Shown here one piece after another: positions 1 to 64,000 of a stretch of DNA of 64,000 nt. Both the position numbers and the translations under genes were made by a program. Origin of the DNA: Stegostoma tigrinum (lineage: Eukaryota); the NCBI RefSeq assembly GCF_030684315.1, contig NC_081365.1:18912062-18976061 (forward strand), given 5' to 3'. The stretch's first letter is position 1; every line of letters begins with the position of its first letter. Under the pieces are notes generated by a model. The model searched no databases. It saw nothing but the letters and a program-made list of their open reading frames with translations, and was not told the origin of the DNA.

Positions 1-2904
1 AGGAATCATAGCGCCTCCCTCTTCATCAGTGTTTTGTGAAACTCCGCAAAACCTTTGTTTTCACATCCCTTGGGGATACCTATGTCAGTCCAATGGCATG
101 GCCCAGGAATGTGACCTGGGCTTTTGTGAACTCTGTCTTCGCCATGTTTATCACCAATCCTACCTCCCGAAATCAACTGAACAATTCTGATAGATGTTCC
201 AAATGTTCCTTCCACGTGACTAAAAATCACCGGATCTTTGATGCACACCTTACAATTGGGTAATCCCAAAATGACTCTGTTGGCTAGTCTTTGAAATGTG
301 GCAGGTACTTTTTTTATACCAAATGGCATGATATTAAACCAGTCCAGTCCATTCAATGTCACAAAATCCAAAATTTCCTTTACTCTTTTGGATAAAAGTA
401 CCTGCCAGTATCCTCTGAGTCATTCTAACTTTGAAACACAAGTTGTTTGTCCCACCTTCTCAATGCAGTCGTCTAAATATCGAATAGGATACAAATCAAA
501 TTTTTTAACTACATTGACTTTATGATGGTACCCAATTGTTGGGTACCATCTGGTTTTAGCATAGGGTGAGCTCCATTCGCTGCAACTCACTTAGATTATA
601 TTGTCTTTGAACAAGCGTGCAATCTCTTTTTGAACCTGTGCCAACTTTAGACAGTGAAGTCAAAAAGAACGTTACTTAATTGGAACAGCATTGCTCGTAT
701 CTGTATCATGCATAATCAAATTATACTTCCCAACTTATTCCACATATTTCCCCATGTGATTGTAATAATTAATTCAAGTCATCTCAATTTTTCTCTGGAA
801 AGTAACTCAATCATTTATTCCAAATTTTAAGAACTTTCTCATTGTCCAATTCAAATTGAGGAATGTCCAATTCAGAATCAACTGAACTTAGTTCTTCACC
901 CTGTTTTAACCAGTGCCTTTTTTTTTTTAAACGCAGTCCATGCCAAAACATTGTTTTTGTATTTTGGCCTTGGTTTTCTTCACTCCTAAATGATCTCCAA
1001 ATGGTAATTCATGTGCTACCCACAACACCTCCCTTATATAACCTACCAATAATAGAGGTTGATGAACTTCTGTTCTCATCTGCCTGAATGTGTGGTGATC
1101 TCCATTTCCTCATTAAGACTTCATTTTTAAGATTGTATTCCAGGATGTCACACTCTGATTCTTCTGTTTGTTTGTTAACTAAAAATATCCACTTTGTCCT
1201 CCACCTATTCTTGTTTTTGTTCAACCATTTTATCAAATATTGTTTCTGATAACTGAACTTGAACTTTCTTATCTTCATTCTCCTCCTGTTTCCAGCTACA
1301 GCTTTGTGACCTTGTTACCACAGAGTCAGGGAAACTCCCAGTATGTCCTTCCTGTAACATTTCAGTTGTCCAATCTTCTACTGGCTTTTCAACCACAATA
1401 GGCTTCACTCCCATCTGTGATCCAACTGCATCATTACCAAAGGCAAACTGCATTTCCGGAACTGAGAACATCTATATTAATCCTACCACCACGGGACTTT
1501 TCAGCAAACTCTCCAACCTTACTTACATCATGGAAAACAGTTCTTCTCATCACGAGTTCCACATATTATCACATTTTTTTTCTGGCAATACTCCTTCTGA
1601 GTTACATATCTCATCTCTCACTGAAGACCAACTTGCTCCCAGATCTCAAAACATCTTAACTTTCTTTTACTTTGCTTCTCCCCACTCGTGGGTTTTCTTT
1701 TTTACCCTGTGGTAAACCGTCTTCTGAGATCTCTTTTTCTCTCATCACCTGCAAATTTCTCTTTTCTCCAACTTCTAACTCTCACACATTACAATTCATG
1801 TCAGAAGCCAAACTTTGATTTATGAGCCAACTCAAACATCTGACATTTTTGCAGACGATCTTGCAGTCTTAACTCTGTGCTCTTCCAAGAGTTTTCACAA
1901 CATCAGGAACTCCTACACAACATTTGAACTCCTACAAAATAATCGTCTCTCTAAGAATGTCATCTGTTTGGTCTATGTTTAATGCCTTTATCCTTCAAAC
2001 TCAATGTACGTTTGACCAGGTTCCCTCCTTAGATTATTCAAACGTTGTCTGTTGGTTTCTGGTATTAGCTCATATACACTAAAACTAGTTTTTCTCCCCC
2101 CACTTCCTTGACTCCCCAGACACCTCTTCTGATTGCGCTGCAAATACCTCACCCACCAACATTTTTTTGATCAATAATACTCGCATTGTCACCAGCCATT
2201 TCATTTGTTTAGCCACTTTGTCAAAATAAATGAGAAAGGCTTCTGCATCCTTCTCAAACTCTGACAACACTTGGACATATTTAAATAGATCCACATTGGG
2301 CCTTTGCTATGTTTTGGATTGCTCTCCATCGCTATCACTACTTGTACACTTCAACGCCACCGCCACCATTTTAAATCGACTTCGAGTTTTTAGCTCCAAC
2401 CTCTGAAGTTCAAAATCTCTTTCCATCTCCCTTTCTTCAGCTAGGGTTTCCTTTTGTTTGCTTTTCATTCTGCCAGGATTAGTATTTCCTTTTCTGTTTT
2501 CCTCTGCTAGTGCTATTCTCTCTTTCTGCTTTCAATAATAGTTCAAACTGTTTCATTTCTTTCTCATGTTCAAGCCGCTTCATTTGCAATTGAATTTTAA
2601 CCATCTCCAATGATTCCGACAGCATTTCTGGCAATCATAAATGGCAAGCTATCGCTGCAATTACCTCTCCTTTTTGAGCAATCCCAACTCCAGCTTGTCT
2701 GCCAATTCCAAAAGCTTTATCCCACTCACTTTCTGCAAAACTCCTGAAATGACTTCCTCCACTCCATCAAACTCTTAACTACACAAGGTACACCTTACTA
2801 AACCAACCAAATGCAAACACAAAATAAACGCCAACACTTTTAGTCCAATAATCCTGAACCCTACCTGGAATTAAGGATTTTGATCCTGACAAGAGCTCCT
2901 AATT
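1..2904 (-). mobile_element. Degenerate Gmr1-like Gypsy LTR retrotransposon, internal region
   Basis: Minus-strand remnants in order: gag with SCAN-like YELIPETNRQRLNNLRREPGQTYIEF (~2060-1930), integrase zinc-binding AHELPFGDHLGVKKTKAKI (~1030-950), then RT RGYWQV/MPFG..PATFQRL (~700-200); degenerate tRNA-Pro-like PBS at ~2882-2902. Confidence 0.85.
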
Positions 2905-3433
2905 TGTTCTGGACCAGACCAAATCTCCTCAAAATATATTAACAAGGTAGCTCTAAAATAATAAAAAGTTAGGATCTAGGCTAAATGTAAGGCATTGCTT
3001 TCCAGATGCAATTTAATTGCTCAAACTATTCAACTTTAAGCAAAACACACTTTATAAAACTAATTAACTGTTCCAATACAATAACGTCCCATAAACACAC
3101 CCTTGGAAAAGATAAATTCAGTAAAACAAATGGTCTCACATGCAATTCTAGCAGGAGGAAAAGAACCCCAGCTTTTATTAATTTAATAAAATTAATTCAA
3201 AATGCATCTTCAAGACCCCAGCAACTGCAGAATGCTAAATGTTAAAACCCCGTTCTGTGGGAGCTTGACCCCACCCATTCAGGCTGTTTTAACTTTAAAT
3301 AAAACCCAAGACCTCACAAGAAGTTTAAGTTATTGGTTTTGAGCAGACAGCTCTACACATATCTGTCGCAGCCTTCCTTTGTTTGAAAAAAGGATAAAAT
3401 ATCCCTCTTTAAAGCCACAGTATCATCATCACA
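2905..3433 (-). mobile_element. 5' LTR of the Gypsy element
   Basis: TG...CA termini directly adjacent to the PBS; partner LTR lies outside the window. Confidence 0.65.
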
Positions 3434-3785
3434 CTGTACAATATAAAGTAACAAACTACATGTCACAGCATCAATATTTCTAGACATCAAGAATACATTC
3501 AAATTTGTTACTACCAGAAAATGACACCAGCTTTTGAATGGTTTGTTCAAGTTTTAGACTGTTACAGATCTCAAAGATAATCTCCTTTCATTTTTCTACT
3601 GTTTTCCTTCTATAGTTCATAATCATTTTTAAATCTCCTTGAAGTTTCATTAAGCCCCTTTCTTCAAAACTGGGCTACAAATCACTGTACAGTTATATTC
3701 TACACAACAATCAAATCTCAACTTCTGGTCATCTCTGTTATGTACATGAAAATCATTTGTAAATAAATTAGCACGTGACAACTTA

Positions 3786-3890
<105 letters not shown>

Positions 3891-5022
3891 TCATATAAAA
3901 CAAACACTCATATCAACATATACAGGATGAACCTCTTGAATATATAAGATTATAAATTTTAAAATAGCACTTGTTGAAAAGAATCTTACAAAATTTGGTG
4001 AATGAAAACCTTGGTAACTAGTTTATTTCGAAGTACAGTTAAATAATTCAAACATGTACAATAAAAACGTAAAATTTAAAAGAATCTCAGCAATAAATAT
4101 ATTTTTGCTCCTGGATAACTACGTACTGAACAAGTCAATGAATGACTTCACTGCACCGTTTAAAAATAGAGGTGACTGGCTTAATGGAGCAAATAGCCAC
4201 TTTAAATTAAAGCAACCAGTTCCTAATAATTCTTTTTAGTAAGACTCATTCGCTATTATACATGATAATTTCTCAACAAACTTATTTAAATCAAGTTTAT
4301 AGATTACTGAGGTCCTTAGAACTTAGCAAAGTATAACTTTGAAAATAATGGCTGAAATACATAACTTTATATCTCTATTCTAATTGAAACATTTCTAAAT
4401 TAATCATTTTTAAATCACATGGAAATCTAATTTCAAGTTTAACCATTGCTCTTTTGAGATTAAGCAACAAACTCGCATGCATGAAAAATACATGCTGTTT
4501 GGTTAAGAAACAGCAGAAACCAAGACAGAGATATTTTGAAGATAGTTAACAGATCTTAAATTTTAACTAATGAAAGAGAAATATAGTTTTGCTTGTGCTC
4601 TTCTCTCAAAATGAAAGCAGTATGGGTATTCACAGAGAGGTGGCAGCTATGGAGTATGCCTTGAAACTGCAGCAGAGCTTGACCACAAAGGTCGTGAATG
4701 GCAATTATTGTGATCAGATTCACTAATAGGACAAAGTTAAATTTAATTGTTCTACATATGACATTTCTTCTACTTTTTCTCCAAGTCTTAAAGAAGTTAT
4801 AACAATTTCAGTCAGTATTTAACAGAATTGTCAATATTTAGAACTTGGCATATGTTTAGAACAAAGACAGTTAGTATAATGGAAATTTTACGATGAGAAA
4901 CCAATAAAGCAGATGTATACATACATGTTAGTAATCCTTTAGAAGAGTTTCCAAAGTCAGGTTGTAAAACAGACCATATTAATATCATATTCATGAGATA
5001 ATAATCACAAGTAAATATTTAC

Positions 5023-5063
5023 CTATCACCATTGTTGGAGAACTGAATACTGTCTACTTTGTC
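5023..5063 (-). CDS. BRWD1: BRWD1 coding exon 12 (DKVDSIQFSNNGDR)
   Basis: ttcag| acceptor, AG|GTAAA donor, 41 nt. Confidence 0.95.
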
Positions 5064-6107
5064 CTGAAAAGGTGAAATTAAATATGAATGCAAAAAAATA
5101 CTAATACTGTATGCAAATTAATTGGTAAGATTATTTTAAAATATAGTGTTCATTGTTTAATATAATCACCATACACTGTGACACCCAAAAACAAGAGCCA
5201 ATAATGATTAAAAAATGCAAGATTAAAATAACAAAATATTTTATATGTCTGTCAATATCCGGCGCAAATCTGTTCACCCGTTTTCTAATCAGTCCTTAGT
5301 TGACTGGCTTTGCACCTCAAGGATTTCAGACTGCTTGAATGAACAATGGCTCAGAGGTAGCATTTACACTCAAGCCAGAACATTATGGGTTTCAACCACA
5401 CTGCAGACAACCCCTGGATAGCACAGGAAATAATTACAAAACCTCTGATTTACATCCAGCAAGGTACTAGCATTTCCCATCTTTATTTGCTCTTGCCAAC
5501 ATGTGACTCAAGCCATTTAACTACCAGCTGAAGAGGCCGAGGAAGACACTCAATTCAAAGGTACGCTCTGCCTACTTCATCACTGTTCTAGAATAAAGGA
5601 CAAAACACTAGGCTCTTTACATACAACTCCTTAATTACTCAACACACTATTAGCTGGCATATGCTTTAACATAACAAAAAGTCATAGCACATTATTTTTA
5701 AAAAGAAAAACTACAAAGTAATGGGATTTACAATAAAACCAGATTTATTACATGAGTTTAAATGTGAAACTGCATCTTCAACTTTAAATACCAAAGTTCT
5801 CTTCCTCCCCTTTTATAGGAACCGATTTGCTCTGCTCAGCGGATACTGAGATGAAACACTAAATGCTAACTCAAACGTCACAAAGAATAACTCATCTACT
5901 GAGACCATGAATATGCTGTAATCTAATTTAAGCAATGAAAGTGACGTATTTTATAAAATAACTATTTATACTTGTGTCCAAACATAATCTGAAACTCATC
6001 AGAATGATCATAGCTGATAAATGTATGAACAATCATTCTATTCTTAAACCCCTTTGCAAGTTGATTTGTATGCAAATGGCAACAACATACAGGATAATAT
6101 AAAAGGA

Positions 6108-6285
6108 ACAAAAACACAGTTGCTGGAAAAGCTCAGCAGGTCTGGCAGCATCTGTGAAGGAGAAAAAGAGTTAACATTTCAGGCCCGGTGACCGCACCTC
6201 AGAACTCAGACCTGCTGAGCTTTTCCGGCAACTTCGTTTTTGTTCCTGATTTGTCGTATCCTCAGTTCTTTCGGTTTTTATTTAC
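6108..6285. mobile_element. Miniature two-armed PLE (family B)
   Basis: Inverted arms, degenerate hammerhead on minus strand, TSD aatataaaagga at 6096-6107 and 6286-6297. Confidence 0.8.
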
Positions 6286-6689
6286 AATATAAAAGGAGTT
6301 GTTCTCAATTATAGGAAATGTCTGCATGCCAGATGTTTAAAATTATACCCCTCTACAGGATCACATTAGTAAGTGTGACTTTTTCAGACGTTCCTTGTGT
6401 AAATTTAAGGCTGAGATAGATCGATTCTCTTATTGGTCAAAAATCTAAGTTTACAGGCAAAGGCAGGAAAGTGAACACGAAGAATACCAGATCATCCATG
6501 ATCCTATTGAATAGTAGAGCAGACTGGAGGGGCTGAACAGCCTATTCCTAGGTTTTATGGTACATTGAGGACACTTGGTACTTTTTGAAATTAAATCCAA
6601 TATTTCTGAGTAGATTCTGAGTACTTACAAGCCAATTAGAGGTATCAATTTAAACACTAAAAGAAATTACTTAATCTAGACACACATGA

Positions 6690-9600
6690 TGTGTTGCAAT
6701 TGAAAAATATTATTTCCAACACCTGAGAGCCCAGACAAACAGGTCAAGAATGAATGCCTGCAAGGTATGTAGCTTTTGCTGAGTAAGAGAGCCGAAGGAC
6801 AAATTGTAGACACAGACACATTAGGGAGGGGAGGTTACTGGAGAATTTGATCAGAAGTCACACTCGTTAGAACAGGTCACTGGTCAGGCACAGGAGAGTA
6901 TGACTGCAAGTCAGGGGGTAAAGGGATCAATGAATGTAGAAGTGAAGAAATTATAAGAAACAGTTCTGAGATGCTTGCAATGTGCATTAACCGAAGTGTG
7001 GGTTGCAAGGTGAATGAATAAGCCAAACATACTACAATCCATTCAAGTGAGGGAGTCAATAGGAATGCAGTAGTAGTAGGGGGCAGTAGAATCAGGACAA
7101 ACAGTTCTCTGTAGCCAAGAGGAGCAATCTTGATGACTGTGTTGCCTACCCACTGCCTAGATTCAGGATTTGCACTGGAAGGGATGCAGTGGCCATCATC
7201 AGAATTGGTACAAATGACACATTAGGACTGGAGAAAAAGCTTCTGCTGACAGAGAAGAAACTAGAGGCTAAACTAAATGTGGAACATCAAGGGCAATAAT
7301 CTCTGGATAACTACCTAACTACCTGGTACAGAGTAATTAAGATTAGAGATTTACATGTTAGATCAAAGATTGTTGTGAGAACAATAAGGTTTGATTCTTG
7401 GGACACAGGCATCAGTACATTGAAAAGTGAGAGATATACTGTTCAGACAAGTTTCGCCTGAACCATGCTGGTACCAGTGTTTTGATGAGTTAGAAACTAG
7501 GGCAACGGAGAAGGTAGCAAACGAAATAGTGGGGATGAGGGATCAAGTGTGGGAATACTTTATAAATTAAAAAAAGACAAAAGAGCAAGGTAGCAATAAG
7601 GAGAGTTCTGATCAGAGCAGAGAATGACAATAATGGACACAATAGAAACTTAGGAGTACGTCAGCAGATAAGGCCAGAGACTGCAAAAACAAGAAAAATA
7701 GAGTTTAAGGTTCTGCATCTGAATATACCGAGCATCCACAACAAAACAGAAAAACTAACAGGCCAAATGGAAATAATATATATGATCTGATCATCACTGT
7801 GAAACATGGCTACAAGATTACAAAAACTGGGACCTGAATGTTTAAGGGTACATGACATTTCGGAAGTTCTTTATTTGGCCTGGCTCCGTAACACAGTTTG
7901 GGTCAAGACCGACTGCTCGAGGAGAAAGCAAAAATCAAGAACTATCTTCATGCTCAAACTTCAAAAGGAAGGCTATTATATATTCATACAAAATACTGTT
8001 ATACATGGTGATTATAACTACACTAAGCTCTAATCTTATAGTTACACAAGGTAAAGACAAAATATTATCTTCCTATGTTGATCTCCATGTGCTCTCTCAA
8101 TTTTTCTTGCTAGATTATTTTAACTCTGACCACACTTGGTTATTTATGTTCAGTGATGCGCAGTTCCATGATAGTGTCAATAGGCTGCTCCAGTCTCCTG
8201 GGGCTCTCACACAACAGTCAGGAAGCTAGGATAAGACACAAAGGCAGCTCTGGTCAATGAAGTGATAATGGGAACTGCAGATGCTGGAGAATCCAAGACA
8301 ATAAAATGTGAGGCTGGATGAACACAGCAGGCCCAGCAGCATCTCAGGAACACAAAAGCTGACGTTTCGGGCCTGGACCTCTCTGAGCCTCACATTTTAT
8401 TGTCTGGTCAATGAAGGTTGATATTAGTGCAACAGTGAGAGATAAGCTTAGTCCCAAAGATAAAGATAGGTTCTACCTAGGTAAAGGTAAGAAATTGAAG
8501 CTCGGAAGTAACTTGTAGTATTAGCTTGTGGACCCCTGAACAGCAATTACATGGTATGAAGGGCTGGACAAAGAACGGTACAGTGACAATTATGGATGCT
8601 TTAATCTACATATATATTAGATGAATATGATTTCTTGTGGGGGGATATGGGCATTGCTCACATGACAGCATTTATTGCCTAACCCTAATTACTCTCAAGT
8701 AGTTGATAGCAAGCTGCACTCTGGAACATCATTAGGCTTTTGATGTAGGGACACCCAAGGTGTTGTTGAAAAGGGAGTTCTGGTAATTTGGCCTGGTGAC
8801 AATGAAGGAACAGCAACATAATTCCAAGTCAGAATGGCATGAGAATGAGGCAAAATCTAATGCAGTGGTGTCCCCATGAATATGCTGCCCTTGACCTTAT
8901 AGGTGGTAGAAATCACAGGTTTGAAGGGTGCTGTTGAAAGAGCCTTGACAAATTACTGCAGGGCATCTCATCAATGTACATCAGTGGTAATATGAGTGAA
9001 TGTCAAAATGCTGGATGGCATGCCAAACAAGTGAACTGTCTCTTCTGTACCCTAGATGGTATCAACTCTCTGGAATGTTGTAGGAGCTGCACCCACCCAG
9101 CCAAGTGAGGCGCATTCTAACACACTTGCAATTTCTAGTTGACGGACAGGTGCTGGAAACTGAATGAGTTTAGCAAAGGTAGCCTGGAACATGAATTCAC
9201 AGAATGCATTCAGAACTGTATCTCAGAACACCACATGCTAGAACCAAACAGCAGGCTATTCCAGATTCAATTGTGCAACAAGACAGAATTATCTAATGGC
9301 TTCATAGTAAGGGCACCCCTAGGTAGTATTGGTAATAACATAATTAAATGCTGCATTTCATTTGTGTGAGAGAGCAGTGAACTAAGATGAGTGCTTTAAA
9401 GTTAAGTAGAAGCAAATATGAGCATAGGACAAGAACTGGCTAATGTAATCTGTCAATTTAGGTTAATGAAAAGGCTCAATAAAGATACAGTTACTGACAT
9501 TTAAGGTAATATTTCAACAAGTTTAATACTGATATGTTCCATTGAGGAATAAAGTTTCGGGAGAAAGCCACACTATCCATGACCCACTAAAACAGTTAAA

Positions 9601-11100
9601 GATTAATGGATTTGAAAGATAAAGCTTAAAATTTCATGAAAATTAGTGGCACATTAGAAAAATATAGTCTTTAGTCATTTTATTTTTAAATAAAGAAATT
9701 AGAATGAAAGAAAGCTAGCTAGACATATAATAACACAATAAAACAATTTTTTACATATAAAAATAGTTAGCAACTGTTGGTCCTATGCTGGGCAATGCAG
9801 GGAATTAATAATGTAAAGTGTTTTTAAAAAACAGAAACAAACAGATATTTTGTATCTGCCTTCACTGTAAAGGATACAGGTAATATACCAAAATTAACTT
9901 TTCAATTTGTCTTCCCCTTTCAACTACGACTACAGGGAAGAGCTATCAAGAAAAATAATGGAATTAAAAGCTGACAAGTCCACAGGTCCTGATGGACTTC
10001 ATCTTAAGATGTTAATAGAAGCGCCTGCTTAGATAGCAGTCACATTGGTTTTAATCTTACAAAATTCTCTCTGTTCTGCCAAGATGTTATCAGATTGGAA
10101 AGTGAATGTGACTCCACTATTCAAGAAAGAAGGGAGACATAAACCAAGAAATAAAAGCAGTCCTAGCTGTCGCAGGAAAAATGCTGAAACCTATTATTGT
10201 GGAGATTAGTGGGGCACTTAGTATTTAGCAATGCAATCAGACAGAGTCAACATGTTTTTATGACAGGGAAATCGTGCTTGACTAATTTAGTAGATTTGGT
10301 AAGATGCCACATCATAGGTTAACTACTAGAATAAGAGCTCGCGGAAGACGTCTATAAAGGGACACAGGTAAGTCAAAGAAGTGAACGAAAACTCAGTAGA
10401 TGAAGTATGATGCAGGGAATGTGAACTTATCCACTCGGAAGAAAAGATAAACACCTCATTATCTTCGCAGGTGAGGTATGAAGGAATCTGCAAGCCGGAC
10501 TCCATGAATCGTATAATTTATAAGCAAGTACGGCAAGTGATTAGGAAGGCAAGAAGAGCATTGTTGTTTATTGTAAGGAGAACAGAATATAAAAGCATGA
10601 CGTTTTGCCATTGTTGCACAAGGCAATGGTGAAGCCACATCTAGAAAGCTGTGCAGTTTTGAATTTCTTACGGAATAAAGTAATTTGCATGCTGCGACAA
10701 AGGGTTTAGTTGCTGAGGGAGGTTAGATAGTTTGGGCCTTTAATGATTAGAGTTTAGAACAAAAGGCGATCTAATTAAAATATAATTTGAGGAGCTGACA
10801 GTAGATGCTGAAATGATGCTTCCTGTCATGGGAAAGACTAGGCTAGGGAACATAGTTTAGAATCAATGGCATTTGCATTTAAGATTGAGATGAGGGGAAT
10901 TTATTTTTCTTTCAGAATCACAAATTTGTCTTCCCACTGCTGTCTGGGATCACAAGGTAGATCAAATCTTGGCTAAAAAAGAAGTCAAAGGTTATCAGAA
11001 ATAGGTAGCAAAATGAGTTAAGGCCATAATCAGTTCAGCCACAATATATCATATGGCTTGAACGGGCTTGAGATGCCAAATAGCCTACTCCTACTCTTCA
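6690..11100 (+). mobile_element. Degenerate near full-length CR1 LINE, interrupted by younger insertions
   Basis: ORF1 esterase remnants (IGTND-like ~7205, LNHAGT ~7460), ORF2 remnants (DKSTGPDGLH ~9975, GKSCLTNL ~10270) and CR1-type 3' end. Confidence 0.75.
8263..8402. mobile_element. Miniature two-armed PLE (family A)
   Basis: Tail-bearing minus arm plus short inverted arm; TSD tctggtcaatgaag at 8249-8262 and 8403-8416. Confidence 0.9.
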
Positions 11101-11146
11101 TTCATAGTCACACAAGTCTAATAAAACTAGTTTCAAGACTTTACTA

Positions 11147-11293
<147 letters not shown>

Positions 11294-11429
11294 TTATTCA
11301 GAAACAACGATTACCCACAATGACTAAATTAACAGCAAGGCATGTTTTTAAATATAATTGCTCCAGCTAGAATAATGTAAAAGTATTCCGATCTCTAAAC
11401 GGTGACAACAAAAATACTTAGCATCAAAA

Positions 11430-11620
11430 CCAGATAATACAGCATTGAACTAGAGGAACACAGCAGGCCAGGCAGTAGCAGAGGAGCAGGACAGTTGACA
11501 TTTCAGGTCGGGACCCTGCGACAGAAATTCTTCTGCCTAGCCTGCTGTGTTCCTCCAGTTTCACACTATATTATCTCTGACTCAAGCACTGGCAGTTCTT
11601 ACAATCTCTGACTGAGTTAA
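11430..11620. mobile_element. Miniature two-armed PLE (older family C)
   Basis: Imperfect inverted arms similar to family A end; flanking tagcatcaaaa at 11419-11429 and 11621-11631. Confidence 0.75.
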
Positions 11621-11840
11621 TAGCATCAAAATGAAATATCCTAAGACAACAACTGACAATGTGGCAGAGAAAACAACTAACAAAACTAAGAAACTAGTAT
11701 TAAGAGAACATTTAAAATTAAAACAAATTAACGATACACTCAATACAAGGGAATTTCAAGGCAATGCTTATCCTAAGATAATAAAATGTGAGGCTGGATG
11801 AACACAGCAGGCCAAGCAGCATCTCAGGAGCACAAAAGCT

Positions 11841-11868
11841 GACGTTTCGGGCCTAGACCCTTCATCAG
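11841..11868 (-). ncRNA. Minimal hammerhead ribozyme motif (family A)
   Basis: Exact reverse complement of 14814-14841. Confidence 0.8.
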
Positions 11869-12558
11869 AGAGGGGGATGGGGTGAGGGTTCTGGAATAAA
11901 TAGGGACAGAGGGGGAGGCGGACCGAAGATGGAGAGAAAAGAAGATAGGTGGAGAGAGTATAGGTGGGGACGTAGGGAGGGGATAGGTCAGTCCAGGGAA
12001 GACGGACAGGTCAAGGAGGTGGGATGAGGTTAGTAGGTAGATGGGGGTGCGGCTTGGGGTGGGAGGAAGGGTTGGGTGAGAGGAAGAACAGGTTAGGGAG
12101 GCAGAGACAGGTTGGATTGGTTTTGGGATGCAGTGGGTGGAGGGGAAGAGCTGGGCTGGTTGTGTGGTGCAGTGGGGGGAGGGGACGAACTGGGCTGGTT
12201 TAGGGATGCGGTGGGGGAAGGGGAGATTTTGAAACTGGTGAAGTCCACATTGATACCATTAGGCTGCAGGGTTCCCAGGCGGAATATGAGTTGCTGTTCC
12301 TGCAACCTTCGGGTGGCATCATTGTGGCACTGCAGGAGACCCATGATGGACATGTCATCTAAAGAATGGGAGGGGGAGTGGAAATGGTTTGCGACTGGGA
12401 GGTGCAGTTGTTTGTTGCGAACTGAGCGGAGGTGTTCTGCAAAGCGGTCCCCAAGCCTCCGCTTGGTTTCCCCAATGTAGGGGAAGCCACACCGGGTACA
12501 GTGGATGCAGTATACCACAATACCCTCCCTCGACCTCTTCATCTCCAACTGCCGTTGA

Positions 12559-14589
12559 GACATTAACCGCCTCAACCACTCCACCCCTCTCACCCAATCC
12601 AACCTCTCCCCTGCAGAACGGGCAGCCGTCCACACCCTCCGCTCCAACCCCAACCTCACCATCAAACCCGCAGATAAGGGTAGCGCAGTGGTAGTATGGC
12701 GCACTGACCTCTACATCGCCGAGGCCAGACGCCAACTCTCCGACACCACCTCCTACCGCCCCCTCGATCATGACCCCACACCCGAGCACCAAACCATCAT
12801 CTCCAACACCATTCATGACCTCATCACCTCAGGGGACCTCCCACCCACAGCCTCCAACCTCATTGTTCCCCACCCGCACACGGCCCGTTTCTATCTCCTT
12901 CCCAAAATCCACAAACCTGCCTGCCCTGGTCGACCCATCGTCTCAGCCTGCTCCTGCCCCACCGAACTCATCTCCACCTATCTGGACTCCATTTTCTCCC
13001 CTTTGGTCCAGGAACCCCCTACCTACGTCCGTGACACCATCCACGCCCTCGACCTCCTCCAGGACTTCCAATTCCCTGGCCCCCAACACCTCCTCTTCAC
13101 CATGGACGTCCAGTCCCTATACACCTGCATTCCGCATGCAGATGTCCTCAAGGCCCTCCGCTTCTTCCTTTCCCGCAGACCCGACCCGTCCCCCTCCACT
13201 GACACCCTCATCCGCCTAGCCGAACTCGTCCTCACCCTCAACAACTTCTCTTTTGACTCCTCCCACTTCCTACAGACTAAGGGGGTCACCATGGGCACCC
13301 GCATGGGCCCCAGCTATGCCTGCCTCTTTGTAGGTTACGTGGAACAGTCCCTCTTCCGCACCTACACAGGCCCCAAACCCCACCTCTTCCTCCGGTATAT
13401 TGATGACTGTATCGGCGCCGCCTCTTGCTCCACAGAGGAGCTCGAACAGATCATCCACTTCACCAACACCTTCCACCCCAACCTGAAGTTCACCTGGGCC
13501 ATCTCCAGCACATCCCTCACCTTCCTGGACCTCTCAGTCTCCATCTCAGGCAACCAGCTTGTAACTGATGTCCATTTCAAGCCCACCGACTCCCACAGCT
13601 ACCTAGAATACACCTCCTCCCACCCACCCTCCTGCAAAAATTCCATCCCCTATTCCCAATTCCTCCGCCTCCGCCGCATCAGCTCCCACGATAAGACATT
13701 CCACTCCCACACATCCCAGATATCCAAGTTCTTCAAGGGCCGCAACTTTCCCCCCACAGTGATCGAGAACGCCCTTGACCACATCTCCCGTATTTCCCGC
13801 AACACATCCCTCACACACCGCCCCCGCCACAACCGCCCAAAGAGGATCCCCCTCGTTCTCACACACCATCCCACCAACCTCCGGATACAACGCATCATCC
13901 TCCGACACTTCCGCCATCTACAATCCAACCCCACCACCCAAGACATTTTTCCATCCCCACCCCTGTCTGCTTTCCGGAGAGACCACTCTCTCCGTGACTC
14001 CCTTGTTCGCTCCACACTGCCCTCCAACCCCACCACACCCGGCACCTTCCCCTGCAACCGCAGGAAATGCTACACTTGCCCCCACACCTCCTCCCTCACC
14101 CCTATCCCAGGCCCCAAGATGACATTCCACATTCAGCAGAGGTTCACCTGCACATCTGCCAATGTGGTATACTGCATCCACTGTACCCGGTGTGGCTTCC
14201 TCTACATTGGGGAAGCCAAGCGGAGGCTTGGGGACCGCTTTGCAGAACACCTCCGCTCGGTTCGCAACAAACAACTGCACCTCCCAGTCGCAAACCATTT
14301 CAACTCCCCCTCCCATTCTTTAGATGGCATGTCCATCATGGGCCTCCTGCAGTGCCACAATGATTCCACCCGAAGATTGCAGGAACAGCAACTCATATTC
14401 CGCCTGGGAACCCTGCAGCCTAATGGTATTAATGTGGACTTCACCAGTTTCAAAATCTCCCCTTCCCCCACTGCATCCCTAAACCAGCCCAGTTCGTCCC
14501 CTCCCCCCACTGCACCACACAACCAGCCCAGCTCTTCCCCTCCACCCACTGCATCCCAAAACCAGTCCAACCTGTCTCTGCCTCCCTAA
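12559..14589 (+). CDS. PLE reverse transcriptase + GIY-YIG endonuclease (open frame, 5'-truncated, no native start)
   Basis: IKPADKG, LPKIHK, GRPIVS, TMDVQSLYT, MGTRMGPSYA, RYIDD, FLD; Cys linker CNRRKCYTC; VVYCIHCTRCGFLYIGE..R..EH; stop TGA at 12556-12558 upstream. Confidence 0.93.
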   Translation, partial: DINRLNHSTPLTQSNLSPAERAAVHTLRSNPNLTIKPADKGSAVVVWRTDLYIAEARRQLSDTTSYRPLDHDPTPEHQTIISNTIHDLITSGDLPPTASNLIVPHPHTARFYLLPKIHKPACPGRPIVSACSCPTELISTYLDSIFSPLVQEPPTYVRDTIHALDLLQDFQFPGPQHLLFTMDVQSLYTCIPHADVLKALRFFLSRRPDPSPSTDTLIRLAELVLTLNNFSFDSSHFLQTKGVTMGTRMGPSYACLFVGYVEQSLFRTYTGPKPHLFLRYIDDCIGAASCSTEELEQIIHFTNTFHPNLKFTWAISSTSLTFLDLSVSISGNQLVTDVHFKPTDSHSYLEYTSSHPPSCKNSIPYSQFLRLRRISSHDKTFHSHTSQISKFFKGRNFPPTVIENALDHISRISRNTSLTHRPRHNRPKRIPLVLTHHPTNLRIQRIILRHFRHLQSNPTTQDIFPSPPLSAFRRDHSLRDSLVRSTLPSNPTTPGTFPCNRRKCYTCPHTSSLTPIPGPKMTFHIQQRFTCTSANVVYCIHCTRCGFLYIGEAKRRLGDRFAEHLRSVRNKQLHLPVANHFNSPSHSLDGMSIMGLLQCHNDSTRRLQEQQLIFRLGTLQPNGINVDFTSFKISPSPTASLNQPSSSPPPTAPHNQPSSSPPPTASQNQSNLSLPP

Positions 14590-14813
14590 CCTGTTCTTCC
14601 TCTCACCCATCCCTTCCTCCCACCCCAAGCCGCACCCCCATCTACCTACTAACCTCATCCCACCTCCTTGACCTGTCCGTCTTCCCTGGACTGACCTATC
14701 CCCTCCCTACGTCCCCACCTATACTCTCTCCACCTATCTTCTTTTCTCTCCATCTTCAGTCCGCCTCCCCCTCTCTCCCTATTTATTCCAGAACCCTCAC
14801 CCCATCCCCGTCT

Positions 14814-14841
14814 CTGATGAAGGGTCTAGGCCCGAAACGTC
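14814..14841 (+). ncRNA. Minimal hammerhead ribozyme motif in PLE 3' end
   Basis: CUGAUGA-A-GGGU(CUAG)GCCC-GAAA-C-GUC; loopless palindromic ACGU stem III as in dimer-dependent minimal hammerheads of PLEs. Confidence 0.8.
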
Positions 14842-15814
14842 AGCTTTTGTGCTCCTGAGATGCTGCTTGGCCTGCTGTGTTCATCCAGCCTCACATTTTA
14901 TTATCTTGGATTCTCCAGCATCTGCAGTTCCCATTATCTCTAATGCTTATCATAAGATGGAAACTGACACCCAGATGAACTTCAGGTCCTGACATTGCAA
15001 CCACATGATTCTCATTTACAATAGCTTAATTAACCAAGAGGCACCTTGGCATTCAATTAGAGGCACCAAGTTCTCCCAGAAGCTGGGAGCTGACTGCCTG
15101 AACAGGTGACAAACGCAGATTAAAGCTTTTATCAAGGCTTCCTTTTGGAGGAGGCAGCTCATCAGAAGGCCAGGAGCTGAAAAGCAAAATAAAATCGATC
15201 CTAACGAATTTAAGGTAATGTGCTGGGTCTGGCACCAGCTGTGAAAAAAGAAAGTAAACGTCACAGCAACAAATTTAATGGTATCAAAAACTGAGACAAA
15301 ACAGTATTCTCATGCTCTTTTATCTCTCCTTTCACTTGCTAAAGTAGTCATTAGAAGCTTGAGCTCGAATCAAGAGTAATTATTTGGCTTTCATGTTTGA
15401 TCTGCCATTCAAAATGGTTATAGAATATATGATTTGTGACTTTATTTCCACATTCCTGCCTACCTACAATAACTTTAGACTCCCTTAATGATGGGAAATG
15501 TTTTTTACAACAGGGGCCCTCGAGTGTCTCACTTTGTGTAAGTGTTAATAATAAAAGCTGTCAAGGAATTCATCAGGAAATTTCTATATGTAGTTGCATA
15601 TGCACAGACACACTTTGCTAGTACAGCATTGTTTAAATGATCAGATTACGGAATTTTAGCAATTTCTTCCCTTGCCCAGGCTCTCGAAGTATCAATGAAT
15701 TTACATTTCTGTCCCAAGAAAATATCTGCAAAGTTCCAAAGAAATTCAGCAAGTGTTTTCTGTACTTTTTAAATTTAATTAAATTGGGAAACAAAAGAAA
15801 ACTTTGTCACTTAC

Positions 15815-15885
15815 CAACACTGAACGAGGAGCAAATCATTGGAGAACATGGCCTTGAGCGTTCTGTAAACTTCAATGGCTGATTC
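15815..15885 (-). CDS. BRWD1: BRWD1 coding exon 10 (NQPLKFTERSRPCSPMICSSFSV)
   Basis: tataag| acceptor, G|GTAAGT donor, 71 nt, keeps frame. Confidence 0.93.
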
Positions 15886-16169
15886 CTTATACAAAGGCAG
15901 GTAATATTGGGTAACACATTAAAACAATAAGAAATTGCTTTAAAGAGAACACCATTGTTCACTGACTGAATTCTACCACTACTTCAGTTTTTAATTTATG
16001 ATTTATATGCCAGTGAGACAATCCAGGCTTAGCACTATGATTGTTATCAATCATATTCAATGGTCACCTAGAGTACTTTGCATAGTTGTGGACGCCAACA
16101 GAAAAAGATGTGAATGCACTAAAGAGAGTGCAGAAACAATTTATGAGAGTGGTTGTATAGATGAGAAAC

Positions 16170-16580
16170 TTCTGTTATAAGGATAGATTAAAGAAGTTGG
16201 AATTGTTCTCCTTTGAGAGAAGGTGGCTAAGAGGAGATCTAATGAGCAAGCTAGAGTGAATAGGGAGAAACTGTTCGGTCTTGTAAAAATAAAGACAATA
16301 GAGTATAGATTTAAAGTCGTCTGCAAAAGGAGCAAAAGTGAAATGAGGAAAAACTTTATTTACACAGTGAATAGTTAGGATATGAAATGCACCGCCTGGA
16401 AATGTGGTAAGGCAAGTTCAATTGAGCCATTCAAGCTGGCACTAGATCAGTATGTGGATAATAAATAATGTGTATGGGGAAAACGCAGGAGAGAGTGGTA
16501 CTAGGTATTGTTGCTCATTTAACACGCCTTTGCAGATGATGTGAGCTGAATGGCCCCCTTCTGTGTCGTAACAATTCAGT
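16170..16580 (+). mobile_element. CR1 LINE 3' fragment
   Basis: Degenerate LELFSFEK..LRGDL region and CR1-type tail as in other copies. Confidence 0.6.
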
Positions 16581-17622
16581 GGTCCTGAGAGGTAACAGTG
16601 ACAGTATTTACAGTGTTCACAATTACTCCAACTTATATTTGAGTTAGGAACCTGATAATATGAAGAATAATGCAGAACACAAGTTGCTGTGAGAGGGACA
16701 ATTGTCCAAAGGGCGCACTGTTGAAATCACTCCAAACTGCAATTAATTATAAATCAAAACTGCAACAGTAGTAGACTCGCCAACTTTAAGGTCATTTAAA
16801 TGGTCACTGGATAAACATATGGATGATAATGGAATAGTGTAAGTTAGACGGGCTTCAGTTTGGTTTCATAGGTCCACGCAACATCGAGGGCCGGAGGGCC
16901 TGTACTGCGCTGTAATGGTCGATGTTCTATGAAAGAATTGCCGTTCATACGCTCAGACTCATAATAAAAAGCCCGTCAGAGTACAAAATTAACATTTTCC
17001 GCTGAACACCCTCAGCAAGCCAGAAAAACTAACTTTACATTTATGGCAAGTCAAATTTTTCTACATCGCTAAATATTACTTGCTTTGTTTAAATATATTC
17101 ACATTTAAGCTCCAGTATTAATCGAACCAATCATGTTTCACTATCATAATAAAAGTGAAGTAATTCAATGTTTTTAAAATCTAGCCCAATACATTGGCAC
17201 CAATGTATCATGACAAGTTACTTTAGCATGTGCTCACACAATCTTTTGAACTTTAGATGTGGCAAAACTACTACTACAAAGCTCACAGATGTCATCCTAT
17301 ATCTTAGCTATGAAGCTGAATGGAAAACATCTACTTTTTTATAACAAATTTTGAATAACAGAACATTTTTACAAGTTAGGCAAATAAAAGATTAATTTTT
17401 AAAAAAGGAATGGAAAGTCCATGCTTCCTAATAGGCAAAAATTAAAGTTTAAAAGTTACAACAGTAGAACTTCCTTCACAAACGTTATGTGCATTCTTAA
17501 TAGAACAATTCCGAAACCAGTACTTTGCAATTTTATTTCTGTAGTTAAAGGATTTACAAGAAGCAACTGCAAATATAGTTTCACGTAAGTGTTTTCACTG
17601 AGCAATATTTGTGAAAACTTAC

Positions 17623-17723
17623 TTGAACTTCAGGGTATTTGGATCCCACTGCCAAAAGCAAACACTCCCATCAGATCCTGTGGAAGCCATGTATCGGACT
17701 GAACCTTTACCCATCGGACTAAA
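17623..17723 (-). CDS. BRWD1: BRWD1 coding exon 9 ([33 protein letters not shown])
   Basis: tttag| acceptor, AA|GTAAGT donor, 101 nt. Confidence 0.96.
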
Positions 17724-18629
17724 CTAAAATAATTGCAGAAAGAGGCAAAATACCAGTACCATTAAATTTTCAATCACGTTTTTAAAATCTACAATAGAAA
17801 TTGATCTGTCAAGCAAAAATAAACTTCCTTTCATTATTTATTATTGAACATAAGAGTCATATAAATGTTCTTAACTAGGCTCAAATAAAACAGTTCAATT
17901 AAATTTCCAATTTTGTTTGAAGATAGCTGCATTCAATAACATTGAAGTACACGAAAACAGACTAAATACAAATAATGTCTGGCCTTAAAAATAATTATGC
18001 TAACAGCTGTACTGTGGTCAGAGATCAGTTTAAAAAGTGTGCACACACACGTAGACACTATATTTAAAACACAGGCAGAATACCTTCACTGTCAATTAGC
18101 TTTCTGAATTGATTCAGCAGAATCAGAATGGTATTTATAAGAAATCAAAGTTTTAAACACAAATAATGTACTCTTTGCATCACTGCAAGGCAGAATTTAA
18201 CTCGTGTTAATTTGGTGATATCAATATTTACTAGCTCAGGTCAATAAAGCAACATTTCCACAATTTTGCTATCAATATATCAAAAATCTTGAATACAACA
18301 AAGTGCAATGGCTGAATTAGAGTTAAAATCTGTAAGGACATAAATAAGCACAGATTACACATCCAGGCAATTCCTGATTTTCAAACGTCTGACTCATAAA
18401 TCCCTTTAGTTCTGAATGAGATCCCATGCAGAACTGTATTAATAAAGATTCAACATGCGACTATATGCCTTTATTTACAAACAGCTATTTTATACCATTC
18501 TGTATTATGCTCTGACTTGTGTATGAATCAACTTAGGAACATAATCAAGAACGTAACTCATTTGTAACCTACGGACTGCCTAAATAAGCAAGCACATTTA
18601 CACCAACTAAAGTTGCATAATTTTACCTA

Positions 18630-18911
<282 letters not shown>

Positions 18912-19142
18912 TCAAACCCTCCTGAATATAACATTACTAAATTCTCCATCCTTGAAATACACATCTATGTCCTGAAGAATTTTAATCTACTGCAGCAATC
19001 TAAATTATTGAAATAACGTATTTGAAATTAATTCAACTTTGTGAGGTAGAAATTGAAGCAGGACATGAAACATTTGACAAACATAATTTCTTCAAAATTC
19101 AATGTATTTATAAACATGGTGTTCAAATCAAACTTTAGCTCA

Positions 19143-19330
19143 TGAGATGGTGATGGTCTACTGGTATTATTGCTAGACTACTAATCTAGAGACTAGATAA
19201 CACTCTGGGATCCAGGTTCAAATCCTACCATGGCAAATGGTGTCTTTTGAGTGCAATAAAAATCTGGAATTTAGAGTCTAATGACAAATTAAACCTTTGT
19301 TGATTGTCTGGAAAATCCCATCTTGTTCAT
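19143..19330 (+). mobile_element. tRNA-derived DeuSINE-like (SacSINE1-like) fragment
   Basis: A/B-box head (tggtctactgg...ggttcaaatcc); homologous to 24370-24750 and 42478-42815. Confidence 0.6.
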
Positions 19331-20866
19331 TTTTTAAAAAGGACAAAATTATAGATTATACTGATGTCCAAAAAGTCAGTTTGCAGGGCAAGATTTAAAG
19401 ATGATTTAGTCAACAAGAAATCTCACAACTTAAAAGGGTCTGGGCTTGAATGTCAATTTCAGATGTTCAGAGATTCTCTTTATTAGGTATTATGGACATA
19501 TCTCCTGAAATACTCTCCCAAATAACAGACACAAGAGAAACTGGGCAGAATTCAGAAGTTAAGTTAAGGATGCACAAGTGGTATCTGTTCAAAACAAAAG
19601 TGAGACAAGGTTTAGGACAACTACTCAAATTTAAATATAAATTTCATCAACTAAATCACAGAATCATAGAATGAATTTAAAATAGTAGATGGCATTTAGT
19701 TCCTTGTGTCTGTGCCAGTTCTCTGTAGTAATTACTCAGCTAGCCCCACTCTAAAAACCCTGCATGTGTTTTCATGTGAACTTAAGGTGCAGAGGTATTG
19801 GCAAAAGGCAGGAAATTGGTGTGAGGTAATAGAACCAGTGCAGATATCATGGGCCAAATGGCCTTCTTCTGCACAGTAATAACTCAGTGATTCATGGAGA
19901 AAATGCAAAAGTTGGCCATTTGACTCTCAGTCCCGATTATTCATTCAATAATGTTATGACTAATTTGAATGCGGCCTGAACTCCACTTTCTTGCCTGCAC
20001 ATCCTTACCCAATTAAAGTTCCACTTCTTCATGCATAACAAAAGAAGCTGTCAAATTCTGTCCTAAGTATTCAATGAGTACTGTTCTGACAGAAAAAATT
20101 CAAGGATTAACAATCCTCACAGAAGAAATTTCTCCTTCTCAGTGCTGAGTGGGACTTATCTCTAAATTGCACCATGTGGGGTAACAACCCCCTTCAAATC
20201 TATCCTCTCAAGGCTCCTCAGAGTTTTGTGTTTTAATATCATTCCTTTCTTCTAAACTCTGCTGAGTATAGTTTGAACCTAAATCTTTCTTCAGAGCGCA
20301 ATGCTTTTATCCCAAAAATCAAAACAATAATCTTTGTCTGAGATCTCCAAAGCAGTATTTCTTGATTTAAATAAAGATTCTGTGAGGACAGATATTGAAC
20401 TATCTTTCACTAGACAATTGACAGTCCACATCAGTAAAGGAAGTAGTACAGGGAGAAACTTAGTAAACTGACAAACTACAGGACTCTCTGCTGGCATCAA
20501 TACTGTTCAACATATACACAAGTGACTTAGCAATAATTATGTTTTGCAAATTCATTTATCTTGATGGCATCTGTTGTGCCACCCAAACTCCAGCCTTCTG
20601 CATCCTGGACAAGATCCTTAAATATATTACAAAGGTTGTTGAATCACTGCAGCATATGGCATCTCACACTGGCTCCTCTAATATCATATCCTGTGTATTC
20701 CAATTCCACAATGCCTGTGCCAAAATGAACCGCATACCTACATGGAGACGAGTACAGACTAAAGCATTATCTCAACCCTATATACTTAAGAATGTCTCTG
20801 AAGGAGACTTTGTTCTTCCAGAAGCATCAGGAGAAAACAGTAAAGATCAAAACCAGAAGCTAATTC

Positions 20867-23418
20867 TGTGACTGGTTTGTTAGTTCACAGACATTTCATT
20901 ATCCTGCTGGGTAACACCATCAGTGCAGCCTCTGATGAAGTGCTGTTGTATTTCCCACTTGGTATTTAAACTCTGGGGTATGCTGGATTTGATTACCTCA
21001 TTTCCGGTTTTCCTTCGTAGCGGTGTATATGTAGGGTCCAGTTCTATGTGTTTGTTGATGTCCTTCTTAGTGGAGAACCGGGCCTCTAGGAATTCCTGTG
21101 CCTGTCTCCATTTGGCGTCCTAGGATCCTGGTGTTGTCCCAATCAAACTGGTGGTTCTCCTTATCCATGTGGATGGAGGTGAGTGAGTATTAGTCATTTT
21201 TTTGTTGCTAGTTGGTGTTCACGTACTCCTGCGGTTAAATTTTCTTCCTGTCTGTTCAATGTAATGTTTGATGCAGTCCCTGCATGGAATTTTGTACATT
21301 ACTTTGGTTCTGTCCATACTGGAAAAGGGGTCTTTGGTTTGAGTTTGCAGTTGGCGCTGGGCTGACATAAGTTTGTGTGCCACTCTGATGCCCAATGGTC
21401 GTAGGAGTCTTGTGGTCAGTGTGGATATACGGTAGGGTCATGAGTGTGTTAGGCCATGCAGTATCTTCCTGTTGCTGTTCATGAGATGGGTATCGACGGA
21501 CCCTATTGTTGGGGTATCTGTTGTCCTTGAATACTTTGCGGGGGTACTCTTCTTTTTGGTGTTCTTTCGGGTTGCTACAGTGCTTTTTGTTGCTTTTTTA
21601 AATTGTGTTTTGACGCAACTTAGTTTGTGGGTGTTGGGGTGGTTACTGTTGAAATTCGGGACACATCCATGTGCGTGGCTTTTCTGTGCACCTTTGTTAG
21701 AAATTCTCAAATGGCCCTGCATTCTACCATGACATCCAGGAACACTGCTGCTCTTTCGTTCTTCTTTGGTGAATTTGATAATTTGATGCCAGTGAGAGTG
21801 TTATTTATTAGTTGGTGTGTCTCCTCTAGTTTGGTCCATTTGATAAGGACAAAATGGTCATCATCGTATCAGATCCATGGTTCAGGCTGGATCTACAGAA
21901 GGGCCATGTTTTCGAGTCTCTGCATCACCACTTCTGCTATTATTCCAGAAACAGATGATCCCATGGGTATCTCATTGATCTGTTCACAGATTTAGCCATG
22001 AAAAGTAAAGTGGGTCATAAGGCATAGGTCCAGTAGTTTCAGCTTGTCGTCTGCGGAAATGGTGTCATTCAGGTCTCCTTCTTTTAGTAGTGTTGCTGTG
22101 TTTCTTTTGCCAGTGGTGTGTCAATCGACGTGATAGGAGCAGTGATGTCAAATGACACCATGGTTTCATCAGTGTCTATCCTTAGGTCCTTGAAGGATTT
22201 GAGGGATTCCTGGGCTGAGTGCATTGAGTGGGGTGACTTGCTGACGAGGTGCTTTAGTCTTTGTTGCAATTCCTTGGCTAACCTGTGTGTTGGTTCCCTG
22301 CTAGGGAGACTATGGATCTGAGGGGTACTTCCAGTGTACTTTTGGGAGCCGCAGAATCGGGGGAGTCTGTTCCTGTTGCTTTCATTTTTGGGTAGTCCAT
22401 TTTGATGATCTGTCCGATCTGTTCAAGTCTCTTAAGAATGTTAATTACTTTATGACCCAGTTATAGGATCAGGTCCATTTGCACTTGCCAGAATGTGTTC
22501 GTGCCTCCTGGTAATGTCTGTGCTGTAGTGAGGTAATCCGTATGTTTAGTATTACCGTCATGTGTCCTTTGTCTGCTGGTTGTAAATGATGTTTTTGTCT
22601 TATTTCAGTCCTTCTAGGGCCTTCCTTTCAGATAGTGTTGTGAGTGTCAAGTTCTTTCCTTCTGATCAGTATCCATGCCGCTGTCTGTCTTGTGGCTTGT
22701 TGTGTTTCCTCATTGATGCTGTTGGTCTTCAGTATGGCTTCTAGTGCGGCTAGGAATTCTGCCTTGTTAGCATTTCTATGGTTGCAGTCGAGTCCATGTA
22801 TTAGAACAGCTTTGTCTGTGTGTGTTAGTTTCCTGTCTGAAAGCTTTCTTATCCAAGTGTCCGACCTATGGTTGTCCTTTTGATGAGATAGTTTAGCTAA
22901 TTTTTCTTGTAGGATCTGTCTTTTCTTCGTTCTTGTTATCTATTGACGGACATTAATGACTCATTCTAGGGCTACTGTCCAGCCTGGGTTGGTATGGTTT
23001 AGGATTAATGTTTTTTGATGTGTACCTTCTCGGTCATATCTAAGGAGCTGGCTGTGTGCGTCATTGATCACTACCTCCACCATTCTGCAGCAATTATGTT
23101 CTGCCATCCTATGTGCATGTGGGTTGGTGATGGGGGAGTGATTTGTATCTCACATTGTGTGGTAATACATGGTTCCTGAGGCATCCATGTAGGAAGTAGA
23201 GTTCCTTGCACGTAGTGGTCTGTTGTTTGATGTAGTTTTCCCATTTCTGGGCCAATTTGAGTGTACTTCGTCTGTAGATTCCTAAGGTTCTTGAGTAGAA
23301 TTGTAGCTTGAGTTATGGATGCTGTAGTTAGTTCGCAAATATTTCATTATCCTGCTGAGTAACTTCATCTAACCACAGCATCCACAACCCGAGCTACACA
23401 TTTACTCATGAACCTTAG
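20867..23418 (-). mobile_element. Degenerate full-length Poseidon/Penelope-type PLE (family D)
   Basis: Remnants MVSFDITAPITSID, PMGSSVSGIIAE, NSNHPNTHK, TLPYI, HQFDWDNTRIL; direct repeat 20879-20921 / 23327-23369 containing a hammerhead-like motif; inverted repeat 23282-23331 / 23369-23418; TSD agaagctaattc at 20855-20866 and 23419-23430. Confidence 0.88.
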
Positions 23419-23815
23419 AGAAGCTAATTCCAGGAATGTTGAGAGTGGCATATGAGGAGATTGACTAGGTTGGGATTATTTTCGCTAGAGTTCATACGAA
23501 TGAGGGGGAATCTCAGAGACTTGTAAAATTCTAACAGGGCTGGACAGGGTAGGCACAGGGAAAATGTTCCCGATGGTGGGTGTGTCCAGAACCAGTAGTC
23601 ACACTATGAGGATTCAGGGTAGATGATTTAAGATGGAGGCGAGGAGACATTTCTTCACCCAAAAAGAGTGGCGAGTCTGTGAAATTCATTACATCAGGAA
23701 GGAGTTGATGCCAAACACTGAATGTATTCAAGAGGTGACAAGATATAGCACTTGGGACAAATGAAAGCAAAGGTTCTGGGGAGAAAGCAGGATTAGGCTA
23801 TTGAGTTGGACGGTC
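23419..23815 (+). mobile_element. CR1 LINE 3' fragment (target of family D PLE)
   Basis: CR1 C-terminal remnant and tail. Confidence 0.65.
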
Positions 23816-24369
23816 AGCAACTGCTATTGCAACACTCTAGATGCAAGTACTTGCCCTCTCATACTGTGTCAATGGTGTGCACTCAGCTGGCACAGGATAT
23901 CACACACATCTTGTTGTTGCATTCACTTGGAGTGTCAATGTACGTAAATGAATGTTCAAGAAGCTCCCCATTCACCCTCTCTCCCTCCCCTGGCTTACTG
24001 TCCTTGTAAACATCACTTCACACAACTGACAAAAACCGACAAGCTGGTTGAAACCATTCATGCTGTATCTTACTTAATACTAAATACTAATATGTTCAAT
24101 CAACTTACTGTCTGCCTTCTATCTTCTTATCCATCAATTACACATGAATACAAGAAGAAAAAAAACTGTTTAGCTTTTAAGGAGCCATTCAAATGACTAT
24201 CATAATGTTTTAGTAAAGTGAAGTACTGGTGTGAATTGGTAGAATTTATTTTTTATGAAAAATCTCAAGTATTAAGCTACTCTGGAGTTAAAATTATCAT
24301 ACTGACTTAAATCACCTAAACCACTAGGGAAACTAACCATTCAAAATCTTAACTTCAAGATTCAACCAT

Positions 24370-24750
24370 TGTGTTGTTCTGTGACTGGACTGGTAATCCA
24401 AAAGCCCAGACTAATGCTCTTAAGAAGTTGGTTCAAATCCCAGCATTGCAGCTGGTAGAATTTGAATTCAGTTAGTTGATCTCACGAATAAAGCTATGTT
24501 GGTGACCATGAAGTTGCTGTTGGTTGCTATATTTTTTTTTTAAAATCTGATATGTTAATGCCCTTAAGGAAGGAAATGTGGCATCATTACCTGATCTGAC
24601 CCATATGCAACTCTACAACCGTAGCTCTGTGGTTGACTCTTAACTGCCTTTCTGAAATGTACTCGGAAGCCACTTTCTTCAAGTACAATTAGAGATGGAC
24701 AACTAATGCTGGCCTTGCCAATGATACCCATATCCCATGAAAGAACAATT
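24370..24750 (+). mobile_element. DeuSINE-like SINE
   Basis: tRNA-like head, ggaaggaaatgtggcatcattacctgatctgacc core, LINE-derived tail. Confidence 0.65.
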
Positions 24751-24779
24751 TTTAAAAAAGCACTTTTATACAACAGCAG

Positions 24780-24891
24780 AGATAATGGGAACTGCAGATG
24801 CTGGAGAATCCAAGATAACCAAGTGTGAAGCTGGATGAACACAGCAGGCCAAGCAGCATCTCAGGAGCTCAAAACGTCAGCTTTTGTGCTC
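24780..24891. mobile_element. Miniature two-armed PLE (family A)
   Basis: TSD tttat(a/g)caacagcag at 24765-24779 and 24892-24906. Confidence 0.85.
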
Positions 24892-24927
24892 TTTATGCAA
24901 CAGCAGTTGACTGAATAAAGTTCAATC

Positions 24928-26165
24928 CTCTGAAATTCCCTACTCTACCTTTCCTAAAAGTACTGTGGGTTTCCTGTCATGGTTAAAGAATTGCCAACTG
25001 GAGAGGAATTGAGGATGGGAAACTTTTGCATACTTGCATCCAAAAATGAATTTTAAAGATGAAAATGATGTAGACACTATGGACACTGTAGGTCAACTGA
25101 CTGCATGTGGACTGAAGTAGTTTAAGGTGGTGGCTCATCACCACCATATCATGGGCAATGAGGGACAAGCAATAAATGTTGGTCCAACTAGCAATGCCCG
25201 TGTCTCACAAGTGTGTAAAAATATTCTCATTTCAAACAACAATTATCCAATTTTTATCTTTCTCATATATGGTTTTCATTGAAAACAGTGCTTCTGTAGC
25301 CAAGATTGTGTTTCTTTCATACAAGTTATCATCTATATGTGTCAGTTATCACAATTCCTAAACGCTATATTCCATTTAAAAGACCAACAGTCTTAAGTGT
25401 TGTAGCCAATTCCTCTATATCATTAATTTTGAATAGAACGATACATGTAAAGTAGATCTATTGAGTTGGAGGTCTGGGACCAATAATGTGACATCCCTGC
25501 CATTTCCCAATTTACATGATTTTACCCTAAATTAGCTTTAAATAACTATGACATAACAGACAGTGAGAAAAATGATCACAAAGAATCCCTTTTTATATCA
25601 TATCTAATCTTTGAAGGTACAAAAAAAATCAAAAATCTTTAAGTCTTTCAACTTCTCTCTGCAAAAACACAGCAAATCAAGATTGTTGTGGTTGTTCTTT
25701 CAGTATTTCATTATTGATGAGTACAAACATGATATTCTTATCACCCAAGTTTCATTAATTTGATGAGCATTTTGTTCTGACAGATTCACAATTAGCAGAT
25801 ATCTATGTAGCTCACAGCAGTATTGTCTCAGTCCTGGTTTTACTTTTACTTAAACTTTTAATCCACTTTCAGTCTCATTTTACTTTTACCTTCATAAGTA
25901 GTGTAATGCTAATTTTACATTAAGTCACAGTTCAACATTTTTGAGCAATCAATTTTTCACATTTGCAAGAGAAAGTCAAAATATTTATTAATTTTTTCAC
26001 ATATTTCACTCCATAGTGTCTACATCATTTTCATCTTTAAAATTCATTTTTGGATGCAAGTATGCAAAAGTTTCCCCTCCTCAATTCCTCTCCAGTTGGC
26101 AATTCTTTAACCATGACAGGAAACCCACAGTACTTTTAGGAAAGGTAGAGTAGGGAATTTCAGAG
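24928..26165. repeat. 156-bp near-perfect inverted repeat (24928-25083 / 26010-26165)
   Basis: Direct comparison shows one mismatch; 926-bp spacer. Confidence 0.95.
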
Positions 26166-26944
26166 TTTAAGCCCAACAACAGTAATGGAATGGCAAGAAA
26201 GTTCAAAGTCAGGGTAGGATGTTCTAATGGAGAGGAAATTGCTGTGAGCGGTAAATGTTGCTGATTTGAAAGATATTGTTGAAGGTGCCTCAGCAAGCTA
26301 CTGCAATGCATTTTGCATGGGTGTTTGTGTAGCCTGAATATAACCTATCACTTTTCATCCCACGTTCAAATGTTTGCAGGTATCACTACAAACAGCATAG
26401 AATGTTTTGCTACCTAATAAAGAGCAACTGGTGAAACATCATCCCTGGTTCTGACCTTATGATGGAAGAAGATGGATGAAGCAGCTGAAGATGGTTGAGG
26501 CTAGGATGCTACTGAGGAACTCTTACAGCAACGTCTTGGGGTTGAGATGATTGGCTGTCGCTACTGAATGCCATCAACCTTTGTGCCAGGTAACTATAAC
26601 TCAAATCCGTGGAAAGAATTATACCCAAATTCACATGGACATGAATTTTGTTAAGGATTCTTAATGCCACAATCAGAAAAATGCTCCCTTAATGTCAAGC
26701 AAGTCACTCTAACCTTGCCTTTGGATTTCATATCTTTTATCCATATTTGGAATAAGGGTGCATCAAACTGAGCAGCACAGAGTGAATCCTTTTGGATAGC
26801 ACTGTCAATGGAATTTACAACACTGTTCTGATTATTTTTATTCACTCATGGAGTCTGAGCACTGCTGGGTACAGCACTTGTTGCACATCCCTAAATATGG
26901 AAACTGAGGTTGTGGTGAGCTGTCTTCTCAAGAGAGTTCAAGAG

Positions 26945-27505
26945 CTGTGAAGTTATACAAAAGCCTGGTTCAGCCACATCTGGAATATTGTGTCCAATTC
27001 TGGCCACGTCATTACAGGAAAGATGTGGAAGTGTTAGAAAAGGTGCAGAGGAGATTTAACAGGATATTGCCTGGAATGGAGGGAAGGTCTTATGAGGAAA
27101 GGTTGAGACAGCTAAGGCTTTTCTCTTTAGAATGACGAAGGATGAGAGGTGACTTGATAGAGGTGTACAAAAAGATCAGAGGTCTCGATACAGTTGATAG
27201 CCAGAGAGTTTTTCCCTAGGGTGTAGGTAGCTTTTACAAGGGGACATAGTTTTAAAGTGAAAGGAGGTAAATATCAGGGAGATGTCAGAGGTAGGTTCTT
27301 TACTCAGAGTGGTAGGAGCGTGGAATGCATTGCCGAAGAGGGTATTGGAGTTGGCCTCATTTGGGGCATTTAAGCAGCTAGTAGATAGGCATATGGATGA
27401 TAGTATAAAATAGCTGTAGAGGTTAGAAAGACCTTAGATTTAGGGTAAAAGTTTGGCAAACATCGTGGGCCAAAGAGCCTGCACTGTGCTGTACTGTTCT
27501 ATGCT
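26945..27505 (+). mobile_element. CR1 (HER1-like) LINE 3' end
   Basis: LYKSLVQPHLEYCVQFW...LEKVQRRF...SYEERL..LFSLE. Confidence 0.9.
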
Positions 27506-28048
27506 CTAGAGTGTTGCTGGTGCTGCACACAACCAGATCGATGGGTCAGTAATTGGTCTCATGGGACTTGTCTTGTTTTGCGTGAGAAATAGATGCCTGG
27601 TATACAATCATAGAATCTCCAGCGCATGAAAGCGGGCCATTCAGCCCATTGAGTCCACAGACCTAGGCCCCACCCTATCCTTGTAATCCTGTACATCCCA
27701 TGGCTAATCCACCTAGACTGCACATTTTTTAGGCTAGGTCAGAAGTCACATGACACCTGGCTATAGTCCAATAGGTTTATTTGAAATCACAAGCTTTCCC
27801 AGCACTGCCCCTTCATTAGGTGATGTGAAGAGAGTACCCAGGCACAGAACTGATTATGAGAAAGATCAAATGGTGTGAGTGGAGATCACTGCAGGTAATC
27901 AAGAGTGTTAGACAGTGACAGTCAAGTGTCCACAGCTGAATAACAAGTGAAGGGATGACCTATAGTCCGATTAATTGACACAGAGAGATAACTACAAAAA
28001 AATTGAAAATAAGGTGTTGCTGGAGACAAATCAAATGACTGAAATAAC

Positions 28049-28172
28049 AGATAGTAAGAACTGCCGATGCTGGAGTCTGAGCTAACAGCTTGGAGCTGGA
28101 TGGACACAGCAGGGCAGGCAGCTTTCCTGCTCCACTAATGCTGCCTGGCCTGCTGTGTTCCTCCGGCTCTAC
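28049..28172. mobile_element. Miniature two-armed PLE (family C) nested in family E
   Basis: TSD actgaaataac at 28038-28048 and 28173-28183. Confidence 0.8.
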
Positions 28173-29202
28173 ACTGAAATAACGTGCTAGGTATAAGAGA
28201 TGCATGCCGAGGGTCTAACCAAAGTAACAAGTAATCCAGAACCGTACAAACTATTAAGGTAGAGGGATCGCAACAACTTATCAAGGTGATGGTGTCAAGA
28301 CAGGACTGTCAGTAAGATTTTGTAGAACAGCAAGGTGGGGTCACATGTAATGCAATGTGAACCCAAGATCACAGCTGAGGCTGTCTTCATGGGTACAGAG
28401 CTTGGCTATCAGTTTCTGCTCAATGATTCTGCATTGTTATGTATCTTGAAGGCCGCGTTGGAGGATGCTTACCAAAAGATTGAAGGCTGAATGCCTCAAC
28501 TGGGAGAAAACAATCCTGTCTGGCGAATGTTGTGCAGTGTCCATTCATCCATCCTTGCCTGCAGCTGCTACCTAATAAAGAGCAACTGGTGAATCACATG
28601 AGTATCTGCCGTGTACATGGTGAGTAGTGTTCCCACATGATGGTAGTATCCATGTCGATGATCAAAAATGTCTTGCAGAGGTTGCCGTAGGGTTATTGTG
28701 TGGTGTTGTGGTTGATGTTATCCTGAAGGTTAGGTAATTTGCTGCGAATAATGGCCTTTGGTGGTTGTTTGAAGGCAAGAAGTGGAGACGTAGGGATGAT
28801 ATTAGCAAGATGTTCATCATCATCGACATGTTGAAGGCTGCAAAGAACATGGCATAGTTTCTCTGTTCAGCGAAGTACCAGACAACGAAAGGTACTCTAT
28901 CAGTTGTATCCTGTGTCTGTCTTCAACGGAGGTTGTTGCGGCACATCAGAACTGGCAACTGCTCAGTTGAACATCATATCCCATTTTTGAGGGTGTCTTT
29001 CAACATCTTTAGGTGTCCGTCACATGCTTCCTCGTCTGACCAGATCCTGTGTACAGAGTTTGTCCATAAGGGATGGCTTCTTTAACAAGTTTAGGGTGGA
29101 AGCTAGAGAGGTGTAGCATTGTGAGGTTATCTGTGGGCTTGGGGTAGAATGAGGTACTAAGGCGTCCATCCTTGTTGGACAAGCATGTGTCCAAGAATGA
29201 GA

Positions 29203-29340
29203 CCTCCCCCTCTCTCCCTATTTATTTCAGAACCTCTCCCCATCCCCCTCTCTGATGTAGGGTCTAGGCCTGAAACCTCAGCTTTTGTACTCCCGAGATG
29301 CTGCCTGGCCTGCTGTGTTCATCCAGCTGCATACTTTGTT
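29203..29340 (+). mobile_element. Family A PLE 3' fragment nested in family E
   Basis: Homologous to 14764-14900; mutated hammerhead. Confidence 0.8.
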
Positions 29341-30560
29341 AACCAGTGGTCTGTAGTAAGCCTGATTGTGGATAAAACTTGGTAATATTGTTGCATAGTC
29401 ATTTCATTAATTTCTAACTGTGAGTCCAGACAAAGAAAATGTCAATGTACCTAGGGTATTGCAATGGTTAGAGGTCCTGTGCAGCAAGTCATCTTGCTTG
29501 AATTTGCACATGAAAACGTTGGCATATAGGAGTGCAAATGTGGTCCCCGTGATGTTCCGTCTGTCTCGATGAACAGCTGGTTGTCAAAGGTGAAGATGTT
29601 GTGGTCAAGGATAAAGCAGATGAGTATTAGGATGGAGTCTGCAAATTGGCAGTTGTTCATGTTGAGTCCTGAGGCTGGTGCAGCAATGCTGGTTTAAAGT
29701 GCCGAAATGTCCATTGCGACGAGGAATGTCCCTGGTTCAACTGGTCCACGGGTGCCGAGTTTCTGTAACAAGTCTGTAGTGTTGCGATAGAAGCTGATGT
29801 TTCCCTGCATAATGGGTTTCAAGATCCCCCTGACACAGCCAGAGATGTTCTCACACAGGGTCCTGTTGCCTGATACAATGGGGCATTCAGGTATGTTGGC
29901 TTTGTCTATCTTTGGAAGGCAGAAGTCTCCTACGTAAGAAATACACAGGTAAGCATCCTCCAAGGCAGCCTTCCAAACACACAAGACAGAATCGCCAAGC
30001 AGAAACTGATAGCCTAGTTGCATACCAATGAATACAGCCTCAACCTGTGATCTTGGGTTCACATCATACTACATGTGATACTACCACCACACTGTTCTGT
30101 AAAATCTTCCTTACTGAACTGTCTTGACACCATCACTTTGATAACTTGGTATGATCCTTCTACCTTAATTAGTTTGCACAATTTTGTATTTCTTGTTACT
30201 TTGGTTAAACCCTCTGCACCAACTTATTTTTCATTTTTTGTAATTATTTCTATGCATCAATTAATCAGACTGTAGGTCATCCCTTCACTGTTATTCAATT
30301 GTTGACTTTACTTACACCATCGACACACTTGATGCCCTGCAGAGATCTATTATTCTGCCTGTCAACACACCACTCGTGCCATCTGTGTGCTCTTTCGATC
30401 TCTGATTATCAATTGTGTGCCTGGATATTCTCTTCACTTCTCCTGATGAAGGGGTGGCACTTTGAAAGCTTGTGATTTCAAAGAAACCTGTTGGACAAAA
30501 GCCTGATGTCATGGGACCATTGACGTTGTCCACCACAGTTCAACGCTGGCACCTCCTCAG

Positions 30561-30712
30561 CTTTGGACTGTGGGAGCAATCTGGAGCACCTGGAGGAAAC
30601 CCACACAGACATGGGGAGAATGCGCAAACTCCACACAGACAGTTGGCTAGGATCGAACCTGGGTCCGTGGTGCTGTAACACAGCAGTGTTAACTATTAAG
30701 CCACACCGCCAC
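30561..30712 (-). mobile_element. HE1/V-SINE-like SINE, 5' half (3' half at ~27610-27730)
   Basis: tRNA-like head and V-domain-like ctgtgtggagtttgcgcattctccccatgtctgtgtgggtttcctcc on minus strand. Confidence 0.75.
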
Positions 30713-32273
30713 CCATGGCAGATGCCCAGTTTGGTAGCTCACAAACTTGGCAGTCTATTCACCACTAATACGAAGAACATAAAAGCTGCCCTATAAAATA
30801 TATTACACAGGCTTATAGAAATGAACAACAGTGAACGTTGGATGAAGATGTTAAAATAGAGCAAGGCCAAACACAACCTAATTATGCAAGAAATGGAGGA
30901 GGTGGATTCGGAGCAGCTACTCAAGGGTAAATCCAAATCTGACATGTTGGAATCTTTCAAACAGCAGTTGATTAAACTGCAGGACAGGCATGTTCCTGTG
31001 AAAATGAAGGGCAGGATTCAGGACAGCTGGGTTACAGGAGAAATTATCATCTTAGTCCAAAAAAAGGACACATACCAAGATTGAGGCAACAAAACAAAAC
31101 AGATGAAATCCTTGAAGAATATGCAGAAAGTAGGAAAGAACTGAAACAGTGTGTTTGTAGAGCTAAAAGGAGCTATGAAATGTCCTTGGCCAGTGGGATT
31201 AAGGAGAATCCCAAAGCATTTTATGCTAAAAAATGAGTAGGCCCACTTAAGGATAAAGGAGGAGGGTTATGTATGGAGCCAGAAGAAGTGGATAAGATCC
31301 TTAGTGAGTGCTTGACATCAGTATTCACCAAAGAAAGAGGCACGAGGGATGTTGAGGTTAGGGAAAAGTACATGAATACCCTCAGAAAGGTCAATGTAAT
31401 GGGGGAGAAGTGTTGGATGTCTTGAAATACATTAAGTTAGACAAGTCCCCAGGGCCAGGTATGATCCATCCGAGGATACTGTGGAAGACAAGGGAGGAAA
31501 TAGCTGGGGCTTAATGGATCTCTGCATCCTCTTTGGCCTCAGACAAGTTCCAGAGTACTGGAGAATGGCCAATGTTGTTCCTTTGTTGAAGAAAGGAAAC
31601 TGAGAAAATCCAGGTAATTACAGGCCAGTAAGCCTGACATCAGTGGTAAGCTAGCTGCTGGAGAAGGTATTGAGAGACAGGATTTATTCACATTTGGAAG
31701 CAAATAGACTTGTTAGTTATCAGCTGCATGGGTTTGTGCAGTGAACGTCTTACCAATTTGATTGAGTTTTTAAGATGACAAGAATAAATGATGAGGCAAG
31801 GACAGTGGATGTTGTCTCTGTGGGTTTTACTAAGGCTGGTACAGAAGATAAAGTCTCATGGGATCTAGGGCAAGTTGGCTAGATGGATACAAAACTGGCT
31901 TGGTCATAAAAGAGAGAGAGAAGCAGTGGAAGGGTGCTTTTCGGAATGGAGATTAGTAACTAGTGGTGTTCTGCAGGCATCAGCACTAATACCTTTGTTG
32001 TTTGTAATACCTTTGCTGTTTTCCTACAGATCATTGATGTGATCTGATTATTCATTTTGCAGATGATACCAAAATTGGCAGAGTTGCAGATAGGGAGGAG
32101 GATTGTCAAAAGGATACAGTGGAATACAGAAAGATCACAGATTTGGGTGGAGAAATGGAAGGTGTCAGTTAATCCAGACAAAATCGAGCTGATGCATTTT
32201 GGAAGACCAAATTCAAGTGTGAATTATACAATAAATGGCAAAAGCCTTAGAAGCACTGACATTTGGAGGTATC

Positions 32274-32853
32274 AGAGATAATGGGAACTGCAGATGCTGG
32301 AGAATTCCAAGATAATAAAATGTGAGGCTGGATGAACACAGCAGGCCAAGCAGCATCTCAGGAGCACAAAAGCTGACGTTTCGGGCCTAGACCCTTCATC
32401 AGAGAGGGGGATGGGGAGAGGGAACTGGAATAAATAGGGAGAGAGGGGGAGGCGGACCGAAGATGGAGAGTAAAGAAGATAGGTGGAGAGAGTGTAGGTG
32501 GGGAGGTAGGGAGGGGATAGGTCGGTCCAGGGAAGACGGACAGGTCAAGGAGGTGGGATGAGGTTAGTAGGTAGCTGGGGGTGCGGCTTGGGGTGGGAGG
32601 AAGGGATGGGTGAGAGGAAGAACCGGTTAGGGAGGCAGAGACCGGTTGGACTGGTTTTGGGATGCAGTGGGTGGGGGGGGGGGAAGAGCTGGGCTGGTTG
32701 TGTGGTGCAGTGGGGGGGAGGGGACGAACTGGGCTGGTTTAGGGATGCAGTAGGGGAAGGGGAGATTTTGAAACTGGTGAAGTCCACATTGATACCATAT
32801 GGCTGCAGGGTTCCCAGGCGGAATACGAGTTGCTGTTCCTGCAACCTTCGGGC
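32274..32853 (-). mobile_element. Single-arm 5'-truncated family A PLE
   Basis: Highly similar to 14372-14941; TSD catttggaggtatc at 32260-32273 and 32854-32867. Confidence 0.93.
32375..32402 (-). ncRNA. Minimal hammerhead ribozyme motif (family A)
   Basis: Intact core identical to 14814-14841. Confidence 0.8.
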
Positions 32854-35208
32854 CATTTGGAGGTATCTGGGCATACAGGCCCATGGATCCTTGAAAGTGG
32901 CAACACAGTTAGCTAAGGTGGTCAGGAAGCATACAGTACACTTTCCTTCATCCGGTGGGACAACTTGCCAACTTTTAATTTTGATATGCCACAGCTGTGG
33001 CATATCAAAACTTTAGCTCAGCCATATTTGGAATATTGTGCGCAGTTCTGGTTACCATACTACCACAAGAACGTGGAGAGGGTGCAGAGAAGATTTACAG
33101 GGATGTTGCCTGGTCTGGAGGGTTTCAGTTACAAGGAGAGGTTGGATAAACTCTTGATTGTTTTCACTGGAAAGACGGACGACCTGATAGAGGTCCACAA
33201 AACTGAGAGAGGCATAAATTGGGTGGATCGTCTGAGGCTTTTTCCAGGGTGAACAGTCAACTGCAAGGTCACAGATGCAAGGTGAGAAGGAAAGTTTAGG
33301 CTAGAGTGGTGGGTGCCTGGAATGCTCTGTCAATGAAGGTGGTAGAAGCAGGCTTGTTAGCAGTATTTAAGGCATGTCTTGATAGACATGTGAACAGAAG
33401 TCAAGAAGAGGAATGTAAACCAGACACAGGCAATAACTAACAGGTCTAAATAAGGATTGGGAATTGGCACAGGTTCAGTGGATCGAAGAGCCTGTTCCTG
33501 CACTCTATTGTATTACATTATATTGGTTGCCGAACATGATTTTACCATCTACAAGACTACCACGAAACCATTTACGAAGACCTTTTACTCAAATAATTTG
33601 TTGATTTACTTTTGTGAGAACTATACTTCACCTTCGACAACACATTAATCTGAGCAATTCCAAAAATTGTAAACAGTTTGTTTGCAGAGACTTTTCTGCC
33701 CAAACAGGGTGGCAATCTTATCGAAGTACATGTGATTAATAACTAACTGAAATTCATAGGTCACATCAGCAATTACTACTTTTTGTACAAGATCAACGAA
33801 TAACAAAATGTAACAATGGTCTCTATTGTACAGACCATAGATGTCACTTCTGCAAGATATTGGGTAGGAGCAGAAAATACCTATGTACAACATACTCAGG
33901 GTTTATAAACTGGCTGAGTAAAGAGGAAGCCAGAGTTTAAGCTGGCATGACTTACTATGTCAGATGGCCAATTCAATGTAATTATCTAAGGATTGTAAAC
34001 GGTCAGGTTCATAAGCAAGTAAGACGACAACTGGCTGGTACCAGTAACGCTGGCCTTTGGTCAACTCTTCCAATACCCCTACAAACAAAGTCAGCTTCCG
34101 GAGGTCACGGCCACCAGAAACTGCCTTCCAACTGTCAGTGCCATTACCTTCATATAATGATTGAAGGTATCTGTATTGGAGAGAAGGGCACCTGGGATGT
34201 CACGCCAGAGACCAGTTGACAATGCAGAAGATCTTTGGATGAAGATCATCACCTTACAATAAACATAATGACATCTGTGCTGGCTCAAATGACTTTGATG
34301 GTTAGCAAACCCCCAGGTCTCTGGATTAGTGGCCTTGTCCTGCAAAGTGATGCCAAGGATACCTCCAAGACAGAGAAGATGGAAAACTACTCAGCCTTTT
34401 CTCCCTCCTTTATATGTTGCCTCGGTCTAGCTACTACAAAGATGTGCACTGAAATCACATACTTGCAGAATTCTCAAGTTACTATCCTCAGGCAGGTTAC
34501 ATTCTTATTCAGCTTGGATAGTACAGCTTCTACAATTCATATGGCAATTTCTGCATCAAGTAACAGCTTACTGACAGCATGTTGCCAATGCCAATGAATG
34601 GTGGTATTACAACCTGGACCATGACATCTGTCCTTTTGCTGATGGTCAAGCTATTTATAGTTGTAACTACATCTATTTATCTTTGAACGGTCCATAAAAT
34701 ATTTGTATACTATCAGTGTGAACTCTCAAAACAGAACTTGTCACATCTTGGTCTTCCATCTCAGGACCTCACAAATAGTATGTCAGTAGATATCTTCTGT
34801 TGATGCTGAAGGCATGACAGCAAGGACTAGAACATGCCAAAGTGTGTTGATACCAAATCATAAATTTGTTTGATCTCACTGCAAATCTCAAAGGGTTCCA
34901 ATGCTGAATCATCATTGTTAATCTTGCCCACCATATTGCAACAGAAAGAGGAGATCACATTGAACTTCAGCAGGCAGCCAAATTTCTTCACCTACATGGT
35001 CCAACGTTCAGTGAAATTGATGAAAGCAAGATATGAATACCATCTTTATTCACTGCATTTTTCTTGCAGGTGCCAGGCTAACAAGATTATGCCAACTGTA
35101 ACATTTCCAGTTCTGAAAATGTTGCAGGCCACAATATTTATATGCAATAAACATTTCCAATCTTGAAGAGAATAAAATGGTTAGCAGAAAAGGAAGCACA
35201 TATCCTCA

Positions 35209-35454
<246 letters not shown>

Positions 35455-35481
35455 TTACAGCACCACAGCTCTGATCTCTCA

Positions 35482-35877
<396 letters not shown>

Positions 35878-37846
35878 TCAACCAAGTTATTACACAAAGA
35901 TATGAAAGTCATATCAAATTCAACAGCAAGCTAATACTGAACAAATTAGAATATACGTTTTTCAATTCTGCAAACAAATAATATTCAAAAATGTAATATA
36001 CAACTGTGGTCTAAATTCTAACAAAACAAACCTTTATGGCAGAAAACCAACCTAGAGGCTGTTTCCCAATGATGGAAAAGAATAAAATTTAGGACATGGC
36101 ATCTGAGGAGTGACAAACGAATTTCAAGCAGAGAATCGGTTGGTCCAGGATAAGCTAGCAGATGAAGGAGCTCCGCGGTTCAAAAGCAGGAAGCACAACA
36201 CAACAGACTGTAAATAGCACGGTATCCTACATACGACATTGTAGCAAGGTAGAGAATGGGGAATAACATGCCAATTGCCACTACCACAATAACAGCAACA
36301 GGGAACAACATTATATGGAATGTCTGATTCCAGACAGTGTCTTTTTTAGTGATTTTGATAACTTCACAAAAATATAGTGGTGCAGAAGGGGCAACTGCCC
36401 CAACCAGTCATTGCCAGTTCTACTATCTAGTGCCAATCTCCAGCCTTTTTCCTCTGTCCTTGCAAACCACTACTATTCGAAAAAAAAATCCAATGCCTTC
36501 TCGAATGCCTCAATTGAACTTGCCTTCACTATATTTCCAGGCAGTGCTTTCATAATCTAACAACTCTTTGTCTGAGAAAGTTCTTTTCACATGACAAATT
36601 GCTTTGTTTGCAGATCATTTTTAACATATACCCTCTCATTCTTGTTTCTTTTACAAGCAGAAACAGCTTTAACTGCCCATCCCATTCATGAATTTGTAAA
36701 CCTCCATTAAATCTCCTCTCAGTTTTCTTCACTCCAGAGAAAACAGTCCCAACTTAAATCTATCCTGATAGATGAAGTTCTCATACCTGGGACCATTAGT
36801 AAATCAAATCTGCACTGCACTCTCCCCATGCATTCACATCTTTCCTATAATGGAGCAACTACAACTGGACACAACATTCCAGAGAACTAACAAGCATTTT
36901 CCCAGTATCACTTCTTAACTCTTGCACACTCTGCCACTTTTACTTAAGATGAGAATACAATTCTTTATTTTGGGCTTCACTGCCTGCCACCTTCAATGAT
37001 CTGGACACAGAACCAGATTCCTTTGCTGCTGCACCGCTTGAGAATTTGTTTTTAAATTGTCTTTTGTGATGTCCAAAAAAAGTACATCTTGATAGAAGTC
37101 TATAAAATTATGAGATGCGTAGATTGCGAAAAAGATTCTGACCATCAAGCCTGAGTTGAAATGCCTAAAACTAGGGGGCATGCACTTAAGGGGGAGGGTT
37201 CAAAGGAGATGTGACGGCCAATTTTCTAGAGTCGGAGGAGTCTGGAAGATGCTGCTGGGGTGATGGTGGACACAGATCCAATCAGGGCATTTAAGAGACT
37301 TTTAGGTACATGAACATGCAAGGAATTAAGACATATGGACCAACGGCATGCCGAAAGGATTAGTTAAACACAACATCATGTTGGGTACATCATAGGCCAT
37401 TTGGCTTGTTTCTGAGCTATATTGTTCAGTGTTCTAACTGCAACTGTCAGGATTAGCCTGACAACCTTTTTAGAATTAGGACGTAATATTGGCAATTCTC
37501 CACTCTTCTGGTATCTCTCCGGAGTGCATGCAAGACAAATATGATGCCCACTGCTTTTGTCAATTCTACCCTCCCTTCCTTCCAAATTCTTGGATGTCTC
37601 TGATCTGGTCCCAGTGCCTTTTTAACTTTAAGTGCTAACAATCTATCCAGGACTACTACTATGTTCCTTTTGAACCATTCTAGTAATAGATAAAGAAAAG
37701 CAGCCTCCTCTTTTAAGAGGCATGTATGTATTCAACCCATCAGACATGACCCCACCTCCATCTTAAACCCCTTTCTGGCCTCTGAATGGCCCTACTTCTT
37801 TAACTGCTCACTTACTGTTTGTGTAACAAAGGGAAATCCCCAAGTA

Positions 37847-38075
37847 TCAGAGATAATGGGAACTGCAGATGCTGGAGATTCCAAGATAATAAGATGTGAG
37901 GCTGGATGAACACAGCAGGCCAAGCAGCATCTCAGGAGCACAAAAGCTGACGTTTCGGGCCTAGACCCTTCATCAGAGAGGGTGATGAAGGGTCTAGGCC
38001 CGAAACGTCAGCTTTTGTGCTCCTGAGATGCTGCTTGGCCTGCTGTGTTCATCCAGCCTCACATCTTATTATCTT
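37847..38075. mobile_element. Miniature palindromic PLE (family A)
   Basis: ~93-bp perfect inverted arms around a 7-nt loop plus tail; TSD gaaatc(c/g)ccaagta at 37833-37846 and 38076-38089. Confidence 0.93.
37949..37976 (-). ncRNA. Minimal hammerhead ribozyme motif (family A)
   Basis: Intact core identical to 14814-14841. Confidence 0.8.
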
Positions 38076-39099
38076 GAAATCGCCAAGTAGTTTATGTTAG
38101 CTGCTGGCATTTTCTTATAACTCCTTTGCTTTTGTTATTTGTTTTTCACTGCATCCACTAATCATTTGGTTTTCCTGTTGACTCTTAATTGTTTTCTGTC
38201 ATTAGCACACCCTTTCTTTTTAATGTTAATTTCTACCTCCTTTACCATTCAGTAAACATTAGATTTGTCTGTCCTACCTTTTCACATTACAGGGAACATA
38301 TTGCAACAGGCGGTGTGGACTTGTTGGGCCAAAGGGCCTGTTTCCACACTGTAGGAAATCTAATCTAAACTAAAAAAACATCTTGACTGTACCAAAACAT
38401 CACAAATTGTCCAATTATAATCATGTTACCTTTTATTAAGAATTAAAGAAGTGGAGATATGAGCCTTTTTTTTCCCCCTATTTTCTAAACAGCCTGTTCA
38501 GAGATGCTATTACACACCTCTGGAACAAGATGGGAGTCCTAGTCTGAAGGTAGGGACACTACCATAAAATCATAGAGTCACAGAGATATACAGCACAAAA
38601 ACAGACCCTTCGGTCCAACTCACCCATGCCAACCAGATATCCTAGATAAATCTAGACCCATATGCCAGCATTTGGCCCAGGTCCCTCTAAGCCCTTCTCA
38701 TTCACGTACTCATCCAGATGCCTTTTAAATATTGTAATTGTTCCAGCCTCCACCACTTCCTCTGGCAGCTTGTTCATTACATGCATCACCCTCCATGTGA
38801 AAAAGTTGCCCCTTTGGTCCCTTTCATACAGTGTGCCACCAAAGCCCTCTCATGGCCTTTTTTTACTGTAATCCTGTTAGTTTTCTACACCTGCTCAGTG
38901 ACCCAGTTTAAAAGCAAATACTTCAGAAAGACCAGGGACTGGAACCATCCCAACTTTGTAGCTCAAATGATATATCAGTCAGCTGCCAAAATAAACATTA
39001 CATTCTAAATTTTAATGATTGTCTGATTTGCTTGTGAACAACCAAAATGAAAGTGAGAAAATACTTGTCAATTTCAGTTTAAAAGCCAGAGTATGTAGC

Positions 39100-42000
39100 A
39101 ACTCTAAAGAGCCAAACTGCATTTATTTCGATGCAAGGGTCATACAGTTAAGGCTGATGAACTCAGGGCATGTTTAAGAACACTGGATTGAGACGTCACA
39201 GCTATTACAGAAACTTGGCTGGGATAGAGACAAGGCTGGCAGCCCAATGTTCCAGGTTTAGGAAGGAAAGGATGCAAGAAAGGTGGAGAGGTGTGCATTT
39301 TTGATGAAAAATACATTACTGCTGTAACTAGAGAAGATATTTCTGAAAAGTCGCCCAATGAAAATATGAATAAAAACAAGAAATAAGAAAGGAAAGATCA
39401 TTTTGATGGGATTGTTCTACAGGCCCCCCAACAATAAGAGGGAAATTGAGAAACAAATATGTAGGGAGATCTCAGATATATGTAAGCATAACAAGGTTCT
39501 AATAACAGGAGATTTTAATTTTCCAAACATTGACTGGGGCTACCACAGTGTTAAAGATTTGGATGGTGAAGAATTTGTCAAAATGTGTTCAAGGAAGCTT
39601 TCTTTATCAATATATGAATGCTCCTACGAGAGAAGGAGCAAAACTAGACCTTCCTTTCAGCAATAAGGCAGGCAAGTGACTCAAGTAGGGGTACACTTAG
39701 GGTCTAGCAATCACAATTCAATTAGCTTCAAAATGGTTATAGAAAAGGATAAGACTTCCATACAAGTTCAAATTTTTAATTGGAGTCAGGTAAATTTTAA
39801 TGCTGAGACAAGAACTTTCAATAGTTGATTGGAGTAGACTGTTCGCAGGTAAAAGGTCATCTGACAAGTGGGAAGCATTCAAGAGCGTGATAATGAGAGT
39901 CATTTTGTTCCTGTTAGAGTGAAGAGTAATACTGGCAAGATTAAGGAACAATGGATTAATAAACATATTGAGGTTCTAGAACAAAAGAATCTTATTTTAG
40001 ATAGAGACAACGTGGCTCAAACGAATCGCTTGAAGAGTAGAGAATGCGTAGGGGCATTGTTCAAGAAATCAGGAAGGCAAAGAGTGAATATGAGATAGCA
40101 TTGGCAGATAAGGTTAAGGATAATCCAGAGATTCTACAAATGCATTAACAGCAACAGGGTGACAAGAGAGAAGTAGGTCTTCTTAAAGATCAAGGAGGTT
40201 GTCTGTGTTAAACCGCAGGAGATAGAAGATGCAAAACTAATGCATTTAGTGTATTAGTTTAGAGAATGCAGTGAAGTAAACTTTGATGTTTTTAAATCAG
40301 TTCACATTTTCAGAAGTGGAAGTTTGGGTGGTCTTCGAGAATATTAAAGTAGATAAATCTCCAGGACCTGATGTAATATATCCCAATTGAGAAGTAAGGG
40401 AGGAAATTGAGAGACACCTTGTAGAAATACTCACTTCATCTATAACTACAAGTGAGGTGATTGATGACTGGAAGGTGGTTAATGCTGTCCTTTTGTTTAA
40501 GAAAGGTAGTAAGGAGAAACCGGCAACTATAGGCTGTGAGTCAGACTTCGGTTGTAAGTAAATTGTTGGAGGTGATTATAAAAGTTAAGATTTATGGACA
40601 TTTAGAGGGGCAAAAGTTGATTATGGACAGTCACCATGATTTTGTGCAGGGAACATCACGTATCACAAACTTGATTGAGTTTTTTTGAGGAAGCTACCAA
40701 AAAGATTTGACAATAGCAGAGCAGTAGACCTTACTAAAATCCAAATAAACAAAGCATTTGACAAGGATCCACTTGGTAGACTAATTGGTAAAGTTAGGTC
40801 ACATGGGATTCAGGCTGAATTTGCCTATTGGATACATAATTGGCTTAACAGAAGACAGTGAGTGATGGTGGAGAGCTGCATTTCAGGCTGGAGGCATGTC
40901 ACCAGCCGTGTTCCACAGGGATTGATTCTGGATTCTCTTTTGCTTGTCATTTATATAAATGATTAGAATTAGAATCAGAATCCCTACAATGTGGAAACCA
41001 GCCCTGCAGCCCAAAATATCCACACCGACTCTCAAAGCATTCCACCCAAACCCATCCCCTGATAGCCGACCTAATCTACACATCCCTGAACACTATGGGC
41101 AATTTAGCATGACCAATCCGCCTAGCATGCACATTCTTGGATTGTGGGAGGAAACTGGAGCACCCAGAGGAAACCCATGCAGACACGGGGAGAACGTGCA
41201 AATTCCACACAGACAGTCACCCAAGGGTGGAATCGAACCCCTGAGACAGCAGTGCTAACCACTGGATGTGAATACAGAAGGAATGGTCAGTAAGTTTGTG
41301 GACAACAACAAAACTGATGGCATAGTAGACTGTGAAGGTGGTTTTCTAAGATTACAAAGGATCTTAATCAAATGGGTCAATGGGCTAAAGAATGGCAGGT
41401 AGGGTTCAATCTGGATAAGTGCAAGGCACAACAAACAAGTGCAGGGCTTATACACTTGATAGGGCCTTGGGTAGTGCTGTTAAATAGAGGGACCTAGGGG
41501 TGCAGTACATAATTCTTTGAAGTTTGTGTCACATATAGACAGGGTGGTTAAAAAGGCGTTGAGCACGCTTGCCTTCATTGCTTTGACTATGGGAGTTGGG
41601 ATGTTACGTTGAGGTTGCACAGGAGGCCTCTTCTGGAATACTGCGTCCAATTCTGATCCCTCAGTTATAGGAAGGATTTATCAAGCTGAAGAGGGCTCAG
41701 AAGAGATTTACCAGGATGTTGCTGGGTATGGAAGGTTTAAGTTATAAGGAAAGGCTGGATAGGCTGAGACTTATTTCACTGGAGCGTAGGAAGTTGGCAG
41801 CCGACCAAATAAAAAAGTTTGTAAAATAAGGACTGGTATAATTAGAGTTGATGCGAGTTGTCTTTTCTCTAGGATGGGGGATTTCAAGACTAGGGGACAC
41901 ATTTTTAAGGTGAGAAGAAAGATTTAAAAAAGACGAGAAGCAGGTTTTATTTTAAAGAGGGTGGTTCGTATGCAGAATGAACTTCCTGAAGAAGTGGTGG

Positions 42001-42160
42001 ATGTGGGACAATTACAATCAAAGTTTGAAAACATTTGGATAAGTGCATGAATAGGAAAAGTTTGGAGCGATATGGGCAGGAGAAGGCAGGTGATATTAGT
42101 TTAGTTTGGGATTATATTCGGCATGGACTAATTGGACTGAAGGGCCTGTTTCTCTGCTCT
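39100..42160 (+). mobile_element. Degenerate CR1 LINE ORF2 (endonuclease + RT)
   Basis: GLFYRPPN, GDFNFPNIDW, DKSPGPD, KAFDK, VPQG, LEYCVQF remnants. Confidence 0.9.
40962..41262 (-). mobile_element. HE1/V-SINE-like SINE nested in CR1
   Basis: tRNA head near 41262, V-domain-like core, short-repeat tail (ttagaa)n. Confidence 0.8.
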
Positions 42161-42477
42161 ATTACAGAGAACTGCAATAAGCAAGCAAAACAAGGTACTG
42201 TTTTGGTAAAATTGACAGTACAAGAAAGACAAAAGATTATTTAGAAGCATGTTACAAAAGGACAACATGAGAGAAAATAGATTTGAAACCACCATTGCGC
42301 ATGTATGTAAATAATTGTGCATTGTTAATCTCACAGAGAAATAGGATGCAGCTATAAATATTGTATGCCTCCTTTAATTTCTATGATTGGAACACTGCAT
42401 TAAGCAAACAACTACCCGTGACACAGTAAACATCACTTGCAAAAGCAGTCCCAGAAGACCTAAGCTTTCATTATTAG

Positions 42478-42815
42478 GGGAGGCAATGGCCTAGCAGCAT
42501 TATTGCTGGACTATTAATCCAGGGACCCAGATAACATAATTCCACCATCTGCCATAATGGGATTTTGAATTCAAAAAATATCTGGAATTATGAATCTAAT
42601 GATGACCTTGAATCTATTGTCGATTGTTGGAAAAAACCCATCTGGTTCACGAATGTCTTTTAGGAAAAGAAACTGCAACCTTTGTTGGGTCAGACCTACA
42701 TGCGACTCCAGAGCCCACAGTATTGTGATTGACTCTCAACTGCCCTCTGGGCAATTGGGGATGGGAAATAAATGCTGCTTCGCCAGCAACGTCCTCATCC
42801 CTTGAATGAATAAAA
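42478..42815 (+). mobile_element. DeuSINE-like (SacSINE1-like) SINE
   Basis: gggaggcaatggcctag head, Deu-like core, gggatgggaaataaatgctg tail. Confidence 0.75.
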
Positions 42816-43388
42816 AAACAAAACTGTTGGTTCAAATATACCACTTAAAAATAAGCTCATTGTAAGAATCAAAGAACAGAGGTGATCTGTTCACTTTTGA
42901 TCCTCCAATGAAACAATATAATTGGCATTTTTGATAGCATACAGTGCTTGAGTGTTTCCAAATTTCTCAGAAACAATGACTTTCAAAGTATTCTGTACAG
43001 AGCTAGACCAACCACATAAATATCGGATTGCAACAATAACTGACCCCAGTCTACCAGCCAGCCTATTTTGCTGGAAAAATAGCATAGGATGACAGAGCAT
43101 AAAATAGGCTATTTGATTTCTTACGCCTATGGGGCCTCTCGAAAGATCTGTACAATTAGTCCCACTCCCCCGCTCTTTCCACAACGCACTACAATGTATT
43201 TTGACAAGTACTCAGTTGATTGCACTTTGAAATTGAATACGATTCCATCATTGAAATACAAAACTAAACCAACACAGACCAAAACACCACACTGGCTCTT
43301 CTACTATTAGTTTAATATTCTGTTCTCAAATATACTGCCCGTTCCATGAATAGAAATAGACATTCCTTGTTTATTCATTTTTAATGAA

Positions 43389-43485
43389 CCTGTTCAGAGT
43401 GTTATGGCACACCTCTGGAGCAGATGGGCCTGGAAGTCAGACCTGCTGGCCCAGAGGTAGGGACTGTACCACTAAACCATAAGAA
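43389..43485 (-). repeat. Short tRNA-like dispersed repeat (other copies ~38492-38565, 49891-49985, 53945-54040)
   Basis: Shared tgttcagagatgttattacacacctctggagcag...gggacttgaacc...ggtagggacactacca. Confidence 0.7.
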
Positions 43486-44713
43486 CATTATTTACTTTCA
43501 TTGCTTTTCCCCCAGTATCAAATCACCCATGACATTTTTTCACCTATTAACCACCGCCAGCAAATCACCTATGTTTTGTAAATGTTTAATTTAAACATGG
43601 AGCCTGTTAAAGGGCAATGTAAACTATCAAAATGTGATGAAGAGATACGGAGAAGGGGACAGAGCTAAATCAAAATAGAATTGCAACAGGAGATAAAGCA
43701 CCACCTTTCAAAAGATATCTAGAGGATGGAAGGACACCACTGCTCCTTCTTCAAGAACACCCAGGCTCGCACACAGCCATGAAAGGCGGCCAGGCCATCA
43801 ACAGCTATGACCCCCTCCACAACCTGCTGCCCAGAGCTGTTAGTAGCTAGCCTTGTCAGGTCCAGGAGCAGACCCATGAGATGGTCCTCTGACCTGCCTA
43901 CAATCCTTTGCACCATACACACATTGATCTACACAGTATGGCTGAAGGCAAACAAAAAGCACAATAAAAGGTGCTGGTTGAAGACATGACCAAGCACACT
44001 TCCTCACACTCCTTCCCAGGTCAGCATGAAAAGCACATCATTGGTATAAACCCAAAGAACCACCTCTGCATCTGACCTAGGCAGAGCCAATCCTGACACC
44101 CTACTCTGCAAGAAGCACCGCAAAGGCTATATGCACAGGCAGTACAGTTAGACAAGGTACTGTCCTGACGCACTCCTCTGACAAAGCCAAGGGGCACCAT
44201 CAAGGACCTGTTAATTCCAATCAAATCCTTGGAGGTGGCATACAAAAGTTAGATTTGGGCAATAAACTGCACCCCAAACCAGAGTGCTTGCAGAGTCTGA
44301 GTAAATACTTGGGATCCACCAAGTTGAATGCCTTCTCCCGATTAAAGAAAAGAAAGGCACTTGACAGATCAGACCTCTGAGAATAATGAATCAGGCCCTG
44401 GATATTCAGATACTGTCATGGATCCTCTGGCCCAGGACTGCGCAGGCCTGGTTAGAGCGTATCATGTGGTCCAAAATGGATCCGAGGCAAGATGATAACC
44501 ATCAGGCGAACATCTTGTTATCTGTGCCAAGAAAGGGAGAACTGGCAACATTATTTTAGCAAATGAAGGGCTCCCTTCCTGGGCAGCAAGGATGATGACC
44601 ACTCTGTGCCAAGAAAAGGCTAGCTCTCGAACTGCAAAACATTGCTTGAGGACCCACATGTAGTCATTCCCCAGGAAGTGCCACAACACCCTGAAGAACT
44701 GCACGGTCAGTCT

Positions 44714-44868
44714 TAAAATAAAACAAAGAACTGCGGCTGCTAGAAATCCAAAACTAAAACTGAAATTCATGGAGAACAGTTCTGATAGACCCAAAATGTT
44801 AACTTTGCTTTCTCCCCACAGATGCTGCAAGACCTGCTGAGTTGCTCCAGCAATTTCTGTTCTTGTTC
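44714..44868. mobile_element. Miniature two-armed PLE (family B, old)
   Basis: Tail arm plus inverted arm; degenerate TSD cacggtcagtct / catagtcagcct. Confidence 0.6.
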
Positions 44869-45800
44869 CATAGTCAGCCTGCCCAGACCCAGGGTGTGGG
44901 AGCCAGGCGAGGGTACCAGTCAGTTCCTTTAAAGTGATAAGAACATTGAGCATGCCAGCATTCCCTCACGCCAACCTGCATTAAGTCTTCGCACAGGGTT
45001 CTGTGAAAATCCTCACTGAATAGATCAAGAGAGAACATAGTTTGTAATAGGCCCTGATGCCCTCTATATCTAAGACAAGGAACTCAATGCAGTCAATAGC
45101 ACAAGCAGTTGCTGACAGCCCTCTCCGTCTTCTTGCCTGGAGTAGAAGGGAAAGCCATGATCCAGGTCCCCAAGGATCCAGACCCATGATCTCAAACATA
45201 CCACAGGAACCAATGAGTTGCACATACCTCAGGATGCCCTTTCTTTCTTTATATAAACCTTCGCACCCCCCCCCCCCCACCACACCCCCAAAAGGGCAGG
45301 TCCAAATCAGGCTGACTGAAAAGAGATTCCAGGTCAAGCACCACCGCCTCCAACATCTCAATTCTCGATTTCCACCACTGTCAACACATCACATATTCGA
45401 GAAAAGGCCAGGCATGAATCTTACTCACATCCCATCAGTCTCTAGGAGGGGAAGCCGTCAAACCTTAATTCTTAAGCTGGTCCAAAGCCAATGGAACAAT
45501 TTTCAGGACCACTCATTCTCCAGCAGCAGATTGTTACAAGTTCCAGCACTTGGACCTCAGCTGGAATGGGTGAGCTCTGCCCACACTAGATGGTGGTCCA
45601 TTTTTGGCACTTGCTGCACGGATGCCACCAGGGGTATGAAGGAGACGCATACCCATGTAACATGCAGGTAGTTGATTCTCAAAGCTCCGACCTGAGGCCT
45701 CGGAAAAGTAAAGAAGTGATGGAGTCAAGGTGGAGATTCCACCAGATCAAAGGGCTTGACAAAGTCCCTCAGTCTCTTCAACACTGAACTGGCATCAACA

Positions 45801-47105
45801 GGTAATGAAATGTGAGGCTGGATGAACACAGCAGGCCCAGCAGCATCTCAGGAGCACAAAAGCTGACATTTCGGGCCTGGGCCCTTCATCAGAGAGGGGG
45901 ATGGGGTGAGGGTTCTGGAATAAGTGGGGAGAGAGGGGGAGGTGGACCGAAGATGGAGAGAAAAGAAGATAGGTGGAGAGGACAGTATTGGTGGGGAGGT
46001 AGGGAGGGGATAGGTCAGTCCAGGGAAGACGGACAGGTCAAGGAGGTGGGATGAGGTTAGTAGGTAGGAGATGGAGGTGCGGCTTGGGGTGGGAGGAAGG
46101 GATGGGTGAGAGGAAGAACCGGTTAGGGAGGCAGAGATAGGTTGGACTGGTTTTGGGATGCAGTGGGTGGAGGGGAAGAGCTGGGCTGGTTGTGTGGTGC
46201 AGTGGGGGGAGGGGACGAACTGGGCCGGTTTTGGGATGCGGTGGGGGAAGGGGAGATTTTGAAGCTGGTGAAGTCCACATTGATACCATTGGGCTGCAGG
46301 ATTCCCAAGCGGAATATGAGTTGCTGTTATTGCAACCTTCGGGTGGCATCATTGTGGCACTGCAGGAGGCCCTTGATGGACGTGTCATCTAAAGAATGGG
46401 AGGGGGAGTGGAAATGGTTTGCGACTGGGAGGTGCAGTTGTTTATTGCGTTTCCATTTCCACTCCCCCTCCCATTCCTTAGATGACGTGTCCATCATGGG
46501 CCTCCTGCAATGCCACAATGATGCCACCCGAAGGTCGCAGGAACAGCAACTCATATTCCGCTTGGGAACCCTGCAGCCCAATGGTATCAATGTGGACTTC
46601 ACCAGCTTCAAAATCTCCCCTTCCCCCACCACATCCCAAAACCAGCCCAGTTCGTCCCCTCCCCCCACTGCACCACACAACCAGCCCAGCTCTTCCCCTC
46701 CACCCACTGCATCCCAAAACCAGTCCAACCTGTCTCTGCCTCCCCAACCGGTTCTTCCTCTCACCCATCCCTTCCTCCCACCCCAAGCCGCACCTCCATC
46801 TCCTACCTACTAACCTAATCCCACCTCCTTGACCTGTCCGTCTTCCCTGGACTGACCTATCCCCTCCCTACCTCCCCACCTATACTCTCCTCTCCGCCTA
46901 TCTTCTTTTCTCTCCATCTTCGGTCCACCTCCCCCTTTCTCCCTATTTATTCCAGAACCTTCACCCCATCCCCCTCTCTGATGAGGGGTCTAGGCCCGAA
47001 ACATCAGCTTTTGTGCTCCTGAAATGCTGCTGGGCCTGCTGTGTTCGTCCAGCCTCACATTCCATTATCTTGGATTCTCCAGAATCTGCAGTTCCCATTA
47101 TCACA
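45801..47105. mobile_element. 1.3-kb fold-back family A PLE
   Basis: Minus arm 45803-46450, plus arm 46451-47104 with tail; TSD gcatcaaca at 45792-45800 and 47106-47114. Confidence 0.93.
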
Positions 47106-50100
47106 GCATCAACACCACCTTGGTCCCGTCCTTGAAGATGCAATCAAAATTTTCTACTTTTCCCAGGATAACACACTGGCCTTCGATGGAGACAAGACGA
47201 ACAGACACTTCTTCCAACCAGAGAAGCATACACATTCATGGCGTGAAGTGCCACAAACTCTAGTCAGACATTCAGGTGAAGCAAACAGCCTGGCACTGGT
47301 ACTTGCCCTCCAAGATCTCCAGTTGAAATTGTGGGGTCAGTCAATAAGATAGCCACCCTGCCAGAACTGGAAGCAAGGTGACTCATTTAGATCCTTCCCT
47401 GCCACTCCAGAAGCCAGGTGGCTTTGTCTTCCAGGGTAGTGTGGATTTCCTGTTGGAAGAACATAGCATACTGCCTTTCATGGGGAACAGAGAAGTTTAG
47501 GAACATGCATGGTGGCTCCCTGCAACCACCGAAGTTGAGGCTAGCTATAATTGTCTTCACATTACCAGCGCTGTGCAATTGGCACCATCAACCTCAGTGT
47601 CTGTAAGGAGGAAAGGCACACACAATTACCCAAGCGCTTCAAAGCTGGCTAGAGTCTTTCACAGCAATGCAGATCTTTGTCCAGAAACTTCTCAGTGGGG
47701 ATGAAGAGGACCTCAGTGAGGGGGAGAGGTAGGCCACAGCAGAATCCCCAAGCTCACTACAGAGTGTCTTCACATCATTCTCAATGCCTACCATTGAGGT
47801 CTCAACTACTGGGTGATCATCTTCAGCTCCAAGCCCTCAGCCAACAAGAATTCACTTCCCCAGTGTCACCATCCCCAGAAGGGAGTTCCTTAGCAGACAT
47901 CATGGGTACCGGTCATCGGGTGGCAGACACTTGGGACCCTGCTCTCCTCATGATACTGGATCATCTGGCCCCTCAGGGAAAGAGTCCTCCCCCAAGACTA
48001 CAGTACACAGTAAAATTGTGCAGGAACGAATGAGGAAATGACCCTATTGCTCACCAGCCTGGTGACTCAGAAAAATCACCGTGCCAGTGATGTGGCCCTT
48101 TGAGGTGCCTGGTAAAATACAAGCAAGTATCAGTAGGATATGCCACATCCCTTGAGGTGCCTGTCATGACAGTCTGATACACCAGACCCAGCACTTACAA
48201 GAGCTCAGGAGGAGTTACCCCTTAAAGGGAGCGCCGCCACTTCCTGGTCATAATGGCAGCTTCCATGCTTCCTGTCACTCAGACTTTTTGGTTCTTTGCA
48301 TCTCCCTCCAAGATTCTCAGCAATCAAAATGCTGTGGCAAGTTTGAGGAAGGTCCAAGGAAACCTGCTGCTGTGATCTCCGGCCTCAACTTGGGACTCCT
48401 GTGCCGTGATGATGAAGGGTAAGGTCAAGGGCTATTCACACACTTTTCATGCTGAAGTGATGAAGGCTGGGGTCAGGTTTGGAATCACTGCACTGGTTTG
48501 TCACAGGTGGGGCAAGACGGATTGGAACTCAGACTCTAGGGGCAGAGCATCAAACTCCAGGGTGCAAGAGGACACATCCCCAGAGGTTTCATTTTGCATC
48601 ATGCCTTTCTTCCAAGCAGATGCTCATCCCACTCCCCAACAGAAGCCATGACGATAGTAACCTCTGCCTTAGGCCCTATTTACAAGTCTCTGGGTGCTGC
48701 TTTTGGAGACAGAGTAGGCACGGTGGTGCCACCAGCAGTCACTGGTGGGCTTAGGCAGCCTTAGAGTGGGGCAATTTATTTTTAATTTATTTATTGTTTC
48801 TTGCACAAGTTGCCCCATCCACCAATCCCCTCATGGAACACAGAGAAAGCTCCTCAGTAACCTCCTCGCAGGTCAGGCTGACAAAGACAAAGGCTGCTGT
48901 CCTTCAACACAAGTGAGACACGTACTTTATTCCTGACTTCACCTCCCCCAGGTGCCACGGAAGTGGAAGAGGAAGAGCTTACTGACAATGAGGAGATTGG
49001 GCATAAGAGATTACCAAACAGTGCCATGATCCAAGAGATCCACCAGCAGGTAGGCCCTAGTAAGTCTCTTCTCCAAGGCCAGGTTTACTACCTGCTTGGA
49101 CAGAAGGGAAAAGACAACTTTGCCACATATTTTAGATACTGTAACAATGGTTGATGGGCCAACAGTACTAGGCATCGCCCTCATATGGGATTCAATTGAC
49201 ATGTCCAGGTGGGTTTTTTTTTGAAACCACAGATTGTTTACCAAAGGTCATAGAGCCATAACTGCAGCAGTCGTGGCTACCTCAACATAGGACTTGAACC
49301 TTGCCATTGGCAACGTTGGTGTTAAAATTACCATAGGTCTTCAAGCCACACCAACCTCTCAATTATTGAGAAAAACACAAACAAAATGAGCCCCAACTGT
49401 TCAAAGGCTGTTGTACAGGCCCCTGGAAGTAATTACAGGTCCACAGATAGCAGCAGAGTTTGCAGCAACAGTCCACGGAGCCTCCAGGCCAGAAATGCAA
49501 ATATTCAAAGCAGCCCCAGGCAACACCAGCAACAATCCAAGGGGCCTCCAGATAGCAACCAAAGCAGTAACAGTTTAAGGGGACTCAGGCAGCACACAGC
49601 AATTCCCGCTCAGACCCAAGCAACAGCACCAACTTTAACTCCAGGTTGCAGCACAGGTTCCAGTTTTCAGATTTCAGCCTTCAGGGTCCTCTCACTCTTT
49701 AGTCTCCACTTTGTGCTCCAGCCTCAGGCTTCATGACAGGCAATAGGCACCACTTTCTAATCTCCAAGCAGCAGCAACCAGCTCCTCTTCCTCCACAGCA
49801 CTCTATGGTCCAAACTCTCAAGGCCTTCTGGGTCCAAGCATGGTTCACTATCACAGTGCCACAAGAAGCCTTTATTTACACAAAATATTTTCCTGTTCAG
49901 AGATGTTATTACACACCTCTGCAGATGGGACTTGAACCTGTCTGTTGGGTCAGAGGTAAGGACAGTATCAGTGTGCCACTAGAACATTTATTTGCTCGCA
50001 ACAAAACCTTTCAATATTTTGAAAGCCTGCATCAAATCTCTGCCTAACCTCATCAGACTCACCACAGTTTAAATCTTGCACATGAAATCATTTTGGGAAT

Positions 50101-50539
50101 CTCATTTACACCGCATCTATAGCCTTGATAGCTTTTGTAGCCTGATGTCCAGAATTGTCCACAATCTTCCAACTGGGACATAGTCGCTGATTTATAAATG
50201 ATACGGCAAGTCTCTATAAAGCCAAACAGTCCTTGTGTACTTGCATATACAAATTCTCCAGATCTTTTTTCTCCCCTATAATACTACACCCATTGACTTG
50301 ATACTGCCTTTACTCATGCTTCCTACAGAAATTAGTCATTTCAGAGCTTCATATTAATATGCCTTTTTCAGCAATGTTTTTAATTTCCTGGCGCATCAAG
50401 AATTCTGTTTTCTATATTATCTTTAAACGTTGGAATTATGCCCAGATTGCTAATATATTTTAAAAATTATACCGGTTCCAACACCAAACCCTGAGGAACT
50501 TAAGCACTACAACTGATATTTATATAGCACTATTAATAA

Positions 50540-51262
50540 TTAAACTAAAGAACTGATCATTGACTTCAGAAAGAAAGGAGGAGAACATGCCCCATCTTCA
50601 TCAATGGAACTGAGGTTCAGATGGTGCAGTGCATCAAGTTGCTCAGACTGACAATAGCCGACAACCTGTCCTGGACTTCCCAGGTAGATGTGACAATCAA
50701 GAAAGCACAACAATACCTCTTCTTTCTCAGGCAGCTCAAGAAATTTGGCATGTCCATAAGGACTCTCATCAACTACTAAAGATGCACTATTGAAAGCATA
50801 CTGTCCAAGTGCATAACTGCCTTGTATGACAATTGCTCTGCCCATGACTGTAAGAAACCACAGAAGGTGGTGTGCACAGCCCAGACTATCACAGAAGACA
50901 AATTTCCATCCACGGATTCCATTTACACAGCTCACTGCCACAGAAAGGCTGCCAACAAAGACCCATCGCACCTAGTAATGATCTCCTACGACCCCTTCTG
51001 TCAGGCAGAAGGTACACAAGCCTGAACACACCCGAGCAGGTTCAGGAACAGCTTCTTCTTGGCCGTTATCAGAATGATAATGAACTCTAGCCTCAAATAA
51101 TGCTGATCTTGCTAACACTGACCTCACCTAGCGTATGGCCTGTGCGACATAACCTGTATGCCCCAAGTCTTTTTGATCTGTACATCCTTGCTTACTACGA
51201 TTGACCTGTACTGTTCATAAACAAAGCTTTTCACTGAATTTCAGTACACGCGACAATAAATT
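50540..51262 (+). mobile_element. Rex1/Babar-type LINE 3' end
   Basis: KTKELIIDFRK...LSWTSQVD..IKKAQQYLFFLRQLKKF...CTIESILS. Confidence 0.85.
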
Positions 51263-51491
51263 TATTAAAATACCCCAAGTTGCTTGACAGGAGCATTGCG
51301 ATACCCCTGTGGAAGGTATCTGTGAACATTTCCCTCTAAGGTTAAAAATCATTACTCTCCACCCTCATTTTGATTCTTAGACAATTTGGAGCACAGGAAA
51401 AAAAAGAGAAAATTAGCAGCCAAGATTACTATTTCATCTGGGATATTTAAAAATGTAACCGTAGAGCATCAATCAAACAGAACTGGGCAGG

Positions 51492-51661
51492 AGATAATGG
51501 GAACTGCAGATGCTGCAGAATCCGAGATAACGAAGTGTGGAGCTGGAGCCTAAGCATGGAGCTTTTTCTGATGAAGAGTCCAGGCTGAAACGTCAGCTTT
51601 TGTGCTCCTAAGATGTTGCTTGGTCTGCTGTGTTCACCCAGGTCCACACTTTGTTTTCTCG
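51492..51661. mobile_element. Miniature two-armed PLE (family A-like) with filler at arm junction
   Basis: TSD gaactgg(g/a)cagg at 51480-51491 and 51662-51673. Confidence 0.85.
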
Positions 51662-52692
51662 GAACTGGACAGGGCTCAAGTTTTCCAGCACAATAAGTTA
51701 AGTGCCCTCTCACCCAAGTAAAAAGGCACCATAAATGATCTATGCAATCAAATTCAATCAAAATGCTTTAGGAACGGTTAAGGTACCAGCAGTGCAAATC
51801 AGTTTTTAAAAAAATTTACTGACACCTAGTTACTGTGTATTGAACTCATGTTCACTTCTCAGATAGCCAAGCATCTAGGGTATACACTATGCTCAAGATA
51901 ACAAAACTATTGTCAGTAAAACATGGATTCTGACAAAGAAGAGGTTCCATTAATATTATTCATAGCTTGCAATTATAAACCTTTATAGTGACTTTAAAAA
52001 AGTAAAACAACTCACTGGGTTTACATAAGAATTATGAAACTAGAATTTACCACCGAGCCACAAAAAAAAACATCAAGACTGATGACCAAAAGCTTGGTCC
52101 AAGTGAGCATTGTTTTTTGGAGGCGGGGGGGTCGATGGTGGTGGTGGAGGTGGTGTTCAGACAGAACATTCATGGCACAGAAATGATCCAGCTTGCGTTA
52201 TCACTGCCTAAGACAAAACAATTAAAACTGGTGATGCACAATAGGCAAAAAAAATTGGAAGAATACAAACATCTTGGAGGGTCATAGGCTGGAACTGTTT
52301 ACAGAGAAATGAGTTGAGGGATTGAAAATCAATGATTATAATTTGTAGGGTTTTGTGATAATTGGGTACAGCATTTCTTACATTATTTATGAAGAACCAC
52401 ATCTGTTATTTCCATGTCAGATCTGCTATCCAACAACTGCTGTTCAAAATGCCTCACCAGACGGATAAAATTCTCAGAAAATGACAACTACTTGGGCATC
52501 GCATAAAACCCAAGAACATTGTGATGCCGAACTTAATGCAGAAGATTCCATGTGATATTTTAACGTCTGAAAATAAAGCAATTGCAATAATTTCCATCTC
52601 ATACAGACTTGCTAAGTAGTACAACTGCTAGCAAAATGACTATGAATGGCTGCAACCAGACAGCTAATCAACTAAATAGCATTCATATTTCA

Positions 52693-52929
<237 letters not shown>

Positions 52930-53819
52930 TTAAATCAGAAAGAGGATGCAACACATTGGTGCAGTCAAGCAAAACCGTACATTCTAGCCTCAGCCATCCT
53001 TCAGAATCTAATTTCCTACTGAAATGGAATTAAATCCAGTGTACTCGGCCCAAAATGAGATAAATGGCAGAGACCGCAAAATATAAACAAACATGATGAG
53101 TCTAATTTTACTGTCTTGATGTGCACAATATTTTAAAGAATAGCTAGCGAAATCAGAAAGAATGTAAGTGGTGAAGTATAGAGAGGGCAACGAGGTAAGA
53201 TCCAATAGTGTTTTAACTTTTCTCAACTTTAAGGCTAAATCCAAATCCAAAATCTGACCAGAACAACAATTTCAACAAGATTGCTAATAATAATTTTAAA
53301 AATGCAGCTCATTCTACATTAACCAGAAGCTGGAGCAATTCAGATTGTCAGGATGCTAATTTGTTAATTATTGATAAATCACATAACAATCATCTTTAAC
53401 ATTAAAAATGTCCCAACGCACTTCGTAGTAGCATTATAAAGTTGACAAACTACTCAAGCAGATTTCAGTGCATATGACCACAATCATGACTACAACAGTT
53501 AGGGACTTGGATCAGTTTCAAATTGGGGTAGCAAAGTTTTGGATGGCACAAATTTTATAGCATAAAATGTAAGTCACTGGCCAGAAAAGCACTGAACAGT
53601 CAAGTCTCCAGGTAACATAGATAGGAAGTGTTTGTTTCAACAGCAGAGCATAATCAATTGGAAATTGGGTTGATACTTTCTGCTTTGCGAGAAGAGTTCA
53701 CTGAGGTTTACGCATATTGTGACTGTCATTATTGTTAATATTTGAAATTTCATTATCACCTGTCTTTCAAATCAACCCGTTCAGAAACTTGGAGAAAAAT
53801 CATAGTCCAGTATCTCAAT

Positions 53820-53932
53820 GTTCTTAACAAGGGTCACTCGACCCAAAACATTAACCCTAGTTTCTCAGATGCAGCCAGATCTGCTGAGTTTTTCCTGCAA
53901 TTTCTGTTTTTGTTTCTGATTTACAGCATCCT
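53820..53932 (+). mobile_element. Family B PLE end fragment
   Basis: aagggtcactcgacccaaaacattaac degenerate hammerhead followed by family B 3' end. Confidence 0.6.
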
Positions 53933-54086
53933 TTCATTTCCTATTTTGTTCAGAGATGTTATTACACACTTTTGGAGCAGGTGGGATTTGAAACCACGTC
54001 ACTGGGTCCGGGGGAAGTGGCACTGCACCAGAACAGCCACTCGATTTTTAAAAATGTTTCTAACTGAAAAACACAATACTGAGGAC

Positions 54087-54178
54087 AAGGGTCTAGGCCC
54101 GAAACGTCAGCCTTCCTGCTCCTCTGATGCTGCTTGGCCTGCTGTGTTCATGCAGATCCACACCTTGCTATATCTTAT
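54087..54178 (+). mobile_element. PLE end fragment (family A/C-like)
   Basis: aagggtctaggcccgaaacgtcag followed by conserved 3' end. Confidence 0.75.
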
Positions 54179-54379
54179 AATAGTTAGGCCCGTGTGACAA
54201 ACAAAGTAAACTGACGAGTAAGGAGGGTGCGCTTCGGTACAAACGCCATTCTCAACATTAACCTGTTTTTCCTCTCCCCAAAGCTGATTGATTGGCCCGC
54301 TGTGACAGTTTTAACATTTGTTTTTATTTTGAATTTCCGCCAATGATCAAACCGGTCTGACAGCATTTCTCTCCCAAAA

Positions 54380-54580
54380 AGGAACTAAATAACGCTCGGA
54401 GCATGCGCGGGAGAGGTCAGGGTTTTTCTTCTCTTAACCAATCTGCGACGATTTCACTAAAGCTCAGCTACTCTCTCCCCCTTGCCGATGAAAGCGGAAT
54501 TGTGACTAGGCAGCGGCCTAATTATGCAAAGTAGTTACGCCGAGGGGTTGCCTCTGAAAGCCGCGCCCCCTTCGACAGAA
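54380..54580. promoter_or_regulatory. Intron-4 CpG-rich regulatory cluster
   Basis: GCATGCGCG, CCAATC, GCGGAA, ATGCAAAG and CTCF-like GCGCCCCCTTCGAC (54563-54576) within 200 bp. Confidence 0.4.
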
Positions 54581-54787
54581 AACCCAATTTATCATTTTTA
54601 ATACCTTTTACCCCAAAATAGCCCTCAAAATAAAAAAAATTGGAGAAACGCAGGAGATACACAATTTATTACAGTTTTTGAGAATAATTTTATTTTTAAA
54701 GCATTCCTATGTAAAATGCTGGATTAAAACTTTTCTTCCACTTAACAGTTATCTCGATAATTTATTTTTAATTATAGAATTACTTAC

Positions 54788-54847
54788 AAAGTTTTCATAG
54801 CTTCTGTGGTGTTCATTGCCTTCCCAGTCCAGGCGCTTTGGGAGCAG
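54788..54847 (-). CDS. BRWD1: BRWD1 coding exon 4 ([20 protein letters not shown])
   Basis: ttcag| acceptor, |GTAAGT donor, 60 nt; [13 protein letters not shown] matches BRWD1. Confidence 0.96.
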
Positions 54848-55086
54848 CTGAAAGAAAAAAAATAGGGGAGGGGGGAGGAAATATTATAAAAGGGGGGAAA
54901 ATGCGTTAAGTCTTTAAATTTCTACCTCAGGTGAGTTTTTTTTATTAATGCGGAGAGGGGGGAGAAAAAAAGAACCGTCAAATCAGATAGCATTAGAGTG
55001 ACATAAGAGGCCGAACAGGAGCAGCAAACGGAGTAAAGGACAAGAGAGGACGAGCTGAGCGGTCGCTGGTGTCTGCCGATACGCAC

Positions 55087-55116
55087 CTCTTTCTCCTCCA
55101 GCTCCTCCACCAGTAT
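55087..55116 (-). CDS. BRWD1: BRWD1 coding exon 3 (ILVEELEEKE)
   Basis: gcag| acceptor, GAG|GTGCGT donor, 30 nt, in frame. Confidence 0.93.
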
Positions 55117-55231
55117 CTGCCAGACAGGAAAACAACAAGAACAAGTTTAATCTCCGACATAATCACCGAAACCGTTTATATTTTACTGAAGGAACTTTTA
55201 TTATTTTTATGGTCTCGAATACACCACTCAC

Positions 55232-55290
55232 CTCCGCGGACTTTCGGCAAGGACCCGCCGAGAGAAAGCGAGCGATTAGGAAGTAGAGCT
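55232..55290 (-). CDS. BRWD1: BRWD1 coding exon 2 ([20 protein letters not shown])
   Basis: cttag| acceptor, GAG|GTGAGT donor, 59 nt; conserved ELYFLIAR motif of BRWD1/PHIP/BRWD3. Confidence 0.96.
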
Positions 55291-55398
55291 CTAAGAGGGG
55301 AACGAAAAAGAATACAAACCTCGTTTTTTTTAAACGTTGCTTTTTTGTTTGTAAAATAAAACAGTTGAGGCCGTCTTTTCTTCCAATGTTGTTCTTAC

Positions 55399-55447
55399 CT
55401 GATTCTAATAGAGAGACTTTAGGAGAGGTAGCGGTTGTCTCGGCCAT
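55399..55447 (-). CDS. BRWD1: BRWD1 coding exon 1 (MAETTATSPKVSLLES)
   Basis: aaaATGG start, G|GTAAGA donor; spliced peptide is collinear with human BRWD1 N-terminus ([24 protein letters not shown], recalled) rather than PHIP/BRWD3. Confidence 0.92.
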
Positions 55448-55589
55448 TTTTTTCCTTAATTTTAATTATATACTTAGATTTCAATGGTGGATTTTTAATA
55501 CATGATGTTCTTGTTTATAATTTATATATGTATATTTTCTTTAGAATAAATTTCTTTTGTATGTGTGTGTGCTTTTTTTTGAAAAAGGA

Positions 55590-55990
55590 TGTTGCCCCCG
55601 CCGCTGTTTCTCTGAGTCCCGGGCCCGGCCGCCTCCGGTCTCTTTAATCAAGATTTTCAGTCGCCATTGAGTGAGTGCTGAGGCCGGCTTCAAACCAAGT
55701 GTACACATGCGCGGAAGGAAAAGAGTTCCAGTCTGTGGGTGAAAGGGGGGAGGGGTGCGGCGGCAGGGGAAGAAACTGGTAATTTCAAATTTTTGTCACA
55801 TTTTGGACAAGGTGCCAATTATAGAAGAAAGGACAAAGAAAACGAAGGATGTGTGGTCATTGAGAGATGCTTTGATTTCTTTCTTTCACTTTTCTACCGC
55901 GCACACAGGTACATCGTTTGATGGGTTGAATGTAAAATGGAGTCGTGCTGATATTGATCCGCCCAAGATGGCGACACTGAGCAGTTTGCA
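55590..55990. promoter_or_regulatory. Probable BRWD1 promoter (CpG-enriched)
   Basis: CpG-rich stretch upstream of ATG; CATGCGCGGAAG (NRF1/ETS-like) near 55706; GC-box-like GGGGGAGGGGTG; YY1-type CAAGATGGCG at 55964-55973. Confidence 0.65.
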
Positions 55991-56943
55991 GATTGGTGTT
56001 TTGCCTGGTCTTTCTTCCTGTATATATTTTAAACATGTTTTCTTAGAGACTTAAATAGATATTCAAGTGGCCGGCATTGAAATATTCTGTATCCGGGATG
56101 CCGCTTTTTTTTAATCGTGTGTTTGTTTCTGATGAACTTTCTCTGACTCAATCTTTCAGACACAGAATGTTTCTAAATGTCTGTTTAAGTGTTTGCTTCG
56201 CAATGAAATACTTAAAAATTGGGGTAAAAAAGTACGTGTGCCTTTATATCCTGCCCAGTAGTTCCCGGTTTCATGTGTTGTGTGTGTGTGTGTGTCACTT
56301 CGTATATCTTTATTTATTTCCTGTTATCGATTATCAAAATTGCACGTTCCTGTCATTTTCCAATATTTTCGCCTTATGTACAACCTCACCAATCGCCTTC
56401 TGCACTTAACACTTTATGTGCCCGCATATTATATCCCAGTTTTTAGCAGCGACAAATTTATTCTGATTTTGGGTATTGGTCCCTTTTTGAATAACTTTTG
56501 TTGTGCAATCGAGTACGTTGTAGTTTCTGAAATTGCATAGGCGATTTGCAGATTCTCGCTGGTTAACAGTAAATAAGTTTGTTCTGATTTGTTTGTTGTG
56601 TTTTTTTTTGTGACACACTTAAACAAAAATATCAAAAGGGATATGCTCCCATTTTAAAGTTAAAGTGCCTTTAAAATCTTGTTTCACGAATTAAATATAG
56701 TTTTGATTTGGTTCTAGGCTGTGTTATCAGCTTTTGGCATTTTTAAATTGATGTTTCAGATGTAACAACACGAACTGATCTAAATAAGAACTAGGAAGAG
56801 GAGTCGAATAGAATAGAAATTTATTGTTACATGTACTTTGGTGTGAAAAATACAATGATAAATTTTATAATTCACCACACTACGGCACCTATATTAATGA
56901 CAGAACTCATACATAGTAATAAAAGCAAGTATAATTAAGTTCA

Positions 56944-57146
56944 GAAATAATGAACTGCAGATACTGGAGAATCCAAGATAACAAAGTATGAAGCTGGATG
57001 AACACAGCAGGCCAAGTAGCATCTCAGGAGCACAAAAGCTGACATTTCAGAGCTCTGATGAAGGGTCTAGGCCCGAAACGTCAGCTTTTGTGCTCCTGAA
57101 ATGCTGCTTGGCCTGCTGTGTTCATCCAGCTTCACACTTTGTTATC
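56944..57146. mobile_element. Miniature two-armed PLE (family A)
   Basis: TSD tataattaagttca at 56930-56943 and 57147-57160. Confidence 0.92.
57055..57082 (+). ncRNA. Minimal hammerhead ribozyme motif (family A)
   Basis: Intact core identical to 14814-14841. Confidence 0.8.
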
Positions 57147-57862
57147 TATAATTAAGTTCATCACGGTTCTGCTAACGTCACCTGGGCTCAGGCAAAGCCG
57201 ATGAAGGAGTACCCTGAAGACGCAGCTGGGACGAGATAGTGATTTCGGGGCAAGAAAGCCACGCCAGGGTCAGACCAGAAGCCCCTACCAAAGAAGGCCG
57301 CCACACCGGGTCACTGTAAACCACTGTCGCTGGGCTGGAGAAGTCTCCTTTCCCCCAAATGACACTTCTCTTGGCGCTGCTGCCAATCGGTCATCCATCC
57401 TTATAGCTGATGCTTCTGCTCCTTCATGTGCATGGGCCAAGCTGTGGTCCTGGTGCCTCAGTCCATACTGCAAGTCTTGGTCCAGGGCCTTCTCTTTGCT
57501 TGAAGGGAGACCCCAGGCTGGGTTGGAGCTGTATCTGGCTTGTCCTCATATTGCTGCCATCAGTGGCCTCCTCCTCCCAAATGCCTTTCACCAGGCTTTA
57601 AAGAAAAGAAACCAAATAAAGGCAATTCAATCCGTTGAGCCTGCTCCTCCATTTGATACAATCATAACTAATCTCATCTCGTCTTCAGCCCCATTTTCCT
57701 GCTCATTGCCTTTAACCCATTAGTAATTAAAAATGTCAAATCTCTTCCTCAGACTTATTTAATATCCTGGTCTCTGCTACACTCTGAAATAGTGAATTCA
57801 ACAGATTCAAGATTTTTTGGGAGAAGTCATTCTTCCTGGTGGTGAAGAAGGTCTGTGGGATA

Positions 57863-58242
57863 GGAGCAAATTACTGCAGATGGTGGAGATCACAGCTGGT
57901 CAGGCAACATTATGAAATAAAAGCAAGCTAATGTTTTGAATCTAGATGACTTCAGCATTAAAGTGAAGTGTGGAAGGAGCAGCATTTGTGCAATAGTGGG
58001 AAGGGTGGTTTGGAGTGCTGGGGGAGAAAGGATGTTGATAGTTCAGATCAAGTCTTCTCACATTCCAATCACTTAATCTGAACTGTCAAAATCTTTTCTT
58101 GCCCAGCACTACAAACCTCCCCTCCCACAATTGAATAAATGCTGCTCATTCAGTTCCCTTTAACTCTGATGAAGAGTCATCTAAACTCAAAATGTTAGCT
58201 TGCTTTCTTTCCACGGGTGCTGCCTGACCTGTGGTGATCTGC
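57863..58242. mobile_element. Old two-armed PLE (family B-like)
   Basis: Imperfect inverted arms; ctgatgaagagtcatctaaactcaaaatgttagc hammerhead-like remnant near 58166. Confidence 0.65.
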
Positions 58243-58990
58243 AAGGTATTCAGGATGTTTGCCTTCATTAGCCAAACCATAGAACATAGGAAAAGGGGAG
58301 TTCTTCTACAACTTGGAACACTAGTTCTGATCCCTACCCTATCAGAAGAGTGTGAGTGCACTGGAGAGGGTACAGAGGAGATTCTTCGGAATGTTGCCTG
58401 GATGAAAAGTCTCAGTTATGAGGAGACACCATATCGCTGGGTTTGTTTACTTTGAAGCAAAGGATGACAAGGGAGTATTTGATTGAGGCATACAAAATGA
58501 TGAGAGGCATAGGGAAAGTAGATAGTGATAATCTTTTCCCCATGACATGTGTTTAAGGTCAGAGGACATATAATGTGAGGAGCAAGTGGTTTAGAGGAAA
58601 GCTGAGAAAAAAATCTTTCACCCAATGAGTGCTAGAAATATGGAACGTGTTGCCTGAGAGAGCCATGGAGGCAGACACTGTCATAACATGTAAGAAGCAT
58701 CTGGATGAATACTTAAAATGCCAGGCCATATTAGGTTATGGACCATGTGCAAGTAAGTGGGATTGATATAGTTTGGTGAAATGTGAGGCTGGATGAACAC
58801 AGCAGGCCCAGCAGCATCTCAGGAGCACATGTGCTCCTGAGATGCTGCTTGGCCTGCTGTGTTCATCCAGCCTCAGATTTTATCTTGGAATTCTCCAGCA
58901 TCTGCAGTTCCCATTATCTTTGATATAGTTTGGTGTTTGTTAGTTGGCATAGACGTGGTAGGCCGATGGGCCTGTTTCTAAGCTCATGAT
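58243..58990 (+). mobile_element. CR1 LINE 3' fragment
   Basis: Degenerate C-terminal ORF2 and tail. Confidence 0.7.
58779..58919. mobile_element. Miniature loopless palindromic PLE (family A)
   Basis: Centre gagcaca|tgtgctc at 58829/58830; TSD ttgatatagtttggtg at 58763-58778 and 58920-58935. Confidence 0.93.
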
Positions 58991-59989
58991 TCATTTCTGT
59001 TTTAAATTTTCCACCCCTTAGCCTAAATCTATGACTTTGCATTCTAGATTGCCCCACATGGGGAATATCTGTTCTATGGCTATTTCATCCATCCCTTTAA
59101 TCTTATGTACCTCAATTAGATCTTCTCTCATGCTTCTTATAAACTGTAGTAAGTAGAGGATTGAACTGCACATAATCTCTCATCATAAGACAAGCACAAG
59201 ATTTTACTGCAAATATCATATCTGGTGAACCACTGCATTAATTGAACTTCATGCTTTTTTGAGCAGTAATAAACAAGAGAAAATGAATGTACTATCTTTG
59301 TGTGGTAGCAGCAAGTTCAGTTGAAGCATTCATGAAGGCATTTGTTAGATAATTTGGATAAAAAGAATGTGCAACTATCGGAGGGTGGGTATAAAGCAAG
59401 AGGTTGACATTAGGTAATGATGTTCATTTAACAAACTGGTACAGGCACAGTGGGTCTGAAGGGCCTCCTGCACCATAACACTTGCGAGATTCACTGAAAA
59501 GATGGCTGTAATTCCATGATGATTTTTATTTGAAAAGGGTTATTTCTGTCAAGATTCTCAAACCGTATTAAATTAACCTACTTAATTAATTAATAACCAC
59601 AAAACTGATTTACCTACATTTATCAATATGTTTGATATCCTGTTACCAGACATTTATAAACCTAAAGTGGAAGTAATGCAGTTCCTTTATGCCAACAGAA
59701 GTATATTAACATTGCTATCGCCTCAGAATTGATTACTGTATGTATTGTCTTTAATTTAATTAAACATATATTGGCACTTCACAGGCTTTTTCCGAAATAG
59801 AGTTTGAAAAACAACCTTTCCTCAAAACCATCTTTTTAAAATTTCTCATCAAGGCTGATCTGGTTATTTCTTTGTGGGATGACCAATTAGAGCAGAATTG
59901 TGAGTAGAAATTTGCGACAAATTGAGATAACCATATTTCACATATTTGATCTTCGTAGCAAGAGATAGTGATGTGGCCTGGATTAGATG

Positions 59990-62130
59990 CCACCAATGCA
60001 GCTACGTCCCTCCTCATGAAATGGGACCAAAATTGTACTCAGTACTCCTGGCATGGCATCACAAATGCCTTGTACAGTTGCAGCAACACCTTCCAATTTT
60101 TAAACTTTATTCCTTGAGCAATAAATGTCATAGTTCCATTTGCCGTCCTTGTTACCTGCTGTACCTGCATCCTAGTTTACTGTGATTCATGCATGAGGAC
60201 ACCCAGGCTGCTCTGTACCAAAGCATTATGAAGTTTTTCTTCATTTAGATAATAAGTTGCCTTTCTTTTCCACCACCCAAAATGGAAAACCTCTTATCCA
60301 CATTAAACTTCATCTGCCAAATTGTGGCCCAGTCACCTAACCTATCCATTAGCATTTATAAATTTATTTCTTAGAGTCAAGGAGTAATACAGCATGGGAA
60401 CAGACGCTTCAGTTCAACCAGTCCATGCTGACTATAGTCCCAAACTAAACCAGTCCCACCTGCCTGTGCTTGGCTAGTATCCCTCCAAACATTTCTTATT
60501 CATGTACTTATCCAAATGTTTTTTTAAACGCTGTAACTGTACCTGCATCCACCACTTCGTTTCAAAGCTCATTTCACACAGAAAGCATTCTCTACATAAA
60601 AACAATTGCCTCCATATCTTTTTTTTTAAATTTTCTCCTGTTACCTTAAAAACAGACCCCCGTCTTGAAAACCCCGACTATCTAAATTCCACATGGTCTT
60701 ATAAACCTCTAAGGTCACCAACAGGTGACCAAAACTGGACATAGTACTGCAGAAGAGGCCACACCAACGTCCTATACAACCCAACATAACATTCCAACTC
60801 CTAAAATCTTAAGGTCTGAGAAATGAAGACAAATGTGGTAAACACCTTCTTAACCATCCTGTCTATATATGATGCAAATTTCACAGAATTTTGTGTCTCA
60901 ACACCAGGTCTCTGTTTTACAACAATACCTAAGACCCTACTTTTAATTATCTAAGTCCCGCCTTGTTTGTTTTTATCAAAATGCAATACCTCACATTTAT
61001 CAAAATTAAACTCCATCTGACATTCTTCAGCCCATTGACTCAATTAATCTCTTTGTAACCATAGATAACCTTCTTCACTGTCCACAATTTTGGTGTCATT
61101 TGCAGACTTGCTAACCATATATTTTCATCTTAATCATTTGTATAAATGACAAACATAAGTGAACCCAGCACCAATCCCCGTGGAACACCGCTAGTTACAG
61201 GCCTCCAGTCTGAAAAGCAACCCTCCCCCCATCACTCTCTGTCTCCTGCCATTTAGCCAATTTTGTATCCAACTGACAAGCTTACCCTGAATTCTATGTG
61301 ATTTAACTTTACTAATTAGTCTACCATGCAGAACCTTGTCAAAGGTTTTACTAAAGTCTAAGTAAACAATGTCTACTGCTCTGCCCTCAACAATCTTCTT
61401 GGTTACTTCCTTTGCACTAGTTTTCTTTAAAACTTTACTTGTGTTTTTTTTTGTTACTTTTTTTTAGTAACCCTTTGTTGATCTTCAAAAGTTTCCCAAA
61501 CTTTTAGCCTGCCACTGGTCTTTGCAATATGTTATGCTGTATTTTTGCCTTTATATTATCTTTAAGTTCCTTGCTTAACCATGGATGGTTCCCCCCTCCC
61601 ACCTTACAATCTTTATTTCCTTTTTGAATATATTTTAGTCAGGAGCAATTGAGTACCTTCTTAAACATCTATGGGTCTTCAACTATCCTACTTTTTTGTC
61701 TTCTTGCTCAGTTCACGAAAGCCAAATCTTCTTCATGCCAATGTAATTACCATTATTTAACTCCAGGACACGATTATGGAACTTAAGTTATTCACTCTCC
61801 CACTGAATTTTGAATTTGTGCAAGTTACAATCACTCGTCACCAGAGGATCTTTTATTATGAGATCATTAATTCAGTCCACGTCATTACACAATACCAAAT
61901 CCAGAATTGCACGCTGTTTGGTTGGTTTCACCCCATATTGCTCCAAGAAACAATCTCCAAACCATTCATTGAATTTTCCCTTGAGGCTATCCTTGCCAGT
62001 TTGATTAATCCAGTCCATCTGCATATTAAAATCACTGATAATCATTGTTTTATCTTTGTTATAAGCTCCAGTAATTTCCTGGTTGGATATTGTGTCCCAC
62101 TACGCTACTACTGTCAGGGAACCTCTAGGT
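59990..62130 (-). mobile_element. Nested CR1 LINE fragments
   Basis: Reverse-strand DFSKTFDKV, SGVPRG, ANDTKI, QYYVQFWSP remnants. Confidence 0.75.
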
Positions 62131-62790
62131 TAGTCCCAGCAGGGATTTCTTTCCAATTCCCTATTCTTGTACAATCCCTCAATGCAATATGACATTTACA
62201 CGTTCTGTCCCTTCCTTTTACAATCTAGTAACAACCAGCTTCGTCACTAAATGGCACTCCTTCTTTAAAGTTATTTTTTAAATTTTCCATGCAGCTGAAC
62301 CCTCCCCAGCCACTTATCCATGCTTAAAAAATCTCAAGCAATCAGGACTCGTACCTAATATTCACATGTTCCACTTCATCCTCACACACCTATCAATGTT
62401 TTGCAGTTTGTACATGTTTGCAGAATTCAGCTATCATTTCATATTCTTGAAGCTAAACCTTGTTGACAAATCCATCACAGAGGCCATGGCAAAATTCAAA
62501 CCATCTCGGATAACAATGTTTTCTTAACATGAACCTCCTGACATCACATTTTCCCTACCTTCCAAAATTGTGTACAAACTTCATCTTGTGTGACCACAGG
62601 TCTAATTTTTCACACCTAAGTTATTTTATTCATTTATGCTGTCAATCCAAGAATTGCTGCTGGCCACACCAGGGAAAAAAAAATAGAATTTGAATTGGTG
62701 CAGATAGCCACCAGCCCAAATAATGATAGAAAATGTTGTGAAACTCAACACTTCTGGCAGCATTTGTAGAGAGAGAGGCAAGAGCTTCAG

Positions 62791-62973
62791 AGATAATGGG
62801 AACTGCAGATGCTGGAGAATCCAAGATAACAAAGTGTGGAACTGGATGAACACAGCAGGCCAAGCAGCATCTCAGGAGCACAAAGGCTGACGTTTCGGGC
62901 CTAGACCCTTCATCAGAGAGGGGGATGGGTAGAGGGTTCTGGAATAAATAGGGAGAGAGGGGGAGGCGGACCG
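62791..62973 (-). mobile_element. Single-arm family A PLE end nested in an older family B two-armed element (~62725-63220)
   Basis: TSD aagagcttcag at 62780-62790 and 62974-62984. Confidence 0.9.
62889..62916 (-). ncRNA. Minimal hammerhead ribozyme motif (family A)
   Basis: Intact core identical to 14814-14841. Confidence 0.8.
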
Positions 62974-64000
62974 AAGAGCTTCAGTCAGCTCCACTGAGAG
63001 CAAAATCATGCAAGCAGGACACTGGGTGGAGTGGCGGGGAAATATCAAAATAGAGCGGAGAATGCATGGTCCTTTCTTTTCAAAGAGTCTGAAGAAATCA
63101 TATTAGAATCAAACGTTTATATCCATTTCTCTGTTCATAGATGCTGCCAGACCTGCTGAGTTTTTCCAGCACTTTGTTATTATTTCAGATCTCCAGCATC
63201 TGCAGTACTTTGTTTTCATTTCAGATAATGGCATCTTATGTAACTTAGAATTCATTGTAGGGATGGAATTTTTTCGTGGTGCAATCAGGTATCTGGCTTC
63301 AGCTTGCTCCACTGAAGGACAAACACGTAGATGAGTTCTGCTACTGAAAACTCATGAAGAATGTTTGGTGGCACTCAGGAAGAAGTTGATGTGCATACAA
63401 ACTGAAATTCATGAAGCATTGGCAGGCCTGCCCGAAGGCCTGTTGTCATTGTCACTAAGCATGGAGGAATCCTGTTCCACTTTGGCTTTGGATTTTTTGG
63501 AGAGCTTGGAGCTCATCCTTTCTAACGTGACAATGATTGCCAACTCCATATAACTGAAGCCACTCAGCATCTGAGTGCTGCAATGGTACTTTAGACTAAA
63601 GTAATGAGATCCCTGCTTGCTACCTGAATGCCTGGCTTCTCACATGGGCTCAGACCATTTCCATCATAAATGGGGTTACCACTTCAAAAGTACTTGAAGG
63701 ATCAAGAGGCCATCAATTTGTCCTCGAGCAGATTACTAGAAGTGGTGAGGCATAGCTGTAAAGACATTGTGAGCAGGCAGTGAATTTGTGGTACTCAAGA
63801 CTGGTGTTCTCTTTCAACATGACAGTATCATGATGCCACATTGCTAGTGTCTTGTTAATGTTGTTATTCACCTAGCGTAGATTGCTACTAGCCATGCCAT
63901 AGGTGTTATAATTCAAAGGCAAGTTCTTAAGACCCAAAGCTGTTTGAGGTCTGGAAAGATATCTGTGGTTTCCTAGATTAAAAGTCAGCAGCCATCCACC

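What the first reader, a model, noticed from the sequence alone, without database searches (positions are those of the whole stretch)
6096..58935. Stereotyped two-armed PLE insertions with a ~30-40 nt offset: candidate offset twin-priming integration system
Seen: at least 13 insertions (6108, 8263, 11430, 11773, 20867, 24780, 27731, 28049, 37847, 45801, 51492, 56944, 58779) consist of two arms with RNA 3' ends facing outward, nearly all between 9-16 bp TSDs. One arm reaches the terminal tail; the other typically starts 30-40 nt inside it (34 nt at 11773, ~33 at 8263 and 37847, ~37 at 45801 and 6108, ~40 at 58779; exceptions 24780 and 20867 with larger offsets). The arms usually overlap in sequence, unlike L1 twin-priming inversions. 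Established: Penelope elements show inverted pseudo-LTRs and a short tail. Inference: both 3'-OH ends of a staggered GIY-YIG cut prime reverse transcription at two sites a roughly fixed distance apart, and the two cDNAs are joined at arbitrary lengths, giving a continuum from ~110-bp MITE-like palindromes to kb-size fold-backs across several families.
Basis: partly seen in the sequence, partly recalled or inferred. Interest (0 to 1): 0.85.

Follow-up and report, generated by a model that had tools for sequence, protein, structure and literature searches.

The report
Two-armed Penelope retrotransposon insertions in shark
These are copies of known Penelope-type jumping genes, inserted as two back-to-back arms of which only one carries a 30-40 base end piece; the layout is already described, but here it points to both cut DNA ends copying the same RNA from two fixed starting points.

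Summary
12 of the 13 listed insertions have 9-17 bp target duplications above chance, and 7 of 8 two-armed family-A insertions have a 30-41 nt offset. The layout is a published hallmark of Penelope-like elements (PLEs): inverted 5'-truncated arm, 30-40 bp tail often on one end only, 8-10 bp TSD (PMC8557442, PMC3846280). In vitro, a Poseidon PLE cuts and extends both strands and starts at two RNA sites bounding the tail (PMC11167929). So this is no new system.

The window adds three points. (1) All 13 resolvable pairs other than 24780 are one tailed plus one tail-less arm. (2) The arms of one insertion share variants, so they came from one template. (3) In 7 of 13 the tail-less arm reaches further 5' than a fold-back could copy. 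Together these favour paired priming on one RNA (about 0.6), a model I did not find stated in print.

The claimed size continuum is not supported: 10 inserts are 112-229 bp and 4 exceed 1.3 kb. Mini arms stop at or before the 5' edge of the hammerhead, possibly the RNA's 5' end.

The parts
12559..14589 (+). Family A ORF, 5'-truncated (about 260 N-terminal profile positions missing): RT, CX2-5CxxC linker, C-terminal GIY-YIG endonuclease with CCHH motif (Neptune-like PLE)
   Evidence: closest named relatives 87-91% in Rhincodon and Stegostoma
14814..14841 (+). Minimal hammerhead-like core in the family A pLTR; presumed cleavage after 14841 (inferred from the consensus core, not assayed)
   Evidence: motif scan; min-HHRs in PLE pLTRs described in PMC4209133; no Rfam hammerhead hit
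14780..14786 (+). TATA-like TATTTAT, 34 nt upstream of the hammerhead core; candidate promoter element (inference)
14862..14929 (+). Predicted interrupted RNA stem-loop; the tail-less start site (14898-14910) lies in or beside its loop, the tailed start site (14939-14943) just 3' of it
   Evidence: weak: z not significant, RNAalifold did not recover it
14910..14941 (+). Family A tail (sequence between the two start sites)
11773..14941 (.). Family A two-armed insertion: tail-less minus arm 11773-12519, tailed plus arm 12520-14941; TSD 11763-11772/14942-14951 (10 bp, or 17 bp with 1 mismatch)
6108..6285 (.). Family C mini: tail-less left arm, tailed right arm; 12-bp TSD
8263..8402 (.). Family A mini: tailed left arm, 16-20 nt tail-less right arm; 14-bp TSD
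11430..11620 (.). Family B mini: tail-less left arm, tailed right arm; 11-bp TSD
20867..23418 (.). Family F, decayed full-length Poseidon-like PLE on the minus strand (pLTR-ORF-pLTR, 23369 to 20867, tail-less) plus a 50-nt inverted tailed arm 23369-23418; the tail is the start of the ORF; 12-bp TSD
24780..24891 (.). Family A exception: tailed left arm stopping at ref 14851, second arm ref 14835-14854 (offset 85-88, arms overlap by only about 4 nt); 15-bp TSD, 1 mismatch
27730..30555 (.). Family E old two-armed insertion in a SINE-like repeat: long tail-less left arm (carries nested 28049 and 29203), tailed right arm 29948-30555; decayed TSD of about 9 bp
28049..28172 (.). Family B mini: tailed left arm, tail-less right arm, 4-nt microhomology at the inner junction; 11-bp TSD
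37847..38075 (.). Family A mini: tailed left arm, tail-less right arm; both share a private variant at ref 14897; 14-bp TSD, 1 mismatch
44714..44872 (.).
45801..47105 (.). Family A, arms 643 and 647 nt; the tail-less arm reaches 32 nt further 5'; 9-bp TSD
51492..51661 (.). Family A mini: short tailed left arm, longer tail-less right arm; 12-bp TSD, 1 mismatch
56944..57146 (.). Family A mini: 12-nt perfect palindrome centred at ref 14812; tailed arm lacks hammerhead stem II (ref 14818-14833); 14-bp TSD
58779..58919 (.). Family A mini: perfect palindrome, both arms end at ref 14848; arms differ at the subfamily marker 14868; 16-bp TSD
32274..32853 (-). Family A single-armed, tailed, 5'-truncated insertion; 14-bp TSD
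62791..62973 (-). Family A single-armed, tailed insertion, 11-bp TSD, nested in a probable family C two-armed insertion (62726-63221, 9-bp TSD with 1 mismatch, not above the null)

Best explanation
These are ordinary endonuclease-bearing PLE insertions (Neptune-like families A, B, C, E; Poseidon-like family F) made by paired target-primed reverse transcription. (1) The GIY-YIG nuclease cuts both strands 9-16 bp apart (TSD shown here; two-strand cutting shown in vitro for PAc). (2) The RNA has two start sites 30-40 nt apart, downstream of the hammerhead (shown for PAc; matching bimodal ends here). (3) Inferred: one complex, probably a dimer on one RNA, gives one target 3'-OH to each site, helped by 1-4 nt of primer-template pairing. 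(4) Inferred: both enzymes copy the same stretch, the trailing one displacing the leading cDNA, so the arms overlap. (5) Inferred: the two cDNA ends are joined bluntly, by short microhomology or with a few extra bases, giving a head-to-head insert with the tail on one side. Single-armed tailed copies are the case in which the second priming failed or was lost.
For: Pairing: 13 of 14 two-armed insertions are tailed + tail-less, none tailed + tailed or tail-less + tail-less; P = 1.2e-4 for independent choice at p = 0.5, the most favourable case for independence. A profile scan gave 31 arm ends, 15 stopping at model positions 81-84 (mostly the training rows), 15 at 40-62, 1 at 67. One template: over 548 columns shared by 5 long arms, 12 columns unite the two 45801 arms (plus 2 three-state columns), 2 unite the two 11773 arms, 1 is discordant (at a CpG); each 45801 arm also has 12 private columns, so the arms are not being homogenised. 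Private variants are shared within 8263 and within 37847. Two copying events: the tail-less arm reaches further 5' in 9 of 13, of which 7 (6108, 11430, 27731, 28049, 44711, 45801, 51492) cannot be a copy of the tailed cDNA without a later deletion. 24780 has L1-like geometry, the tailed cDNA stopping about 4 nt past the second start. Outer-junction microhomology: 24 nt over 17 family-A junctions against a null mean of 11.6, p = 0.006. PAc cleaves and extends both strands, starts at two sites bounding the tail and is modelled as a dimer (PMC11167929).
Against: Nothing here shows that one RNA molecule, rather than two RNAs from one locus, was used. The 58779 arms differ at a marker site (14868) that elsewhere tracks a subfamily; one site, so recurrent mutation is possible. 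The prediction that the trailing (tailed) arm cannot outrun the leading one fails in 3 of 13 (8263, 11773, 37847), and 9 of 13 is not significant (p = 0.27). Perfect palindrome centres at 56944 and 58779 are what PMC3846280 reads as self-priming. PMC11167929 saw no strand difference in start site and describes the start site as not homologous to the cut DNA; it did not test pairing per molecule. 57866-58262 could not be resolved and might break the pairing rule. The sample is one 64-kb window, boundaries were curated by hand, and no related shark DNA could be fetched (0 hits in a bacterial and archaeal collection).
Confidence: 0.6

Rival explanations
1. Fold-back (self-priming) plus nuclease resolution: one cDNA is primed at the tailed site, snaps back, copies itself, and the copy is cut or stops at the tail border; later deletions erode the palindrome centre.
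For: Also explains one-sided tails and shared variants. Perfect palindrome centres at 56944 and 58779, nested arms at 8263, 11773, 37847. 20867 is compatible because its long arm holds a 5' copy of the tail. Proposed in part in PMC3846280 (self-priming) and PMC8557442 (EN-mediated resolution).
Against: Needs a later one-sided deletion in 7 of 13 insertions. The 58779 arms differ at a subfamily marker. PAc primes directly at both sites from cut target in vitro.
Confidence: 0.22
2. Two RNAs, one per subunit, each primed at one target end, with the site choice fixed by an asymmetric complex.
For: Needs no strand displacement; explains overlap and independent inner ends; fits the marker difference in 58779.
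Against: Arms share variants in 45801, 11773, 8263 and 37847, so both RNAs would have to come from one source locus; gives no simple reason why tailed + tailed pairs are absent.
Confidence: 0.12
3. The minis are MITE-like clonal derivatives, or the palindromes are assembly or repair artefacts.
For: Minis are short hairpins of 112-229 bp.
Against: 6 of 6 family-A minis have different inner junctions; ends are asymmetric; TSDs vary from 9 to 16 bp; arms carry independent mutations; several families of two clades show the same layout.
Confidence: 0.04

Closest known systems
PAc (Poseidon of Anolis carolinensis), PMC11167929
   Same: RT plus GIY-YIG, hammerhead in the pLTR, two RT start sites bounding a 30-40 nt tail, both strands cut and extended. 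Family F has the same layout, with the tail at the ORF start.
   Different: The paper does not state that the two sites are used one per strand within one insertion. Families A, B, C, E are Neptune-like. Here the start sites are U-rich rather than AC-rich and show slight primer-template microhomology.
Penelope of Drosophila virilis and Pen2a_Av of Adineta vaga (PMC2377424, PMC3846280)
   Same: Inverted pLTR plus pLTR-ORF-pLTR; 34-37 bp repeat or 31-bp tail on one arm; 8-10 bp TSD; palindromes at the inverted junction. 20867 matches the Pen2a_Av layout.
   Different: Those authors favour self-priming, possibly on an antisense template; the D. virilis promoter is TATA-less. TSDs here run longer (up to 16 bp) and most inserts are ORF-free minis.
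Neptune clade PLEs (PMC8557442)
   Same: C-terminal GIY-YIG with CCHH and an upstream CX2-5CxxC linker; inverted 5'-truncated arm; one-sided tail.
   Different: No tree against named Neptune references was built; the word shark does not occur in that paper.
LINE-1 twin priming
   Same: Two target 3'-OH ends prime on one RNA and give an inverted insert between TSDs; 24780 has this geometry.
   Different: In L1 the second primer anneals at variable internal microhomology and the segments barely overlap; here the second start is fixed 30-40 nt inside the first and the arms usually duplicate the same sequence.

Membership tests
EN+ Penelope-like elements | Single ORF with RT and C-terminal GIY-YIG endonuclease | tested here: met
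   RVT_1 E 5e-06 and GIY-YIG E 0.0028, both below Pfam cut-offs in the window protein; a full-length relative passes both cut-offs (P0020); profile match E 2e-296
EN+ Penelope-like elements | CCHH motif with two cysteines between GIY and YIG | tested here: met
   VVYCIHCTRCGFLYIG at residue 535 and downstream histidines; definition from PMC8557442
EN+ Penelope-like elements | pLTR tandem or inverted structure with a 30-40 bp tail and TSD | tested here: met
EN+ Penelope-like elements | Minimal hammerhead motif in the pLTR | tested here: met
   Core motif with stem II found by pattern in families A, D, E and by eye in B, C, F; Rfam gave no hammerhead hit; cleavage not assayed
EN+ Penelope-like elements | RT phylogeny sister to telomerase RT | not tested
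   No named reference set at hand; PDB sequence search gave 0 hits
Neptune clade (family A) | CX2-5CxxC linker before a C-terminal EN | tested here: met
   CNRRKCYTC at residue 498; linker plus EN pattern in 29 of 48 full-length relatives
Neptune clade (family A) | Placement in the Neptune group rather than Nematis by RT tree | not tested
   No tree built
Penelope/Poseidon clade (family F) | No CX2-5CxxC linker; ORF start inside the pLTR and tail | tested here: inconclusive
   No linker seen before the decayed EN motif; the fragment 23112-23312 matches profile positions 16-67, the N-terminus; the copy is heavily broken and no tree was built
MITE (non-autonomous DNA transposon) | Clonal copies with symmetric terminal inverted repeats and fixed TSD length | tested here: not met
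   6 distinct junctions in 6 minis; asymmetric ends; TSD 9-16 bp
L1-type twin priming | Variable internal second start and non-overlapping segments (recalled definition) | tested here: not met
   Second start fixed in 7 of 8 family-A insertions; only 24780 fits

The most novel reading that the evidence does not exclude
PLE integration is an obligately paired reaction: a dimer holds one RNA and loads the two target 3'-OH ends onto two fixed sites of a stem-loop, so one RNA is copied twice by strand displacement. Because the same site pair also lies about 100-130 nt from the 5' end of the element's own mRNA, initiation there and run-off at the transcription start mass-produces 110-230 bp palindromic minis, while initiation in the downstream pLTR gives the kb-size copies. 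This would explain tail, inversion, palindrome centres and the bimodal sizes in one model, across Neptune and Poseidon clades.
Probability: 0.35. Interest if true: 0.62.

Novelty: new member of a known kind. Interest (0 to 1): 0.36.

Why it matters
How PLEs form their inverted, one-tailed insertions is named as open in PMC8557442 and PMC11167929. A genome with 11 family-A insertions in 64 kb is a large natural record of reaction products. The pairing, shared-variant and nesting counts used here can be scaled genome-wide and tested in the existing PAc assay, separating twin priming from fold-back. It also warns annotators that short hairpin repeats in shark genomes can be PLE products rather than MITEs or microRNA precursors (Rfam gave only sub-threshold miRNA-like hits).

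Tried and rejected
Related loci: a pattern scan of genome contigs found 0 matches; that collection is bacterial and archaeal, and no shark DNA, metagenome or viral contigs were available, so genome-wide counts and true empty sites stayed unchecked. Empty-site proxies inside the window: of 16 insertions tested, 3 (6108, 27731, 58779) gave junction-spanning hits to another repeat copy; the hits for 28049 and 32272 were to their own locus and say nothing. Rfam: 17 sub-threshold hits, no hammerhead. PDB sequence search: 0 hits. RNA stem around the start sites: single folds had z from -1.29 to +1.27 for 7 regions; the named structure was 89.6% paired with 3 of 16 pairs changed on both sides, but it was derived from one member and RNAalifold returned a different 4-bp helix, so it stays a lead. 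TSD length against offset: rho 0.52, p 0.23, n = 7 with 24780 left out. Direction of arm overhang: not significant. The first microhomology test (26 nt over 18 junctions) was partly circular and was redone without the circular base and without the tailed 37847 junction. mis-measured 20867 and 27731. 57866-58262 was left out of all pair counts as unresolved, and 62726-63221 as only probable. No structure or complex prediction was run: the window protein lacks the N-terminal region that forms one of the two modelled PAc dimer contacts. The 156-bp inverted repeat beside 24780 was considered as part of that insertion and rejected (outside its TSDs, no PLE similarity).

Full report
What is there. 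Self-BLAST shows a dispersed repeat family (A) whose longest copy holds an ORF at 12559-14589. The protein has an RT match, a CX2-5CxxC linker and a GIY-YIG domain with the CCHH motif. Its best named relatives are uncharacterised shark proteins (Stegostoma 91%, Rhincodon 87%, Chiloscyllium 75%), so the host is probably a carpet shark (inference). It aligns to profile positions 271-901 of 903, so the copy is 5'-truncated. By the motif definitions in PMC8557442 (passages) it is Neptune-like. Families B, C and D are more distant ends of the same kind, E is an older Neptune-like copy (27730-30555), and F (20867-23418) is a decayed full-length Poseidon-like copy. A hammerhead-like core lies 70-130 nt upstream of the element ends.

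Checking the observation. All 13 listed sites are head-to-head pairs with RNA 3' ends outward. 12 of 13 have TSDs scoring >=9, against 1 of 400 random pairs scoring >=8. The 13th, 27731, had a wrong boundary in that call and is supported by an empty-site proxy. Family-A offsets are 35, 32, 88, 35, 36, 30, 37 and 41 nt; 7 of 8 lie in the published 30-41 range, P about 3e-8 under a uniform second start. Families B and C give 41-42 and 33-42; F gives 32-45 and E about 23-31. I add 44714-44872 as a 14th case. A profile of tailed ends found 31 arm ends in families A-D with a bimodal stop, and every neighbouring minus/plus pair that could be resolved was tailed plus tail-less. The tailed arm is on the left in 7 and on the right in 7 of the 14. 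Two single-armed copies with TSDs (32272, 62787) are both tailed; three single arms lack a TSD above the null (29203, 54087, 53840). Sizes are bimodal, ten at 112-229 bp and four above 1.3 kb, so the continuum is not seen.

What is already known. PMC8557442 (passages) describes an inverted 5'-truncated copy and a 30-40 bp tail often present at only one end, and ascribes it to EN-mediated resolution. PMC3846280 (passages and Discussion) describes inverted pLTRs, a 31-bp tail on one of them, 8-10 bp TSDs and junction palindromes, read as self-priming. PMC2377424 (passages) describes the 34-37 bp repeat and a TATA-less internal promoter. [quoted passage not shown] Its supplementary PDFs gave only labels and letters; figure S2, which maps genomic ends, was not visible and could already show pairing. 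PMC4209133 (passages) reports minimal hammerheads in fish Xena, Poseidon and Neptune PLEs, and that the D. virilis intron ends at the 5' end of hammerhead helix I. The preprint 10.64898/2026.07.22.740005 (passages; supplements closed) has no occurrence of tail, palindrome or initiation. Six literature searches found no paper stating a one-site-per-strand twin-priming model for PLEs; the search for Penelope with twin priming and inverted returned 2 papers on other subjects, seen as listings only. The library lacks most subscription papers, including older PLE reviews, so absence from print is not established. L1 twin priming is recalled, not read.

What the window adds. First, pairing: 13 of 14 two-armed insertions are mixed pairs and the 14th (24780) is tailed plus an internal start; independent site choice gives at most 1.2e-4. 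Second, one template: among 548 columns covered by five long arms, 12 unite the 45801 arms, 2 unite the 11773 arms and 1 is discordant at a CpG, while each 45801 arm has 12 private columns and the 11773 arms 3 and 4; arms within 8263 and within 37847 share variants seen in no other aligned copy. Third, nesting: the tail-less arm reaches further 5' in 9 of 13, the tailed arm in 3, and 1 is equal. The direction is not significant (p 0.27), but 7 cases cannot be fold-back copies without a later deletion. Fourth, outer junctions carry 24 nt of primer-template identity over 17 junctions against a conservative null of 11.6 (p 0.006). Against the one-RNA reading: the 58779 arms differ at 14868, where the rarer allele otherwise travels with a second marker in 8263 and 45801, and two palindrome centres fit self-priming as well as common run-off.

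The minis. Of 23 short arms, 7 end within -7 to +1 of the hammerhead core (scan p 0.03). None of the 20 arms of the ten minis passes -7; the two short arms that do are single-armed copies. The full-length F arm also ends there (+2 in its 5' pLTR). Family A has TATTTAT 34 nt upstream of the core, and families D, E and F have AT-rich boxes at similar distances (by eye). In F the tail is the start of the ORF, so the start-site pair also exists near the 5' end of the mRNA. I infer that minis are run-off copies started at that 5'-proximal pair. Alternatives are a strong stop at the folded hammerhead or a splice boundary. Arms ending 5' of the presumed cleavage site (14841) show that the template was often uncleaved, as in PAc. 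A conserved stem-loop around the start sites is possible but weakly supported.

Verdict. A real and well-observed pattern, but it is the known PLE insertion signature, and its two start sites were demonstrated in 2024. The paired twin-priming reading is the best fit (0.6), ahead of fold-back with resolution (0.22) and a two-RNA variant (0.12). It is a useful, testable synthesis rather than a new system. Interest 0.36.

Noticed in passing
window 24928-25083 and 26010-26165: A 156-bp inverted repeat, 99% identical, around 926 bp of unique DNA, 37 bp from the 24780 insertion; no other copy in the window, no clear TSD, no PLE similarity. Possibly an inversion with duplicated breakpoints or a DNA transposon.
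   Followed up: partly
window 57866-58262: Old two-armed PLE of family D with arms 73% alike and a hammerhead core at 58166; ends and TSD could not be resolved.
   Followed up: partly
window 62726-63221: Probable family C two-armed insertion (tail-less left, tailed right) with the family A copy 62791-62973 nested inside it; PLEs also nest in the 27731 element (28049, 29203), suggesting PLE-in-PLE insertion is common.
   Followed up: partly
window 11573-11612 and 14898-14941: The two start sites look like short direct repeats (an ATCTCTGACT-like motif twice, about 33 nt apart, in family B; TTATCT twice in family A), which may be the recognised signal.
   Followed up: no
window 57035-57070: The tailed arm of 56944 lacks exactly the hammerhead stem II hairpin between two GA dinucleotides, as if the polymerase skipped it or a later slip removed it.
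   Followed up: no
window 45801-47105: The two arms are nearly equal in length (643 and 647 nt) with a 36-nt offset at the start and 32-nt at the end, as if two enzymes moved in step and stopped together; a single case.
   Followed up: no
window 14817-14858: An ATG inside the hammerhead core opens a 13-codon frame ending in TGA; in PAc the main ORF starts at the equivalent place, so family A may use an intron or a later start. A Stegostoma gene model (P0002) reads through this pLTR.
   Followed up: no
window 14458-14569: A 39-bp tandem repeat (2.9 copies) spans the end of the family A ORF and encodes a Pro/Ser-rich C-terminal extension.
   Followed up: no
window 54997-55359: An open frame on the minus strand that may include a host exon; not examined.
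   Followed up: no

Follow-up and report, generated by a model that had tools for sequence, protein, structure and literature searches.

We propose that the Penelope-like elements (PLEs) in a stretch of repeat-rich shark DNA were probably inserted by twin priming at two fixed start sites of a single RNA, a reading that fits the copies best and to which we give a probability of about 60%. Inverted arms with a one-sided tail are known PLE anatomy and already published. Two-armed copies number about 14 per 64 kb in this shark genome, 64 kb being the length of the window (the whole stretch of DNA analysed here), and the choice between fold-back and two-strand priming thereby becomes countable. If twin priming is the rule, a single mechanism would lie behind tail and inverted repeat alike in this sister group of the telomerase RT. 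As repeats these elements are commonplace and abundant, and the mechanism lies close to what has been published.

The best ORF of the window (12559-14589, 676 aa) lies in the family A element used here as reference (Table 1), within its tailed arm, and has its closest named relatives in Stegostoma, Rhincodon and Chiloscyllium (91%, 87% and 75% identity, respectively). It combines an RT with a following GIY-YIG-type nuclease that has two core cysteines and a CX4CxxC linker. Its match to RVT_1 (E=5e-6) falls under the Pfam cut-off, PF00078 is present in its relatives and PF01541 in some of them, and a search of PDB gave no sequence match; the 881-aa RT protein P0130 aligns with it at 33% identity over 629 aa, nuclease region included. 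Judged from its sequence, the family A element is an EN+ PLE. The CX2-5CxxC linker between RT and nuclease reads CNRRKCYTC in family A and CNSILCKTC in P0130, is decayed in family E and is missing from the element at 20867; by this linker motif, families A and E would be assigned to the Neptune type, and the 20867 element is probably of the Penelope/Poseidon type. Two cysteines lie between GIY and YIG, as in CCHH-type nucleases, in family A (VYCIHCTRCGFLYIGE) and in the 20867 element (MYKIPCRDCIKHYIE); in family E, where this stretch is partly deleted, the putative CCHH assignment leans on the relative P0130.

In the coordinates of the family A reference the hammerhead-like core lies at 14814-14841, the tail-less end at about 14906 and the tail end at about 14941. 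The core pattern of family A is matched 9 times against 0.09 expected; that of family E is matched once, and 7 of 100 shuffles also yield one match. Rfam returned no hammerhead match, the only matches being sub-threshold ones to the hairpin, and MFE folding of pLTR and tail was no better than that of shuffles. A 31-nt pLTR pattern found no loci in viral contigs and none in metagenome contigs.

Table 1. Coordinates of the features in the window; 148xx-149xx positions refer to the family A reference.
Feature	Coordinates	Strand or arms	Remarks
Two-armed copy, old (6091)	6090..6283	tail-less arm (-) from hammerhead 5' edge, its outer end uncertain; tailed arm (+)	TSD not significant
Two-armed copy, young (8261)	8263..8402	119-nt tailed arm contains 20-nt tail-less arm	14-bp perfect TSD
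Two-armed copy	11432..11620	tail-less arm (-) from 14813-equivalent; tailed arm (+) from 14863-equivalent	11-bp perfect TSD
Young family A PLE, reference	11770..14944	tail-less arm (-) 11770-12519; tailed arm (+) 12520-14941	17-bp TSD, 1 mismatch
Full-length decayed element	20867..23418	tail-less arm (-) 20867-23369; 49-nt tail-only arm (+)	12-bp perfect TSD
Two-armed copy	24780..24891	tailed arm (-, ~14850-14941); second arm (+, 14830-14854)	15-bp TSD, 1 mismatch
Interrupted SINE-like repeat, 5' part	27696..27735	+	ends in possible degenerate TSD 27728-27735, not significant
Family E tail-less long arm	27738..29947	-	5'-truncated ORF (RT core to C-terminus, decayed), 3' region, pLTR
Nested two-armed mini-PLE	28049..28183	tailed arm (-) 28049-28122; tail-less arm (+) 28119-28172	11-bp perfect TSD
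Nested single tail-less family A fragment	29203..29341	+	no TSD
Family E tailed short arm	29948..30560	+	ORF C-terminus, 3' region, pLTR, tail
Decayed minimal hammerhead-like motif (CTGATGA..GAAA), family E pLTR	30443..30470	+	counterpart in left arm
Family E 36-nt tail, tailed arm only	30525..30560	+	between end of arm homology and resumed SINE-like repeat
Interrupted SINE-like repeat, 3' part	30561..30693	+	repeat family D14
Two-armed copy, young (37850)	37849..38075	tailed arm contains tail-less arm	14-bp TSD, 1 mismatch
Two-armed copy, old	44714..44870	short tailed arm (-); tail-less arm (+) from hammerhead 5' edge	TSD not significant
Two-armed copy	45800..47105	near-symmetric arms of ~645 nt; tail-less arm 32 nt longer at 5' end	9-bp TSD
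Two-armed copy	51492..51661	tailed arm (-, 57 nt); 19-nt filler; tail-less arm (+) from 14813-equivalent	12-bp TSD, 1 mismatch
Two-armed copy	56944..57147	tail-less arm begins 22 nt further 5'	14-bp perfect TSD
Perfect zero-spacer palindrome	58779..58919	tailed arm contains tail-less arm	16-bp perfect TSD

The family E locus (27738-30560) is an old PLE inserted in a SINE-like repeat, of which an uninterrupted copy aligns near 41105-41260 and which we take to be a SINE. Its arms stand head-to-head, 2.2 kb without a tail against 0.61 kb with one: 27738-28507 aligns inverted to 29948-30524 in 458 of 560 columns (82%; 72-79% by blastn). By tblastn the minus strand of the long arm matches aa ~353-880 of P0130, and this arm therefore holds the RT in 5'-truncated form, with its GIY-YIG core partly deleted near 28550. 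A search of the long arm for the tail gave a best local score of 22-23, against a self score of 72, a null from 184 random stretches with a median of 18 and a 95th percentile of 24, and a score of 66 for the positive control, a tail copy in the 20867 long arm. Nor does the tailed arm contain any real match to the extra part of the long arm, 28508-29947 (~1.4 kb), the best scores there being 25 and 30; as tail and extra part each lack a counterpart, neither arm contains the other. The inverted alignment, the P0130 match and the absence of the tail thus bear out the original prediction of a tailed arm of ~600 bp facing a tail-less arm of ~2.2 kb with the RT. A fold-back from tandem RNA was rejected for this locus, there being no internal tail in the long arm.

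The arms of family E meet without a spacer and with 1-2 nt of microhomology. About 275 bp of the 2.2-kb arm consist of the two later, nested insertions at 28049 and 29203, the former with 4 nt of microhomology at its own junction and with arms neither of which contains the other. Divergence of ~18% between the arms, internal deletions and nested insertions mark an old copy, and because it is old and internally deleted family E alone cannot exclude later deletion. Its best TSD, 8 bp with 2 mismatches, is equalled by 83% of 150 random pairs. Public sequencing runs of a second organism (organism A, below) contain 0.05-0.06 of the words of this locus, a figure that says nothing on orthology.

We then counted across the window, with single-arm copies (29203, 32271, 53830, 54087, 62783 and 63139) and the two-armed, near-symmetric copy at 57884 (17-nt spacer, TSD not significant) omitted. 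When each of 21 candidate insertions was set against 150 random pairs, the TSD score exceeded all of these in 13. One outer TSD surrounds both arms in 11 of the 14 two-armed copies, the exceptions being family E, 6091 and 44714, where no TSD is significant, and this single TSD shows that both arms arrive in one event. None of the 14 has a clear tail on both arms, and the tail measures 35-36 nt in families A and E. The tail-less arm reaches further 5' in ten copies (6091, 11432, 20867, 24780, 28049, family E, 44714, 45800, 51492 and 56944) and the tailed arm in three, one copy being symmetric; this bias of 10 against 3 (p=0.046) becomes 7 against 3 (p=0.17) when restricted to TSD-supported copies. 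The tailed arm contains the tail-less one at 8261, 11770, 37850 and 58779. In eight copies (family E, 11432, 24780, 28049, 51492, 45800 by 32 nt, 6091 and 44714) the arms are non-nested, five of these having a significant TSD; as read from their arms, these eight could be hairpin copies of a single cDNA only if a deletion had followed. Arm overlap is 4-5 nt at 24780 and 20867, 22-73 nt in several copies, ~570 nt in family E, 612 nt at 45800 and 748 nt at 11770, and all 14 junctions differ from one another.

These counts agree with the polarity originally claimed for 20867, 24780, 51492, 56944 and 44714, all with a TSD above all random pairs except 44714, where it is not significant, and with the claim that the element at 11773 (our 11770) has the tailed arm as the longer one. 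The further claim that the second arm holds sequence absent from the first stands for the non-nested copies 24780, 51492 and 44714; as proof against fold-back, 20867 and 56944 had to be given up. The long arm at 20867, which stops at the corresponding hammerhead edge of its own family, carries its own tail copy at its 5' end, so that the tail-less arm contains the tailed one, and the 49-nt arm could be folded back from that copy. The junction centre at 56944 is palindromic (AGAG/CTCT), which suggests a symmetric palindrome minus 18 nt (the hammerhead stem) on the tailed side and leaves this copy ambiguous.

In light of these structures we posit the following route. The RT/GIY-YIG protein would nick both target strands ~9-17 bp apart, the spacing shown by the TSDs, and both 3'-OH ends would prime on the element RNA, one at a distal start site giving the tailed arm and the other ~35 nt upstream giving the tail-less arm, the two sites being suggested by the arm ends together with in vitro data on PAc (see below). 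Both cDNAs would most likely be copied from the same RNA molecule or source element. The upstream-primed cDNA would have a free path and often run as far as the hammerhead edge, a preferred 5' end that probably coincides with that of the RNA, while the tail-primed cDNA would have to displace it and might stop at once, leaving a tail-only arm, stop after tens or hundreds of bases, or overtake. The cDNA 3' ends would then be joined, often through microhomology, and filled in. Because of this race between the two cDNAs either arm can be the longer one; in family E the tail-less cDNA would have run ~1.9 kb and the tailed one ~0.6 kb. The cleanest non-nested copy is 24780, where the 3' end of the second arm sits where the tailed arm stops (~14850) and adjoins the intact TSD, in what would be an L1-type twin-priming geometry; by the same analogy the abutting arms of both 24780 and 20867 appear to support twin priming. 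At tail-less outer ends the start of the TSD shares 13 nt with the continuation of the element, summed over 8 ends, against 2.9 expected (p=0.0007), and such microhomology is likewise to be expected under fold-back with end joining. For tailed outer ends the figures are 18 nt over 10 ends against 3.1 expected, in a test that is partly circular because the continuation past 14941 is a loose-end consensus and may reflect target preference.

It is possible, and we suggest it only tentatively, that twin priming is the normal, programmed route of EN+ PLEs, in which a dimer would prime both strands at two fixed sites of one RNA, and the race between the two RTs would account for a tail on one side only, for the inverted pLTR and for arm lengths that vary. 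If so, self-targeting at the tail-less site, giving tail-to-tail and go-back joints, would also build partial tandems.

Evidence from beyond the window comes from contigs of four public runs aligned to the family A reference, two of organism B, which holds the locus, and two of organism A (375,732, 463,174, 60,275 and 77,797 records); 15 of 929 joints are listed, in aggregated form, and counts are lower bounds in three runs. Loose ends pile up before 14813 (at least 536, at least 548 and at least 96 in three runs) and behind 14941 (at least 1031 and at least 1046). Among the joints listed, an opposite-strand joint 14813/14911 occurs in all four runs and in both organisms, in at least 6, 5, 1 and 3 contigs. 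Its shorter side is at most 31 nt, the span from 14911 to the tail end, and the 14911 side can only be a tail-only arm. We read the joint as such an arm fused to one ending at the hammerhead edge, with its outer end beyond the data, which would be the geometry of twin priming.

An alternative that we consider rather unlikely for the copies as a whole is cDNA fold-back, whereby the tail-primed cDNA would copy itself and be cut or joined at the tail-less site, the non-nested copies resulting from later deletion at an unstable palindrome centre. Both self-priming and EN-mediated resolution are suggestions contained in the accessible text of PMC3846280 and PMC8557442, respectively. The age of the copies favors it: arm-to-arm identity is at least 96% in all four copies whose tailed arm contains the other, and all ten copies whose tail-less arm reaches further 5' fall below 96% or overlap too little to be dated (Fisher p=0.001, with the identity cut chosen afterwards). 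That the youngest copies are all nested is the pattern expected from fold-back plus decay and counts against twin priming, and it matches what the original prediction named as its own refutation; a subfamily difference in behavior would also produce it. The perfect palindrome at 58779 and the nearly perfect one at 56944 likewise count against twin priming, as does family E with its deletions and no significant TSD, and the near-symmetry at 45800 and the rare alleles common to both arms (below) are further points in favor of fold-back.

Under deletion, however, every one of the 7 older copies that are unambiguous would have to have lost sequence from its tailed arm (p=0.008, a count in which old copies with a very short tail-less arm may have been miscounted as solos), when loss at the centre should not favor the tailed arm. 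Deletion would also have to spare the tail-less arm to one base position: in family-A-like copies the 5' end lies at 14812-14815 in 6 of 12 tail-less arms and 0 of 12 tailed ones (Fisher p=0.014). As tail-less arms keep one exact 5' end and tailed arms do not, later deletion is unlikely as a general cause. At 24780 two deletions would be needed, one of them flush with the intact TSD, and the joint of a tail-only arm with 14813 recurs in two organisms. Fold-back is a possible origin of the nested subset.

As to the number of templates, rare alleles, with rarity judged among the other arms in the window, are common to both arms at 8261 (position 14903) and 37850 (14897), and several are so in each of 45800, 51492 and 11770. 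Tail-less arms above 500 nt occur in two copies only, the same two that hold the only tailed arms above 500 nt (p=0.015); the rank correlation of arm lengths is not significant (rho 0.18, p=0.58). Since rare alleles are shared and long arms pair with long ones, the arms are not independent draws from an RNA pool. Shared alleles and coupled lengths would also fit fold-back, one dominant source element or gene conversion. These observations bear against dual priming on two RNA molecules, in which a protein dimer would hold a separate RNA for each target strand and truncation would be independent, a model we regard as improbable; so does 45800, where the 5' ends of the arms come within 32 nt of each other at ~650 nt. 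In its favor, arm overlaps of up to 750 nt, against a median of 22 bp for the internal duplication of L1, are simplest with two templates, PAc is a predicted dimer, and the arms of 58779 differ at 14868, where both alleles are found in other copies (a single site, and weak).

The original prediction, that the second arm is no hairpin copy and was templated independently from RNA, thus survives in part: the eight non-nested copies of 14 speak for it, while family E is old, the four youngest copies are nested and the arms share rare alleles. The argument that fold-back by itself is insufficient is sound for roughly half the copies and unproven by family E, and “independently” would be better put as separately primed on the same RNA or source.

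We think it very improbable that the inverted junction pre-exists in the template, as a read-through transcript of a head-to-head genomic copy whose asymmetry is inherited from masters. An inversion joint 13884/13967 does reach depths of 424 and 1215 in two runs (about 8-57 for the single contigs listed), which shows that tens of copies share it and that some junctions multiply as units; this joint, however, may lie inside another amplified repeat, the 14 window junctions are all different, and the origin of the first asymmetry would be left unexplained. Two separate insertions, the second into the first in opposite orientation, are scarcely credible and for TSD-bearing copies largely refuted by the single TSD that encloses both arms, and both 3' ends point outward with no remnant beyond, even though PAc can nick its own pLTR (accessible text of PMC11167929) and tail-to-tail joints (14904-14906/14938-14943) are common in organism B among the joints listed. 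At family E, no TSD is demonstrable that would bear on this last scenario.

Twin priming can finally be set against known systems. The window copies resemble EN+ PLEs in their single ORF with RT and C-terminal GIY-YIG, their pLTR with a putative minimal hammerhead motif, their inverted 5'-truncated copy, their tail of 30-40 nt at one end and their TSD, and show no structural difference from them. In the accessible text of PMC8557442 an inverted 5'-truncated copy is common in EN+ PLEs, the tail may lie at either end, which is ascribed to EN-mediated resolution, and the formation of tandem and inverted structures is named an open question; that of PMC3846280 describes the tail as optional on one of the inverted pLTRs and reads junction palindromes as self-priming. 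Relative to these portions of both papers, our addition is the per-copy containment analysis. PAc, a Poseidon element of Anolis, cleaves and extends both target strands during TPRT in vitro, starts reverse transcription at two sites, one on either side of the tail, and is a predicted dimer whose steps after first priming are given as unvalidated in the accessible text of PMC11167929. The accessible main text does not tie the two-strand extension to inverted genomic arms, and no homology of the start site to the cleaved DNA is reported there; the copies of the window, by contrast, have 0-5 nt of microhomology at both ends, above chance. Our literature search found no publication that proposes twin priming for the inverted arms of PLEs (the accessible portions of bioRxiv 10.1101/2024.12.14.628481, PMC8969392 and bioRxiv 10.64898/2026.07.22.740005 have nothing on it); S1-S2 of PMC11167929 may bear on it, and the idea may already be in print.

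The closest mechanistic parallel is L1 twin priming, in which, according to the accessible text of bioRxiv 10.1101/2024.08.27.596794, the two nicks share one RNA for priming, a single TSD results, microcomplementarity joins the cDNA ends and the two products correlate in length. The second primer of L1 anneals internally, at spurious sites, and the overlap has a median of 22 bp (same source). The window PLEs differ from L1 in that their second start is mostly fixed, ~35 nt upstream of the first, that they lack a poly(A) tail and that their overlaps extend to 570-750 nt; because the arms of PLEs overlap over such lengths, the outcome is an inverted repeat rather than a simple inversion.

Contigs of four public runs were aligned to the reference copy of family A, a Neptune-type (by linker) PLE, and joints are given in its coordinates. 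Among those listed, opposite-strand joints between the tail-less end (14904-14906) and the tail end (14938-14943), both of which carry the motif ATTATCT, occur in at least 82 and at least 91 contigs in the two runs of organism B, which holds the window locus, and in none in either run of organism A. We read these as tail-to-tail junctions, formed either by the element inserting into its own pLTR or by sense-strand self-priming. Two single joints, an inversion junction at 13884/13967 (depth 424/1215 among the joints listed) and an internal deletion, 12918->13557 (likewise 517/1185), are each common to tens of copies. The single-armed copies in the table are ordinary one-primer products standing alongside the two-armed ones.

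Additional features of the window
Feature	Window position	Strand	Remark
Single-armed tailed family A copy, 5'-truncated	32271-32853		perfect 14-bp TSD
Single-armed tailed family A copy, 5'-truncated	62783-62977		perfect 11-bp TSD
137-aa frame	6-419	-	presumed resemblance to LTR-retrotransposon RT fragment

A Pfam search with the 137-aa frame returned no match.

Elsewhere in the window, arm 5' ends at 28119 and 58830 lie at or 6 nt beyond the predicted hammerhead cleavage position (after the equivalent of 14841), and may stem from ribozyme-cut templates. The long arm of family E, an old two-armed PLE, holds a 31-bp patch (28566-28596) adjoining its nuclease deletion; this matches DNA 2.2 kb upstream (26408-26438, 97% identity) and may be an insert templated during repair. 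The full-length element (20867-23418) carries at its tail-less end a 12-nt filler (20867-20878) that includes an inverted 7-mer of the neighbouring flank. A PLE-like element from a different family (57860-58245) is likewise two-armed and near-symmetric, with a 17-nt spacer and no significant TSD. Within otherwise old sequence, an inverted pair (24928-25083/26010-26165; 156 bp, 99% complementary, 926 nt between) represents inversion with duplication, gene conversion or an assembly artefact.

Finally, a go-back joint in family A, 14938 -> 14814 (125 nt; at least 13 and at least 11 contigs among the joints listed), is read as direct tandems of a short hammerhead-plus-tail unit, an arrangement resembling that of retrozymes.
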